Virus record (IMG/VR): IMGVR_UViG_3300031716_000018
Direction: 5' to 3' (one strand)
Length of the DNA: 45,103 nt
From: a virus
Shown here: piece by piece, positions 1 to 45,103 of the stretch
Position numbering within the stretch: position 1 is the stretch's first letter
Layout: every line of letters starts with the position of its first letter
Notes under the pieces: generated by a model
The model's database searches: none
The model's input: only the letters and a program-made list of their open reading frames with translations
What the model was told of the DNA's origin: nothing
Made by a program: the position numbers and the translations under genes

Positions 1-127
1 GGCCTCAACAAGCCCAAAGTTCTCCGTCTATGTGCCGAGCGAGGACTGTGGACTCTTGATGAAGGAGATCATCTTCATATTGACGACCGAAATAACGCGG
101 AGGATAAAAGATAATGCCCTCACCAAT
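1..127. repeat. Terminal direct repeat, identical to 44977-45103 (overlap of a circular or circularly permuted assembly)
   Basis: Read directly: both copies run ggcctcaacaagcccaaag...ataatgccctcaccaat. The left copy (1-114) holds the last 37 codons plus stop of the 44812..45090 CDS. Confidence 0.95.
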
Positions 128-299
128 CATGAAATACTTTGAATATTCACATCTACCTGAGAAATTGCAAGCGATTAGTAAGCCTATAGGAGAACTAGCC
201 AAGCAGATGGATAACTCCTTGCCAGACTGCGCGGAGAAATCGGCTGGCTTAAGGAAGCTTCTAGAAGCTAAAGATTGTTTGGTAAGAGCACTTCTTTAA
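114..299 (+). CDS. hypothetical protein (61 aa)
   Basis: ATG overlaps the preceding stop (TAATG). GGAGGA lies 11 nt upstream. No recognisable motif. Confidence 0.55.
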   Translation: MPSPIMKYFEYSHLPEKLQAISKPIGELAKQMDNSLPDCAEKSAGLRKLLEAKDCLVRALL

Positions 300-311
300 G
301 GAGGAGAAAAT

Positions 312-503
312 ATGCCATCTGTTAGTAAAGTTCAACGTCGCTTCATGGGCATGTGTGAGCACGCAGATCATCCCCCTGCGAACTGCCCTAACATGACCAA
401 AGAGCAGTTTCATGACTTTGCATCAACACCTGAGAAAGGATTGCCTTTCAGGGCCAGTAAAAAAGCGAAAGAGGACCTCGCTAATGGCTACCGAAAGCGA
501 TAA
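312..503 (+). CDS. DUF3008-like small protein
   Basis: AAGGAGGAG RBS. MPSVSKVQRRFMG...EQFHDFASTPEKGLP matches my memory of the DUF3008 pattern (MP.KSKAQ.R....EFA.T..KGLP). Confidence 0.6.
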   Translation: MPSVSKVQRRFMGMCEHADHPPANCPNMTKEQFHDFASTPEKGLPFRASKKAKEDLANGYRKR

Positions 504-807
504 AATCCGTCCAATCTCGGCTAGAATTGAGGCAACGGAGAAACTTTACAACGAGGCCGAGCTTGGGGCCTCCGCAGATACGGTGCTGCGTGCCCTCGAT
601 CCAATGATCGAGAGAAGATTGGGTCAACTCCTCGACCAATTTTCTGCCTGCGCCCCCGAGCTTGGTCCTCTTCTTGACCTTAGAGCAAAGATCACTGAGG
701 TTTGGCGCATGCGTAAGGATATTTTGATCTCTCGAGAGCGTGGTAGGAGGAGTTGGGAGGTCTTACAGTCCACCTTGTTATCGAAAGGAGGCCAAAATGG
801 AGCATAA
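484..807 (+). CDS. hypothetical protein (107 aa)
   Basis: The track ORF is 412..807. I chose the internal ATG at 484 (MATESDK) because 412 would overlap most of 312..503. Confidence 0.45.
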   Translation: MATESDKIRPISARIEATEKLYNEAELGASADTVLRALDPMIERRLGQLLDQFSACAPELGPLLDLRAKITEVWRMRKDILISRERGRRSWEVLQSTLLSKGGQNGA

Positions 808-1006
808 GGGGCTCTCAGGGCTGATAGTTTTATACAAAAAGTTCGATTCTTGCTACTGTCCAGCCTTGATAACCCAAGAAAATAGTGATACGACAGTAAA
901 TATGACCCTATATCTGGAAAAGGGGGATCTTCAACATAAAATGAACGTCTCCCAAGGCCATGAAATAGGGCAATGGTGCCATACTGGCATAGATTCAACC
1001 AATTAA
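797..1006 (+). CDS. hypothetical protein (69 aa)
   Basis: Internal ATG of track ORF 740..1006, preceded by AAAGGAGG. AT-rich with weak coding look. Confidence 0.35.
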   Translation: MEHKGLSGLIVLYKKFDSCYCPALITQENSDTTVNMTLYLEKGDLQHKMNVSQGHEIGQWCHTGIDSTN

Positions 1007-1016
1007 GGAGTATAAA

Positions 1017-1304
1017 ATGGCAGATCAAAAAGATCCAACAGCAAAAGATAAGCCTCAGGATCAAACAACCGCAGCTCATGGCCAATCAGCCGCTGCTCAC
1101 GATCCGCATGATGTTAGACCGCATCAAGATGCTATGCGGCAACATATAGTGGATCATTTCAAGGCCATTATGGATAAGTGTAGCGCCATCCTTAATGACC
1201 CGAACTCGGCACAAACCCTGAAAGACGAAGCTCAGGAAACTTATGATGACATGGTAGCTAACCTGAGCAAATTTCAGGTCAAATATGGCGTAACTCCAAA
1301 GTAA
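1017..1304 (+). CDS. hypothetical acidic/His-rich protein (95 aa)
   Basis: AAGGAG RBS. Lies between the lysis genes and the scaffold-like gene. Confidence 0.6.
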   Translation: MADQKDPTAKDKPQDQTTAAHGQSAAAHDPHDVRPHQDAMRQHIVDHFKAIMDKCSAILNDPNSAQTLKDEAQETYDDMVANLSKFQVKYGVTPK

Positions 1305-1317
1305 GGAAAGGGAAATC

Positions 1318-2121
1318 ATGGCACAAGCAGGAAATCCTGGGACGCCTCCGGCCGCCGGAGCCCCAGATGCGCAGGGTGGCACAACTCCAGTCGGTAGTGA
1401 TGGTGGTCAAGCCAAGAGATTGATCGCTGGCAAGTATGAAACGATTGAGGACGCCGTTGAACAGGGCATCTTTGGCATGGAACAAGCCTTCCATAAGACC
1501 AGAGAGGACCTGGCAAAGGTGACTCGTGTCTTAGAGCATGTCGTCTCTGGAGGAAATCAACCTCCAATGGATAATCGTGGTGGTTATGCACCAGTAGGGA
1601 CGGGGGGACGAGGTGGCAATGACTATGGCCGCGCTCCTAACAACGATCCAGACTATGTTGACCCTGCCGCTTTCATAGTGAATCCTGGGCAGGTTCTCCA
1701 AGCGCGTGATGCTCGCATCTTGCGTCAGGTCGCGGGCGTTGTTGAGAACGTCGTTACTAACGCTATGGTCGTCTCCGAGTTCAAGCGCCAGAATCCCGAT
1801 CTGGTACCTCACGAACGAATCGTTAGAGCGTTCATGAACGAAACTGATCCCTCAAAGGGATATTCTGAACGCCTATCTGACGCTGCTCAGATGACAAAGC
1901 GTTATCTAGCTGAAGTCCGCGGCAATCAAGGCAACAACAACCCACCACCTGCTGGAGGAAACTTCGTCGAATCTCCAAGAGGGGCTGGTGGTCCTGGTGG
2001 ACAAGTCCCATTAGGCTCTACTGTACCTCCTGGTTCACAGGATGAGGAGGAAAAGGAGCTAATGGAATATATCTCTGAACGTAACAAGGACCTTTCTGCT
2101 CGCTTTGGGATTAAAACCTAA
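1318..2121 (+). CDS. scaffolding-like protein (267 aa)
   Basis: Sits immediately upstream of the major capsid gene. Gly/Pro/Asn-rich disordered stretches plus helical segments. Call is by position only. Confidence 0.5.
   Translation: MAQAGNPGTPPAAGAPDAQGGTTPVGSDGGQAKRLIAGKYETIEDAVEQGIFGMEQAFHKTREDLAKVTRVLEHVVSGGNQPPMDNRGGYAPVGTGGRGGNDYGRAPNNDPDYVDPAAFIVNPGQVLQARDARILRQVAGVVENVVTNAMVVSEFKRQNPDLVPHERIVRAFMNETDPSKGYSERLSDAAQMTKRYLAEVRGNQGNNNPPPAGGNFVESPRGAGGPGGQVPLGSTVPPGSQDEEEKELMEYISERNKDLSARFGIKT
1346..1360. repeat. Degenerate relative of the dispersed palindrome: CTCCGG-ccg-CCGGAG
   Basis: Read directly. It shares the TCCGG-N3-CCGGA core with the eight GTCCGG-N3-CCGGAC sites and lies inside the scaffold-like CDS. 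Confidence 0.5.
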
Positions 2122-2135
2122 AGGAGTAATAAAAG

Positions 2136-3107
2136 ATGCCTGGGCAAAATTGGACTGTATCCTCTGATGGGGGATACCTAGCCAATAAGCCGCTTAGCTC
2201 TAAACTCCGCTACGTCAATACCGCGCAGTACGTGTTCCGTCAGTTTACACGTCCTGAGCCTGGTTTTGGCAAGCAGAGGGGTGAGAGCATCGACTTCGAT
2301 AAGATTTCGATGGCAGTCACCCAAGGCGGCCAAATTGGTGAGTTTCAGGATATTCCTGAGACTAAGTTCTCAATCACGAAGGATAACCTCCAAGTGACTG
2401 AGTGGGGTAATTCTATCCCGTGGACTGGCAAGTTGGAAACTCTTTCTGAGTTCAACCCTAACCAACCTGTTCAGAAGGTTGTCCTGAACGACGAGAAGCA
2501 GGTCCTTGACCTTGCAGTTGCAACTGAGATGAAAACATCGAAGTTGTGCTACATTGCCACTGGTGCTGCTACGCAGACCTGGGACGTTGATGGTACGGCC
2601 TCAACAACTGCGACAACCAACTTCAACTACTTCCATCTTAAGGAGATGGTTGATGCAGCCGAAACAGGGCTCTTTGGCAGTGGGAATACGGGAAAGATTA
2701 TTCCTAAGTTCCCTGACGGGAAATATGTTGTCATCCTCTCAGTCAAGGCTAAACGAGGCCTGTTCGACGATCCTGAGTTCCAGGAAGCAGCAAAGTTTGC
2801 ATACCCGCGCAAGCTCTTCAATGGTGAGATCATGGAGGAGACTGTCTACGGGTGTCGTTTTGTTGTTACTGATAACTCTGATGCTCTTAGCAACTCAAAG
2901 GGTACTAACGCCATCGGGGAAGCTCTCCTCCTTGGAGACGATTCAGTCGTTGAGGGAGTGGCTCTTAAAGAAGAGCTGCGGTACAAGCTCGCGGTCAAGT
3001 ATGGCCGTGATAAAGGTCTAGCTTGGTACGCCATCCTTGGGTTCAAGAAGCCGTGGGACTACGTCACTGACGGCGAGGAACACATCATCAGATTTACCTC
3101 TGCGTGA
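2136..3107 (+). CDS. major capsid protein (323 aa)
   Basis: AAAGGAG RBS. Size and position after the scaffold-like gene fit, as does the portal-scaffold-capsid order. Family not verified. Confidence 0.7.
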   Translation: MPGQNWTVSSDGGYLANKPLSSKLRYVNTAQYVFRQFTRPEPGFGKQRGESIDFDKISMAVTQGGQIGEFQDIPETKFSITKDNLQVTEWGNSIPWTGKLETLSEFNPNQPVQKVVLNDEKQVLDLAVATEMKTSKLCYIATGAATQTWDVDGTASTTATTNFNYFHLKEMVDAAETGLFGSGNTGKIIPKFPDGKYVVILSVKAKRGLFDDPEFQEAAKFAYPRKLFNGEIMEETVYGCRFVVTDNSDALSNSKGTNAIGEALLLGDDSVVEGVALKEELRYKLAVKYGRDKGLAWYAILGFKKPWDYVTDGEEHIIRFTSA

Positions 3108-3125
3108 TCGGAAGGTGGTTAGTTT

Positions 3126-3374
3126 ATGGCATCAGCTGCATTTGTTACTGTCTCTTCGATTAGCACTAATTCCGTCTGGTACAGAGTGCAAGTGAAGGGA
3201 ACTAATGTTAGCAAAAACATGGAGTTCACTCCAACCTTTGCAAGTAACGAAGCGACTATCCAGTCCGACCTACTTGCAGCGGTCATTTCATTTTGCTTGT
3301 CAGACCTTGGAATTACTGTTACCGCAGATGACATAGTATTTGTTGGTGCGCCAGCTAAACTAGCCGCTGTCTAA
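3126..3374 (+). CDS. hypothetical virion-module protein (82 aa)
   Basis: ORF with GGAAGGTGG upstream, directly after the capsid gene. Confidence 0.55.
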   Translation: MASAAFVTVSSISTNSVWYRVQVKGTNVSKNMEFTPTFASNEATIQSDLLAAVISFCLSDLGITVTADDIVFVGAPAKLAAV

Positions 3375-3395
3375 CAGAGGAGAAAGGAGAAAGTA

Positions 3396-3935
3396 ATGAG
3401 TTTTGGTGACAATCACATGTTCATTCCTAATCCGCTGACGACTGCATCCAACTCCCTCGCCGAAGAAGTGACTTCTACAGGCAAGGTCGAATATGTTGCT
3501 CCAGCAGATTTGGATATTGAGGAATTTGGAGTTCTGATCGCAGTCACTCTAGGGAACACGATCACCACTGCCACCGGCTTTGTGCTTTGTAAGGTCGACG
3601 CTGCAGGGACTGAAACAGTCCTCGAGCGCCTCGTCCTTTGCAATAACTCTAACGGTTGGTACGCTGGAGATGGAACGAACCCTGGAGGTGGAACTGTTGC
3701 TGCAGCTACGACTTTTGCCTTTGCTGCTGGCTCAATCCTCTCAAAGAAAATGGGAGGCGACAATGGAGCAGTAAAGCAGGGTGAGATCATTCGTATGCGC
3801 GGTTCTACGACTGCTGGCTCCGCCACTGGAGATGTCGTTCCTTTCGTAGTGTGCCGTGTTGCTGGACGTGGCTACAAAGGGACAAACGTTTACAATGAGG
3901 GAGTTCTTACAAGGGCCCGAAACGCAGGTTATTAA
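3396..3935 (+). CDS. hypothetical virion-module protein (179 aa)
   Basis: GGAGAAAGGAGAA RBS. Gly/Thr/Ala-rich beta-looking sequence. Confidence 0.6.
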   Translation: MSFGDNHMFIPNPLTTASNSLAEEVTSTGKVEYVAPADLDIEEFGVLIAVTLGNTITTATGFVLCKVDAAGTETVLERLVLCNNSNGWYAGDGTNPGGGTVAAATTFAFAAGSILSKKMGGDNGAVKQGEIIRMRGSTTAGSATGDVVPFVVCRVAGRGYKGTNVYNEGVLTRARNAGY

Positions 3936-3955
3936 TACCGAGCTACCTGTGTTTC

Positions 3956-3991
3956 AAGGGATGGGGGAGTTTCGCAGGCTCTCCCATCCTT
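3956..3991 (+). terminator. Strong hairpin after the capsid gene block (13-bp stem, 9-nt loop), terminator or attenuator candidate
   Basis: aagggatgggggag / tttcgcagg / ctctcccatcctt, with one G-T pair. There is no clear T-run after it. Confidence 0.4.
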
Positions 3992-4014
3992 CAAGTTAAA
4001 CGAGGAGAGGAAGG

Positions 4015-4728
4015 ATGCCGCTTAAAACACAACCAGTAAATAATAAGGGAGAGATTGAAGTCGTTGTAATTTGCGGGACTAGAGATCATCGAGGCGCTGT
4101 AGCTGAAACAATCGTAACTTTATGGAATGTCCTGTGGGAAATGAAAAGATCGCCAGTTTACGGCCAATTTCAAGGTGTTGGTTATGCCTTCGTAAGAGCC
4201 GGCAACTTCAAGGATTTGAAGGCGGCTTACGAGAAAGATACGATAAGGGGCTTTTTGATAGATGATGATGTTCTTCTCAAATCAGCGCAGCAGGCAAATC
4301 TCAAGATGGCAATTGAGACTGCCGACAAGTTTCACTGGAACTTTGTTAGCCCTTATAGGGTGGCTGATGGATGGACATCTATTGCACGCAAAGATGGCAC
4401 ATTGCTGTCTGTTGAGGAGGTCAGGCTTAAACAGCCTTTTGATAGGATTGAGAACGCTGGCCTTGGCTTCTATTATGGTGATTTGCCTCTCACGTACAAG
4501 TTTCACGAAGATGGAGTGTTCGGAGGAGAGGATCTCAACTTTTTTCATGAGAATCCTGACCTCGACCCAAGAATTGTTGATTTGGACCTAAAGCATCTTA
4601 AGATGATACCTATTGATATGGGAACTCCAATGTTCGTCAAACCTAGGCCAATGGCAGCTCCTAATCAACATATCCCAACTGCGAAAGATCTAGGAATTAC
4701 TGAGGGGGAGGTGAGGTTGAACAAATAA
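4015..4728 (+). CDS. GT-A fold glycosyltransferase-like protein (237 aa)
   Basis: An N-terminal beta strand IEVVVICGT, FLIDDDVLL (DxD) about 80 aa in, and GGEDLNFF about 90 aa later follow the layout of GT2-type enzymes. Confidence 0.45.
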   Translation: MPLKTQPVNNKGEIEVVVICGTRDHRGAVAETIVTLWNVLWEMKRSPVYGQFQGVGYAFVRAGNFKDLKAAYEKDTIRGFLIDDDVLLKSAQQANLKMAIETADKFHWNFVSPYRVADGWTSIARKDGTLLSVEEVRLKQPFDRIENAGLGFYYGDLPLTYKFHEDGVFGGEDLNFFHENPDLDPRIVDLDLKHLKMIPIDMGTPMFVKPRPMAAPNQHIPTAKDLGITEGEVRLNK

Positions 4729-4788
4729 CTTATTAACGTTCTCAACTAAGCGGTGTCAAAGCCATAACCGCATGATCGGAGGATCAAA

Positions 4789-5154
4789 ATGGCCGACCTA
4801 GCAGCTACAGATATTACCGTCACCTTACTCCGTCAGAATATTCTGCGCGGCTCTCCTGGTGGCCTCAGATTTAACAACGTCAAGCTAGCCTTTGGTGATG
4901 GAGCTCTCACCTATCCAGCAGGTGGCATCCCTATGCCAGCCGCAGCTAAATTTGGTATGCTGAAGCGCCTTGACGGAATCATGATCTACCAAAATGGCAT
5001 TGCAACTATTGGCTATCTCTGGACCTATGATGTTGCCAACAACAAGCTGAAGGGTTATGAGGAGGTGGCTGCGGCTTCATCCACTGCACTTGCAGATATT
5101 GCCCTGACTGCTATTGCCGCCCAAACTCTCTATGCCTTTGCCATAGGCTGGTAG
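4789..5154 (+). CDS. hypothetical virion-module protein (121 aa)
   Basis: GGAGGA RBS, clean ORF. Confidence 0.6.
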   Translation: MADLAATDITVTLLRQNILRGSPGGLRFNNVKLAFGDGALTYPAGGIPMPAAAKFGMLKRLDGIMIYQNGIATIGYLWTYDVANNKLKGYEEVAAASSTALADIALTAIAAQTLYAFAIGW

Positions 5155-5164
5155 GAGGTGACTC

Positions 5165-5515
5165 ATGGCAGCACCAGCAGTAACATCAGATGTTCAACGT
5201 GGAAGTAGGACGCGGGTAATTAGCTTCAGCCAATCAGGGGCTAATGACGGTAACATTGACTTCGAGTTGAACCGGCCTCTAGCATCGCTGACCTTTCAGC
5301 TTGCTGGAACTTATTCGGCTGGAACAATCAAGATGCAAGCCTCTAATGATGGAACCAACTATGCAGATACTCCAACTGCTGCATCGTTAGCTGCCAATGG
5401 CTTGAAGGGTGTCGCTGCCCTTGATTTGGGCTTCAGATATTACCGGCTGAACTTTGCCTCTATGGGCTCTGGCAATACCCATACTGGAGCTATCGTTGCG
5501 AAATTCTACAACTAA
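5165..5515 (+). CDS. hypothetical virion-module protein (116 aa)
   Basis: TAGGAGGTG RBS, clean ORF. Confidence 0.6.
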   Translation: MAAPAVTSDVQRGSRTRVISFSQSGANDGNIDFELNRPLASLTFQLAGTYSAGTIKMQASNDGTNYADTPTAASLAANGLKGVAALDLGFRYYRLNFASMGSGNTHTGAIVAKFYN

Positions 5516-5520
5516 TCACC

Positions 5521-5535
5521 GTCCGGGAACCGGAC
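5521..5535. repeat. Dispersed palindrome copy 1: GTCCGG-gaa-CCGGAC
   Basis: Read directly. Intergenic, 51 nt upstream of the 5586 start. A second small hairpin follows (ggccgcc/ggcggtc, 5552-5572). Confidence 0.9.
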
Positions 5536-5585
5536 AATGGAGGATCCAGGTGGCCGCCTCATCTAGGCGGTCGCCCGGGAATTAA

Positions 5586-5939
5586 ATGTCAATAGACCAA
5601 ATCATTGGTATCCTAGTGACTGTAGTCCTAGGCATGACTGGATGGGGGCTGTTCACCTTGGTTAAGTTGGATGCTAAGATGAGTGGCTTCCATCAGTGGC
5701 TACTCTCGCATGAGAAGCTTGATGATATTAGGATGGAGAACATCACTCAAAAGTTTGAAAACCTTAATGCCGAAATTAAGGAGCCTATCAAAGAGATTAA
5801 GGATCAGATGAAGGGGATGCAGGAGCGTATGTCAAGGATAGAAGAGCGTCATTCCAGAATATCTGAGTTTATCCGCCGTCAGGATGAAAGCACCAGGCGC
5901 CAGGATGAAAGAGAGCGTAAAAAAGATGTACCTGTATGA
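5586..5939 (+). CDS. membrane-anchored coiled-coil protein (117 aa)
   Basis: N-terminal TM segment IIGILVTVVLGMTGWGLFTLV followed by a charged coiled coil. Weak RBS. Confidence 0.5.
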   Translation: MSIDQIIGILVTVVLGMTGWGLFTLVKLDAKMSGFHQWLLSHEKLDDIRMENITQKFENLNAEIKEPIKEIKDQMKGMQERMSRIEERHSRISEFIRRQDESTRRQDERERKKDVPV

Positions 5940-6651
5940 AGCTAAAGACGTTGTTCGTGAGCACTTCGGCCGCTTAGGCCTGCCAACCTCCATCCTCTCA
6001 GTTGCCCTGACTGAGGGAAGGAAGGTGGTTGAGAAGGAGGGCAACTTTTGGTGGATGCGAACTACCGCTGACTTCTCAGCCGTTGTTGACTCCAATGAAT
6101 ACTCTATCCAGTCAGGCGGAGATATCGACATTTCCAACTTCAAGGATGGCCGTGCTCTCCAGCAAAAGCTCCCAACTGAAACAAGGTGGGGCCCAGTTGA
6201 ATTGGGAGTCCTTGATGAAGAAACTCTCAACCTTATGTACGACGACGACGATGAGGGCGAACCTGAGCAAGCCATCATAGATAATACAACCCTTAAGATC
6301 TATCCACCATCACCTCAATACGCTTATGACATGCGACTCTATGCCTATCAGTGGACTGACAATCCAACTGCTAACACCAGCACTGATGATCTGCTCAAGA
6401 ACTTCGGTATGGCGGTTGTGTATGGCGCCCTTATTTGGGGCTTTGAGATTGAGCTTAAGGATCTTCAGGGTGCTGCTTACTGGCGTAATCTTCTTGGCGG
6501 TAGTCCTTTCGGTCATGGTGGGGAGATTGCTAGAATCAAACGAGAAAACTTAAAGAGAGATTGGAAAGATAACATTGTCATGGTGCCTCATAAAGGGCCA
6601 GGAAGAATCTCAAAGAGATCCCTCAGCAACCTCCAGATTTATTGCAGATAA
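5926..6651 (+). CDS. hypothetical neck/tail-module protein (241 aa)
   Basis: The track ORF is 5884..6651. I chose the ATG at 5926 (MYLYEAKD), which gives a minimal overlap with 5586..5939. Confidence 0.5.
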   Translation: MYLYEAKDVVREHFGRLGLPTSILSVALTEGRKVVEKEGNFWWMRTTADFSAVVDSNEYSIQSGGDIDISNFKDGRALQQKLPTETRWGPVELGVLDEETLNLMYDDDDEGEPEQAIIDNTTLKIYPPSPQYAYDMRLYAYQWTDNPTANTSTDDLLKNFGMAVVYGALIWGFEIELKDLQGAAYWRNLLGGSPFGHGGEIARIKRENLKRDWKDNIVMVPHKGPGRISKRSLSNLQIYCR

Positions 6652-6663
6652 TCAGGATGAATT

Positions 6664-6975
6664 ATGGCAGATGATGTCCTTTATAAAACACCATCTGAGA
6701 AGGTGGTCTATGATTATGACTTCTCACCAAAGCTCCCCACAAACGACTCATCAATCACTCTTGCCGTTAGTGCCATTGATGAGGAGGGAACCTCAAGCTC
6801 TGCGGTGGTTGGAACAAGTTCAACTTCAGGTACAACTGGAACTGTGCCTCTTCAAGCCGGATCTGATGGCAAAGATTATACAGTTACAATGCGAGCTACC
6901 GGGGCTACTTCTGGTGCAATCAGAGACTGGGTCATAGAGATGAGGGTGCGCACAAAGGTTGGTGGAGTAGTTTAG
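6664..6975 (+). CDS. hypothetical virion protein with Ser/Thr-rich stretch (103 aa)
   Basis: Clean ORF containing TSSSAVVGTSSTSGTTGT. Confidence 0.55.
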   Translation: MADDVLYKTPSEKVVYDYDFSPKLPTNDSSITLAVSAIDEEGTSSSAVVGTSSTSGTTGTVPLQAGSDGKDYTVTMRATGATSGAIRDWVIEMRVRTKVGGVV

Positions 6976-7016
6976 CCCGTCATCGACGGTCGTTAAGGTT
7001 GAAGGTCAACGATTAG

Positions 7017-8555
7017 ATGCCACGTAAAGCTGAAACTCAATGGATCAGTAAATTCAACGGCTACGCTGACGTTGCTGATCCTGGTGATACTCCAAAGATC
7101 TCATCTGATGTCTTAAATGTCAAATTCAGATTTGGCCGTGTCCTAGGCCGTGGTGGCATGGCTAAGTATCAAGCCATCTCAACAGCCTCCTCAGCTGCCA
7201 TTATTGGCCTTTTCAACTATCGACGGGCATCTGGCACTCACATGATCTGCCGTATGCTCCCCACTGTCTTTGAAGTCTTTACTGGTGGCTCCTGGGTAGA
7301 TAAAACAGGCACAGCTCTCAGTGGTTCAGCAACAACGCGCCCCATCTATACCATCATAGATGACACCCTGATCTTCACAAATGAGGGCGCCAACCTTCCT
7401 AGGAAGTTCGATAACTCGGGGAATAGCGCCGATGTTGCTTCTTCTGCCGCACCCTATTGTAAGGGTGTACAAGCATATCTTGGTTATCTGTTTGCTTTTA
7501 ATGTTTCAGACAGCGGGACTTTCTCCGACGTCTTCGATGGTCATAGAACAGGTAGATATGTTGACGACTGGGATTCAGCGGCTGCTTGGACACCTTGCGC
7601 ATCGAATGAGATCGTTCTTGATGAAACTCCTGGAGTTTGGCTGGCCTCCGCAGTTGTAGGCAAGAACCTTTACGGCATAAAATCTGATGGAGTAATCAAG
7701 GTCAGATTTGTTGGTGGCGTCACTAAGTTTGCACAGGATGGCCTGGCATGTGACGTAGGTTGTGTCTCTCCTCTATCAGTAGGCTTGATTGGTTCAGACC
7801 CAGCCTGCTCAGCCGGTGCATTCTTCCTTGGGAATGATGCAATCATCTATCAGATCACTGATGATACAGTTCAGGCTATCACATATGACACCTTACCTGA
7901 TACTCTCTTATCAACAGCGGCCCTCAGCAAGCTGAAATATGCTCGAGGTTTTGTTGACTCTGAGGATGATACATACTACCTATTCTATGACCGAACTGGC
8001 TTGAGCAATCAGTTGTTGGATTCCTACGTGAGTTACAATTATCGCACTAAGGAAGTGAGCAAGGGGCGTTTACCGCAGATGATTGCTTGCTCTCCTTTCA
8101 AATCAAGTGATCAAGCGGCTGAGGATTTATTAGTTTCAACTACCACATTAGTGAGGACCTTCGATGACTTTTCGTCCATTGACGACGACGGAACAGCAGT
8201 CAGTAGATACTGGACAACTGGATGGCAAAAACTTGCCGAAGAGGGATGGTTACATAGAGTACGACTTGTCTTCGCTCGATCTAACGGAGCAAAAGTCGGT
8301 GTTTCGATGGCGGAAGGCTATGGGGCTGCCTTTGGAGACGAACAAGTTTTTTCTCTCTCGGGCTCCAACGTCAACGAAACTAATGTGGAAGTTATCTATC
8401 ATCTTCCGTCCCCTAGGCTGGTTGATTGGGCTAATGTTAAAGTTAGGATTGTACATCAGTCAACATCTGCACGCACTAAGTTGGAAAAAATAGGCTTTGA
8501 GATCAGCAATATTCTGCCAACCACTGAGAGGGAAAGAAGGGCTGATCTCCTCTAA
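7017..8555 (+). CDS. large tail/nozzle-like structural protein (512 aa)
   Basis: Long ORF in the tail part of the virion module. Product assigned by position only. Confidence 0.5.
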   Translation: MPRKAETQWISKFNGYADVADPGDTPKISSDVLNVKFRFGRVLGRGGMAKYQAISTASSAAIIGLFNYRRASGTHMICRMLPTVFEVFTGGSWVDKTGTALSGSATTRPIYTIIDDTLIFTNEGANLPRKFDNSGNSADVASSAAPYCKGVQAYLGYLFAFNVSDSGTFSDVFDGHRTGRYVDDWDSAAAWTPCASNEIVLDETPGVWLASAVVGKNLYGIKSDGVIKVRFVGGVTKFAQDGLACDVGCVSPLSVGLIGSDPACSAGAFFLGNDAIIYQITDDTVQAITYDTLPDTLLSTAALSKLKYARGFVDSEDDTYYLFYDRTGLSNQLLDSYVSYNYRTKEVSKGRLPQMIACSPFKSSDQAAEDLLVSTTTLVRTFDDFSSIDDDGTAVSRYWTTGWQKLAEEGWLHRVRLVFARSNGAKVGVSMAEGYGAAFGDEQVFSLSGSNVNETNVEVIYHLPSPRLVDWANVKVRIVHQSTSARTKLEKIGFEISNILPTTERERRADLL

Positions 8556-9940
8556 TGGCAGCGCCGACAAATGTCAGAGTTGAGGCTCAGTCAATATCGA
8601 CCACAGTCCTTAATTGGACAAGTGGATCGGGTAACACCTCCATTTGGCGCTCAACTGATGGTAGTTCGTACACCAACATCGGCTCAGTATTGCCTGCAAC
8701 TACAACGTACACTGACACTGGGCTGTCAGCTGATACTAAATATTGGTACAAGCTCTCAGACGATGATGGCGCTACGTTCTCATCAGTTGTCACTGTTTGG
8801 ACTCATAGTTGTGGGGCAGCTGGCTCTGCTGATAGTGGCTTACAAATCCCTGATGATAACCTTGAGGATTTGGCTAGGCGCGTTGAAGAACTTTTTCATG
8901 AGCAAGTGCTCGATGCACAAAGATGTCTCGTTTGTCAGGATGATGGGCGAGTTGTCATTGACTGCGCTGATGGCTGTGATGCCTTCGATGTATTAGCTGA
9001 TGGTGACATAAACTCCATAAGTATCCAGAACTGCAGCGATAACATAGATGTTGACTTTCTCATACCAGCTAACACAACGCGGAAGATATGTGGCTTCCCT
9101 GCTGGCTTAGGATTTACAGGAGATGAATGCTTTCAGGCACCATTTGTTACTGGCCCAGCAGGAGCAACCGCCTCGATAAGGCCTTTAGGAAGTGGTGGCG
9201 TTGGTGCTAGATCACGGCCTGGAGTTGGCATAACTCCTAACAGTGGTGGAGGTGGCGGTGGTGGCGGCTGCACTTGCGTACCTGGTAAAAATAATGCCCT
9301 TGCAATAAAGAGTTGCAACGCTAATAACTCATTAAAATGCACCTCAACAAAAAACCTAATGCTTTTGGCCTGCGGGGGCAAAGGCCCTTATTCATGGTCA
9401 AAGACTGGTTCTATCACCTTAACTGGCCCGAAGGCTGGAGCACAGCCATCCACAACTGCAATAGGTTCAGCAGTCATCGTAAAGCCTCCTACGAATAGTG
9501 GATCAGGCGTTGCTGGCAATGCTTACACCATCTATTATCTCTATTGTCAACATTCAGGTGGCGGCGCTGGCGTCTGTTCTGGAACAAAGTTCAATCTTTT
9601 TGACTGGCGTAAGTTTGGCTGCAATGACGTTGCTACAACATCTTGTGTTGGTAACTCAGTTGATGGAACTGGCTGTGCTGTTTCTCCAACATCGCCTTGT
9701 AAGGGTGGTGACTGCCAAACCAATTGTGACTCTGGAAATTGCTCAGGCCAAGTGCCAGCTTTCAGGGGTGCTGATACTCCCTGCACACATGATGCCAACT
9801 TGGGTGGTGGAGGCATGTGTGATACCAGATCGGCAGGGATGATCTCTAATGGCTGTAATCCTTGTGGCTTACAGGCAGGGTCAACAGTTACTGTGACTGA
9901 TGCATTAGGAACATCAGTTACCATAACATTGAAGGCATAA
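8555..9940 (+). CDS. tail protein: N-terminal fibronectin type III domain plus Gly- and Cys-rich region (461 aa)
   Basis: APTNVRVEAQSISTTVLNWTS...TTYTDTGLSADTKYWYKL is an FN3 pattern. About 30 Cys and a G8 run follow. Confidence 0.65.
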   Translation: MAAPTNVRVEAQSISTTVLNWTSGSGNTSIWRSTDGSSYTNIGSVLPATTTYTDTGLSADTKYWYKLSDDDGATFSSVVTVWTHSCGAAGSADSGLQIPDDNLEDLARRVEELFHEQVLDAQRCLVCQDDGRVVIDCADGCDAFDVLADGDINSISIQNCSDNIDVDFLIPANTTRKICGFPAGLGFTGDECFQAPFVTGPAGATASIRPLGSGGVGARSRPGVGITPNSGGGGGGGGCTCVPGKNNALAIKSCNANNSLKCTSTKNLMLLACGGKGPYSWSKTGSITLTGPKAGAQPSTTAIGSAVIVKPPTNSGSGVAGNAYTIYYLYCQHSGGGAGVCSGTKFNLFDWRKFGCNDVATTSCVGNSVDGTGCAVSPTSPCKGGDCQTNCDSGNCSGQVPAFRGADTPCTHDANLGGGGMCDTRSAGMISNGCNPCGLQAGSTVTVTDALGTSVTITLKA

Positions 9941-10141
9941 ATGGCTTGCTTCTTGCTTAGAACTCCAGAGGGCAATGAGAGATGGATGGCAGACAATGAG
10001 CCCTATCGCCGGCTACCTGGGGAATACATAGTTGAAGGCATTGTTGACTGGAATTGTGGCCCTAATGCAACGCCTCAACCAATGGTAACTTTCAGGAAAT
10101 GTTCTAATTGTGGTGAGATGGGCATCTATGAGTCAACGTGA
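9941..10141 (+). CDS. hypothetical protein (66 aa)
   Basis: ATG directly after the preceding stop. Contains CSNCG. Confidence 0.45.
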   Translation: MACFLLRTPEGNERWMADNEPYRRLPGEYIVEGIVDWNCGPNATPQPMVTFRKCSNCGEMGIYEST

Positions 10142-10197
10142 ACTGGTAAAAGGATACGTGCCTGCAAGTTTTGCGGGATCAAGAAAGTTCTTGTTAG

Positions 10198-12075
10198 ATG
10201 ATTAGATACGGCTTACAATGGCAGGCGCTTCAGGACTATCTCGCTATTGAGGAGACTATCAATTCCTCAGTTTGGGGTGAAGGTGCTGCTGGAACGCCTC
10301 CAGATAATCATGTTTTCATCTATGCCAAGGACAAGTCAGGCACCTCAGGGCTGTTCTGGAAGAATGATGCTGGGACTGAATTTGATTTCTCTACAATGGT
10401 TGGAGGATCAGGGGCTAGTGGAAGAGCTACATTTTGGACTGGCACCCAAACAGTCTCGAGTGATGCCAGTTTTCGGTGGGATAACACTAACAAATTCCTA
10501 GGTATTGGTAACTCAGCTCCTACTAAAGCCATTGACGTTGCTGGTGGAACTGATGATCTGACAGACATAAATATAAGGCGTGCTTCGGCTGATGCTAGCT
10601 CTGGCGGGCTCACTATGCTCAAGGCCAGGGGCAGCATTGGTAGTGAAGCAGCTACACAGGCAGATGATCCACTTGGAATTATTGGCTTTGGCGGCTTTAC
10701 TACAGCAGCAGCCTTCAATAAGGCAGCTATTAGAGGTTGGGCGAAGACATTATGGACTGGTAGCAATAGTGACACATATCTTACTATTGAACTTACTCCA
10801 ACAAGTTCTACGACAAGAGCTGAGCGTGCAAGGCTTACATCTGATGGAACTCTAAGGCTAGGTGGTGGTGGCGCAGGTATTGGCTCAACAACGCCTGGCA
10901 TCGAAGCTATGGTTCCGACTGGGAGTAGTGGTGGCTGCACTTCTTACATGGTCGGTGTTGGAACTGGTGTCTTTGGTAACTGGCAAGGGAGGTCAGCAAG
11001 AGGTACAGTAGGATCATTTTCGGCATCTCAGGCTGATGACGTTCTGGCTAGATTCAGTGGGATAGGCCGTGGAGCTACTGATTGGTCTGGTACACTTAGG
11101 GCTGGCATGGACTTTGTCGCTGGCGAGAACTGGAGTGATACAGCGCAGGGTGCTTATATAGTATTTAAGACAACAGCGTTGTTAGCAGCCTCAAATGCTG
11201 AGAGATTTAGGATTGGCCCATCAGGTCAGTGGGGAATTGGTGGAGCTACTTACGGAACCGCTAATAACATATTTAAGTCTGGAGGTTCATCTGCTGCTCC
11301 TTCATGGGGAACGATCAATCTATTAGATTCAGCGTCCATAGGAGATACACTTACTGGCACTGTGGTACGTGGAGATATCATCATTGGTAACTCTACGCCT
11401 AAGTGGGCAAGGTTGGCGAGGGGCTCAAGCGGCGCATTTCTGAGGAATGATGGATCAGATGTTCAATGGTCAACTCTGATCCTGCCTAACTCAGCGACAG
11501 CGAACAGGATTGCTTATGCTACTTCGTCAAATAACTATGGAGAATCGGCTGACCTAGCTTTTGATGGTACTGACTTCCTTCTAGGCTCTGGAATCAGGGC
11601 AAGGATGGCCAGTCAGAATAGATTTAGGTATCTAAATTCAGCGGCTCATGTTTACTCTACAACAGCACAAAATACTAATACAACTGGCACCTTTGTTACA
11701 CGTAACTTTCCACTGGAGAGTTTTGATACTGATAGCATCCATGATACAGTAACGAATAACTCTAGGCTAACCTGTAAGCTAGCTGGAAAGTATTTTGTCT
11801 ATGGCACGATAAGTATGAGTGGTGCGAGCGTCACATCGCCATCTAATGCAGGTGTTAGAATCCTAAAGAATGGTGGCACTACTGATACTTATGGCACTTA
11901 TATTCCTTATGTAGGTGCAGCTGTCGATGTGATAGTTACCACAGGTACAATGATTGACCTCGCTGTAAATGACTATGTAGAGCTTCAGGCAGTTTTCTTT
12001 GGTGGTGGTGGCACATTTGATCTCACAACAGGCTCATCAGGCCCGCGATTTGGCATGTTCTATATTGGTGAATAG
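10198..12075 (+). CDS. tail fibre with C1q/TNF-like C-terminal head (625 aa)
   Basis: Gly-rich repetitive shaft. The last ~130 aa carry C1q-type landmarks: RLTCKLAGKYFVYGTISM, VRILKNGG, LAVNDYVELQ, FGMFYIGE. Confidence 0.6.
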   Translation: MIRYGLQWQALQDYLAIEETINSSVWGEGAAGTPPDNHVFIYAKDKSGTSGLFWKNDAGTEFDFSTMVGGSGASGRATFWTGTQTVSSDASFRWDNTNKFLGIGNSAPTKAIDVAGGTDDLTDINIRRASADASSGGLTMLKARGSIGSEAATQADDPLGIIGFGGFTTAAAFNKAAIRGWAKTLWTGSNSDTYLTIELTPTSSTTRAERARLTSDGTLRLGGGGAGIGSTTPGIEAMVPTGSSGGCTSYMVGVGTGVFGNWQGRSARGTVGSFSASQADDVLARFSGIGRGATDWSGTLRAGMDFVAGENWSDTAQGAYIVFKTTALLAASNAERFRIGPSGQWGIGGATYGTANNIFKSGGSSAAPSWGTINLLDSASIGDTLTGTVVRGDIIIGNSTPKWARLARGSSGAFLRNDGSDVQWSTLILPNSATANRIAYATSSNNYGESADLAFDGTDFLLGSGIRARMASQNRFRYLNSAAHVYSTTAQNTNTTGTFVTRNFPLESFDTDSIHDTVTNNSRLTCKLAGKYFVYGTISMSGASVTSPSNAGVRILKNGGTTDTYGTYIPYVGAAVDVIVTTGTMIDLAVNDYVELQAVFFGGGGTFDLTTGSSGPRFGMFYIGE

Positions 12076-12504
12076 ATGAAGAGTTACCCTCTAATAGTGA
12101 ACTTTGATGCAGCTAAGTTTGCTGCTCGGTACGGCCTCTCTTTGTTAGAGGGAAGGTTCTATATTAGTGAAGGTATGCTAGTTGTGCCTGATGGCTTGCC
12201 AGATGATCCTCCCATTCAAGAAGTTCAGGATGACCGATTAGTAATACTACGTAGGCTAGCAAAATTGATAGTAGATGAGCAAACAGGGCCAGCTGACGTT
12301 CTAAGGGCAGTTTTGTTAGTGATAATTGATGAGCTCAATCTTCATGCCCTAAAGATCAATTCAATCCTAGATGCAGTTGATGCTGCAACATCGTTGGCTG
12401 ATCTGAAAACGAGGATTGGTGCAATCACTGATTATCCTCAGAGGACAGCAGCACAAGCAAAGCAGGCAGTAAAAGATAAAATAGATACAGGAGGAGCAGA
12501 CTAA
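12076..12504 (+). CDS. hypothetical protein after the fibre gene (142 aa)
   Basis: ATG directly after the fibre stop. A chaperone/assembly role is only a positional guess. Confidence 0.55.
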   Translation: MKSYPLIVNFDAAKFAARYGLSLLEGRFYISEGMLVVPDGLPDDPPIQEVQDDRLVILRRLAKLIVDEQTGPADVLRAVLLVIIDELNLHALKINSILDAVDAATSLADLKTRIGAITDYPQRTAAQAKQAVKDKIDTGGAD

Positions 12505-12725
12505 TGGACGAAGTTATCAAACCAACGCCTATTGAAGTTGACCAGCAAAGGCTTCAAAGTAACATCGAAGCTAACCTTGGAGCATTAACAGTTCAGTGCT
12601 GCATCAAAGATGCAATTATTGAGCAGCTCAAAGAGGAGAATCAGAAACTCAAGGACGTGTTAGCAAGGGGAATTCCCTTGACTAACCACCGTCCGGATTC
12701 CGGACAAATGAAAGTAAAGGAGTAA
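12504..12725 (+). CDS. small coiled-coil protein (73 aa)
   Basis: ATG overlaps the preceding stop. Heptad-like sequence. The 3' end contains palindrome copy 2. Confidence 0.5.
   Translation: MDEVIKPTPIEVDQQRLQSNIEANLGALTVQCCIKDAIIEQLKEENQKLKDVLARGIPLTNHRPDSGQMKVKE
12691..12705. repeat. Dispersed palindrome copy 2: GTCCGG-att-CCGGAC
   Basis: Read directly. Lies in the last codons of 12504..12725 (read as RPDSGQ), 25 nt upstream of the 12730 start. Confidence 0.9.
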
Positions 12726-12729
12726 CAAA

Positions 12730-13596
12730 ATGCCACAGTCAGGTTCGTCTCAGGGCTCGTCGGTAAGCAATCCAACGCTGCTCTCGATCTTACAAGATCC
12801 TCAGATGGCCGACCTATTTCAGCGGGCCATAGGATCAATACCCACTAACCTACGGTCAGTCGATGATATGGTCAGCCGTGGTGTTGACTCTCCATTGATG
12901 GGCACTGCCATCGACGCAGCCCTTCAACGATTGCAGCAACCACAGCGATTGGCTCAGAATAACCTGACTGATGCCTTCAGGGCGGCTGGTGGCCTTCGTG
13001 GCTCCCAATATGGAGTCAGATTTAATGAGCTGTTGGGCAATCAGGGAATTGAGCGCAACGATCTTATATCAGCCACTATGAAACAGATCCTCGCGCCTCT
13101 CCTGGATGCCCAGCTTAGGGAGCAGGTCAACTCCTTCCTCCCCAGCAGATCATTCACCGACCTCTTACAGGCATCACGGCCTGCGGTTGGCAATCAGTCA
13201 TCGTCGCAGCAATCTTCCTCATTTGGTGGCTCTGATTCAAGTGGCGCCTCAATGGGAGGCGATGATATGTCCTCATGGCTACGTAGGATTGGTTATCAAC
13301 CAACGAGCTATGGAGGTGGTGGATGGTCAGGCGTAAATACACCTCCTGGTGGTGCTGGTGGTGGAACTGGCCAGCCAGCCCCTTACGACCCTTATGGTGG
13401 TTATGGCCTTGACTCAGGTGGTGGCTACACAACTGGCCGGCCAGCAGTCAATCCACAGGACCTCATATCCTACGGCCCGTGGGAGCCAATGCCATCAGCT
13501 CCAGGTTATGGAACTCCAACATATCCTGAGTATGACGATCCGGGCACATACATGAATCCAGTTCAGCCCTATGATTCACCAGATAATTTCTATTAG
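12730..13596 (+). CDS. internal-virion-like protein with Gly/Ser/Pro/Tyr-rich C-terminal half (288 aa)
   Basis: AAGGAG RBS. Low-complexity tail GGGGWSGVNTPPGGAGGGTGQPAPYDPYGGYG... Confidence 0.6.
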   Translation: MPQSGSSQGSSVSNPTLLSILQDPQMADLFQRAIGSIPTNLRSVDDMVSRGVDSPLMGTAIDAALQRLQQPQRLAQNNLTDAFRAAGGLRGSQYGVRFNELLGNQGIERNDLISATMKQILAPLLDAQLREQVNSFLPSRSFTDLLQASRPAVGNQSSSQQSSSFGGSDSSGASMGGDDMSSWLRRIGYQPTSYGGGGWSGVNTPPGGAGGGTGQPAPYDPYGGYGLDSGGGYTTGRPAVNPQDLISYGPWEPMPSAPGYGTPTYPEYDDPGTYMNPVQPYDSPDNFY

Positions 13597-13604
13597 GAGG
13601 TAGC

Positions 13605-14648
13605 ATGTTAGATGAAGATGTTGTAAAGGAAGCAATTAGCCAGCTCACAGGTGGCATCTCACCTGCTGCCCAGTCTGACCTAGATTCAGCAATGCAGTCA
13701 GGCCGGCTCTCAAAGATCACGGTGGGTGGAACTACATCGTATCACGATGCTCTATCAGGCCTTCCATTGGGAGCTCAGTATGATTCTAGGTCGCCATTGG
13801 GGTTCACTATCGCCGATCCAAATCTACGGGATATATACTCCAACTACCAAGGTGGCTTGGCATCTGCCGTTGCTCAAAATAGGTATGATGATGCCTTCCA
13901 ACGTGATAGGTTGAAGAATACCCTCTCAATCATGAAAGCCGCCGATCAATTAGATCCTGATCTTCAAGCTATTGTGATGGAACGATTAGGCATTAGAAAT
14001 CCTTTCACTCAACAACAAGGTGAAGGGGGAGGCCAATCCAGTGGAGGAATACCAACGCCGTGGGGTAACTATCAAGGTGCTAGGCGTACTGGTGCTGGTC
14101 CTAATGATGTTGAGCCTATGTTTGCTTCTGGGGCCTACTCAGGTGCTACGCCTTTTGGGACTCCCGACATAAGAACCAGAAGGAAGATGATGGAGACTTG
14201 GTTTGCCGACCAGCTGCGTCAGCCTGAGAAAGCAGCAGATCGTGAGGTCAGGCAATCTCAGATCGCCATGCAGGGCGCCAATGCAAAAGCTCAAGATGCC
14301 GATCGCAATGCTAAGATTGAGATAGCTCGACAAGCTGTTGCTAATCGTGAGCTAGCCACAATCAAAGCCCTGCAAGAAGCTGAGGAAGGCTATCGTAAGA
14401 TGGGCCCTAACAAGAATCCTCAGATGGCTGATCTCATCAACCAGCAGATCAGGATGCGAATGCAGAGATTGAATCAACTCAATGCAGCAATGGGCGGTGG
14501 TGCTGGTGAGTTTGATCCTGCCTTATCTGTCCAGCCTGGTGATATTGAGGGGAGAAGGCAACAGGTGATGGGCATGGGATCTCCAGCGCCTCAAGCTCCA
14601 ACAGCCCCTCGACCTAGTGGAAGGAACGATGTTAGAAGGATAAGATAA
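13605..14648 (+). CDS. internal-virion-like protein (347 aa)
   Basis: TAGGAGGTAG RBS. Gln/Gly-rich disordered segments plus helical regions. Confidence 0.6.
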   Translation: MLDEDVVKEAISQLTGGISPAAQSDLDSAMQSGRLSKITVGGTTSYHDALSGLPLGAQYDSRSPLGFTIADPNLRDIYSNYQGGLASAVAQNRYDDAFQRDRLKNTLSIMKAADQLDPDLQAIVMERLGIRNPFTQQQGEGGGQSSGGIPTPWGNYQGARRTGAGPNDVEPMFASGAYSGATPFGTPDIRTRRKMMETWFADQLRQPEKAADREVRQSQIAMQGANAKAQDADRNAKIEIARQAVANRELATIKALQEAEEGYRKMGPNKNPQMADLINQQIRMRMQRLNQLNAAMGGGAGEFDPALSVQPGDIEGRRQQVMGMGSPAPQAPTAPRPSGRNDVRRIR

Positions 14649-15817
14649 TGAGTGATTATGATTACCTCGACCAGTATGCGGCAGGCAAGTTAGGGCCTGA
14701 TTGGGATTCCTGGGTCAAGGATCGTGTGCCGCCTGAAGTCTTTAATCGCTTGCAGCAAGGTAGGCCCAAATCCATTGAGGATATGAATCAGGATATCTAT
14801 CCACTTGGCCAGGGAAAAGGATTGCTGACTGATATACTCAACTTTGGTCTGAACAACATAAATAAGTATGGGCAGCGGACTGCTGACTATCATTCTAACT
14901 TGACCAAAGCCTTCCAAGACATCCAGTCAGGAAAGTCACCTGATCTTAGCCCTCTCATCCAAGATGCTATTTCAGTCAATCCTGTAATGGCTGGTACTTG
15001 GGGGCCGATCAGGACAGGCGCTCAAAAGAAGGTTGTCAAGGCTCTATGGCGTGCTGACCCTGATGCAGTCAAAGCCATTGCAACTGATCCACGTGAGCTC
15101 AATCTGAGTGGCATATCGGATGTGACTAATAGAGATCAGCTTATAAATCTCCAGAAGGACATGACAGCAAGTATGTTTATGCCTGAGAGTGCGGCTGCTA
15201 CCTATACACCTTCTAGGGACGTTATAAAGGTTGCACCTGCCACGATGCGAGGCAATGCGCTCTATCCTGGCGAACCTGAGTCATTCATGGGCCTGAAGCC
15301 AGCAAAGTCTGAGTTTTATGGAATTGGAGCAGAGAATCTCCCTCAGACGATGAAGCATGAGGCACAGCACTTCCTCAATGTTCCTCGTATTTATGATCAG
15401 GGGATAAGCAATCCTGACGCCATCAAGATGTGGGATCTCCTAAAGCCCTATCTCAGTGAGCACGCACAGAAGGCATCATTGCAAGGAGGCATGCACGCTG
15501 TCGATCCTAAAGTTGCGCTTGATGAGGCCCTTGCTTATCTCTCAATGAAGAATAATAGGAGCTTAACTGGTCAGTCACCTGCTGGCATCTTACATGAGCT
15601 CATAAAGATGAAACCAGGGCTTGAGCAAGGGACTACTCGAGGTCCAGCATTGACACCTGATGTTCTTCAGTCTGCCGTTGCTAAGGCTGAGGCCCTTGCC
15701 CCTAGCAGTAAGCCAGGCCTAGGAATTGAGGGTTTGCAGATTGTCAGGGATATGCTTAGGAAGCAATTTGGTGGTCTGACTCCAGAAAATTTTCGTGGGC
15801 CAGAAAAGGGGAAATAG
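14648..15817 (+). CDS. internal-virion-like protein containing an HExxH motif (389 aa)
   Basis: ATG overlaps the preceding stop. HEAQH at 15356-15370, with DEALAY about 50 aa downstream. Confidence 0.6.
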   Translation: MSDYDYLDQYAAGKLGPDWDSWVKDRVPPEVFNRLQQGRPKSIEDMNQDIYPLGQGKGLLTDILNFGLNNINKYGQRTADYHSNLTKAFQDIQSGKSPDLSPLIQDAISVNPVMAGTWGPIRTGAQKKVVKALWRADPDAVKAIATDPRELNLSGISDVTNRDQLINLQKDMTASMFMPESAAATYTPSRDVIKVAPATMRGNALYPGEPESFMGLKPAKSEFYGIGAENLPQTMKHEAQHFLNVPRIYDQGISNPDAIKMWDLLKPYLSEHAQKASLQGGMHAVDPKVALDEALAYLSMKNNRSLTGQSPAGILHELIKMKPGLEQGTTRGPALTPDVLQSAVAKAEALAPSSKPGLGIEGLQIVRDMLRKQFGGLTPENFRGPEKGK

Positions 15818-18800
15818 ATGCCAACCTATGAAGTAGATATTGGCGACCACACCTATCAGGTGGATAGTGATACAGAGATCTCTGATGATGAGGCTCGGCA
15901 GCGTGCTCAGGAATATGCCAGCTCAGAAAATGCTAATCCACTAGCAACCAAGCCTGGATTTTTTCAGGAGCACATGGGTGGCGACTATGACCCAAACTCA
16001 AATTTTCTTAGCAATTATGCTAGTATTACTGGTCGCAGGGTTGGTTCTGCTATTGACGCTGCCGTAGCTCTTCCTGAGAACCTCAAGAATATTGTCACTG
16101 GTGATATTCCAGAGGTTCCTCCTGCTGAAGGGTTAGACCCCATCACCCGCCTGATTGAAGGATTCACTGGAAAGCCAAGGATACAGGCTGCCCTCAGATC
16201 ATTGCAGGGGGTTGCCTCTCCCATCTCAACCCTACTCGCACCAGTTGAAGCTGCAGTTGAGGAGCCAGTTAGCGCCTTAACTGGCAGTAATGCGTGGGGA
16301 AAGTTAGCTGGTGACGTTGGTGGCTTGGCAGGTACATTTGGCTTAGGTCTCTTATCAGAGGCTGGAAAGTTAGGGGCGACTGCTGAGGCATTGGCTAAGA
16401 CATTAGGGGTTGGGCGTGAAGCTACATGGGATGAGATCGTCAAGAGGGATCCTCAGATGGCCTATATCATCGAGCGCCCCTACAATATTGCCCAGCAGGA
16501 GATTGCCTCATCCCCATTAGAGAGAGCAGCAAGAGGTGATGCATCCCTCGAGCAACTAACTGACATGGCTGAGGAGCTGAGAAAGGCACGAGAGAAAACA
16601 ACTGCTCAACTCTCAATGGAGCTGGGCCGGCCACAGATGGCTGATATTGAGATGAGTAAGTTAGCTAGAGAGAATGAGGATTGGCTGGAGCATGCCAAGG
16701 AGAATAGGATTCCCTATAATGAGTTGCCAGCCGACGTTCGCGTCCAGATGGAGAATATTGAGTTCGCGCCTGATGCACAGCATGACATTGGTGCTGTTCA
16801 GATGCTAGGGACACCAACCACTAGGGCAGCAGCCATCAGTAGGAAGGCTGGCCAGGTTGGGATGGAATCTCAGCTCACTGAAACTAATATGTCAAAAGCC
16901 AGTGAGGCATGGGAGATCAGAAATAAGAAGATGTTCGAGGGCTTGAGTGATGATCAGGCCAGGCAGGCAGCAATGGCTTGGAACCTTCATAGGGAAGATT
17001 TCAATGATCTGCCAAAGTTGGATTCTAGAGTTAAGCAATTCCTAAATGATGTTGATGCTAAGGAGAGGATCATTCAACAGATCATTGTTCCAAGGCAACG
17101 GGATATGGCGCGCGCGAGGATTGAGGCCTCCGTCGAGGAGCAGTTTGGGAACATCAACGAGGCCACGAAGGCTGCTGAGGTTGAACGTCGACTAAGTAAG
17201 CTGTTTCCTGACAAACTCTCACTGGATGAAACTATCTTACAAATTTTCCCAGGGCGTTATTCAATCACTGATGCAAAAGGCAACTTATTAGATATTGGAT
17301 ATAACAAGCTAGATACCAAATTCAAGATTGAGGATTTGGTCAAAGCTGGTAAGGTTGCTGAGGGTGATGTTAAGGTAGATCATAAGCTCATCCTGAGTGG
17401 TGATCAGTTGCGGGCATTCAAGCAGAATAGGGTTTCTAAGAGTTGGGAGAACCTAGCCAATGCCCAGGCTTTCAGCCCTGAGGAGGTAGCGGCCGCAGCC
17501 CGTGGTGACTATTTCTTTCAGAAGGCTAGGAAGGCATTCTCCTTCTTTGATGCCTTTAGGGGGAGCGGTAATCCTAAGGGATACGTCAAGGACTTAGAGG
17601 CGCTCTTCAATGCGCGCGACCGAAACATGGAAAAGTGGTTGCAGATTAGGCAGCTTCATGAAAGGGTTGACCCTATCATCAATGACATTAGTAAGCGGTA
17701 TCCACAACTAGGTATCATCCTGAAGGATAATATCAACCTCTTGTGGGGCCAGAGGATGCCGCTCAGCCTTCCATTGGATAACCAGATCGCTATGACTCCT
17801 TTGTTGAGGGATGTTGTTGCCCCTCAATTTCTTGAAAGGTTCCTTGCAAGATCAAAGGGTTTGCTGGTTAGTGGTATGCTCAAGTGGAACCCTCATTTTC
17901 ATGCAGTCAACATGACGCAGACCTTTGCGACGTTATGGCCTATCGCAAATGGTAGGGAGATCCTAGAGGGTATGCAGTTGGCAAAGTCAGACGCCGGCCG
18001 TAGAATATTAGAGAGGCATATCCCATCAACTTCCAAGGTCGAGGTTGCCGCCGGCAAGGTAGGATTTTCTGAGAAGTTCAACCAAGAAACAGCGTTCATG
18101 ACTATGTATAACAGGGCGAGGAAGTTGGGCTTCAGTGATGCACAGGCTGCAGATTATGCCAAGTTGAGAGGTAATATATACTCACAATTTATGGGCCTCA
18201 CGACCGATCAGCCTATGTGGTTCAGGAAGATTGATCCTACTGGCACTTTGTTCATGTTCCAGAGATTTCCTATCAAGCAGATGGAACTTGTTCTTGATCT
18301 GCTGAAGGATAAGAATATACCTGGCGCGGCAAAGTGGATGGGCGTCAACCTAGCAATGGGCGGCTTTAAGGCTGCAACATTAGGCCAGGCTGGATGGCTG
18401 GGCTATAAGTTATATAAGGACATAAGTGATCAGTATGGTAAGCCATTAGCTGATGTTATCCACGCAGGCCTTCCCGCCCTCGCTGGGCTAGATATTAGTG
18501 GATCAGTCCAGTTCTGGAATCCACCCTTTGGTGAGTCGTGGGGCGACAAGTTGATTGCACTGGCTGAGGGCCCTCTCATTGGCTTAGGGCATTCAGTTAT
18601 TGGTAATATGCTGGATCAGACAGCTCCAGAGCCCGAGGCAGGAAAGAGGGCATTTGATGCCTTCGCACAGAAGATACCAATGGCTGGATGGCTGAATTCA
18701 CTTATTAAGGTTGCCAGTGGAGATTACGATTTCAAGGACCCAGGTGGAAGGCTACAATACAAAGGTGATCTGAGAGATCTCATAACTCACTCATTGGGCT

Positions 18801-19246
18801 TTAAGCCTTATGGTGGAGAGATGGGAGTGACAGATACGGAAGATCCGCGGCAAATGAGACCTGGGCTGAGAGAGACCTTCATAGATGCCATGATGGAGAT
18901 GAGAGAAAGAAGAGATGATATCATCAACTTCGCAGCTCAAAGATATGGAATGGCTCTGGCGACTGGCGTTGATCTAGGTGAAGATATGCAGAAGATGGTT
19001 GAGAAGGAAGTTGATAAGTGGAATAACTTCTTCCCTGAATTTCCTATAACTCAGGATGATCTGAATAAGCGGGCACAGGCTAGGATGGAGGCGGCAACGA
19101 AGGGGATAAGTCAGCGAGTGATGGAGAGGATGCCTAAGGCGATCAAGAACTCGGATTATTTCCAAGCTCCTGATCTGCCTCAGATTCCTGATACGCCTCC
19201 TGGGCCACCAAGATTACCATTTGAGTTCTTTTCAGGAGGGGGGTGA
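15818..19246 (+). CDS. large internal-virion/ejection-like protein (1142 aa)
   Basis: Longest ORF and last gene of the rightward unit. Helical with hydrophobic segments. No catalytic motif recognised. Confidence 0.65.
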   Translation: MPTYEVDIGDHTYQVDSDTEISDDEARQRAQEYASSENANPLATKPGFFQEHMGGDYDPNSNFLSNYASITGRRVGSAIDAAVALPENLKNIVTGDIPEVPPAEGLDPITRLIEGFTGKPRIQAALRSLQGVASPISTLLAPVEAAVEEPVSALTGSNAWGKLAGDVGGLAGTFGLGLLSEAGKLGATAEALAKTLGVGREATWDEIVKRDPQMAYIIERPYNIAQQEIASSPLERAARGDASLEQLTDMAEELRKAREKTTAQLSMELGRPQMADIEMSKLARENEDWLEHAKENRIPYNELPADVRVQMENIEFAPDAQHDIGAVQMLGTPTTRAAAISRKAGQVGMESQLTETNMSKASEAWEIRNKKMFEGLSDDQARQAAMAWNLHREDFNDLPKLDSRVKQFLNDVDAKERIIQQIIVPRQRDMARARIEASVEEQFGNINEATKAAEVERRLSKLFPDKLSLDETILQIFPGRYSITDAKGNLLDIGYNKLDTKFKIEDLVKAGKVAEGDVKVDHKLILSGDQLRAFKQNRVSKSWENLANAQAFSPEEVAAAARGDYFFQKARKAFSFFDAFRGSGNPKGYVKDLEALFNARDRNMEKWLQIRQLHERVDPIINDISKRYPQLGIILKDNINLLWGQRMPLSLPLDNQIAMTPLLRDVVAPQFLERFLARSKGLLVSGMLKWNPHFHAVNMTQTFATLWPIANGREILEGMQLAKSDAGRRILERHIPSTSKVEVAAGKVGFSEKFNQETAFMTMYNRARKLGFSDAQAADYAKLRGNIYSQFMGLTTDQPMWFRKIDPTGTLFMFQRFPIKQMELVLDLLKDKNIPGAAKWMGVNLAMGGFKAATLGQAGWLGYKLYKDISDQYGKPLADVIHAGLPALAGLDISGSVQFWNPPFGESWGDKLIALAEGPLIGLGHSVIGNMLDQTAPEPEAGKRAFDAFAQKIPMAGWLNSLIKVASGDYDFKDPGGRLQYKGDLRDLITHSLGFKPYGGEMGVTDTEDPRQMRPGLRETFIDAMMEMRERRDDIINFAAQRYGMALATGVDLGEDMQKMVEKEVDKWNNFFPEFPITQDDLNKRAQARMEAATKGISQRVMERMPKAIKNSDYFQAPDLPQIPDTPPGPPRLPFEFFSGGG

Positions 19247-19438
19247 TTTAGATGATCTGAGACGCCGTCCCAGTTGATCTAATTGGCGACGGACACTAGA
19301 TAACGTGATGGTAGCCTCTGCCCTCGAAATCAATTCGCGCAGAGGGCAGGGCTTCCTCACGACGACAGTTGCGAAGACCCACCGTTCATGCTCAAGCTCG
19401 ACATAATAGTTGTCAGCATCTTCGGTTATGTTAGCCAT
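19232..19438 (-). CDS. hypothetical protein (68 aa), doubtful
   Basis: Internal ATG (MANITED) of track ORF 19232..19453. Weak RBS. Its 3' end overlaps the convergent 1142-aa gene. Confidence 0.25.
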   Translation of the reverse strand: MANITEDADNYYVELEHERWVFATVVVRKPCPLRELISRAEATITLSSVRRQLDQLGRRLRSSKSPPS

Positions 19439-19570
19439 CTCTACACCCATCACAAAGGCGGACGTAATAGGTCTGGCAACTTACAGACTTACAATATCTA
19501 CGCTGCTTACATTTAGGACATTTATGGACGTGCCTTTTGTCCTTGTAAGGCAAGTTAATGGATGGCCGAC

Positions 19571-19768
19571 TCATGATTCTCCCTCGTTTATGTCCGGAAT
19601 CCGGACAGCGCCCATCTGGCCTGGAATGAGAAACATAAAGAACTTACACTCTCCCCTTCTGCAGCTTATGGTTAGAACCTTTGCCATTCTTCCGTCGCTT
19701 GATTCCTGATGCCTTATTTCTGGTAGCATACCTACTCTTCTGCACCGCGGACATTGCTTTTCCTGCAT
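19571..19768 (-). CDS. possible small zinc-ribbon protein (65 aa), doubtful
   Basis: Internal ATG of track ORF 19571..19858 (MQEKQCPRC...SCRRGEC). Overlaps the low-complexity tail of 19644..20117 in another frame. Poor RBS. Confidence 0.25.
   Translation of the reverse strand: MQEKQCPRCRRVGMLPEIRHQESSDGRMAKVLTISCRRGECKFFMFLIPGQMGAVRIPDINEGES
19592..19606. repeat. Dispersed palindrome copy 3: GTCCGG-aat-CCGGAC (T...A flanks give a 17-bp palindrome)
   Basis: Read directly. Lies in the zone where the two transcription units converge. Confidence 0.9.
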
Positions 19769-20117
19769 CCTTATTACTAGGCGCGAAAACCTCTTCAAAG
19801 GGATTCCTAAATAGATCGTTGATGAGGGCCCTTCCCAATAAGTTATAATTTGACTCATCTAAGAATCTCCCGTCTATCCCCTCACTCTCAACCTTCCCCA
19901 TCTTGATGTATGTGCAGATTGATAGGACATGCTTCAACCAATAAACTCCTAAAGCTTGTAATGGTGAGATACCAAGCATCTCTCCAACGAACTTGAAGTT
20001 CCATAACCTATCGCCATCGCCATTGCCTACTGTATAATCATGCCCCTTGATGATTATCAGTTTATCCTGTTGTTCCCTAAACTGCCTTACCATCTTCTCA
20101 AAGTCTCTATTATTCAT
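19644..20117 (-). CDS. DUF1599-like (nucleotide-modification-associated domain 1-like) protein (157 aa)
   Basis: GGAGG RBS. KGHDYTVGNGDGDRLWNF...ESEGIDGRFLDESNYNLL resembles my memory of the DUF1599 pattern (K..DYG....NF....E...D...D..NY). The basic tail may be out-of-frame extension. Confidence 0.4.
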   Translation of the reverse strand: MNNRDFEKMVRQFREQQDKLIIIKGHDYTVGNGDGDRLWNFKFVGEMLGISPLQALGVYWLKHVLSICTYIKMGKVESEGIDGRFLDESNYNLLGRALINDLFRNPFEEVFAPSNKDAGKAMSAVQKSRYATRNKASGIKRRKNGKGSNHKLQKGRV

Positions 20118-20299
20118 TTAGTTTGCCTCCTTACCAGTTCCATCACTCTATTCTGACCTGCTGTATATGCCTCATCAAGAGCTGTCTCTATGAACTCTAT
20201 CAAAAGATTACGAGCATTGCAGTCAAGATTAGCTGTCTTATTCCCCTGTCTCTTCATTAGGCCTTCCCACATCTCTACAATCGCAATGCCTGATCTCAT
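20114..20299 (-). CDS. hypothetical protein (61 aa)
   Basis: The track ORF starts at a GTG (20329). I chose the ATG at 20299 (MRSGIAI), which has GGAGG 6 nt upstream and an ATGA overlap with the helicase stop. Confidence 0.5.
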   Translation of the reverse strand: MRSGIAIVEMWEGLMKRQGNKTANLDCNARNLLIEFIETALDEAYTAGQNRVMELVRRQTK

Positions 20300-21579
20300 T
20301 GCAACCTCCTGGGAACTGCTCCATTCCACTTCTCAATGAAGTTGGGATCAATCATCCTATAGAGCTTTCCCACCTTGCCTGTATTAGAATCGTGGGCAAC
20401 TGCTTCCTGGATTGCATTCATCTCAAGCAAGGTGTTTACAACCCCTGCGAAATCCTGTAAATTAAGATAACTGTAATTGCGCTTGAGAAGTTCAGCGTAG
20501 CTAATAAAGCCAGCTCTAACGGTTGCTGCCTCCACCTGTCGAAAGATTCTAATAACATCTTGTGAGTTAGTAGCTGCACCATGACCTGCGAAAACATTAC
20601 TAAGTCCCTTGTCCAACCAGTTAATAGCATCCATTGCAACAGCCCAGTCATTAGGGGTAATAAGTAGATCATCGCGCTCAGCAACGCTAGCCAACTGAGC
20701 CAACTTGATGGCGTGGATGTGCTTTCGTGAGGCGTAGTTTCGCAACCTTTCATCATCGTACTCCTCTTCAGGCTCTAATGCTTTTTCATAGAAGTCAATG
20801 TAACACTTTAAGCCTTCTGGAGTCCACTTAAACGTCCCTCTCAATCTCATGATCTTCTTCAGATCAGCGACGAGGTTGTTCCTCAACATTTCTTGTCCTG
20901 TTCCCCATATAGGAATAGGAACTCGCTTGCGGCGTTTGTCTCCCCAAACAAAAAAGATACGTGAAGTGAAGCCCTGACCCACTGCGCCTGCTGGAATCGT
21001 ATCTTTAAGCGTCTGAGGTGTCGAGGCAGCAAGCATAGTGACATAAGGCCCAGGAATAATTTCATCACCTCGAGAAATGGTCGTCTTTTTCCATTCAGGA
21101 CGGCAGTCATATAAGTCAGTAAGGTCCGCAATGACTCCACTTCCATAGGCATCATGACCCAGGAATACCCCCAACTCTGATGCATAAATTAGCATTGGAC
21201 TTACCAGCTCAATCTCCGTCCCTCCTCCGTTTGCAGCCATGTTTGCGCTCCCACCAGTAATCACTTTCTCGACCGCTTTGCTTAAATCTCTTATAAGAGC
21301 AGCCCCTGTTATCTTGTCGCTGAACCACTTTAGTCCTACTTGGCGGGCTAGTTCTATTCCTACGTTTGTCGCAGTGGATTTCCGCGCGCCAGATGGCCCC
21401 ACTAAGATTACATAGATATTCGGATAAACCTTCATCATATTCATGTCTAAGAAGACATTCTTTTTGAGTGCGGCCGACAGAATAGTGCAGCCTGTCCAGT
21501 AATGGTAACAAGCTGGACTCTCCGTGTCGGCCGTATACTCTACGTAGGCCGTAAGCCAATTCTGTAAGTTGCGGGCCAT
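20296..21579 (-). CDS. P-loop NTPase, DUF3987/D5-like putative replicative helicase (427 aa)
   Basis: Walker A VGPSGARKST. The layout before the P-loop (YHYWTGCTILSAAL...NIYVILVG) resembles DUF3987 proteins. Lies next to the polymerase. Confidence 0.6.
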   Translation of the reverse strand: MARNLQNWLTAYVEYTADTESPACYHYWTGCTILSAALKKNVFLDMNMMKVYPNIYVILVGPSGARKSTATNVGIELARQVGLKWFSDKITGAALIRDLSKAVEKVITGGSANMAANGGGTEIELVSPMLIYASELGVFLGHDAYGSGVIADLTDLYDCRPEWKKTTISRGDEIIPGPYVTMLAASTPQTLKDTIPAGAVGQGFTSRIFFVWGDKRRKRVPIPIWGTGQEMLRNNLVADLKKIMRLRGTFKWTPEGLKCYIDFYEKALEPEEEYDDERLRNYASRKHIHAIKLAQLASVAERDDLLITPNDWAVAMDAINWLDKGLSNVFAGHGAATNSQDVIRIFRQVEAATVRAGFISYAELLKRNYSYLNLQDFAGVVNTLLEMNAIQEAVAHDSNTGKVGKLYRMIDPNFIEKWNGAVPRRLQ

Positions 21580-21581
21580 TC

Positions 21582-21833
21582 TTAGTTGGGTCGAATAATC
21601 TTAGCATCTGGGCTCTCTATGTGATCTGCTAAATGGTGTAGCATATTGATCACACTCTCACGACGTGCATCGCTGATCCATGAGCAACTAACGTCGTCGC
21701 CAAAGGGGAATACGATGAGGATATGTCCAACCTTATCCTTCCCGAACTCCCCCTCCAGCATCGCCTTTATGTTCCCGCTCCAATACCTCATTGCCTCCTC
21801 TATTCGAGGTGTCAGCTTTACCTGATCCGCCAT
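21582..21833 (-). CDS. hypothetical protein (83 aa)
   Basis: GGAAGGAGGAG RBS. Confidence 0.55.
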   Translation of the reverse strand: MADQVKLTPRIEEAMRYWSGNIKAMLEGEFGKDKVGHILIVFPFGDDVSCSWISDARRESVINMLHHLADHIESPDAKIIRPN

Positions 21834-22074
21834 CCTGCTCCTCCTTCCGTAATTGCCAATTGTTCTTATAGTTAGGATCTGGCTTCCTGATCCCTAACGT
21901 AACCTGAGCTGCATATGTAGGATCCATATCTCCCTTCCATATGATAAAGCCACTATCATAGCCCCAGTTCTCAGGCCTTGCGTACCATTCCAGAGCCATC
22001 CTGTCGACCTTCAGCCCCTCCACCAACTCGCTCTTGCTGTTTGCTTGCTTCACTCTTTTCCAGTCGATTGCCAT
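21733..22074 (-). CDS. hypothetical Trp-rich protein (113 aa)
   Basis: Internal ATG (MAIDWKR) of track ORF 21733..22209, with AAGGAG upstream. Its last ~33 codons overlap the next gene. Confidence 0.45.
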   Translation of the reverse strand: MAIDWKRVKQANSKSELVEGLKVDRMALEWYARPENWGYDSGFIIWKGDMDPTYAAQVTLGIRKPDPNYKNNWQLRKEEQDGGSGKADTSNRGGNEVLEREHKGDAGGGVREG

Positions 22075-22195
22075 CAGTGCTCCTTTCCAACTCATCAAGC
22101 TTCTCTTGATAGAGTTTAGCCATGTCCATGAAATAACTAACCTTCTGTCTATAAATACGCTTGAGGATCTCGACACTCCTATCTCCTCGTGCCAT
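21971..22195 (-). CDS. hypothetical coiled-coil protein (74 aa)
   Basis: GAGGAGG RBS. Its last ~34 codons overlap the next gene. Confidence 0.4.
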   Translation of the reverse strand: MARGDRSVEILKRIYRQKVSYFMDMAKLYQEKLDELERSTDGNRLEKSEASKQQERVGGGAEGRQDGSGMVRKA

Positions 22196-22205
22196 CGTAA
22201 CCTCC

Positions 22206-24743
22206 TCATATCATGGAGTAGAGTCGCTCTTTAATCTTATCTTCCTTGAAGAAACCTTCCTTTGTTGCTCTATCAAGCCACGCTTCGTAGGTGGTATCTT
22301 CACCCACCTTGTAATTGAGCATCGCTCCCCAACTGTATCCCCATTGGAACTCACCTGGAATATGACAATCTCGACCATTGATAGTGAATCGAACCCTGTC
22401 TGCAGCTGCCTCAGCGCGCTCCATAAACTCTTGAGTTCTATTGGGAGGTCCACTTGCAAGGTAACTGTCGTGGCCTTGCTGATGGAACTTGACCCAAGGA
22501 AGATTATCCCAGAGCTCAAACATTGCTTCATTGAGAATGTCTGGGACAGTTGCTTGAGGTATGTAGGAGACCAGGTCACGCCAGATTTCGTCGGGAAGTT
22601 GACCCGTATGAGCAAGCGCCCCACAGGCCTTATACAGTTGGCGCACTCTACCCATAGGGGTAACAAGACACCCTTTAATGCAAGCCAGTTGTTTGATACT
22701 TCTGTGCCACTCGGATATTTCAGGTACTTGAATTCCGTAATTGTCATAAGTGTAACGTGCAAAATCTAATGGAATGTTAGCGGTGATTGCCAGCTTCTTA
22801 TAAGCCATCATGTAATTGTAGGCATGAACTATCCGCTTGCTTACATCATACTCAATTGAGTCTGACTCGATATCTTCAGGTCGCTTTCTAAATATTCCAC
22901 CTCCCACAACCTTGTGAATCTTGATAGGAGAAGCAAAAACGTTAAGAAGAAAGCGGCAATTAGACAGCCAAGCAACAATGCGAGCTTCAGCCTGGCTAAG
23001 GTCTCGCTGCCAGAAAACAGAACCTGGTGGGGGACAGTACATGAGACGCATGATTTTAGGGACTGTCTGCGGGCTTGAACCGCGCCATTTAGGGCTCTGG
23101 CTGAAGGACCATCTACCAGTTTTAGCAAAAGAAACGCGAGCCATGTAGCCAAGATAATGTTCGCCATCAGGATCAATATCAAAGTCAACATTGATATAGT
23201 TGCTCTCCTTCGTCCTCAAATGTCTGATCTGCAAGATGAGATTCAGCTGAGGTACATTAGGATGGCTTGCTCTGAGCTCTCGCAGCGTATCTTCATCTGT
23301 TGTGACAGAATCAGTTCCACGCTTGTGCTTGACAGGTAACCTAAGTTCTTCATACAATAAAGTAGCAACCGCCGGCGTAGACTTGACGTTGATCGGCCTT
23401 CCAACAAGTTGATCAAGCTCTGCTTGTCGGCGTTCTCGTTCAGTTTTAAGAAAAGCTGCCAGTCGTCCATGCCATTCTCTGTCGAGCCGTAGGCGATTCC
23501 GCTGCATCTCAAGACCGATCGGGAGAAATCGTCTAACGCGATTTTCGTAAGTTGATATGAGGCCTCCTTCTGTGAGGTCTCGTCGGACAGCCTGGCTGAC
23601 TTTAGGAGTTGAAACCATGTCTTTACAGTTGTAAGTGAAGGTCTTCTCATCCGGCTCCTTCTTGTTCCATGTCTTACCTTCATCCTTGTAATAGGGGTAG
23701 AAGGTGTAAAGCATCGTAGTGAAATCCAGGCCTTTATCAAACTCTGGATAAGCCACGTTCATCGCAGTCATTGGATCGAAGTTGATGCCGCCTGGCTCTA
23801 CTCCGAAATCGAGGAGATAGTCCAAGTCATAAAGAATATTCTGATTTTCAAGTAGTGGATTGTCTCGCATTGTTTCTGAGAGAGATCGCCAAATTGCACT
23901 TTCCTCCACCACACTCCATGCCGCGCCAGAACTTTTCTGAATCGGGACGCACATAGCGTACCTTGGCTTGGCATAAGATGATAGTCCGAAGCATCGGAGA
24001 GATGAGCCGACAGTTTCCACGTCGAGTGTCCAAGGTTGTCCTGACGTCCTAATGAAATCCAGTAATTCCAGAACTTCCCTGAAGGAGGGGTCAATAACGA
24101 AGACATCTGAAGTCTCCTTTTGGATAATATGTGGTGCAGTCGACTCAACTGCGATCCTCTTTAGCTGGCGAATGAGTATGTAATACCACTCCCAGTTATC
24201 CCTCATGATATACGCAGGGTGTAGGATTGGGATAACCTTGAGGCCTGGGATAGTGTCGCTGAGAAGGATACTGCCATGCCATTTGGTAATTCCTTCATGT
24301 CCTGTGCATAGCGTCTTAAGTGCTTCATTTCCTGCTGCAACCACAACATTCGGTCTATATTTGGACAGCTCCGCCACAAGCAAGTTACGCCACCACAGAA
24401 GCTCTTCAGTAGGCTGTTTTCTGCGCTTCGGGTCAAGATAGAAAACTCCAAAGTTATCTCCTGGGGGCCTCCTTTTAGAGACATTTGTGCGGTTAGCGAG
24501 AGCAAAGTCAATTCCAGAATTGGAGCAAGCCTTTCGTAGTAGGTTGCCTGACCCTCCCACAAAACCTTGAGGTTTGGATATTCGAGGAATTGAGCATCGC
24601 TTACATTTTCCTGCGTAAGGCATTCCGTATCCACATGAGGGACATTCATGCCAACTTACCTCCTGCCCGCCAGGGGCTTCACCCACAAAAGTTATTAAGG
24701 CGCCATCCCTAATTGTTGGCGGGCACTCAACAATAGGATTCAT
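22206..24743 (-). CDS. DNA polymerase, family A, with N-terminal UDG-like domain and 3'-5' exonuclease (845 aa)
   Basis: UDG family-4 motifs FVGEAPGGQE, FVGGSG, RRPPGDN, ILHPAYIMR. Exonuclease motifs LDVETVG, NILYDLDYL, YNCKD. Pol A motifs DLSQAEARIVAW, KRIVHAYNYMMAY, QGHDS. Confidence 0.9.
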   Translation of the reverse strand: MNPIVECPPTIRDGALITFVGEAPGGQEVSWHECPSCGYGMPYAGKCKRCSIPRISKPQGFVGGSGNLLRKACSNSGIDFALANRTNVSKRRPPGDNFGVFYLDPKRRKQPTEELLWWRNLLVAELSKYRPNVVVAAGNEALKTLCTGHEGITKWHGSILLSDTIPGLKVIPILHPAYIMRDNWEWYYILIRQLKRIAVESTAPHIIQKETSDVFVIDPSFREVLELLDFIRTSGQPWTLDVETVGSSLRCFGLSSYAKPRYAMCVPIQKSSGAAWSVVEESAIWRSLSETMRDNPLLENQNILYDLDYLLDFGVEPGGINFDPMTAMNVAYPEFDKGLDFTTMLYTFYPYYKDEGKTWNKKEPDEKTFTYNCKDMVSTPKVSQAVRRDLTEGGLISTYENRVRRFLPIGLEMQRNRLRLDREWHGRLAAFLKTERERRQAELDQLVGRPINVKSTPAVATLLYEELRLPVKHKRGTDSVTTDEDTLRELRASHPNVPQLNLILQIRHLRTKESNYINVDFDIDPDGEHYLGYMARVSFAKTGRWSFSQSPKWRGSSPQTVPKIMRLMYCPPPGSVFWQRDLSQAEARIVAWLSNCRFLLNVFASPIKIHKVVGGGIFRKRPEDIESDSIEYDVSKRIVHAYNYMMAYKKLAITANIPLDFARYTYDNYGIQVPEISEWHRSIKQLACIKGCLVTPMGRVRQLYKACGALAHTGQLPDEIWRDLVSYIPQATVPDILNEAMFELWDNLPWVKFHQQGHDSYLASGPPNRTQEFMERAEAAADRVRFTINGRDCHIPGEFQWGYSWGAMLNYKVGEDTTYEAWLDRATKEGFFKEDKIKERLYSMI

Positions 24744-26155
24744 TGATCGTCATCCTCAGAGCCGCCCAAGGGATCGTACTTAGAGGCTTCTTGAGGCGCC
24801 GGTTCGCTCTCAACAGTGCCAATGAGTTTTGTAAGTCGCTCGACAATTCCGGCGTGATAGGCCTTGTCCTTTTCACACAGTAGGAAATTACGCCCCGTCT
24901 GAATCGCAGCTTCTCCCAATGATCCTGAACCGGCAAAGAAGTCTGCAACAGTTTCTCCAGGCGCTGTTGAAGTTTCAATGAGCTGCCTAAGTAAGGATAC
25001 CGGCTTCTCGACAGCGTGTACTTTTCGCGCAGTCGGAACAGGATCGTGGCTGAGGACGTTTGACTGTCCCTGCCGAAGCAAGGCACGGTTACCTTTACGA
25101 CAGAAGAAGCATGCTTCGTAGCCAGAACCCCACCGACTGTCTGGGTGATTAACCTGGCCAGGTCCCGGCTTGACCCACACCAGTGGGATAGGTTCAACTG
25201 TGAATCCAACGTCTCTGAGCATGCTGAAGACTTTGTGATATTGCTTGATGTCGAAGAAGAAGTAGGCATGAGTATTGTCCTGTAAGAGGCGGAAAGCCTC
25301 CTTAGCCATCATCCATGTGAGATCCATTATGTCATAGGTATCATCATCATAGATCTCTGGATGAGGCGATCCTTTCTTAGTTTCACCAACGTGCAGGTTG
25401 ATGCCATAAGGGGGATCAGTGATGACGCAATGCAGGCAGCCATCATTCCATCCCTTAACAATTTGTAAGCAATCACCCAACTTGACCTTGTAAATGATTG
25501 AGTCGACCTCATCAGATTGGATGGCGCTCTTTGCCTTTGCTTTTAGCTCGCTGGCTTTTTGAGTAAGGTCAGCGCGCCGCATCAACAATCTTAGTTTGTT
25601 TTGAGCTTGTGTTTTGTTCTTAGATTCAGCAAGCTCAGGAAAGACCTCGATAGCCTCAGCCAGGCGAACGTCTTCCCAGAACTCCGTCTTTGACTCACCA
25701 ACATGGTCAGCCACATCCCTAATGCCATCACCATACTTCTTCCGGCGGATTTCATAGATTCGTTTCTTTGCACTAACCTCTTCCTGATAGGTGAGATTCT
25801 CACGAAGGAGGTTTTCATCTAGCTCAATCTCCTCCTGCTCCAAGCGATCAGTGACATCATCCCTGAAGATGGCACTTATCTCTGTACGCCGTATTTTAGC
25901 GTGGGCTAGATAGCGACGATAGCCTGCAACCAACTGATATTCACATCTCTGCGGCGCGTCCGGAAACCGGACACGATCAACTGGGCAGACCACAATTGGC
26001 TCTATCAAACCATGCTGAGCAATTGAAGTTGCCAACTCAGCCAACTTTCCATCGTTAATCCTTTGTCTTTGTCGATCTGCAGGTATCAAAACTGATGTTA
26101 ATGGAATCAGTTTTACATTATGAGTTATTATTCTCTCTTCAACAGCCTCTACCAT
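24740..26155 (-). CDS. ParB-like N-terminal domain fused to an N6/N4 DNA methyltransferase (471 aa)
   Basis: ParB/Srx block GLIEPIVV...LVAGYRRYLA. Methyltransferase motif IV ITDPPYG comes before motif I VADFFAGSGSLGEAA, with HAVEKPVSLL in between. GAGGAGG RBS. Confidence 0.9.
   Translation of the reverse strand: MVEAVEERIITHNVKLIPLTSVLIPADRQRQRINDGKLAELATSIAQHGLIEPIVVCPVDRVRFPDAPQRCEYQLVAGYRRYLAHAKIRRTEISAIFRDDVTDRLEQEEIELDENLLRENLTYQEEVSAKKRIYEIRRKKYGDGIRDVADHVGESKTEFWEDVRLAEAIEVFPELAESKNKTQAQNKLRLLMRRADLTQKASELKAKAKSAIQSDEVDSIIYKVKLGDCLQIVKGWNDGCLHCVITDPPYGINLHVGETKKGSPHPEIYDDDTYDIMDLTWMMAKEAFRLLQDNTHAYFFFDIKQYHKVFSMLRDVGFTVEPIPLVWVKPGPGQVNHPDSRWGSGYEACFFCRKGNRALLRQGQSNVLSHDPVPTARKVHAVEKPVSLLRQLIETSTAPGETVADFFAGSGSLGEAAIQTGRNFLLCEKDKAYHAGIVERLTKLIGTVESEPAPQEASKYDPLGGSEDDDQ
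25958..25972. repeat. Dispersed palindrome copy 4: GTCCGG-aaa-CCGGAC
   Basis: Read directly. Lies inside the ParB-domain coding part of 24740..26155 (read as VRFPD on the minus strand). Confidence 0.9.
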
Positions 26156-26419
26156 TCTTCCTCCTCATTTTTGCAAGGCATTTATTCTTTCTCCCCAATC
26201 ACAAACTATCGAGGACAGGACCACGGCTTCTTTAATCCACAACCTCCCCATCCCCCTGAAGGCCTCCTTGGAGGTTTCTAAGGTCCCTATGTAACCTTCG
26301 AGCCGCACCCCGATAGCCGTCCCTCCGAAGTCACTGGCGCATTTAGACTGAACTAGCTCTGCCTTTCATGTTTAGTTTTGGCAGATGTCAGTGCGTTCAA
26401 GCTTCAAGGGAAGTTAAGC

Positions 26420-26833
26420 TCAGTCGACTGGTCTCATTACAGCAGCCAACTGAGGCAAGGTGGGGCGTTTGTCGTCATACTTCAGCTTACCAACGAACTG
26501 CAGTGTTTGAAGGTCTTCGGTTCTGATCTTGTTGCTTTCGGGTACAAATTTGAGAACCTGATAGAACTTCTTTACTGAGAACGTCGGGTCTGGTGACTGC
26601 AAGGCGCCCATTGTTAGGCCGAACGTATGATAAACCTTATAATCCTGACCAGCCCATTCAGGATCCAATGGTGTCATCTCACAGTTGATATAAGGCTCTT
26701 TTTGTCCGGTCTTAGCATTTGGCTGCTTACCAATTCTAACCTCAGCCTTGATAATGGCTAAAGTCATCTCTCGATCAGCAGGCAAAAGCGGCTTCTCCTT
26801 GATCTCATCCAGGTTGATATCTCCGATCTCCAT
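26420..26833 (-). CDS. DUF669-like protein, possible ssDNA-binding partner of the Sak4-like ATPase (137 aa)
   Basis: AAGGAGGTG RBS. Called mainly from its position next to the AAA_24/Sak4-like gene, where DUF669 genes usually sit. Confidence 0.4.
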   Translation of the reverse strand: MEIGDINLDEIKEKPLLPADREMTLAIIKAEVRIGKQPNAKTGQKEPYINCEMTPLDPEWAGQDYKVYHTFGLTMGALQSPDPTFSVKKFYQVLKFVPESNKIRTEDLQTLQFVGKLKYDDKRPTLPQLAAVMRPVD

Positions 26834-26933
26834 GATTTCACCTCCTTTCTTTTATGAATAAGGTTGAGCGGCTCACTGAAGAGTTTACTGAGGACTCCTT
26901 TGCCTTTCTTAAATTTTGTTAGTGGTTAATAAA

Positions 26934-27746
26934 TTACGACAGTGAGCCACTCGCAGGCATTGTTGGCTTCAACGCTCTCATCTCACTAATAAGATGAGGC
27001 CAGAACTCTGACTGTTTCTCATTGGCCTTTAACGTCTTGAAAGTGGTACGAGCCATATAGACGCCATCAGACTTAGTTTTGACAACAAAGTCCGGCTCCT
27101 GGCCTGCTGTGGCAGGTGCTATTGCACAGTGCCATATCTCATTGAAATAACCAGGAACGGTTTCTGTGAGCTTTCCAGTGATGGCAAATGCCTTGAAAAC
27201 CCTCCCTGAATATTCATCCTTATCATTCGCCTCATGGAAGTTGCATATGACGTTGATCTTCTTCGAGCACAACTTCTGCAAGATGTCCTTGACCATCGAC
27301 TGTTGGCTAAGATAATCCTGAAGTTGAGGGTTCGATGTTGAGGGGCGATTGCCACCCACTACTAAGACACGATTCATAAGGCCCATCATCATGAAGGTCA
27401 TTGAGTCGATTACAACTGTTTTGTAGTTCTTATGAATGTCAATCATCTTAGCCTCGAAAGCTGTCCATCCACTTCCCTGAAGGTTCGTATCAGTATAAAC
27501 ATCTGAGTGGATATATTGCCAATACTCACGAGGCACCTTAGCTCTTAAGCTGACAATTCGTCTGTCCCAATCAGCAAAATAGATTGGCCGGAACTCCTCG
27601 TATTGCGCCATCAGTCCAGCCAACGTAGTTTTGCCGGCACCGCTCACTCCCCAGACAGCAGCCCTGATAGGATCCTGCTGAACTGTTTCCTCCAAAGTGG
27701 GCATATCAGTAAACAACTCCTTCCTATCTAAGCGTTTGAGCATCAT
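26934..27746 (-). CDS. Sak4-like (AAA_24) RecA-fold ATPase (270 aa)
   Basis: Walker A GVSGAGKTT, Walker B VVIDSMT. Size and neighbourhood are typical of phage Sak4-type recombination ATPases. Confidence 0.65.
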   Translation of the reverse strand: MMLKRLDRKELFTDMPTLEETVQQDPIRAAVWGVSGAGKTTLAGLMAQYEEFRPIYFADWDRRIVSLRAKVPREYWQYIHSDVYTDTNLQGSGWTAFEAKMIDIHKNYKTVVIDSMTFMMMGLMNRVLVVGGNRPSTSNPQLQDYLSQQSMVKDILQKLCSKKINVICNFHEANDKDEYSGRVFKAFAITGKLTETVPGYFNEIWHCAIAPATAGQEPDFVVKTKSDGVYMARTTFKTLKANEKQSEFWPHLISEMRALKPTMPASGSLS

Positions 27747-27747
27747 G

Positions 27748-28047
27748 TCATACCAGTGAATTCCCGACCCACTTCTTCAGTGGTTCTTGTTGCCCCTCAA
27801 CCTGCGGCTCTTCCAAAGGGACATTCAACATCTTAACTTCCATATCTGGCACATTCAAAGAGCCACGTTGGACGGCTCCCCAAAACTTAGTCCATGACTG
27901 CTTGGTTGGGAAGTTGATCTGGCCAATGTCCAAGGGCTCACCCTCAATGACGCCAACAATCTGGCACTCAACCCTACCTTGCTGTTCCTTTGGGTTGGCT
28001 GAGGGGATCGGGATCACCTTCCTGTTGAACACTAAGATCATGCTCAT
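27748..28047 (-). CDS. hypothetical protein (99 aa)
   Basis: The track ORF begins at a GTG (28056). I chose the ATG at 28047, 9 nt after AAGGAGGTG. Confidence 0.5.
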   Translation of the reverse strand: MSMILVFNRKVIPIPSANPKEQQGRVECQIVGVIEGEPLDIGQINFPTKQSWTKFWGAVQRGSLNVPDMEVKMLNVPLEEPQVEGQQEPLKKWVGNSLV

Positions 28048-28207
28048 GCAAATCACCTCCTTTCATTTTTAACTTTCTTAGTTCTCTTAATAATAGGGCT
28101 AAAAGCTCAACTGTTGCTATGCCAATCTCTTCCTGTCTTTCCTGGGTGTCCTCACAGTCGGGAAAGTTGTTAAACATTCGGTCAACAATTTCTTCTATGT
28201 CATCCAT
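27974..28207 (-). CDS. hypothetical acidic protein (77 aa)
   Basis: Internal ATG (MDDIEEIV) of track ORF 27974..28246, placed just after the exonuclease stop. Overlaps the next gene by 74 nt. Confidence 0.4.
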   Translation of the reverse strand: MDDIEEIVDRMFNNFPDCEDTQERQEEIGIATVELLALLLRELRKLKMKGGDLHEHDLSVQQEGDPDPLSQPKGTAR

Positions 28208-28208
28208 C

Positions 28209-29243
28209 CTAAATCTCCAATGCTGACATCTTCTGCAATCTTTCATCTTCTAAGGGAGTCCAGAAAGCTTGTTCATAATCCAACTCAATAAGTCGATGCC
28301 TGAAGCCGAGCGGAGCAGCACAGAGAGCACGATAAGAACAGCCACCAAAAGCACCACAGTTCTGACCGAAGTCCATTGTCCATTCTCCATCAGCTCTCCT
28401 CTCCTCAATCCTCTGGGCGGTCAGCAGGGTGTGACGGTGCCACTCACGTAGTTGTTCGTCCTGCCAATAGATCTCCTTCGACTTAAAATAGTCGTCAATC
28501 TTCTTAGCTTTGTCGGTCTTAGGTTCCTTCTGAACCCAGATCCCATGAACAAGGGCGTATTGGGTATCTACCCCCAACAACTCCTTTGCTGCGACTGTAT
28601 ATCCAATAAGTCCTTGATCCATCCTGAAGCCTTCTAGCCAGTTCTCGTTAAGAGTCCAGCCAGTTGTTTTAAGATCATTAACATAAACTCGAGCTCGATG
28701 CTCAAGGACTGCGTCAATGATCCCGACGTAGATAACGTCCTTAGTACCGCCTGGGACGTCGCCTGAGATCTGGCCAATATATAGAGCGAAAGGGATTTCG
28801 ATGTAGTGGAAGGTATATCCGAAGGGCTCGTAGTGCTTGCAATATCCGTCGTAGATTCGGAGGGCGTTGGGCAATGACCTCTTATCATCGACCATGACCT
28901 CCTGTAGATTCTCACTTGGCATGTTTCGATTGTATGCCTCAATGAGGGCAGCCTTTCCTGTGCTAAGGGCAGACGTAAACGACTCACCAGCCATCTTAGA
29001 TCGTCGGAAAAACTCAATGCCCGTATGCATAGAAATACCGAATCCAGGAGCAGCCATCTTTCCTCTTCCGATAACATGTAACTCCTCAAACCAATTGAAC
29101 TTCTGCTCACATGCCCTGAAGGTCTTTATAAGGTGAGCATCCAAGATCATGGCTTTCTTGAGATCTATTTCATCAGTGAGGTTCTTCACAACTGATGGCT
29201 TGCCAATAGAGACATCTGATTTGATGGGCGGTGCTTGAGTCAT
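28209..29243 (-). CDS. PD-(D/E)xK exonuclease, Cas4/RecB-like with Fe-S cysteines (344 aa)
   Basis: IIDAV...VYVNDLKTTG (D...D/ExK). One N-terminal Cys (FRACEQ) plus a C-terminal CGAFGGCSYRALC cluster, as in Cas4/AddB-type nucleases. Confidence 0.75.
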   Translation of the reverse strand: MTQAPPIKSDVSIGKPSVVKNLTDEIDLKKAMILDAHLIKTFRACEQKFNWFEELHVIGRGKMAAPGFGISMHTGIEFFRRSKMAGESFTSALSTGKAALIEAYNRNMPSENLQEVMVDDKRSLPNALRIYDGYCKHYEPFGYTFHYIEIPFALYIGQISGDVPGGTKDVIYVGIIDAVLEHRARVYVNDLKTTGWTLNENWLEGFRMDQGLIGYTVAAKELLGVDTQYALVHGIWVQKEPKTDKAKKIDDYFKSKEIYWQDEQLREWHRHTLLTAQRIEERRADGEWTMDFGQNCGAFGGCSYRALCAAPLGFRHRLIELDYEQAFWTPLEDERLQKMSALEI

Positions 29244-29437
29244 GTATTTCTCGTCTTGAATATTTCGCTGAGTTTGTTCATTTGTTTAGGAGTAAGCTGG
29301 AGGTCGTGGTTGGCCTCCAGCCTAATCCCAATATCAGTGACAAATGTCTCCTCCCATTCGGTCATCCGGTTAGTTAGCGGATGGTCGATTTCAGAGAGGA
29401 GGCACTTCAGTATGAAGCGCGCTCTCTCCTGATCCAT
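29240..29437 (-). CDS. hypothetical protein (65 aa)
   Basis: ATGA-type coupling at both ends. Confidence 0.5.
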   Translation of the reverse strand: MDQERARFILKCLLSEIDHPLTNRMTEWEETFVTDIGIRLEANHDLQLTPKQMNKLSEIFKTRNT

Positions 29438-29438
29438 A

Positions 29439-29774
29439 TCATGGTGTATAGACGATTACTACACCATCTGGCGTTGCCAATAGACACGCTGGCTGTGACC
29501 ACGGGCTTTGGCCTGATGTATTGAAGGCATTGACTCTGTAGCAATAGATAACGTCTGGCGTTACTGTTTTATCCACGAAGGTGGCTATGTTGGCCGCTGA
29601 TTGCCCTATGTTGGCATAGGAGGTATCAGGGTCAGTAAATAGCTTTCTCTGGATGTTGAAGCCTGTCTCATTTGCTGAGTTATCCCTCCAGGTTATTGTA
29701 ACCTGAGCTGCTTCAAGCTGAGTCGCTGACAGCAGGACGGCAAGGGCAAAGGCACGTAAGGATCTCTTTATCAT
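29439..29774 (-). CDS. exported fibronectin type III domain protein (111 aa)
   Basis: I chose the internal ATG (MIKRSLRAFALAVLLSATQLEA/AQ), which gives a Sec-type signal peptide with an AxA-like site. An FN3 pattern follows: ITWRDNSANETGFNIQR...YCYRVNAFN. Confidence 0.6.
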   Translation of the reverse strand: MIKRSLRAFALAVLLSATQLEAAQVTITWRDNSANETGFNIQRKLFTDPDTSYANIGQSAANIATFVDKTVTPDVIYCYRVNAFNTSGQSPWSQPACLLATPDGVVIVYTP

Positions 29775-30121
29775 ATCAATCCAGCTCCTTGAAGTTCTAA
29801 GATGAGTTGCCAATCAGGTTTGCCAGTTGCTCTGAGTTTCTGGCATATCTCAGTGGCTAGCCCAAATCCCTCCAATGTCTGAGGAGGTGGTTTATTATCC
29901 TTCACACGTGACTTAGTCCTTGGCCGTCCTGGCTTTTTAGGGAGCTTGAATCCTTCATCATCCTGTTCCTCGAGAACTTTCTTTGTCCGTCCTAACGCGC
30001 GCTCAATAGTTCGACGTTGCTGATCTGCGGCTACTAGAGCCTGGAGCTCGGTATCATCCATCTCACATGCCATCTTCTTACCTAACTTGTGTAAGAGGGA
30101 TGAGCCCTGAGGACCAATCAT
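29771..30121 (-). CDS. AT-hook containing protein (116 aa)
   Basis: KKPGRPRTK matches the GRP-core AT-hook. Start is coupled (ATGA) to the RHH gene. Confidence 0.5.
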   Translation of the reverse strand: MIGPQGSSLLHKLGKKMACEMDDTELQALVAADQQRRTIERALGRTKKVLEEQDDEGFKLPKKPGRPRTKSRVKDNKPPPQTLEGFGLATEICQKLRATGKPDWQLILELQGAGLI

Positions 30122-30303
30122 CAGCCTAAATCCTCCTCTGTTGATGGAGGGAGGTCAGTTATTGAAATTAGATATTTAATGATTAAGCGGCGAACGAGCT
30201 TGCTTAAATCTCCGTGATCTGGGCACTCTCGCTTGAGACGGTTATAGACAGCATCGGGAAGGACAATGCGAACGCTCCTCTGTCCATTCTTAAGTTGACT
30301 CAT
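30121..30303 (-). CDS. ribbon-helix-helix (CopG/Arc-like) DNA-binding protein (60 aa)
   Basis: RSVRIVLPDAVYNRLKRECPDHGDLSKLVRRLIIKYL fits a strand-helix-helix layout. I chose the ATG at 30303; the track starts at a GTG (30306). Confidence 0.5.
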   Translation of the reverse strand: MSQLKNGQRSVRIVLPDAVYNRLKRECPDHGDLSKLVRRLIIKYLISITDLPPSTEEDLG

Positions 30304-30334
30304 CACATCTCACATCACTCACAGGGGAAAGATA

Positions 30335-30373
30335 GAAGGGCTGAGGTTTCCACTCCACCACCCCCAGCCCTTC
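30335..30373 (-). terminator. Hairpin (9-bp stem gaagggctg/cagcccttc, 21-nt loop) between two leftward genes, terminator or attenuator candidate
   Basis: Read directly. On the minus-strand RNA it is followed by a partly U-rich uaucuuucccc. Confidence 0.3.
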
Positions 30374-30395
30374 CAGGTAGCATGAGCTACCACAT

Positions 30396-30743
30396 TTACG
30401 CTGCGTTGCCTTCGGCTCGGATGATACCCGCAGCACGTAGGAGTTCTTCCTGTTTCTCAGCACTGAGCTGTTTGAACTTAGAAAGATTGCTCGTACTTTT
30501 CGGCTTATCAGGGCGGTTCGCGTCCCGATATTCACGCTGGAGATCAATGACATACGCCTTGGTTGCGTAGTCAAGTAAGGTTTCGATCCCTTTTGACTGA
30601 TCGACCTCACCGTTGTCCCCCTTGCCAAATAGTGCGATAGCCTCCTCGACGGTCTCAGGAACATCAACCTGAATATCGTTCAACTTGACATTCTGGTTTT
30701 TGTCCTTATCCCGATAGCTAACTGGCACGGTCTCGGTTTTCAT
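30396..30743 (-). CDS. hypothetical protein, paralogue of 38227..38628 (115 aa)
   Basis: AAGGAGGTG RBS. Shares VD(V/F)P..(V/C)EEA..L(F/W)G...Y(V)I(D/E)(L/V)QR..R...ELL.AA.I with the other copy. Confidence 0.6.
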   Translation of the reverse strand: MKTETVPVSYRDKDKNQNVKLNDIQVDVPETVEEAIALFGKGDNGEVDQSKGIETLLDYATKAYVIDLQREYRDANRPDKPKSTSNLSKFKQLSAEKQEELLRAAGIIRAEGNAA

Positions 30744-30952
30744 TTTTTCACCTCCTTTCTTGAATTATACTCTTGAAAGACATTCGCTAAAATGTTGTCG
30801 ATCGTAGTCTGTCCCATACCTCCACAATGACAAGGCAGCCATGTCCCAGGGATCATACCATGAGGGACACGATGATGACATGCAGGGCATATAGGGACAT
30901 CAGATCGGCCGCACATTTCACAACTCCCATATTCAATAGGTCCGTCGGCCAT
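30740..30952 (-). CDS. small Cys-rich zinc-binding protein (70 aa)
   Basis: I chose the ATG at 30952 (MADGPIEYGSCEMCG...CPACH...CHCGG) with GGAG 6 nt upstream. The track start (30985) falls inside the -10 of the predicted promoter. Confidence 0.5.
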   Translation of the reverse strand: MADGPIEYGSCEMCGRSDVPICPACHHRVPHGMIPGTWLPCHCGGMGQTTIDNILANVFQEYNSRKEVKK

Positions 30953-30980
30953 TTCAACTCCGTTTCGATCATTTGTGAGC

Positions 30981-31009
30981 AACATATCAGAATCTCACAA
31001 TCATGTCAA
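30981..31009 (-). promoter_or_regulatory. sigma70-like promoter, TTGACA-17-TATGTT with TGa extended -10
   Basis: The minus strand reads TTGACAtgattgtgagattcTGaTATGTT. The same TTGACA-N14-TGA-TAnnnn layout recurs at 38125-38153, 37369-37397 and 39194-39222. Confidence 0.45.
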
Positions 31010-31030
31010 CATGAAAAGCGCTCACAATTC

Positions 31031-31071
31031 GGTGGATAACACTGTTGATAACCTGTGGATTGTGTGGATAA
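31031..31071 (-). promoter_or_regulatory. Cluster of four same-orientation DnaA-box-like 9-mers
   Basis: On the minus strand: TTATCCACA (31063-31071, perfect), CAATCCACA (31054-31062), TTATCAACA (31043-31051), TTATCCACC (31031-31039). Intergenic, just upstream of the 30981-31009 promoter. Confidence 0.5.
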
Positions 31072-31082
31072 CTTTATGTAAC

Positions 31083-31313
31083 TTATGCAACCTCACGATC
31101 TTCTGCTACGTTTAGTGTGACGCCAGTCAGACCTAATTCATCAAAGTGGAAGTCACAATAGATAACATGGCATCTTCTGGAGATCGTTGGCGTCTCTGGA
31201 TGAATCAAGATACGATCACCAGCCCTTGGTATGGGAGGTATATAGTTCTGATTATTGAAACTAACGGAGTAATACTCACGATAAGTTTTGTGATCTCTTA
31301 TTGAGACGAACAT
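31083..31313 (-). CDS. hypothetical protein (76 aa)
   Basis: AAGGAG upstream, clean ORF. Confidence 0.5.
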   Translation of the reverse strand: MFVSIRDHKTYREYYSVSFNNQNYIPPIPRAGDRILIHPETPTISRRCHVIYCDFHFDELGLTGVTLNVAEDREVA

Positions 31314-31506
31314 CTAAAACTTCTCCTTCTGACACCCAAATAGTGCCGTCAGCATTTCGCCTAATACAACATGAGATGATGTGATGACTGAGAGTTGAGG
31401 TGATCATCAGCTGAGCATCGGCCAGAGTATTGGCTTTGATAGGAACGAACCTCTCGTCAGCATCACCTGCCCCCCTGATGAATAGATCAAAATGATAAGT
31501 TGTCAT
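31276..31506 (-). CDS. hypothetical protein (76 aa)
   Basis: Internal ATG (MTTYHFD) of the track ORF, preceded by AAAGGAGGAG. Confidence 0.5.
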   Translation of the reverse strand: MTTYHFDLFIRGAGDADERFVPIKANTLADAQLMITSTLSHHIISCCIRRNADGTIWVSEGEVLDVRLNKRSQNLS

Positions 31507-31529
31507 CCCATCTCCTCCTTTGGTGGGGT

Positions 31530-31544
31530 GTCCGGTTATCGGAC
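31530..31544. repeat. Dispersed palindrome copy 5: GTCCGG-tta-TCGGAC (one arm mismatch)
   Basis: Read directly. Intergenic, 24 nt upstream of the 31506 start. The 17-mer tgtccggttatcggaca is the exact reverse complement of copy 6. Confidence 0.85.
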
Positions 31545-31553
31545 AACGCACGA

Positions 31554-31841
31554 CTAACTGTTGGTTTTAGCTTTCATCTTCTCAAGGACTTTGTTAATAC
31601 TTTGACGCTGTCCCAACTTAATGAAAGCCTGCTCCGTCTCACAGACCTCATTGACAAAATCAATTCTAAGGACGCCTGATATATGGCTGAACTCACCTTC
31701 CTGAAATCCTAGCTCTTGCAAACCATAGAAATCACCACACAACTCATCCCCCATCTCGAAGAGTAGGTTTGATGAGAACCACCATCTCTCTATCCTTCCC
31801 TCTAACTTCACATTAGCCACGTCCAACCCTCCATCCCACAT
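31554..31841 (-). CDS. hypothetical protein (95 aa), start uncertain
   Basis: The track ORF starts at a TTG (31868). The first ATG (31841) has no SD. Overlaps the 3' end of 31813..32022. Confidence 0.35.
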   Translation of the reverse strand: MWDGGLDVANVKLEGRIERWWFSSNLLFEMGDELCGDFYGLQELGFQEGEFSHISGVLRIDFVNEVCETEQAFIKLGQRQSINKVLEKMKAKTNS

Positions 31842-32022
31842 CAGTCCAGCAACCAATATAGACCTCAATCAAGCCCTGGTTATGGATGAGGAGCATGCGG
31901 CCACTATGTACGACAAACTGACCACAATACTCCTCATCAATCCAAAGCTCACCTGAAATATCAGTTGGATGGATAATGGTCCTACGACCAGTCCTGTCCA
32001 TGATATCTAAGATGGCTGTCAT
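31813..32022 (-). CDS. hypothetical protein (69 aa)
   Basis: AAGGAG RBS. Confidence 0.45.
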   Translation of the reverse strand: MTAILDIMDRTGRRTIIHPTDISGELWIDEEYCGQFVVHSGRMLLIHNQGLIEVYIGCWTDVGWRVGRG

Positions 32023-32026
32023 TTAT

Positions 32027-32224
32027 TTAGCTCCTTTCATTCTTGAGCTGAACAACCTTCAGATCCTCAAGCCACTTCTCATAGTGGGCCAAACACACGG
32101 CGCGCCTTTGATCCTTAAATTGGATCACCTTGACAGCCATACCCCAGCAGCGTTCACCTGTGTCAGGGAACTTCTCCTGACATCTGTTGTCAAAGTCTTC
32201 TATGGAAATTGTAGTTTGAGCCAT
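32027..32224 (-). CDS. hypothetical protein (65 aa)
   Basis: AAAGGAA upstream, clean ORF. Confidence 0.5.
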   Translation of the reverse strand: MAQTTISIEDFDNRCQEKFPDTGERCWGMAVKVIQFKDQRRAVCLAHYEKWLEDLKVVQLKNERS

Positions 32225-32245
32225 ATATTCCTTTCTGGTTAGATG

Positions 32246-32713
32246 TTAGTGTTCGGTCTCATCCGGCTTACGTCGCCGTATAACCTCCTTTATTGCCCGC
32301 CACTGATCTTCTGTTAGTGGAACAAGCTTGCCCTCCACCTCATCCGCACCAACCATTCCCTTCATGCGCTCTATCTCTCTGGAGATTTTCTCAGCAGCCT
32401 TCTTTGCCTCAGGTCCAAGCATCTCCTTGACAACATCTGAATTAAGGAGGAACTTTATAAGGAGACCTTCCATCTTATCGACGTGTTCATGGAGCGCCTT
32501 CGTCCTCTCCAACCAGTCATTCCACATCATAAAGAACCTGGCTTGTGCCCCTAAGATATCCATGAGCACCCTGGCTGAATCAATGTGATTCTTGCACAGT
32601 TCACATGGCCCATACTTGTGCTCACCAGTATGGCCAGCTTCCAGTTCACAATAATGGCTCATGTGCTTACCCTCCGATGGGAGAGTAGAGACAGGGCATT
32701 TCTTATCTGACAC
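32246..32713 (-). CDS. hypothetical Cys/His-containing protein (155 aa)
   Basis: I chose the GTG at 32713, which follows GGGAGGTG. The track ORF extends to 32755. N-terminal C..C/H-rich segment, then helical. Confidence 0.45.
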   Translation of the reverse strand: MSDKKCPVSTLPSEGKHMSHYCELEAGHTGEHKYGPCELCKNHIDSARVLMDILGAQARFFMMWNDWLERTKALHEHVDKMEGLLIKFLLNSDVVKEMLGPEAKKAAEKISREIERMKGMVGADEVEGKLVPLTEDQWRAIKEVIRRRKPDETEH

Positions 32714-32715
32714 GA

Positions 32716-32868
32716 TCACCTCCCATATGTTACTATGAAGCCAAGCAGGGCCCAAAGTCCACTAATGATAGCCCACATGGCCACTAGCCATTGTTGCAGA
32801 AATAAGTTGCAGATGGCGGCCGTGAAGCAGACACCTACACCTACAAGACAGATCTTCCAAGTTTCCAT
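32716..32868 (-). CDS. small two-TM membrane protein (50 aa)
   Basis: Internal ATG (METWKICLVGVGVCFTAAICNLF...WAIISGLWALLGFIV) of track ORF 32716..32934. Confidence 0.45.
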   Translation of the reverse strand: METWKICLVGVGVCFTAAICNLFLQQWLVAMWAIISGLWALLGFIVTYGR

Positions 32869-32870
32869 CG

Positions 32871-33203
32871 CTAGCTCTTCTCCGTTGTTCCCTTCTCGAC
32901 CAACCTCAGATGGCCATGACGAGGACCAACCCACCGTGTTAGCTTACGAGCCTCAGCCTTCAAAGTCTTCCTGAGGGCTTTGATAGGGATGGCGGTATCC
33001 CTCCATGAATATCCCTTTGGGCGGATATATCTCCTCCACACAATCTTCATATTGCCATCCATCACTTCCTCTCGACGCATACTACAATTATCGCAGATCA
33101 ATGTACGTCGAGAGCCGTACCACCTATAATAGTCCCATTCATGGCCTAAGTCACGACAGGCAGCGAACTTGGGGTTATAGACCTCTGACGGTAACTTAGA
33201 CAT
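32871..33203 (-). CDS. hypothetical basic protein with a CxxC pair (110 aa)
   Basis: Clean ORF containing CRDLGHEW...CDNC. Confidence 0.5.
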   Translation of the reverse strand: MSKLPSEVYNPKFAACRDLGHEWDYYRWYGSRRTLICDNCSMRREEVMDGNMKIVWRRYIRPKGYSWRDTAIPIKALRKTLKAEARKLTRWVGPRHGHLRLVEKGTTEKS

Positions 33204-33645
33204 TAGGCTTCACCCCCTTGACGGTATATTGAGAGCCACGCGTTGTCAGGACAACCTCGTGGGCTAGATATAACCTCCTATCAATTTGAATGAGGACCTC
33301 AGTTTCACCATAAGGTGTGATCCTAACCATTGGCCCAACTCGTTGTGCCTTCTCATTCCCATCAGCCATCACCTTGTTCTTGGCAGACAAACCACCATGA
33401 TGACGAGGGCCATGCCTTTTCTCAGCGACAATGTTCGCGTAAAGGGTGACAGGATCAACCTTGGGATCGACCAGCTTATAACCACCATTCTCATCGTTGT
33501 TCTTAGTTATGATATTATAAGCCAGCATCCTTTTCATGCCGCCCTGATAAACACCAAGTTCGGACGATGAGAAGTATCCTTGCTTCTTGTTGAGACGGCG
33601 GGCCCTCAGTAAAGCCCGTCGCATAATACCTTTATCTATAGCCAT
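33196..33645 (-). CDS. hypothetical basic protein (149 aa)
   Basis: AGGAGG RBS. Confidence 0.55.
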   Translation of the reverse strand: MAIDKGIMRRALLRARRLNKKQGYFSSSELGVYQGGMKRMLAYNIITKNNDENGGYKLVDPKVDPVTLYANIVAEKRHGPRHHGGLSAKNKVMADGNEKAQRVGPMVRITPYGETEVLIQIDRRLYLAHEVVLTTRGSQYTVKGVKPNV

Positions 33646-33664
33646 CTATCCTCCTAGTTGTCAA

Positions 33665-33844
33665 TTAGCAGACACAATGATCAGATAGCTCTTGGAACCA
33701 GACGCCGATTCCCTTGCCATCCACGAATACCTGGAGATTACATATCTTTTGATCTCCAACTCGTAGCACAACAACCTCCTTTCCAGGATAAGCTTTCTTG
33801 ATATCCTCCAATGTGCAGAAGTTGCATTTGGTGCGTGAGCTCAT
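33665..33844 (-). CDS. hypothetical small Cys-containing protein (59 aa)
   Basis: I chose the ATG at 33844 (ATGA overlap with the upstream stop, GGAGAG upstream). The track starts at a GTG (33856). Confidence 0.45.
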   Translation of the reverse strand: MSSRTKCNFCTLEDIKKAYPGKEVVVLRVGDQKICNLQVFVDGKGIGVWFQELSDHCVC

Positions 33845-34089
33845 AAATCTCTCCACTTATATGAGACTTCCTCCACTGTCACCTCAGGCAGCGTCTTTAG
33901 GAAGTTGCCGGTCCTGGTATGAGTTCTTTTGATCTCTCTCAACATCTTATGGTGACATTCCTCATTAGAATCACCTACTACTAGGAACCTGACACCAAGG
34001 CCAGATAGATAACCTACCATTACCATACGGCCATTCCTATCTGTCTCAATGATCTCCTCCTTCAGACCCTTCCATTGCTTCTTGTTCAT
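33841..34089 (-). CDS. hypothetical protein (82 aa)
   Basis: ATGA coupling at both ends. Confidence 0.5.
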   Translation of the reverse strand: MNKKQWKGLKEEIIETDRNGRMVMVGYLSGLGVRFLVVGDSNEECHHKMLREIKRTHTRTGNFLKTLPEVTVEEVSYKWRDL

Positions 34090-34280
34090 ACATCATCCTT
34101 CTTCATTACCAAAGCCTGCATCTCGAGTTCTTCAGCAGCCTTAGCGAATGAGATTTCCTCTTGAAGCTTCACCTGCATCGCGCCACAGTCAACGCCAAAT
34201 TCAGCTGCGTGCTCACCATCACCATCTGCGACCTCCATGCAGGCCTCAAGATATCTAAGTTCGTTTGGTGTGAGGGCCAT
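34086..34280 (-). CDS. hypothetical acidic protein (64 aa)
   Basis: I chose the ATG at 34280 (MALTPNEL), which follows GAAAGGAAGGAG. The track start is 34295. Confidence 0.45.
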   Translation of the reverse strand: MALTPNELRYLEACMEVADGDGEHAAEFGVDCGAMQVKLQEEISFAKAAEELEMQALVMKKDDV

Positions 34281-34452
34281 ACTCCTTCCTTTCATTATCA
34301 GCCTTGACCGCTGACCATTCCATGAACTCCATTAAGGTGGTCTTAGATGGTAGCTTACCACTTTCGTCAATGAAAGCGGCGACCATCATATCTAGATGTC
34401 GATGAAGGTCAGACCATATAACTCGTTGGGAGTTATTCCTTTCGATAATCAT
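34255..34452 (-). CDS. hypothetical protein (65 aa)
   Basis: Purine-rich leader, clean ORF. Confidence 0.45.
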   Translation of the reverse strand: MIIERNNSQRVIWSDLHRHLDMMVAAFIDESGKLPSKTTLMEFMEWSAVKADNERKEYGPHTKRT

Positions 34453-34759
34453 AGATCTCTCTTTTCCCCTTTCTCCTTTTTAGGAATTCGATATAAAGTT
34501 GATAACAATGAGCGGTGATCATGGCTCTACTACGAGGCGGAATGATTGGATCCATCCTCGCATAGTGGGCGTTGACCGCTCTATCAACAACCCCTCTCAT
34601 ATTTTCCTCCTCAATCATCTTGGAACATGGAGAGCAAGCGAACCAATCTGCCGACTGATGAACATAGTCAAAGCCCTCATAGGTGACAACTTCCTTCACC
34701 CTATAACGATACTCAGCCGGCAGATCGGCACAAAAGTCACATGTCCTTGGCTCGCCCAT
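34433..34759 (-). CDS. zinc-ribbon-containing protein (108 aa)
   Basis: CDFC...CSPC cysteine pairs. Confidence 0.5.
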   Translation of the reverse strand: MGEPRTCDFCADLPAEYRYRVKEVVTYEGFDYVHQSADWFACSPCSKMIEEENMRGVVDRAVNAHYARMDPIIPPRSRAMITAHCYQLYIEFLKRRKGKREIYDYRKE

Positions 34760-34927
34760 TCATTCCTCCCAACACGAGGGACAAAGCCAGACCGTCTCAG
34801 GCTCATCATCACCTTCCTCATCAGCCAACGAAGCTATGCCCCAGCCTTCACCACGAGCCTCCTCATCATCCTCAACTATGATTGCATCACCACAACCATG
34901 ACAAGTAATCTCCATCTCAGCCTCCAT
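34760..34927 (-). CDS. small acidic zinc-ribbon protein (55 aa), below the track length cut-off
   Basis: My own translation: MEAEMEITCHGCGDAIIVEDDEEARGEGWGIASLADEEGDDEPETVWLCPSCWEE. Its stop abuts the 34759 start. Confidence 0.4.
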   Translation of the reverse strand: MEAEMEITCHGCGDAIIVEDDEEARGEGWGIASLADEEGDDEPETVWLCPSCWEE

Positions 34928-34933
34928 TTCATC

Positions 34934-35107
34934 CTACTTATTCATCTCGTACCATTCCAAGATGGCTTCTTTGGCTACGGTTTCTAGCCGTTGTGAAGTC
35001 ACTGGCGTGAGGTCACCCCTCTTGACTTGTGAGAGCATCTTAGCGACACGTTCCCAGAAGTCCTGGAGAGCCTCCTGAGCAATATCATTCAGTTCTTTTT
35101 CATCCAT
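34934..35107 (-). CDS. hypothetical helical protein (57 aa), below the track length cut-off
   Basis: My own translation: MDEKELNDIAQEALQDFWERVAKMLSQVKRGDLTPVTSQRLETVAKEAILEWYEMNK. ATGA overlap with the upstream stop. Confidence 0.4.
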   Translation of the reverse strand: MDEKELNDIAQEALQDFWERVAKMLSQVKRGDLTPVTSQRLETVAKEAILEWYEMNK

Positions 35108-35295
35108 CATGAATCACTTCCTTTCTTTTCTACATTGCGAACTATTATAGTTTCAAAATTGTCCAACTTGTCAAAGAGCCTCCTTGTGTTCTCACAACAT
35201 TGAAGTTTAGCATCACGATAATTGTGAGTCTTTTTGAAGACCTTCCAAGCTCCCACAAGTTCTAATAGGCTGATAGCTTCTTCTGTAGTTGCCAT
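35107..35295 (-). CDS. hypothetical protein (62 aa)
   Basis: I chose the ATG at 35295 (MATTEEAISL), which overlaps the upstream stop. Confidence 0.45.
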   Translation of the reverse strand: MATTEEAISLLELVGAWKVFKKTHNYRDAKLQCCENTRRLFDKLDNFETIIVRNVEKKGSDS

Positions 35296-35495
35296 CAATA
35301 CTCCTTTATTACGATAGATCGCCAAACTTCCTCAGCTTCCTCAAAGATCCAGCCTGTATCTACAACTTCATCAAGTGGGATGTTATAGTGCTGAGCAACG
35401 ACATAATGAGCTAACGCCCAGCCAGGCTTGTCTGCTTGAGTTAGCCGATAAACTTGGCCATCTTTGGTCTTGATGAGCCAAACTTTCACCTTCAA
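35295..35495 (-). CDS. hypothetical protein (66 aa)
   Basis: The track start is a TTG 4 nt after AGGTGA. A GTG two codons in is an alternative start. Confidence 0.4.
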   Translation of the reverse strand: MKVKVWLIKTKDGQVYRLTQADKPGWALAHYVVAQHYNIPLDEVVDTGWIFEEAEEVWRSIVIKEY

Positions 35496-35672
35496 TTAAT
35501 CACCTGCTTTTCGCGGGCCTTTGCGAGTTGATTTGAGAGCTAGATCCTCTTCATAAAGTTCGAGGACCTTCTCTAGACATTGTCGGTCCTTTGATGGCAT
35601 ATCACCTTCCAAGAAGGAGTCAATAGCCATCATGACCAGGTCTAATTCAGGCTTCTCTAAATCCCTCATCAT
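35496..35672 (-). CDS. hypothetical protein (58 aa), below the track length cut-off
   Basis: My own translation: MMRDLEKPELDLVMMAIDSFLEGDMPSKDRQCLEKVLELYEEDLALKSTRKGPRKAGD. Starts directly after the 35673 stop. Confidence 0.4.
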   Translation of the reverse strand: MMRDLEKPELDLVMMAIDSFLEGDMPSKDRQCLEKVLELYEEDLALKSTRKGPRKAGD

Positions 35673-36158
35673 TCATCCTCCTATTTGTTTGAGTAGAGCA
35701 GCAAACTCTTGTGGATCAAGAGCTTTGAGCTGCCTAATATATTCCTTAGCATCATCTTCTGTTAGGGCCTTCTCCTTTCTTGGTTTTTTGCCAACTTGGG
35801 ATTTATCAGCATAAGGCAATTTTTCAATTTGAGGTGGTAATGACCAGTGACGTTGGCCAGACTTTGGCTTAGGGATATCACGTTCACCTTGCCGATGATC
35901 CGCTTGACCTTGAAGGAAATGCTCGATCTTTCGCTTTTCGAACTCGTTGGCAATGTAGTGATCGACGTCGTGCATCATAGGCTTTATATGCAGGTCGTAA
36001 AGCCGTAGATATTCTTCATATCGCTTTTTGAGCGATGGCTGAGCCGCATTGATCTCGTTGAGACGTTGGCGGGCCAGACGTTCTTTTTCCTCCATGATCA
36101 TGGAGATCATCCACGCGTAGGATTTGCGTTGACGATTTGCTTCTTTTACCGTAGGCAT
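35673..36158 (-). CDS. hypothetical basic helical protein (161 aa)
   Basis: AAGGAGGTG RBS. First gene downstream of the 36.2-36.4 kb repeat region. Confidence 0.55.
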   Translation of the reverse strand: MPTVKEANRQRKSYAWMISMIMEEKERLARQRLNEINAAQPSLKKRYEEYLRLYDLHIKPMMHDVDHYIANEFEKRKIEHFLQGQADHRQGERDIPKPKSGQRHWSLPPQIEKLPYADKSQVGKKPRKEKALTEDDAKEYIRQLKALDPQEFAALLKQIGG

Positions 36159-36324
36159 TGATTCTCACCTCCTTTCTGGTTACTGCGGCCCATTTTAGTG
36201 ATTTTGCACGCAGAATACCATGTGATAATGGACGCAATAAACGTGCCAGATGTCAAAAACTGCCAATAAATGCCAAAAACTTCCCAAAACTTCCATGAAT
36301 TACCTTAACTAAACGTAGTAAGGT

Positions 36325-36338
36325 GGACAATTTTGTCC
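36325..36338. repeat. Perfect 14-bp palindrome GGACAATTTTGTCC, copy 1 (operator candidate)
   Basis: Read directly. The 15-mer tggacaattttgtcc is identical in both copies. Confidence 0.85.
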
Positions 36339-36364
36339 GATTTGGTAGTATTTTGCAGAAGAAT

Positions 36365-36378
36365 GGACAATTTTGTCC
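36365..36378. repeat. Perfect 14-bp palindrome GGACAATTTTGTCC, copy 2 (operator candidate)
   Basis: Read directly. Exactly 40 bp from copy 1. Confidence 0.85.
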
Positions 36379-36427
36379 AATCCCACCTGCTGGTGGCATG
36401 TCTTCATGCAACTTCATGCAATCCCAC

Positions 36428-36739
36428 CTATTTTTCATCATCCTCAGGCTTTTTTGGAGGTGGGCCACCAAATAGCTTGTCGATTTGCTCCTGAGACATA
36501 CGCTTCTCGAGAAATTCACGGTCGGCATCATTTGAGTCGGCCGGCATGGTAGGAATGGTTGGAAGGGGCGCAATGAAGCCGTGATCTTTCATCTGCTCAG
36601 CACGTTCAACGGCCTTTGCTTTGCCAGAAGGTGTGAGACTGCGCCACTCAGCTTGGCAATTGGGTGAGCCACATGTTCTAATTTCACGACGGTAGATTTT
36701 AAGCTCAAAACAGATGGGACATAGTTTCCAGAAACCCAT
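36428..36739 (-). CDS. zinc-ribbon protein (103 aa)
   Basis: AAGGAGGA RBS. CPIC...CGSPNC. Confidence 0.55.
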   Translation of the reverse strand: MGFWKLCPICFELKIYRREIRTCGSPNCQAEWRSLTPSGKAKAVERAEQMKDHGFIAPLPTIPTMPADSNDADREFLEKRMSQEQIDKLFGGPPPKKPEDDEK

Positions 36740-36916
36740 TTGGATCCTCCTTTGAAAACAGCTAGCTTTAGTGGTTAGTAAGATCGGCGGACAAAAAAAA
36801 GCCGACCTCCATGTTTCCTCCTTTAGGGTGGCTATCTCAAAATCAGACAGCTCTCACTCACCCTCCACGAAGAACATGAAGATCGGCCTTTTAGTAGATG
36901 TTGGATCACCTCCATT

Positions 36917-37129
36917 TCATTCAAGCTGAAGCTCGACAGCTGAGCCGCACTCAGGACACGAAAATTCACAGATCAGGCGTCGGTCCTCATCGAGGAAGCG
37001 CTTGACCTCAGACATGTTAGCCATGCAAAGATCGTCTCCACCAAGATGCTCATTGGTAGCGTTCAACACCGTATTCTTCCAGGTGCGTAGTACGTGGCCC
37101 CGTGGAGCTTTGCAGATGATAGTAAACAC
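36917..37129 (-). CDS. small protein with C-terminal CPEC zinc knuckle (70 aa)
   Basis: The track start 37159 would translate the sequence AAGGAGGTGA. I treat that as the RBS and start at the GTG at 37129. Confidence 0.4.
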   Translation of the reverse strand: MFTIICKAPRGHVLRTWKNTVLNATNEHLGGDDLCMANMSEVKRFLDEDRRLICEFSCPECGSAVELQLE

Positions 37130-37164
37130 TAATGAATCACCTCCTTTCATCCCTGACATTGATG

Positions 37165-37344
37165 TTAGTTGACCAATAAGTGGAGGATGAAGTCCTCACA
37201 GCACACCTTGCAGCTGATGACGAGGCGCGCTGAGTATTCAGACTCCTCGGAAGTCGGGACGCGATGAAGGTTGAGAATTGTGTGCTCACAGACCTTCATT
37301 GGTTTGTGCTTCTCGAGGTAGTTGACTCGACAAGTGATCTCCAT
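37165..37344 (-). CDS. small Cys-rich protein (59 aa), below the track length cut-off
   Basis: My own translation: MEITCRVNYLEKHKPMKVCEHTILNLHRVPTSEESEYSARLVISCKVCCEDFILHLLVN. GAAAGGAGGTGA RBS. Confidence 0.4.
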   Translation of the reverse strand: MEITCRVNYLEKHKPMKVCEHTILNLHRVPTSEESEYSARLVISCKVCCEDFILHLLVN

Positions 37345-37368
37345 GAAATCACCTCCTTTCCCCTTTCC

Positions 37369-37397
37369 TTAACAACCTTCTTGAAGTGTGATATGAT
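37369..37397 (+). promoter_or_regulatory. Promoter-like module on the plus strand, antisense to the leftward operon: TTAACA-17-TATGAT with TGa
   Basis: ttaacaaccttcttgaagtgTGaTATGAT. Its 16-mer cttgaagtgtgatatg (37380-37395) is the inverted copy of 38127-38142. Confidence 0.3.
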
Positions 37398-37407
37398 AGG
37401 TTCGCCG

Positions 37408-37614
37408 TTAGCCCTCCAACTTCTCCAGGGTTGCGAGGGAGTATTTCTGACCTTTGCCAGTGCCAGTTTTGCAGCCATGATCTTTGAAACACTGAGTGCA
37501 GATTAGGCCCCACTGATATGATGAAGGGATCAAGCAATCATAGAACCACTGCTTGAAGGGCTGCCAGCATAACTGACAATTCTTGGGAGTTGAGCCCATC
37601 CATTTCTTAGCCAT
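37408..37614 (-). CDS. small Cys-rich protein (68 aa)
   Basis: CQLC...CTQC...C pattern, clean ORF. Confidence 0.5.
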   Translation of the reverse strand: MAKKWMGSTPKNCQLCWQPFKQWFYDCLIPSSYQWGLICTQCFKDHGCKTGTGKGQKYSLATLEKLEG

Positions 37615-37616
37615 GG

Positions 37617-37847
37617 TTAGACCTTTTTTGGTGCGTTAGTTGATGGGAGGCCTCGCTCCTCGAGTGATTCATCAACGATCTCATGGACTAATTCGTCACG
37701 CAATTTCTCGGCTTCATTGACCCATGAGCGAGGAAGGGTGATGCCTTCGTTATCTGAGCTGATTTGATCAGTTATCATTTGGAGGGCGACCTCCTCAATG
37801 ATACGTTGGCGGGCCTTGTACCAGAGCTTTTCACGATGATCTTTCAT
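37617..37847 (-). CDS. hypothetical helical protein (76 aa)
   Basis: I chose the ATG at 37847 (MKDHREKL), which follows AAAGGAG. The track start 37880 has no SD. Confidence 0.5.
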   Translation of the reverse strand: MKDHREKLWYKARQRIIEEVALQMITDQISSDNEGITLPRSWVNEAEKLRDELVHEIVDESLEERGLPSTNAPKKV

Positions 37848-37896
37848 CTTTTGATTCTCCTTTTGTGTGATAGTTAACATTTATCAGAACGGCAAT

Positions 37897-37911
37897 GTCC
37901 GATAACCGGAC
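37897..37911. repeat. Dispersed palindrome copy 6: GTCCGA-taa-CCGGAC (one arm mismatch)
   Basis: Read directly. Intergenic, 50 nt upstream of the 37847 start. Reverse complement of copy 5. Confidence 0.85.
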
Positions 37912-37936
37912 ACGATTTTCGCGCTCTCGCTCTCAC

Positions 37937-38101
37937 TCGCTGAATAGCCATGCACGTCACGCGAGGTGTCTCTTGGTAGGTACAAGGCATTTCATATTTA
38001 TCTTATTTTTTTTTTTCTTTAATTATTATAAGATAAACCTCACGATGCCTTGCCTTCGGCCTACGTATCTTGTATCTCACGGGGGCATGTATATTCAGCG
38101 A
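37937..38101. repeat. Long imperfect palindrome (about 165 bp) centred on a T11 run
   Basis: Collinear paired blocks around a centre near 38018: tcgctgaata/tattcagcga (37937/38092), catgc/gcatg (37949/38085), gtagg/cctac (37976/38060), caaggcat/atgccttg (37983/38045), tttatcttat/ataagataaa (37997/38028). The T11 run is at 38006-38016. Confidence 0.75.
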
Positions 38102-38124
38102 GCGAGCGCGCGCGCGATCATAAT

Positions 38125-38153
38125 GGCATATCACACTTCAAGGTGATTGTCAA
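38125..38153 (-). promoter_or_regulatory. sigma70-like promoter, TTGACA-17-TATGCC with TGa extended -10
   Basis: The minus strand reads TTGACAatcaccttgaagtgTGaTATGCC. It would transcribe through the long palindrome into 37847. Confidence 0.4.
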
Positions 38154-38178
38154 GCTATTTTTCGCCGGACGCTTCAGG

Positions 38179-38198
38179 TCATCCCTAAATCATGGTGG
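38179..38198. repeat. Left copy of a perfect 20-bp inverted repeat bracketing gene 38227..38628
   Basis: tcatccctaaatcatggtgg is the reverse complement of 38662-38681. The next 6 nt match at 4 of 6 positions. Confidence 0.9.
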
Positions 38199-38226
38199 CT
38201 GGTTGCGATTGCTATCTAACGGCTAT

Positions 38227-38628
38227 TTATCGCCGTTTGCCGCGAGGGGTCGGCTTCTCTGCCGGTTTCTCCGCTTCCTGAGGAGCTGCCGGTGGAGTGG
38301 GCGCCTCCTGCCCTTGCGTTTCCTGAGAGCCATTTGCTTCGCCTGGGATTTTGATGTCCGCAGCCTTGAGCAATTCGGCAATCTTAGGATCGGTTTTAGC
38401 CTTGGCGATAAGCATGTTGAGTTGCGTTTTCGCCGAGACAGTTGTTCCAGCCCTGATTTGACGTTGGACCTCGATCACGTAGGAGGATTTGATGTGCTCC
38501 ATGACTTTCTCAAGTCCCCAGAGCTTCACGGCCTCCTCGCAATTGTCAGGGAAATCAACGGTCTTTTCACCTGCGAAGGTCTTAGTCGTGCCCGTTCCGT
38601 TGTAGGCTTTGATGGTTAGTGGTTTCAT
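38227..38628 (-). CDS. hypothetical protein, paralogue of 30396..30743, with Pro/Glu/Ala-rich basic tail (133 aa)
   Basis: First gene of the leftward unit. Similarity to the other copy seen by eye: VDFPDNCEEAVKLWG...SSYVIEVQRQIRA...AELLKAADI. Confidence 0.6.
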   Translation of the reverse strand: MKPLTIKAYNGTGTTKTFAGEKTVDFPDNCEEAVKLWGLEKVMEHIKSSYVIEVQRQIRAGTTVSAKTQLNMLIAKAKTDPKIAELLKAADIKIPGEANGSQETQGQEAPTPPAAPQEAEKPAEKPTPRGKRR

Positions 38629-38661
38629 AAGTCCCTTTCTTTAGAGGTTAATGATGACCAA

Positions 38662-38681
38662 CCACCATGATTTAGGGATGA
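38662..38681. repeat. Right copy of the perfect 20-bp inverted repeat
   Basis: ccaccatgatttagggatga, 34 nt upstream of the 38628 start codon. A partial third copy (attagggatg) lies near 38990. Confidence 0.9.
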
Positions 38682-38917
38682 CAGTTGGCATGGAACAAAG
38701 TTGGCTTTTACGCGTAGGGCGTCACCATTCATCCGTTTAAGGATTTACGCAACTTGGTTCCGGCAAGGAAGGCAGATTCCATGCCAAGTGCGAGAACTCT
38801 TGAGTTATTGTCCGCGCACAACCATGTATATAGCACGATGCGTGCCGTAGTTATGGGTGAGCAACTGACCGCGTTGGGCCTGGATGTCCAATGAGCGGAC
38901 AGGTTTGACAGGCCAAT

Positions 38918-38966
38918 GTGTCAAAGGGTGGCAAAGTGCCAAGAGGGGTGTCAAAGGGTGGCAAAG
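38918..38966. repeat. Two perfect 19-bp direct repeats gtgtcaaagggtggcaaag, 30 bp apart
   Basis: Copies at 38918-38936 and 38948-38966. The sub-motif tggcaaagtg recurs at 38929 and 38969, and tggcaaag occurs three times. Confidence 0.9.
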
Positions 38967-39009
38967 GATGGCAAAGTGACATGGAATGACATTAGGGATG
39001 TAGAACAAC

Positions 39010-39059
39010 CACTAACTTACATTCAAACTCCACCAACTTCCAAGGACGACCACTAACTT
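39010..39059. repeat. Three phased 9-mers CAC(T/C)AACTT at 20-21 bp spacing (iteron-like)
   Basis: 39010-39018 cactaactt, 39031-39039 caccaactt, 39051-39059 cactaactt. The two outer copies share accactaactt. Confidence 0.8.
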
Positions 39060-39193
39060 CCCTAGATGACCGGCCCCTACCCTGGGGGTAGGTGGCACGA
39101 TTTTTGCGGGGAGGGGGGTGGGGGAGTCCCAGATTCACACCTACAAAAATCCACTGTGTGAGCTTATGGGCTGAGATGTGAGCTGAATAGCTA

Positions 39194-39222
39194 TTGACAT
39201 TAAGGCCGATCTATGATACATT
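39194..39222 (+). promoter_or_regulatory. Candidate rightward (late) promoter TTGACA-17-TACATT with TGa
   Basis: TTGACAttaaggccgatctaTGaTACATT. It would leave almost no leader before the ATG at 39233. A TATGAT 5 nt upstream makes the -10 assignment ambiguous. Confidence 0.35.
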
Positions 39223-39232
39223 GCGGGTCACA

Positions 39233-39883
39233 ATGGAAAATCTCAACGCCTCCGATCCATTCCATCCTGACAATATGCCAGTCGCGGGGCACGAGCCCAA
39301 GACACAGGTTGTCCGGATCCCGGACAGCAACGAACTTGACAATCTCATTACTGATAATAACGCCCCCGCCCCTCAATTGGCCGAGGCTGAGAATGCCACT
39401 AAATACGGCGAGGGGCGATGGGAACCAGATGTCCTAAAGCCTCGTCATCGTGAGATTCTGAGGCGCGTTTTTGAGGGCTCATCCTACCAGGACATTGCCG
39501 ATGCTATGGGCATCCATAAGCAAACGGTCATGCTAGTTGCAACCTCCAAGCTCTTTCGAGAAGAGCTCGCAAAGATGGAATCTCGTGCTGACTATACCAT
39601 CGTCTCCCGTGCTGACTCTATGGCCAACGAAGCCTTAGATAAGATCAAAACTCTCATGAGATCATCTCGCTCTGAGTTCCTCCAGAAGCAATGTGCAGAG
39701 CGTATTTTGGATACTGCTGGCTATTCTAAGGTAGAAAGGAAAATCCTTGGAATCGTTACAGGTGAAGACGTCATACGAGAACTTAACAAGCGCAAACGCG
39801 AAGCCACCTCCATTGCAGGGGATGGTGGAGGACCAGCCCTACCTGAGATTGATTTGGGTGATGGGTCGGATATCTTGCCTTGA
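39233..39883 (+). CDS. HTH DNA-binding protein, small-terminase-like by position (216 aa)
   Basis: The track ORF starts at a TTG (39194). The first ATG is 39233. REILRRVFEGSSYQDIADAMGIHKQTV is a LuxR/sigma-region-4-type HTH. First gene before terL. Confidence 0.5.
   Translation: MENLNASDPFHPDNMPVAGHEPKTQVVRIPDSNELDNLITDNNAPAPQLAEAENATKYGEGRWEPDVLKPRHREILRRVFEGSSYQDIADAMGIHKQTVMLVATSKLFREELAKMESRADYTIVSRADSMANEALDKIKTLMRSSRSEFLQKQCAERILDTAGYSKVERKILGIVTGEDVIRELNKRKREATSIAGDGGGPALPEIDLGDGSDILP
39311..39325. repeat. Dispersed palindrome copy 7: GTCCGG-atc-CCGGAC
   Basis: Read directly. Lies inside 39233..39883 (read as VRIPD). Confidence 0.9.
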
Positions 39884-40094
39884 TGCCATTGGCGCACGTC
39901 ATTTTGATCTATTAGTGGAGGATACTTATGAAGCCAACCAAGTCGAAGAAGCAGTCAAAAGAGCAAAAAGACTCAGAAAAGAAAGAACGCTCAAAGTCAA
40001 GCAAGGCAGACCGAAAAGAAGATCGTATGGGGAAGACACGGAAAGGGTCGCGGAGTTATTAGACAACTACGCGAACAGCGGGCAAAGAGGTTAA
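39861..40094 (+). CDS. possible basic protein (77 aa), doubtful
   Basis: Internal ATG of track ORF 39747..40094. Weak RBS. Competes with the 39928..40062 frame. Confidence 0.25.
   Translation: MGRISCLDAIGARHFDLLVEDTYEANQVEEAVKRAKRLRKERTLKVKQGRPKRRSYGEDTERVAELLDNYANSGQRG
39928..40062 (+). CDS. possible Lys/Ser-rich 44-aa peptide, doubtful
   Basis: My own translation: MKPTKSKKQSKEQKDSEKKERSKSSKADRKEDRMGKTRKGSRSY. GGAGGA lies 5 nt upstream of the ATG. Confidence 0.3.
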   Translation: MKPTKSKKQSKEQKDSEKKERSKSSKADRKEDRMGKTRKGSRSY

Positions 40095-40103
40095 AGATCT
40101 CAG

Positions 40104-40862
40104 ATGGGTGGCTTAGCTGATATATTAGGGAAGCAGGACTACGAGAGGCATCAGGGCGTGATCAAACCAGCCCTCCGCCCCTCAGATCATCACCCTCAGT
40201 TTAAGGGCGTCCCTGAAACAGGGCGCTATGAGGATGGGATCAATAAGGCTGAACAGATCAGCCGTAACATGGAAACCTACTTCAATAATCCCTGGGCCAT
40301 GATTGAGGACGGCCATATCTGGACCTTAGATGAAGCTGACAAACTAAATCCCGTAAAGCCCTTCCCTGATACCAAGTGGAACAAATGGATAACTGAGCAA
40401 TGGCTCTCTCGTGATCTCATCTCCCTCTTCAAATCAAGGCGTATGATGATTTCCTGGCTCTTCATCTATCTCCATCTTTGGATGGTCTTATTCCTTGAGG
40501 GTCGATCTGTCTTCTTCGTCTCTGATAAGGAGGAGAAAAGTGACGAGCTCATTGACAGAGTTGAGTTCATCTACAATCACATACCTGATGACGTTATGCT
40601 TAAACCCGTTGCTAAGCGAACGTACTGCCACTTTGAAGTGCCAGGACTCAACAATTACATACTCGGTGTCGCACAAGGAGCTCGCCAGCTTGCTCAATAT
40701 ACAGCGTCAGCTCTTTTCTTTGATGAGTTCGCACACTGGGAACGAGCGCGAGAAACGTTTATGGCAGCTAAACCAACTATTGATGGTGGTGGAAAGGTAA
40801 CCCTCGTATCATCACCAAAGGAAGGATTCTTCAAAGAACTATGCTTCGATCAAGTCCGTTGA
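40104..40862 (+). CDS. terL: terminase large subunit, N-terminal ATPase fragment (252 aa)
   Basis: KSRRMMIS (Walker-A-like), LFFDEFAHW (Walker B), GKVTLVSSP (coupling motif). The ORF stops 15 codons after the coupling motif. Confidence 0.7.
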   Translation: MGGLADILGKQDYERHQGVIKPALRPSDHHPQFKGVPETGRYEDGINKAEQISRNMETYFNNPWAMIEDGHIWTLDEADKLNPVKPFPDTKWNKWITEQWLSRDLISLFKSRRMMISWLFIYLHLWMVLFLEGRSVFFVSDKEEKSDELIDRVEFIYNHIPDDVMLKPVAKRTYCHFEVPGLNNYILGVAQGARQLAQYTASALFFDEFAHWERARETFMAAKPTIDGGGKVTLVSSPKEGFFKELCFDQVR

Positions 40863-41143
40863 TCAAAGAGCACATACTCAACAGTCTGCTGATTGGCGGG
40901 CTATTGTTGGTGATTAGTATGATGACTGGATGTACTGGCATATTGTTCACTGATGCTCTCCGTCGTGGGGATAAGTTATCCAAAGAAGAGATCGCAGCTT
41001 ACGAATCTGTTGGCATGGTCGTCGTAGGTTGTATAACTGCCAATGGCCCGCCGCCAATAGGCGCAACTACATGGCTCATCTTCCCGAAAGGACAATCATT
41101 GAGTGGGATCAATTTCACTGATGGGTGTCACCTTAGACAATAG
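40841..41143 (+). CDS. lipoprotein (100 aa) encoded in the terL insert
   Basis: MLRSSPLIKEHILNSLLIGGLLLVISMMTGC gives a charged n-region, a hydrophobic core and the lipobox-like MTG/C. AAGGAAGGA lies 14 nt upstream. Confidence 0.5.
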   Translation: MLRSSPLIKEHILNSLLIGGLLLVISMMTGCTGILFTDALRRGDKLSKEEIAAYESVGMVVVGCITANGPPPIGATTWLIFPKGQSLSGINFTDGCHLRQ

Positions 41144-41156
41144 TTTAGGAGGATTT

Positions 41157-41300
41157 ATGGCTCTTACAGTTCTATTACTGTTCGCCGTTGCTGCCTTGAT
41201 AACTTCCATTATGGAAGCCCTGGGCAAATGCCCCTCATTCGTTCCAGTCATTATCTTGTCAGTTGGACTGCTTGTCCTGGCAGCTGTTCCACTGAAATAA
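41157..41300 (+). CDS. 47-aa two-TM membrane peptide encoded in the terL insert
   Basis: Internal ATG of track ORF 41103..41300, preceded by TAGGAGGA. MALTVLLLFAVAALITSIMEALGKCPSFVPVIILSVGLLVLAAVPLK. Confidence 0.45.
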   Translation: MALTVLLLFAVAALITSIMEALGKCPSFVPVIILSVGLLVLAAVPLK

Positions 41301-41306
41301 GATTCA

Positions 41307-42263
41307 ATGAAAATCACCTCCTTAGACCTTCCCTCATCTGTTGAGGCTCTTGGGACAGTCCGCGAGGAATTGCCTGAGGCTATCAACGTTGATGAGATAA
41401 TGACGGGCCTGAAATGTTGGGAGAACCCCATCAACAGGTTTTTCGTCATCCGCCTTCACAGAAGCGCTGATCCTAAGAAGCGGTTGAAGGAATGGGAGGA
41501 AAAGACTCGCGCCGGTATGGACACTGCCAACTGGTTGCGTGAGTACGAGCTAGTGTGGGAGGCTCTGAATGGCAGGGCCGTCTATCAGGATGAATGGAGT
41601 CACGATTTCCACGTCTCAAAGACCTCCTTGGGATGGAACCCTAACCTCGCCATCGGAAGGGGCTGGGACTTCGGACTCTATCCAGCTTGTATCTTCTGCC
41701 AGCTTTTCCCACACTCTCGTCTTATTGTGATTAGGGAATGTATTGGTGAGGACATCGATACCGAGAGGTTCATGTATGAAGTCGATCGCCTCAGCGCTGA
41801 ATGGTTTCCTAACGCTAGATTCGTTGAGTTCGTTGACCCTACAGGAAAGAATAGAGTTGGGACGGATGGCAGAACATATACTCAGCTCCTTGCCAGAAAA
41901 CCCCTTCGTGCGAAGAAGATATATCTTGGAGCTAACGCGCCTGTTGCTCGTCGAACTGCGGTCATCGACTTCCTTAAGGAGAATGTCAAAGGCCAACCGG
42001 CTCTCCTTGTTGATCCGTCGTGTGAGATGTTGGTCAAAGGCTTCAACGGAGGATACATGTACGCCTACCTCCAAGGAACCTTAAAGACCAAACCAGAGAA
42101 GAATATCTTCTCTCATATCCATGATGCCTTGCAATATCTCTGCTCAAAGGTTCGCACTGTTGATATGAAGGTCAACCTTGCCACGGTCAAGCCCGTCGAA
42201 CCAAGATTTGGCGGCCGTACTCCATCACCTATTCCTCAAGTGGAAGGAACATATGGCAGGTAA
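41307..42263 (+). CDS. terL: terminase large subunit, C-terminal fragment (ATPase lid plus RNase-H-like nuclease, 318 aa)
   Basis: FFVIRLH..ADP..EWEEKTRAG...WLREYELVW, then GWDFGLYPA, FVDPTGKN and HIHDALQYL, which are typical TerL nuclease landmarks. No SD before the ATG. Confidence 0.8.
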   Translation: MKITSLDLPSSVEALGTVREELPEAINVDEIMTGLKCWENPINRFFVIRLHRSADPKKRLKEWEEKTRAGMDTANWLREYELVWEALNGRAVYQDEWSHDFHVSKTSLGWNPNLAIGRGWDFGLYPACIFCQLFPHSRLIVIRECIGEDIDTERFMYEVDRLSAEWFPNARFVEFVDPTGKNRVGTDGRTYTQLLARKPLRAKKIYLGANAPVARRTAVIDFLKENVKGQPALLVDPSCEMLVKGFNGGYMYAYLQGTLKTKPEKNIFSHIHDALQYLCSKVRTVDMKVNLATVKPVEPRFGGRTPSPIPQVEGTYGR

Positions 42264-44484
42264 ACCAGCCAACTATCACGAAGCAAATCCTCGAGGAGGC
42301 TACGTTAATGGCAAGGTCAAGGATGACTCTAAGCCATGGGATTCTGCGGCTTTGGGATTCTCCGATAGGGAAAGTGGCGTCCCGATCTACAACTCCGAAG
42401 ATATTGCTGATGCTCTCAGTGAGTATAATCTCAAGCGCTTTTTTAGTGCTATGTTGGAGGAAGCTAAGAAACTCGCCGCACCTAGAGTGGAGGTACGTCG
42501 AAGGTGTTGGGCGCTTTATAATAACGAGTACGACTGGTCAGACAAAGCCTGGTGGCAGCACCGAGCTCCTATACCAAAAGTTAGAGCAGCCGTTGACAAG
42601 GCAGTAGCCCTCTTCCGAAAAACCCTTCTGAGGATGAACCCATTCTACGGCATTCAAGCTGAAAGTAGGATGGGCAGAACTAAGGGAAGATTCACCATGT
42701 TGCTGACGGACTATCACTTTGATCAGTCCGCCGTCATCGAGTCCCTAGTTGATGCATTCAAAGTCGGTCTGATAACCTCTGAATCCATCCTCAAAATCTG
42801 GTGGATGCGCACAAGGGATTTCAGACCAGAACTCAACATCACTCAGAAGGAAGAATATACATATGAGTTTGGTGTGCCAACAGGGAAGTCTGTCAAGGAG
42901 ATTCGTGAAGCATCCTTGGCAAAATATGAGAAGGGAAAGTTAGGCGTTGCCTGCGTCAATCCTGATAACTATTGGATTGTTCCTGGAACTCGTAATAGAA
43001 TGTCAATTGAGCGCGATCAAGCTACTTTGAATGAAATTGAGTCTTTGGCAGATGAGGGCATTTATGACAAGGAGGCAGTCACGCGCCTCCGTGACAAGCT
43101 CTCCTCTGCCACTACGATTCAAGAAGATACTACGCCGCAGATCACTAAAGAAGGCGCGCCGGCCACCACGACGTATCTCCGTCCAGTAGATTTGTGGCAC
43201 TTCTGGGGGGACATCTACGATGTACAAGGAAAACTGGTTAAGTGTGATGCGTCGTTTACTCTCGCAAATCAGGATATCCTCATCCGTAAGGCCAGGGATA
43301 ACCCTTTTTTCCATAAGGATCCACCATATGTTCTTGGAACTCCTTATAAGGTACCCTTCTCGACCTATCATCGCGGAATGGTTGAGGACGTTATGGAGTT
43401 GGCGACCGCCATCACCGAGATGGCTAATCTCATTGCAGATGGCGCGCTTTACGATGCCCTCAAAGCGTTCTCAGTGGATATTGACCAGCTCGATGATCCC
43501 TCTGAGGCAAGGCAGGGTTTATATCCTGGCAAAGTGTTTATACGTAAGTCAGGCTCTGCAGCTTCTCCAAATGAACAACTTGTTCAGACAGTCGATGTTG
43601 GCAAAGTTCCTCAAGAAGCGATGAGCATGATAAGTTTGTTTGAGAAGTACTACGCTGAGGGCTCTTACATTAATGAGTGGGTCGCCGGCCAGGGCGGGAA
43701 GGGAGATCGAACACTTGGCGAAGTCAACATTAAAACTCAATCTGCACTCGAAGGACTTGATGAGTCAGCCAGAAATCTTGAAGTCACTCTCATCGAGCCA
43801 ACCCTCGACATGGCGACAAGGGTTATCTATCAGTTTCACGAGGACTATACGATCCCTCGTCTTATGGATAACTATCCTAATATCGCCGTTATGCTTCAAG
43901 GTATGCAGCCTGCCGAGCGTTATTCAGTCATGGTTGGGGACTTCTCATTCAAGATGAGGGGCTTAAGCCTGATGATTGAACGCCAGCAACGAATCGGGGA
44001 GCTCAAGGAGATTCTCCAACTGCTGAGTTACTTGCCAGGATTTGTTGAGCGTCTAAATCCAGACGCTACGTTGGAGGAAGTTCTCATGCCTTTAGGTTGG
44101 GATCCTTCCAAACTCCTAATAAATCCAGCACAGGCGGCAGTAACTACACCGCAGCCCGGCGCGGTGCCCCAGCCTCCCATGATCCCGCCAGGCGCCCCTC
44201 CTGGTATGGAGCAGAGAAATGCTATGGAGGGAGCTCGCATGGGAGGAGCCAGAAATAATCCAGTTGCGCGAGGAGGCAATCCACAGTATTCACGGCCCGT
44301 CAACAATGGCCCTATGAGGCCTCCTATGAGAGGTGGCGCACCAATGCCTCCACCACGTCCGGTTACCGGACAGCCGCCAATGCAAGGTGGCCCCTTACAA
44401 CAACAGCTCTTAGGAGCTCTTAGATTTATGATGGCCAGGAATCAAGGGCGTAACTTGTTACAGCCTCCACCGCAACAGCAATGA
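42253..44484 (+). CDS. portal protein (743 aa) with Pro/Gly/Met/Gln-rich C-terminal tail
   Basis: I chose the ATG at 42253 (MAGKPANY), which overlaps the terL stop. The track ORF starts at 42178. Called from size and position directly after terL. Confidence 0.6.
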   Translation: MAGKPANYHEANPRGGYVNGKVKDDSKPWDSAALGFSDRESGVPIYNSEDIADALSEYNLKRFFSAMLEEAKKLAAPRVEVRRRCWALYNNEYDWSDKAWWQHRAPIPKVRAAVDKAVALFRKTLLRMNPFYGIQAESRMGRTKGRFTMLLTDYHFDQSAVIESLVDAFKVGLITSESILKIWWMRTRDFRPELNITQKEEYTYEFGVPTGKSVKEIREASLAKYEKGKLGVACVNPDNYWIVPGTRNRMSIERDQATLNEIESLADEGIYDKEAVTRLRDKLSSATTIQEDTTPQITKEGAPATTTYLRPVDLWHFWGDIYDVQGKLVKCDASFTLANQDILIRKARDNPFFHKDPPYVLGTPYKVPFSTYHRGMVEDVMELATAITEMANLIADGALYDALKAFSVDIDQLDDPSEARQGLYPGKVFIRKSGSAASPNEQLVQTVDVGKVPQEAMSMISLFEKYYAEGSYINEWVAGQGGKGDRTLGEVNIKTQSALEGLDESARNLEVTLIEPTLDMATRVIYQFHEDYTIPRLMDNYPNIAVMLQGMQPAERYSVMVGDFSFKMRGLSLMIERQQRIGELKEILQLLSYLPGFVERLNPDATLEEVLMPLGWDPSKLLINPAQAAVTTPQPGAVPQPPMIPPGAPPGMEQRNAMEGARMGGARNNPVARGGNPQYSRPVNNGPMRPPMRGGAPMPPPRPVTGQPPMQGGPLQQQLLGALRFMMARNQGRNLLQPPPQQQ
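44357..44371. repeat. Dispersed palindrome copy 8: GTCCGG-tta-CCGGAC
   Basis: Read directly. Lies inside the portal C-terminal tail (read as RPVTGQ). Confidence 0.9.
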
Positions 44485-44819
44485 TCTTTTTGCTTGTAGG
44501 GTGGATTTTATTCAGTCAATTAGATGGAGTCAGTCCAAGCGCATACTGTAAGGAAGAGATTTCCACTGGAGCTTATGGACCTTGTGCAATTGTCGTCGGA
44601 CAAGAAACAGACCCAGAATTTGGAACTGTCACTGAAATCTGGGAGTGGGGAACTGGTACTGACAATCCCATTAGGTGGGCTGGACCTCCTTTCTGTATCG
44701 AGGGATGGCTTCCAAGTTCAGATGAAGCAATCAAGATGGACGTTGGAGCTTGTCGGTGGCGTTCAGTCCCAGCCTCACCACCCACTCCACCAGACGGCTT
44801 AGGGATATTTTATGACTGA
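44481..44819 (+). CDS. protein with N-terminal hydrophobic anchor, next to the endolysin (112 aa)
   Basis: ATGA overlap with the portal stop. MIFLLVGWILFSQL, then a Cys/Trp/Pro-containing domain. A lysis-related role is only positional. Confidence 0.5.
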   Translation: MIFLLVGWILFSQLDGVSPSAYCKEEISTGAYGPCAIVVGQETDPEFGTVTEIWEWGTGTDNPIRWAGPPFCIEGWLPSSDEAIKMDVGACRWRSVPASPPTPPDGLGIFYD

Positions 44820-45090
44820 ATACACCTTTCATCAATTCATGTTCGATCTATGTCGTAACTTCAATGGCTCCATCTCCTCAACACATAGAACTGTTGGCCA
44901 CAACAAACTGGTTGGTGGAGCTTCTAACTCTCAACATCTTGGATTTAAGGCTGCTGACCTCGTGCTGGACGACCCTGGCCTCAACAAGCCCAAAGTTCTC
45001 CGTCTATGTGCCGAGCGAGGACTGTGGACTCTTGATGAAGGAGATCATCTTCATATTGACGACCGAAATAACGCGGAGGATAAAAGATAA
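44812..45090 (+). CDS. endolysin, zinc peptidase M15 (VanY/Peptidase_M15_3-like, 92 aa)
   Basis: SQHLGFKAAD is the H-x6-D motif and GDHLHIDDR the H-x-H motif; both are the metal ligands of M15 cell-wall peptidases. Confidence 0.7.
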   Translation: MTEYTFHQFMFDLCRNFNGSISSTHRTVGHNKLVGGASNSQHLGFKAADLVLDDPGLNKPKVLRLCAERGLWTLDEGDHLHIDDRNNAEDKR

Positions 45091-45103
45091 TGCCCTCACC
45101 AAT
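44977..45103. repeat. Terminal direct repeat, identical to 1-127
   Basis: Read directly. Confidence 0.95.

Follow-up and report, generated by a model that had tools for sequence, protein, structure and literature searches.

ParB, Noc and KorB bind palindromes of 13–16 bp that are scattered over a replicon. At parS, the NBS of Noc, the OB of KorB on RK2 and sopC of N15, dispersed and identical palindromes of 13–17 bp share the replicon with a protein having a ParB N-domain and an HTH, as they do in the phage genome analysed here. Cluster A stoperators and the CIR of phiC31 are likewise many copies of one short repressor-type site, lying mostly in short intergenic gaps. Stoperators, however, are asymmetric, oriented with transcription and found in temperate phages with an immunity repressor, whereas the present sites are symmetric and orientation-free and their phage has neither repressor nor integrase. 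The iterons of lambda-type origins (O/wHTH) are similar in being dyad sites of about 17–19 bp with A/T-rich centres and with arms that co-vary with the binding protein among related phages. Unlike iterons, the sites described here are single and dispersed, not clustered, and an HTH_36/O-like initiator was not detected in the window, by which we mean the whole analysed stretch of 45,103 nucleotides (IMG/VR record IMGVR_UViG_3300031716_000018).

A further repeat, TGTTCGG-N3-CCGAACA, has been described without explanation in the Cluster O mycobacteriophages. It consists of invariant 7-bp arms with outer TGT...ACA around a 3-bp A/T-rich, unoriented spacer (mostly AAA or TTT), and occurs both between and within genes, about one third of the Corndog copies being inside coding sequence (PMC4351075). 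Judged from its sequence, the palindrome reported here belongs to this repeat class and has the same 7-3-7 layout. The arms of Corndog-like phages are TGTTCGG, TGTCCGG or TGTTGC, and the metagenomic ones among them carry either TGTTGC or exactly the TGTCCGG-N3-CCGGACA of the window. Corndog and the window's phage are both non-temperate and both encode a ParB-like protein, which in the window differs from that of Corndog in being a methyltransferase fusion. The two phages have no detectable protein in common and differ in GC content (65% versus 47%) and in the arrangement of the sites, 31–36 copies concentrated in one arm of the genome in Corndog against eight evenly spaced ones here. With the protein proposed below, this repeat class gains a testable candidate.

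Eight palindromes on the phage circle

The eight palindromes are genuine and non-random, evenly spaced, lineage-specific and selected at the level of DNA. The six perfect copies of GTCCGGNNNCCGGAC that had been claimed in the initial annotation are present at 5521, 12691, 19592, 25958, 39311 and 44357. The claimed excess over chance was confirmed, as 0 of 100 dinucleotide shuffles held any copy of GTCCGG-N3-CCGGAC. Two further copies, at 31530 (GTCCGGTTATCGGAC) and 37897 (GTCCGATAACCGGAC), carry one mismatch each and, taken with their flanks, are exact reverse-complement 17-mers, as had been noted. Every one-mismatch variant in this phage family falls on the innermost arm base. The 17-bp form TGTCCGG...CCGGACA was borne out only in part: A follows CCGGAC in 8/8 copies, but T precedes GTCCGG in 4/8 and C in the rest, so that the full palindrome holds in half of the copies. 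The spacers are, in order, GAA, ATT, AAT, AAA, TTA, TAA, ATC and TTA, matching the earlier list. Arms are invariant and spacers variable, in these copies and in relatives, and spacer orientation relative to the sense strand shows no real bias (A:T of 46:31 in the window's family and 131:99 in the Corndog-likes; AAA 17 versus TTT 13 in Corndog). Constant arms around a free, unoriented spacer point to recognition of the duplex by a symmetric dimer and not to an oriented or RNA element, as do the restriction of one-mismatch variants to the innermost base and the tandem arrays of this palindrome in unrelated contigs, described below.

Positions 44977–45103 of the window duplicate 1–127, giving a circle of 44,976 bp. 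Neighbouring copies on it are 7170, 6901, 6366, 5572, 6367, 1414, 5046 and 6140 bp apart. Compared with eight random points, the probability of a maximum gap as small as that observed is about 1e-4 and that of as small a standard deviation about 1.3e-3, which upholds the fairly even spacing noticed earlier. The palindromes of a distant relative, Desulfofustis phage LS06, are likewise even (P = 0.006). In both phages the even spacing fits a coverage function.

Position of the sites and their conservation in relatives

Related loci are given below by their L numbers, with the position of the counterpart in brackets. Copy 1 (cGTCCGG-GAA-CCGGACa, 5520..5536) is intergenic, 6 nt past the g10 stop and upstream of a conserved 117-aa ORF (5586–5939), and has syntenic counterparts in L124 (12421) and L127 (10488). 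Copy 2 (12690..12706, spacer ATT) occupies the final codons of g19, 24 nt upstream of the g20 ATG, and is syntenic with sites in L119 (11874), L120 (20284) and L138 (6664). At copy 3 (19591..19607, AAT) the two transcription blocks converge, as had been stated; it precedes g24, the last small ORF in the leftward operon, with a syntenic counterpart in L117 (15081) and one in an analogous position in the Desulfofustis phage (15474). Copy 4 (25957..25973, AAA) indeed falls in the ParB_N-coding part of the ParB-methyltransferase gene g30, within a 10-residue insertion specific to the g30 subfamily, and is kept there with invariant arms in L117 (8763), L243 (314) and L244 (9536). Copy 5 (31529..31545) has its mismatch in the innermost base of an arm. 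It separates the early small-ORF block from the recombination/replication block and precedes a minus-strand Shine-Dalgarno (SD) sequence and ATG by 23 nt (syntenic in L117, 3708, and L244, 3590). Its reverse complement, copy 6 (37896..37912), also with one mismatch, is found where the leftward early block and the rightward block diverge (syntenic in L128, 4967; L124, 80; L127, 110). Copy 7 (39310..39326, ATC) is in the hypervariable N-terminal segment of g66; its counterparts in L118, L128 and L124 are syntenic but read in other frames, and the L120 copy is 90 nt upstream. Copy 8 (44356..44372, TTA) lies in a C-terminal extension of the portal gene. In L126 and L127 the portal gene is shorter and the equivalent site follows it in intergenic DNA; in L124 and L120 this site is between g2 and g4.

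The sites bracket the modules for early functions, recombination, replication, packaging, head, neck/tail and internal proteins. Those at 5521, 12691, 31530 and 37897 sit 23–50 nt upstream of an SD and start codon, as had been reported. Two coding frames are used, also in agreement with the earlier reading, one giving VRFPD (g30, residue 62) and VRIPD (g66, residue 27 from the ATG at 39233), the other RPDSGQ (g19) and RPVTGQ (portal residue 727). In related phages the site positions are conserved at 40–80% protein identity and the flanks are not, with a drift between relatives of up to ~1.5 kb (portal end versus g2/g4). Since the site is kept while flanks, frame and coding or intergenic status change, the selected object is the DNA and not a peptide, and this part of the initial annotation is well supported. 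The weak relative CTCCGGCCGCCGGAG (CTCCGG-CCG-CCGGAG, 1346..1360), 28 nt inside g4, does exist, but it has two mismatches and ~0.67 such matches are expected by chance. A true site stands directly upstream of g4 in L124 and L120, and the weak one is possibly, though uncertainly, a decayed syntenic copy.

Arm sequence varies between closely related phages. The palindrome of L152 is TCCGAT-N-ATCGGA, the Desulfofustis phage has nine copies of GTCCCAA-N-TTGGGAC, and sister lineages have palindromes of 25–31 bp that often abut an SD sequence. Such differences in the arms among lineages indicate that specificity is phage-encoded and fast-evolving.

A ParB-methyltransferase fusion as candidate binding protein

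g30 (24740..26155, minus strand) encodes a ParB N-terminal (CTPase-fold) domain and an HTH fused to a beta-class N6/N4 DNA methyltransferase, with Pfam matches to ParB_N and N6_N4_Mtase. Residues 15–208 align with residues 24–200 of Thermus Spo0J (E 6.5e-10) and also with Noc. The GxRR and ENxxR boxes are invariant, and in the GERR box E is replaced by Y. ParB-N6/N4-methyltransferase fusions are common in phages and their function is unknown (PMC12704722). Corndog gp90 likewise has a ParB N-domain and an HTH. Across the three palindrome-bearing groups, the ParB family is the sole DNA-binding family detected in all, and no other family is shared.

The palindromes are statistically associated with ParB-module loci. 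When 63 diverse loci with a ParB module, each 9 kb or longer, were compared with 56 control viral loci, which are shorter (11.8 versus 15.9 kb), at least three dispersed copies of one lineage-specific palindrome were found in 9/63 against 0/56 (Fisher P = 0.003). Two copies were present in 16/63 and 12/56 respectively. After shuffling, none of the ParB loci had three or more copies and four had two. Nearly all ParB-module proteins inspected are ParB-methyltransferase fusions of 445–480 aa. Recognition helices and arm sequences group together: SKxExWED with GTCCGG, SKSSISRD with GTCCCA, SPAGVxQD with TGTTCA and SPANLTRD with GTTACAT. The L143 protein belongs to the SPA clade, yet has S-K in common with g30.

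On these comparisons, our leading reading, held at somewhat less than even confidence, is that the palindromes are parS-like docking sites read by a two-fold-symmetric phage protein, the ParB module of g30 being the most probable one. Binding by dimeric proteins, with the ParB-methyltransferase as candidate, had been put forward earlier and is the proposal best supported by the comparative tests, although g66 co-occurs with the sites equally well. We infer g30 as the binder, its spreading or sliding, and the consequence for the phage. The two HTH motifs of a g30 dimer would read the two GTCCGG arms, and the 3-bp A/T-rich centre would be left unread and favour the DNA geometry. The protein would dock or load at each site and from there could occupy neighbouring DNA, as ParB, Noc and KorB do at parS, NBS and OB. 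With one site per ~6 kb the entire 45-kb chromosome would be within reach, and the fused methyltransferase, or a ParB coat, would favour phage DNA. Co-evolution of arms and recognition helix would give each phage lineage a private address. A site within the ParB-coding gene is also found in B. subtilis spo0J, and the outer bases TGTTC...GAACA of the Corndog version match parS.

The likeness to ParB systems has its limits. The window has no ParA, its phage is lytic with no need of partition, the dyad has an odd length and a 3-bp spacer, binding is putative, and in g30 the methyltransferase replaces the C-terminal dimerisation domain of ParB. Owing to the absence of that domain and to the E to Y change in the GERR box, clamp-like behaviour of g30 is speculative. 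A ParB-methyltransferase is not sufficient for palindromes, since 38/63 ParB loci had no repeated palindrome within about 16 kb and none was found in MW202489 and Microcystis phage Mel-JY34, despite an HTH-bearing ParB-methyltransferase beside PolA. The positive loci represent about five lineages, several of them in one Desulfofustis-phage-like clade, and the association may come in part from shared ancestry. Against g30, too, gp90 of a TGTCCGG-type Corndog relative has an unrelated recognition helix with an identical motif, and L194 has TGTTCA arms with a different helix.

Other readings of the palindrome

A role of the sites as operators of another dimeric phage regulator is unlikely, though far from negligible. 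Bound once per gene module, such a protein would act on transcription as a whole, by repression or a roadblock where modules meet, much as Cluster A stoperators and phiC31 CIR do, and this agrees with the bracketing of modules by the sites. A small ribbon-helix-helix protein is possible, for which g38 (30121..30306, minus strand; weak Pfam RHH_5 match, 67% conserved in L117) is a minor candidate, as is an unrecognised protein. The leading one is g66 (39233..39883, plus strand), which lies just upstream of terL and combines a LuxR/sigma-70-region-4-type HTH with a helical, terS-like C-terminal part. Dimers with a LuxR/GerE-type HTH usually bind 7-2-7-like dyads and would suit sites of this kind. 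In the seven genomes compared co-occurrence is perfect: g66 homologues are present in the window's family and the Desulfofustis phage and in 0/5 palindrome-free distant relatives, so that among the six distant relatives g66 is common only to the palindrome-bearing one. A palindrome is in or just upstream of the g66 gene in the window, L118, L128, L124, L120 and the Desulfofustis phage, and a Corndog site is 20 nt into gp31, the gene before terL; but gp31 is not an HTH protein, L126 and L127 have no site at g66, and six more distant g66-like loci have no palindrome with at least three copies. The g66 helix and the palindrome have both changed in L152, whereas in L124 the recognition helix is very different (LSRVAVCLVVTS versus IHKQTVMLVATS) with the palindrome unchanged. 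Sigma-70-type promoters are at chance level and unassociated with the sites, the positional drift of up to ~1.5 kb is unlike that of promoter-linked operators, and a regulator does not predict even spacing. Were g66 a genuine small terminase, the sites would label the DNA that is to be packaged; TerS rings, however, prefer direct over inverted repeats, and Corndog is a cos phage (PMC4351075). A target of restriction-modification or of another host factor, or a passively acquired host repeat, is a very remote prospect. The CCGG in each arm had suggested such a role, and a DNA methyltransferase is among the products of the phage, but CCGG occurs about as often as expected (58 against 62), the conserved unit of 12–14 specified bp greatly exceeds a Type II target in length, and sister-lineage arms lack CCGG. 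Arms that differ between close phages argue for a phage-encoded reader; the hosts would have to span actinobacteria (65% GC) and the host of the 34%-GC Desulfofustis phage, and the Corndog motif is missing from the Corndog host genome (PMC4351075).

A hairpin of RNA or single-stranded DNA, acting with a sequence-specific factor in processing, stability or translational control, is rather improbable as the functional form. It would have a stem of 6–7 bp (13–15 bp in sister lineages) and stand between gene modules, in many cases immediately 5′ to a ribosome-binding site. An SD and ORF start lie within 70 nt at 16/28 family sites (control 30%), about 10 sites being only 13–26 nt upstream of the start; in Corndog and L133 they cluster tightly at 19–33 nt, and the long perfect dyads of sister lineages adjoin SD sequences, which suits a hairpin and counts against g30. 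Nearness to start codons is nevertheless expected of any 17-bp element restricted to short intergenic gaps. Predicted hairpin energies are −8 to −15 kcal/mol, but the folding z-scores are modest (−1.3 to −4.0). Pairing is preserved in every lineage change of the arms, which is inherent to any palindrome; among copies and relatives the arms are fixed and do not drift with compensatory changes, and where only one arm has changed, the transcribed strand has A·C, G·A or C·C mismatches with no preference for G·U. Proteins usually recognise RNA hairpins by the loop, which here varies and is used in either orientation to the sense strand; 3–4 of the eight copies are in coding sequence (as with the Corndog third; PMC4351075), and no Rfam family matches the sites. 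A terminator role is not supported either, as there is no U-tract and terminator scans stayed at chance. Least probable of all are N4-type hairpin promoters for a phage (virion) RNA polymerase, an earlier suggestion which found no support. N4 early promoters have a 5–7-bp stem and a 3-nt loop, matched by the 6–7-bp stem and 3-nt loop here, and many sites are 13–26 nt upstream of start codons. Yet an RNA polymerase domain was not found in any ORF; g23 (1142 aa), the only large unannotated protein, is all-helical in a low-confidence model and has no polymerase match by sequence or fold. The spacer is moreover unoriented relative to transcription, and sites are found beyond the early genes, as well as at a convergent junction and inside genes. 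Hardly more plausible are short recombination linkers that aid modular exchange among related phages. In favour are the position of the sites at module boundaries, the Sak4-like ATPase and PD-(D/E)XK exonuclease of the phage, and one Cluster O indel with sites on its flanks, but the Cluster O authors found few rearrangements at sites (PMC4351075). Here no step in identity to relatives is seen at the sites, 17 bp is very short for a linker, and dyad symmetry and even spacing would be left unexplained.

Single-copy matches to the palindrome in IMG/VR are roughly at chance level (~200 expected, by estimate), which speaks against a host-factor target or a host-derived repeat. The exact TGTCCGG palindrome also occurs in unrelated contigs, as iteron-like tandem arrays beside wHTH initiator genes.

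Dispersed palindromes in the window

The sequence GTCCGGNNNCCGGAC occurs without mismatch at six positions in the window (5521, 12691, 19592, 25958, 39311 and 44357), and perfect copies were seen in 0/100 dinucleotide-preserving shuffles of the window, which served as the null. When up to two mismatches were allowed, ten matches were obtained against 0.67 expected. Among them are the one-mismatch copies at 31530 and 37897; each of these, with its flanks, is the exact reverse complement of the other. The GTCCGG arms are unchanged in six of the eight copies and carry a single innermost mismatch in the other two. CCGGAC is followed by A in all eight, and GTCCGG is preceded by T in four and by C in the other four. 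Four copies have both bases of the outer T/A pair, and every copy has at least one of them. The longer form TGTCCGG...CCGGACA given in the initial annotation therefore holds for its 3′ A, while the 5′ T is found in only half of the copies. The spacers are GAA, ATT, AAT, AAA, TTA, TAA, ATC and TTA. Four copies lie in coding sequence, where the reading frames quoted earlier were all correct, and four are intergenic or at gene ends.

An exact direct repeat of 127 bp is found at the two ends of the window (1-127 and 44977-45103), and the window is therefore a circular assembly of 44,976 bp in which features close to the two ends are contiguous. The gaps between copies round this circle are 7.2, 6.9, 6.4, 5.6, 6.4, 1.4, 5.0 and 6.1 kb, and so small a largest gap is expected in about 1 in 10,000 random placements of eight points. 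The earlier observation of dispersed palindromes, with its six perfect copies beyond chance, its reverse-complementary pair and its near-even circular spacing, is thus confirmed in all essentials.

A weak relative, CTCCGG-CCG-CCGGAG, with two symmetric changes, is located at 1346-1360, 28 nt into the gene g4. In two relatives, L124 and L120, a true GTCCGG palindrome is located directly upstream of g4, so the site at 1346 may be a decayed syntenic copy.

Conservation of the sites in relatives

Relatives were found by scanning IMG/VR with the 17-mer itself, which gave four true relatives of the window phage, and by protein-based scans, which gave further ones. A count in related phages had been proposed earlier; syntenic palindrome copies recur in at least eight relatives that share only 40-80% amino-acid identity. 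The conserved places are the divergent early region, the 5′ end of g66 (the terS-like HTH protein gene), the end of the portal gene or the stretch ahead of the scaffold/capsid genes, the interval from g10 to g12, the region upstream of g20, the convergent junction, the inside of the ParB part of g30 (a ParB_N and HTH domain fused to an N6/N4-methyltransferase), and between the early and replication blocks. Flanks of the syntenic palindromes are not conserved. The N-terminal segment of g66 that holds a copy is hypervariable, and the frame in which this copy is read differs among relatives, and the portal copy becomes intergenic where the portal gene of relatives is shorter. In g30 the copy encodes VRFPD, within a 10-residue insertion exclusive to this ParB-MTase subfamily; it is kept with intact arms in L117 and two metagenomic homologues, one of which, L243, has just 51% identity in the ParB part. 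One-mismatch variants in the window's family affect the innermost arm position in every case. That the DNA rather than a peptide is conserved, as the initial annotation had held, is borne out by positions that are kept without their flanks, by differing frames and by switches between coding and intergenic status.

In the metagenomic relative L244 (9359-10823), ORF calling places the ParB_N part (76 aa, with the palindrome) and the methyltransferase in two ORFs, which reflects a frameshift, an error of assembly or a fusion that is split in nature.

Similarity to the repeats of Cluster O mycobacteriophages

In Cluster O mycobacteriophages, 5′-TGTTCGGNNNCCGAACA is repeated 31-36 times, usually with an AAA/TTT centre, and about one third of the copies are in coding sequence; these phages are non-temperate and encode a ParB-like protein (PMC4351075). 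A dimeric binding protein was predicted by the same authors, who assigned no function to the repeats (PMC4351075), and the repeat was still noted only descriptively in 2024 (PMC11600133). In the genome of Corndog, a member of this cluster, 34 copies were confirmed. The window resembles these phages in having paired 7-bp inverted arms that start with TGT around a 3-bp spacer, an A/T-rich central trinucleotide without meaningful orientation to transcription, and many genome-wide, position-conserved copies that are both intergenic and coding. It differs in density (8 copies vs 34). No protein common to the window's family and the Corndog-like phages was found by phmmer or family profiles, and the window is therefore a parallel instance and not a member of the Corndog cluster.

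The high-GC IMG/VR contigs with several dispersed TGTCCGG palindromes are related to Corndog, with a nucleotide identity of about 77%, and one of them has 13 copies in 21 kb. Other Corndog relatives have TGTTGC-N5-GCAACA arms in 17-21 copies per 21 kb. Because Corndog relatives differ in this way, the arms change within one phage lineage, always symmetrically, while the architecture stays. The window phage, which has 47% GC and is unrelated to Corndog, has this architecture together with one of the arm versions of the Corndog lineage.

Exact TGTCCGG-N3-CCGGACA also occurs as tandem arrays in unrelated IMG/VR contigs (L045 6317-6460; L063 6474-6543; L024 3351-3440; L002 7097-7230), with 4-7 copies about two helical turns apart (periods 21-27 bp). 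These arrays sit inside or beside HTH_36/DnaD_N-type winged-helix (initiator-like) genes, or near an RHH gene. Tandem sites in or beside such a gene are the classic iteron arrangement, and the arrays are probably replication-origin or centromere iterons. The DNA-reading strand residues differ between the RHH protein next to the L045 array and g38, the RHH-like protein of the window. In six further high-GC contigs (L020, L033, L076, L032, L047 and L113), two palindromes are exactly 176 bp apart with conserved flanks (CGTGTCCGG...); this looks like the paired operator of another phage group.

Recognition as duplex DNA or as RNA

The A:T ratio of the spacers on the sense strand is 46:31 in the window's family and 131:99 in the Corndog-like phages, and AAA and TTT occur 17 and 13 times, respectively, in Corndog. 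The asymmetric spacer is thus without meaningful orientation relative to the sense strand. AAA and TTT are equivalent in duplex DNA and form very different loops in RNA, and an N4-type promoter hairpin, being directional, would require one fixed orientation. An RNA-level role of the palindromes stays alive because many sites, in the window and in the Corndog lineage, are 13-33 nt upstream of a Shine-Dalgarno sequence and start codon. Such closeness to starts is, however, expected of any 17-bp element confined to short intergenic gaps. The arms are invariant in sequence, with no drift accompanied by compensatory changes, no Rfam family matched, and the predicted hairpins are only moderately stable. 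Taken with these points, function as an RNA hairpin appears quite improbable.

The N4-like hairpin promoters suggested in the initial annotation were rejected, since no polymerase was detected and spacer orientation does not follow transcription. A polymerase was searched for in all ORFs with Pfam and PHROGs and none was found. The large unannotated protein g23 gave no PDB sequence match and no fold match, and its predicted structure is all-helical with a pLDDT of 48; as the model is of low confidence, this result is absence of support and not proof. The stem and loop sizes do fit (5-7-bp stem, 3-nt loop), but spacer orientation is unrelated to gene direction. Intrinsic terminators were likewise discarded: no copy is followed by a T-run, and the terminator scan was at or below shuffled expectation, only 5521 being picked up, weakly and on the minus strand. 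A scan for sigma-70 promoters was at shuffled expectation, with matches off the sites except one about 90 nt upstream of 39311. The strongest sigma-70-like match of that region, TTGACA-17-TACATT with an upstream TG (39194-39222), ends 10 nt before the g66 ATG at 39233 and is about 90 nt upstream of the palindrome at 39311. A methylation or restriction target based on CCGG, also suggested earlier, is not supported, since CCGG is at its expected count in the window and other 4-mers are unremarkable. Cluster A stoperators are asymmetric, transcription-oriented and found in temperate phages with an immunity repressor, whereas the window sites are symmetric, and Pfam and PHROG scans of the window revealed neither a repressor nor an integrase.

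Palindromes at other ParB-module loci

An alignment of the ParB module was used to fetch 80 IMG/VR loci, and the 63 of at least 9 kb were scored for dispersed copies of a single 6-bp-arm palindrome per locus. Three or more copies were found at 9 loci and two copies at 16, compared with 0 and 4 in shuffled versions of the same 63 loci, and with 0 and 12 among 56 control viral loci that were not ParB-selected and were shorter than the ParB-module loci. Fisher's exact test gave P = 0.003 (0.006 without the window's family), the positive loci representing only about five lineages, several of them in one clade. The lineage-specific motifs are TGTTCA-N5-TGAACA, GTTACAT-N-ATGTAAC, TTGCAT-N-ATGCAA, TTCAAA-N-TTTGAA and GTCCGG-N3-CCGGAC. 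Most copies are in intergenic sequence, with 3-9 kb between them, and the dyad is often extended to 25-31 bp. In three sub-lineages of the Desulfofustis-phage-like clade (L143 (OP947158), L175 and L183), a common outer GCTAy...rTAGC frame surrounds differing cores, which points to a recognition element in two parts, the outer one conserved and the inner one particular to each lineage.

Like g30, nearly all of the ParB-module proteins inspected are ParB-MTase fusions of 445-480 aa, and their recognition helices sort according to the arms: SKxExWED with GTCCGG, SKSSISRD with GTCCCA, SPAGVxQD with TGTTCA and SPANLTRD with GTTACAT. The Desulfofustis protein belongs to the SPA clade by its linker insertion, yet has S-K in common with the GTCC-reading g30 group. 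L194 is a counter-example to the rule. Among cultured phages of the TGTTCA/GTTACAT lineages, GenBank holds only the Desulfofustis phage.

Candidate binding proteins

Family profiles show nothing in common between the window's family and the Corndog-like phages, except that each encodes a protein with a ParB N-domain plus HTH. Residues 15-208 of g30 (24740..26155, minus strand) align with Thermus Spo0J 24-200, and also with Noc, and match Pfam ParB_N; the GxRR and ENxxR boxes are invariant. Residues 30-162 of the ParB-like Corndog gp90 align with Spo0J 46-176. As in ParB/parS systems, a ParB-family protein with an N-terminal CTPase-fold domain and a central HTH is encoded on the same replicon as multiple copies of a palindrome of about 16 bp. 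Unlike ParB, g30 has no C-terminal dimerisation domain, its C-terminal half being an N6/N4 methyltransferase, and no ParA/CbiA-type ATPase was found in Pfam or PHROG scans of the window. In the Corndog lineage, with three motif types, the recognition helix of gp90 is not the same in different motif types, and two contigs that have a motif in common also have the same helix; the Cro-like gp76 varies too, gp90 varying somewhat more consistently.

Among the distant relatives of the window with complete genomes, Desulfofustis phage LS06-2018-MD01 carries the element ttGCTAT-GTCCCAA-N-TTGGGAC-ATAGCaa nine times, always between genes. Its copies are 5-8 kb from one another across most of the genome (P = 0.006) and occupy analogous positions: ahead of terS, ahead of the portal gene, and before the final gene of the replication operon. 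A repeated palindrome is absent from the distant relatives MW202554, MW202489, Mel-JY34, Kuura, MW202455 and Gordonia phage Dogfish. When the Desulfofustis phage and five palindrome-free distant relatives were profiled, a g30-like ParB-MTase was present in the palindrome-bearing genomes and in two palindrome-free ones, and the ParB-MTase is therefore not sufficient. A g66-like HTH protein was seen only in palindrome-bearing genomes, which makes g66 (39233..39883, plus strand) a serious rival as candidate binder. Against it, the g66 helix of L124 is changed while the motif is not, and six distant g66-like loci are without palindromes of three or more copies; a closer g66 locus, L152, has a new variant, RTCCGAT-W-ATCGGAY, in six copies. 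On balance, it seems rather unlikely that g66, or some other HTH regulator, reads the palindromes.

The palindromes are best explained as duplex-DNA recognition sites of a phage-encoded symmetric protein, the specificity of which co-evolves with the arms. The ParB(HTH)-methyltransferase g30 is the leading candidate for their predicted reader, a tentative but quite possible assignment from sequence comparison. By analogy with ParB, Noc and KorB, the sites would be docking or loading points spaced to cover the chromosome, from which the fused methyltransferase, or a ParB coat, could act on phage DNA. The window palindromes are a further variant of a known, unexplained repeat class, now with a candidate protein.

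ParB-N6/N4-MTase fusions are common in phages according to a 2025 survey, without an assigned function or described DNA sites (PMC12704722), and new roles are being proposed for other non-canonical ParB-like proteins of mobile elements (PMC13229309, PMC13370423). The 17-bp dyad repeats of Cluster O have been known since 2015, again without an assigned function or binding protein. The window connects these two puzzles, as the Cluster O-type repeat architecture and a ParB(HTH)-MTase are present in one unrelated phage, and ParB-MTase loci of many metagenomic lineages are enriched for lineage-specific dispersed palindromes. A broader and rather doubtful proposal is that phage ParB-methyltransferase fusions are 'self-addressed' DNA modifiers, loaded via lineage-specific parS-like palindromes. 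A palindrome each 5-7 kb or so would load a clamp of the ParB type onto the chromosome of the phage itself, the methyltransferase tethered in this way would then modify phage DNA fast and selectively, and co-evolution of arm and recognition helix would give each phage lineage a private address. If true, this would explain both the abundance of the fusions and the decade-old repeat puzzle, the Cluster O case involving a non-MTase ParB-like protein. If the link between the palindromes and the ParB-MTases is causal, cognate DNA sites would be defined for a large family of uncharacterised phage proteins, with a hint of a way for a virus to restrict marking or coating to its own DNA. If it is not, the sites are a conserved, evenly spaced genome-organising signal to be explained by any model of the biology of this phage group.

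Genome layout and other features

The window represents the complete genome of a tailed phage, and GenBank contains no close relative of it. A structural block (1-19.2 kb) runs rightward, and a second block runs leftward from 37.9 to 19.6 kb. The genes of this leftward block include many small Cys-rich early ORFs, the RHH-like protein, a PD-(D/E)XK exonuclease, an AAA_24 ATPase, the g30 fusion, a DUF3987 primase/helicase and a family-A polymerase whose N-domain is UDG-like. The third block, for packaging, runs rightward and holds the terS-like g66, terL and an SU10-type portal. No integrase, repressor, ParA or RNA polymerase was detected among the window ORFs by Pfam and PHROG scans.

The large terminase is seemingly split between an ATPase-like N-terminal ORF (40104-40862, weak Terminase_6N) and a 318-aa ORF (41307-42263), with about 450 bp containing small ORFs between them; an intron, an intein, an inserted element or mis-assembly could account for this. 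A secreted fn3-domain ORF is found inside the replication block (29439-29813, minus strand) and directly after terL in relatives (L118 2601-2933, L128 7647-7973, L124 3044-3226), and is thus a gene relocated between modules. The early block at 31554-37880 (minus strand) is full of small Cys-rich, zinc-ribbon-like ORFs without a family match, several of them conserved in the relatives L117 and L128. Directly downstream of the palindrome at 5521 is an ORF of about 117 aa (5586-5939, plus strand), which overlaps the start of an adaptor-like gene (5884-6651) in simple ORF calls and is kept in position and size in L124 and L127. The family-A DNA polymerase (22206-24743, minus strand) has an N-terminal domain of the uracil-DNA-glycosylase superfamily, and this UDG-PolA fusion, with the synteny of ParB-MTase, PolA and DUF3987 primase, is also present in distant phages, namely Microcystis phage Mel-JY34 and Desulfofustis phage LS06 as well as contigs from Manatee Spring.

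Follow-up and report, generated by a model that had tools for sequence, protein, structure and literature searches.

Probable fission of a phage large terminase gene (terL) into two open reading frames that flank variable accessory genes

Gene arrangement at the locus

The stretch of DNA analyzed (the window) is 45,103 nucleotides long and is from the IMG/VR virus record IMGVR_UViG_3300031716_000018. It displays a packaging region in which two open reading frames similar to parts of the large terminase (TerL), termed TerL-N and TerL-C, are separated by a gap with coding sequences (Table 1). Both open reading frames are present exactly where an initial annotation had placed them. The small-terminase-like gene is the first in the packaging operon and is syntenic among relatives. 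At the other end, the portal gene starts within TerL-C, the two overlapping by 11 nt.

Table 1. Features of the packaging region in the window
Feature	Coordinates	Strand	Basis or remark
Small-terminase-like gene (HTH protein)	39194..39883	+	phrog_2538 terminase small subunit, E 2.4e-8; Sigma70_r4/GerE-type HTH
TerL-N, 252 aa	40104..40862	+	Pfam Terminase_6N; ends ...FDQVR-TGA
Cargo gene 1, small lipoprotein (predicted), 100 aa	40841..41143	+	signal peptide + lipobox ...MTGC
Gap between TerL-N and TerL-C, 444 nt	40863..41306	.	proposed cargo slot
AGGAGG Shine-Dalgarno of cargo gene 2	41147..41152	+	sequence reading; 4 nt upstream of ATG 41157
Cargo gene 2, 47 aa, two predicted membrane helices	41157..41300	+	two hydrophobic segments
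TerL-C, 318 aa	41307..42263	+	variable linker, strands and helices completing the ATPase domain, hinge, RNase-H-like nuclease; no SD
Portal gene, 743 aa from ATG 42253	42253..44484	+	Pfam SU10_portal; gene calls on identical contigs
Terminal peptides at the break			TerL-N C-terminal ...ELCFDQVR; TerL-C N-terminal MKITSLDLPSSVEALGTVR

The spacing of 444 nt, i.e. 148 codons, and the common reading frame of the two open reading frames are both confirmed. The weight initially given to the common frame was misplaced, however, as the frame is shared in only two of the nine loci of the closest clade (the window and the relative L006), thus it is evidently a coincidence. Several in-frame stops are present across the gap as had been described, but their number in the TerL frame is 10 and not three. 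Likewise the insert does carry coding sequence, but it has two genes and not one. No Shine-Dalgarno sequence is found within 20 nt of the TerL-C ATG at 41307, in agreement with the initial annotation.

Terminase identity of the two pieces

TerL-N consists of the RecA-like subdomain I and the N-terminal part of ATPase subdomain II. It displays a deviant Walker A (KSRRMMIS), a Walker B (LFFDEF) and a coupling motif (LVSSP), and it ends 14 residues past the latter. The profile of the TerL family aligns with T4 gp17 at an E-value of 1e-14, and TerL-N is aligned to gp17 residues 103–312. KSRRM..S is paired with the gp17 Walker A SRQLGKT, LFFDEF with the Walker B MIYIDE, FDEF with IDEC (Walker B plus catalytic Glu) and LVSSP with the coupling motif ITTTP. 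This bears out the ATPase motifs initially named for this open reading frame, and the sequence has the features expected of an ASCE ATPase, i.e. Walker A, Walker B with catalytic Glu, and coupling motif. The Walker A is deviant in that there is no GKT; in this it resembles the Walker A of lambda gpA.

TerL-C displays the acidic residues of an RNase-H-like nuclease. Three Asp residues, in GWDFG, DPTG and HxxD, do not vary in the alignments and form a conserved acidic triad, thus the nuclease motifs initially assigned here hold. TerL-C corresponds to the C-terminal 55% of aligned one-piece TerLs and has 64 stand-alone homologues with 51–85% identity. TerL-N alone has 442 matches at E<=1e-10; the first homologue search gave C pieces only, and the N pieces were added by tblastn and an exhaustive search of representatives. 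A fused TerL-N and TerL-C query matches one-piece TerLs over 81–89% of the query length (E-values 1e-43 to 1e-93). The fold of the structural model matches the TerL of D6E, T4, Sf6 and HK97, and the full-length TerL structures 5oeb, 3cpe, 4idh and 6z6d are matched with E-values of 1e-10 to 5e-17. The profile and structure searches that the initial annotation had proposed place both fragments as parts of one TerL, and the similarity is evidently far beyond chance. A typical TerL has the ATPase and the nuclease on a single polypeptide; here they are on two open reading frames with the 10 in-frame stops between them.

Position of the break

The alignment to gp17 also bears out the initial proposal that the break is inside the ATPase domain. 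It maps to approximately gp17 residues 302–312, just before the boundary of subdomains I and II (subdomain limits as given in PMC3074133). The ATPase remainder in TerL-C comprises at least the C-terminal half of the "transmission" subdomain II by the same alignment. The cut is approximately 50 residues upstream of the hinge between ATPase and nuclease, thus a portion of the ATPase domain is on TerL-C.

In alignments of one-piece homologues the break is in a region of variable length. When the fused sequence is modelled with AlphaFold2, the break is within a 28-residue stretch with pLDDT <50, flanked by regions with pLDDT 80–95. The cut is thereby predicted to be at a variable, disordered surface loop near the subdomain I/II boundary. 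The first ~100 residues of TerL-C have a pLDDT of 28–64 when TerL-C is modelled alone vs. 71–91 in the fused model, a comparison that uses a single-chain fusion rather than a two-chain prediction and two models built on different alignments. The nuclease domain is confident in both models.

Genes within the gap

The gap is ~95% coding, with just 20 of the 444 nt outside the two open reading frames. Cargo gene 1 overlaps the stop codon of TerL-N, and it has an alternative start, TTG at 40859, which overlaps the TerL-N TGA as TTGA. It is the sole open reading frame with a lipobox in the window. Five variants of its signal peptide were found, which have in-frame indels and display the lipobox as LVMTGC, ISMMTGC or LGLSGC; the lipobox Cys is kept in all five and the mature part is identical. 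The signal peptide and invariant Cys fit a bacterial lipoprotein, and lipidation is predicted. Homologues of this protein (P0116 and P0117) are found at this site only.

Cargo gene 2 is called as a gene on several contigs and has a strong Shine-Dalgarno sequence. Its TAA stop codon is 6 nt upstream of the TerL-C start, and compared with the relative L097 it shows three synonymous and no non-synonymous changes. Neither cargo protein of the window has a match in PADLOC, Pfam or PHROGs, apart from a sub-threshold similarity of the 47 aa protein to Tmemb_170. As both products are predicted cell envelope proteins, the best guesses at their function are superinfection exclusion or a part in lysis. 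A spanin pair was considered but set aside, as no i-spanin-like gene is found next to the lipoprotein gene and L001, a relative with 85% identity, lacks the cargo. No promoter-like site was seen on the + strand of the gap, and one terminator-like hairpin is present (positions 40883–40902) inside the lipoprotein open reading frame; these counts are near the shuffle expectation.

Similarity to relatives ends precisely with the TerL-N stop codon and begins again precisely at the TerL-C start. The gap in relatives ranges from 0 to 4 kb and its content is unrelated; 73 gap open reading frames across relatives fall into 57 families, 47 of which are singletons. The content turns over completely among relatives. 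The properties of an accessory slot are present, i.e. unrelated content in close relatives and boundaries at the ends of the flanking genes. A Pfam scan of 52 gap open reading frames of relatives shows only HTH_8 (two), Metallophos, Glyco_hydro_19 and Zn_ribbon_8, with no homing endonuclease domain among them, and the two gap open reading frames of the window have no significant Pfam match.

Conservation of the split in relatives

The arrangement of 252 aa, lipoprotein, 47 aa and 318 aa is found on every locus examined, in about a dozen samples (23 contigs read; JGI, ENA and Logan assemblies). Within the window's clade (51–85% identity) the codon at which terL is split is the same in every member, and a large group of uncultured phages shares this cut. 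The initial annotation had called for a comparison with relatives that have an uninterrupted terL; one-piece homologues do align, and the window's own clade is split throughout. The break is always 0–5 residues past the motif FDQVR in this clade and in many deeper lineages, and the stop codon at the break is TGA, TAA or TAG, according to the relative. The N-terminus of TerL-C, MKI(T/S)SLD, is conserved in the window's clade. The split is kept across lineages down to ~30% identity (lineage relations are from a rough neighbour-joining tree), and TerL-N and TerL-C are in every case neighbors with order and strand unchanged.

Among the best 150 cluster representatives matching TerL-N, 88 are stand-alone N pieces, which end a median of 5 residues beyond the match. 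A further 43 have a length of 400 aa or more, with an intein also present in at least three of these. Splits without cargo exist as well: L027 has an ATGA stop/start overlap, and L037 has a 1-nt spacer and a GGAG site. Comparison of L005 with L006 gives a dN/dS of 0.05 for TerL-N and 0.055 for TerL-C. Between the window and L001 synonymous sites are saturated and pN is 0.11. These values indicate strong purifying selection on both halves.

A tblastn search of cultured phages gave matches that are distant and one-piece (Rollin, Hodr, Pmp11). As no isolate with the split was found, viability of the arrangement rests on the evolutionary argument. Positions 39000–44500 gave no matches when searched as DNA in distant mode against the phage collection. 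A scan of genome contigs found MAG contigs only, with no firm host; L088 is split and the others share the nuclease only.

Alternative explanations

The initial annotation had listed an assembly error among its options, and a related reading is that the phage is defective and its terL a pseudogene in decay. The split itself is the only point in favor of either. The layout recurs in independent assemblies from about a dozen samples, the split persists to ~30% identity and dN/dS is ~0.05 in both halves, so that an artefact or pseudogene can be taken as already refuted. Reassignment of the stop codon was rejected because TGA, TAA and TAG alternate among relatives at the conserved stop. Ribosome hopping or read-through was rejected because of the 10 stops, the 444 nt and gaps that reach 4 kb.

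Removal of the gap from the RNA, by a group I or II intron carrying open reading frames or by another ribozyme, would restore a single terL frame. Group I introns with homing endonucleases are well known to interrupt terL in other phages, e.g. Lelliottia phage phD2B, K1E and the Jug phages (PMC4246154; PMC12880540). As here, those genes consist of two or more open reading frames with genes between them, and the two open reading frames of the window are in a common frame. The folding of the gap RNA is also somewhat more stable than that of its shuffled controls (z -2.8), thus it may formally contain an RNA element of an unrecognized kind. However, the known cases are spliced to one mRNA, whereas the covariance-model scan with Rfam shows no intron match in 40500–41700 even at E<=10, and no match reaches the gathering score either in the window or in any of 15 related loci. 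The U...G group-I-type junction suggested initially was given undue weight. A gap so nearly filled by coding sequence leaves no space for a ribozyme core. The lipoprotein open reading frame tolerates in-frame indels only, with the lipobox kept; the gap content of relatives is unrelated and mostly in other frames; cargo-free relatives have a plain ATGA overlap; and none of the 52 gap open reading frames is a homing endonuclease. The option of RNA-level removal is not supported by these results and is very improbable. Ligation of the halves after translation is less probable still. Fractured genes with split inteins do include a gp17-like terminase (Dassa et al. 2009, PMC2677866), where adjacent halves likewise flank an intervening gene, and some TerL relatives carry a LAGLIDADG intein. 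That intein is at GWDFGL in the nuclease domain, however, and not at the break. An N-intein of 88–105 aa and a C-intein of 33–54 aa would be required, but TerL-N ends 0–5 residues beyond the last residue homologous to one-piece TerLs, the surplus in TerL-C is only ~12 residues with no HN[CST] motif, and neither protein has a Hint or intein Pfam match. As intein halves are absent at the junction, unlike in the fractured genes, the products here cannot be ligated. The initial annotation had likewise described the insert as neither an intein nor simple read-through. It is also unlikely, though less so than splicing, that the two products are independent proteins, i.e. a packaging ATPase and a nuclease that work separately and rebuild no TerL-like unit. 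ATPase-only packaging enzymes of the phi29 gp16 type exist, and for the fusion AlphaFold2 gives a pTM of just 0.58. Against this, the cut leaves part of the ATPase domain on TerL-C, that part is modelled poorly without TerL-N, and the two genes are invariably neighbors in one order and orientation.

Proposed model of gene fission

The best explanation is that two separately translated polypeptides take the place of the usual single TerL, and it is highly probable that this is a stable fission of terL in which the two chains assemble non-covalently and the gap is a slot for variable accessory genes. A genuine two-piece terminase was the first option of the initial annotation, and homology, the conserved split and purifying selection support it. 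TerL-N supplies the RecA-like core of the ATPase with its two Walker motifs and the coupling motif, and what remains of the ATPase domain is on TerL-C together with the hinge and the nuclease. In the proposed model, re-association of the two chains would give a normal packaging motor, with subdomain II built from both as an interlocking interface. Purifying selection and the poorer modelling of the TerL-C head without TerL-N lend indirect support to such assembly. The three genes downstream of TerL-N appear to be on the same late packaging transcript. TerL-C has no Shine-Dalgarno sequence and starts 6 nt past the preceding stop codon, thus its translation is probably by coupling or re-initiation, or by initiation independent of a Shine-Dalgarno sequence. 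The space between the halves behaves as a slot in which close relatives freely swap accessory ("moron") genes.

A further proposal, which we consider rather unlikely but less so than any of the alternatives above, is that the loop after the coupling-motif helix is a "cargo slot" selected across the lineage and that a two-chain TerL is perhaps adaptive. The split would then possibly create a protected, late-expressed exchange site for envelope proteins, regulators and possibly exclusion or counter-defence factors. The two-chain form may itself be of advantage, e.g. by altering what TerL-sensing host immunity (Avs proteins) detects or by adjusting the ratio of one half to the other.

Comparison with known systems

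In T4-like phages, genes in pieces arise by free-standing homing endonucleases, e.g. Aeh1 nrdA, which is split by mobE, and the T4 topoisomerase genes 39 and 60. The Aeh1 split gene is also mentioned in PMC2677866. Here too an essential enzyme gene is cut into adjacent co-oriented genes with foreign DNA in the gap. The T4-like products must assemble non-covalently, and assembly is presumed for TerL-N and TerL-C. Unlike the T4-like cases, there is no endonuclease in the window gap or in the 52 gap open reading frames of relatives, and the split is an ancient one found throughout the clade, not a sporadic one, with a gap whose content changes and which can be empty.

Phage morons and hypervariable accessory slots are located between conserved late genes, and small envelope proteins are frequent in them. 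The gap between TerL-N and TerL-C is similar in that its boundaries are exactly at the stop and start of its neighbors its content is unrelated between close relatives and small envelope proteins are frequent in it too, but it is inside a normally single essential gene. In the herpesvirus terminase UL15, two exons flank other genes that are on the other strand, and the mRNA is joined by the spliceosome. The TerL homologue is there also interrupted in its ATPase part by a gene-bearing insert; splicing by the host spliceosome and intervening genes on the opposite strand are features of UL15 that set it apart. In the literature no description was found of a terL split without an intron and without an endonuclease.

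Significance of the split

TerL is the most conserved phage protein; it serves as the standard marker in phylogenetics and as a model for molecular motors, and to our knowledge it has been assumed to be a single chain. The locus points to a natural, stable split inside the ATPase domain that is commoner than the one-piece form in this TerL family. It suggests that the packaging motor tolerates a two-chain build and marks the exact place. The gap between the TerL halves offers a ready place to seek new phage accessory genes. Both halves are named "hypothetical protein" in every source that gives a name. This is due to the split of terL, and marker-based surveys will miss or mis-size these phages because the halves go unrecognized.

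The split large terminase gene

The window contains a podophage-like genome of approximately 45 kb (47.7% GC) with an SU10-type portal, a major head protein and a primase-helicase. No tRNA was found in the window, nor any Rfam match at the gathering score. The large terminase (TerL) is in two pieces, TerL-N and TerL-C, with a slot for accessory genes between them, an arrangement that is both real and unusual. The ORF coordinates, 444-nt gap and shared frame reported in the initial annotation are all confirmed. Several in-frame stop codons are indeed present in the gap, but they number ten across the gap in the TerL frame and not three.

Features of the window and of related loci
Locus	Position	Strand	Length	Feature
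Window	5586–5939		117 aa	protein in structural module
Window	22206–24743	−		family A DNA polymerase fusion
Window	24740–26155	−		ParB_N and N6/N4 DNA methylase fusion
Window	39194–39883	+		small-terminase-like HTH gene
Window	40104–40862	+	252 aa	TerL-N
Window	40431–40454			Walker A, KSRRMMIS
Window	40841–41143, 41157–41300	+		two small gap ORFs
Window	40859–40862			TTGA overlap
Window	40863–40950		~90 nt	micro-diversity hotspot
Window	gap		444 nt	lipoprotein, 47-aa membrane protein
Window	41307–42263	+	318 aa	TerL-C
Window	42253–44484	+		portal
Window	44481–45090			two ORFs
L001 (85% identical)	gap		1.3 kb	other ORFs
L002 (51% identical)	gap, 3401–4001			three ORFs
L005, L006	gap			secreted protein, Fis-type HTH protein, lipoprotein
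L007	gap		1.8 kb	
L010, L011	gap			two small soluble proteins
L012–L022	gap		71–73 aa	single ORF
L013	1608–1824		71 residues	TerL-N extension
L027	4962–4965			ATGA stop/start overlap
L037	1686–1692			1-nt spacer
L056	gap		176 aa	lipoprotein
L060, L067, L071	gap		~4 kb	GH19 hydrolase in L071

Profile, sequence and structure searches agree that the two ORFs are parts of one TerL, as was originally proposed. TerL-N shows a weak match to Pfam Terminase_6N and also matches ATPase domains of T4-type TerL from cultured phages. When TerL-N and TerL-C are joined as one query, the matches include one-piece TerLs of 508–588 aa (81%–89% of the query covered, 27%–40% identity). A profile of these proteins aligns with T4 gp17 residues 103–312 (E = 1e-14), where KSRRM..S corresponds to Walker A, FDEF to Walker B and LVSSP to the coupling motif. 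The AlphaFold2 model of the fusion has a mean pLDDT of 80 and its structural matches are the D6E, T4, T7, Sf6 and HK97 TerL proteins. All three nuclease Asp residues are invariant in the alignments. The Walker A of this family lacks GK[ST] and displays a conserved KSRRM..S(W) instead, which resembles the deviant P-loop of lambda gpA.

In one-piece homologues the position of the break is a stretch variable in both length and sequence, after the conserved helix GFFKxxVFDQ and before the strand ...W.NP.N.F.V..LHY. The fused model has pLDDT values below 50 at residues 250–277, with well-modelled parts on either side. By profile alignment the break is at about gp17 residues 302–312, just ahead of the subdomain I/II boundary at 313/314 (PMC3074133). 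Thus TerL-N comprises the RecA-like subdomain I and the N-terminal piece of subdomain II; the C-terminal half of subdomain II is in TerL-C, along with the hinge and nuclease. A model of TerL-C by itself retains a confident nuclease domain, whereas the first ~100 residues show pLDDT of 28–64 compared with 71–91 in the fusion. This drop fits a requirement of these residues for TerL-N in folding, for which the evidence is moderate because the two models used different alignments. We infer that TerL-N and TerL-C would assemble non-covalently; how TerL-C is translated and what the cargo genes do are likewise inferred.

Conservation of the split and variability of the gap

Comparison with relatives, which the initial annotation had called for, shows the split to be conserved throughout the clade of the window, every member being split (80 IMG/VR loci and other contigs). 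The end of TerL-N is the same to the codon (...FD[QLE][VI][RK]), followed by TGA, TAA or TAG depending on the member, and TerL-C starts with MKI(T/S)SLD. The closest homologues of TerL-C are all stand-alone proteins (64 of 64; 313–356 aa, 51%–85% identity). In many deeper lineages the split is at this place too, and one-piece forms cluster in two clades of a rough neighbour-joining tree. Among the 150 best representatives in an exhaustive TerL-N search, 88 are N pieces encoded on their own, ending a median of 5 residues past the match, and 43 are proteins of at least 400 aa. Between the relatives L005 and L006, dN/dS is 0.05 for TerL-N and about 0.05 for TerL-C; against L001 synonymous sites are saturated and pN is 0.11. 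The split is ancient as well as conserved, and it is common. Only 2 of 9 close-clade loci have the two ORFs in a shared frame, which is thus due to chance.

Between the two halves lies a cargo slot. Homology among relatives ends exactly at the TerL-N stop and restarts exactly at the TerL-C start, and the content between is entirely different. The 73 gap ORFs fall into 57 families, 47 of them singletons. The first cargo gene in relatives usually has a strong Shine-Dalgarno (SD) sequence directly after the TerL-N stop, and TerL-C is usually without one. In L027 and L037 the split is at the same position of TerL and lacks cargo, L037 having GGAG upstream; these may represent a minimal or ancestral state of fission.

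The L002 gap encodes a protein of 53 aa with two helices, one of 85 aa that has a membrane helix at its N terminus and, overlapping the gene for the latter in another frame, a lipoprotein. This layout resembles a holin with an overlapped Rz/Rz1-type spanin pair. The TerL-N extension of L013 into the cargo region, relative to the near-identical L014, reflects either a frameshift variant in the slot or an error of sequencing there.

Within the 45 kb of the window, the lipoprotein ORF alone is a lipobox candidate. Contigs otherwise ~99%–100% identical are polymorphic only in the region of its signal peptide; the hotspot directly follows the TerL-N stop, likewise in L094–L104. Five signal-peptide variants differ by in-frame indels (−9, −21, +9 nt) and substitutions, and all five keep the lipobox Cys and an identical mature part. 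The annotated ATG at 40841 is inside conserved TerL-N codons, and relatives have no ATG there. A possible TTG start forms a TTGA overlap with the TGA stop of TerL-N, pointing to translational coupling. The 47-aa protein has two hydrophobic helices and an AGGAGG site, and differs from L097 by synonymous changes only. Both are predicted envelope proteins that would be expressed with late genes. Neither matches any family; superinfection exclusion or a lysis-related role are the most plausible guesses at their function.

Alternative explanations

An assembly error was one option originally raised. An exact copy of TerL-C was seen on 23 contigs, with ten loci from JGI and Logan samples and two further ENA assemblies. 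The order of 252 aa, lipoprotein, 47 aa and 318 aa is the same at every locus examined from these sources, and an artefact is rejected. Removal of the insert from RNA was also suggested. However, the Rfam scan gave no match at E ≤ 10 around the gap or at the gathering score in the window and 15 related loci, and the gap is almost fully coding (20 of 444 nt are outside the two small ORFs); an intron is therefore very unlikely.

Split-intein halves are 88–105 and 33–54 aa (PMC2677866). At the end of TerL-N, 0–5 residues follow the last position with homology, and the surplus in TerL-C is just ~12 residues, thus such halves cannot be present. Insertion by a homing endonuclease is rejected since none of 52 gap ORFs of relatives has such a domain. 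The genuine two-piece terminase, also among the original options, is supported.

A LAGLIDADG domain is found inside one-piece TerLs of three relatives (P0135, P0176 and P0216, ~850 aa). In P0135, the sole one aligned, a ~320-aa insert directly follows GWDFGL, the nuclease catalytic Asp motif, and thus looks like an intein. This site is in the nuclease domain and differs from the split site.

Relation to other split genes

The nrdA and topoisomerase genes of T4-like phages are essential genes that are split and whose products reassemble non-covalently, and the split terL of the window belongs to this theme of genes in pieces. Splitting of terL by group I introns with endonucleases (PMC4246154; PMC12880540) and by a split intein (PMC2677866) is on record. 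Unlike all of these cases, the split in the window is without a selfish element, is inside the ATPase domain, is clade-wide and stable, and has a gap with hypervariable cargo. No description of a two-piece terL with a cargo gap was found in the searchable literature, and both halves are labelled hypothetical proteins in all sources.

Other features of the genome

The family A DNA polymerase has a uracil-DNA-glycosylase-superfamily domain fused at its N terminus, and its gene adjoins the methylase fusion gene. The 117-aa protein begins with a membrane helix, after which comes a charged and probably coiled-coil region; its shape is i-spanin-like, with no adjacent lipoprotein gene. Immediately 3′ of the portal are ORFs for a 112-aa protein with a hydrophobic N-terminal segment and a 92-aa Peptidase_M15_3/endolysin-like protein (phrog_894); these could be a lysis or virion-hydrolase pair, which would be unusually placed.
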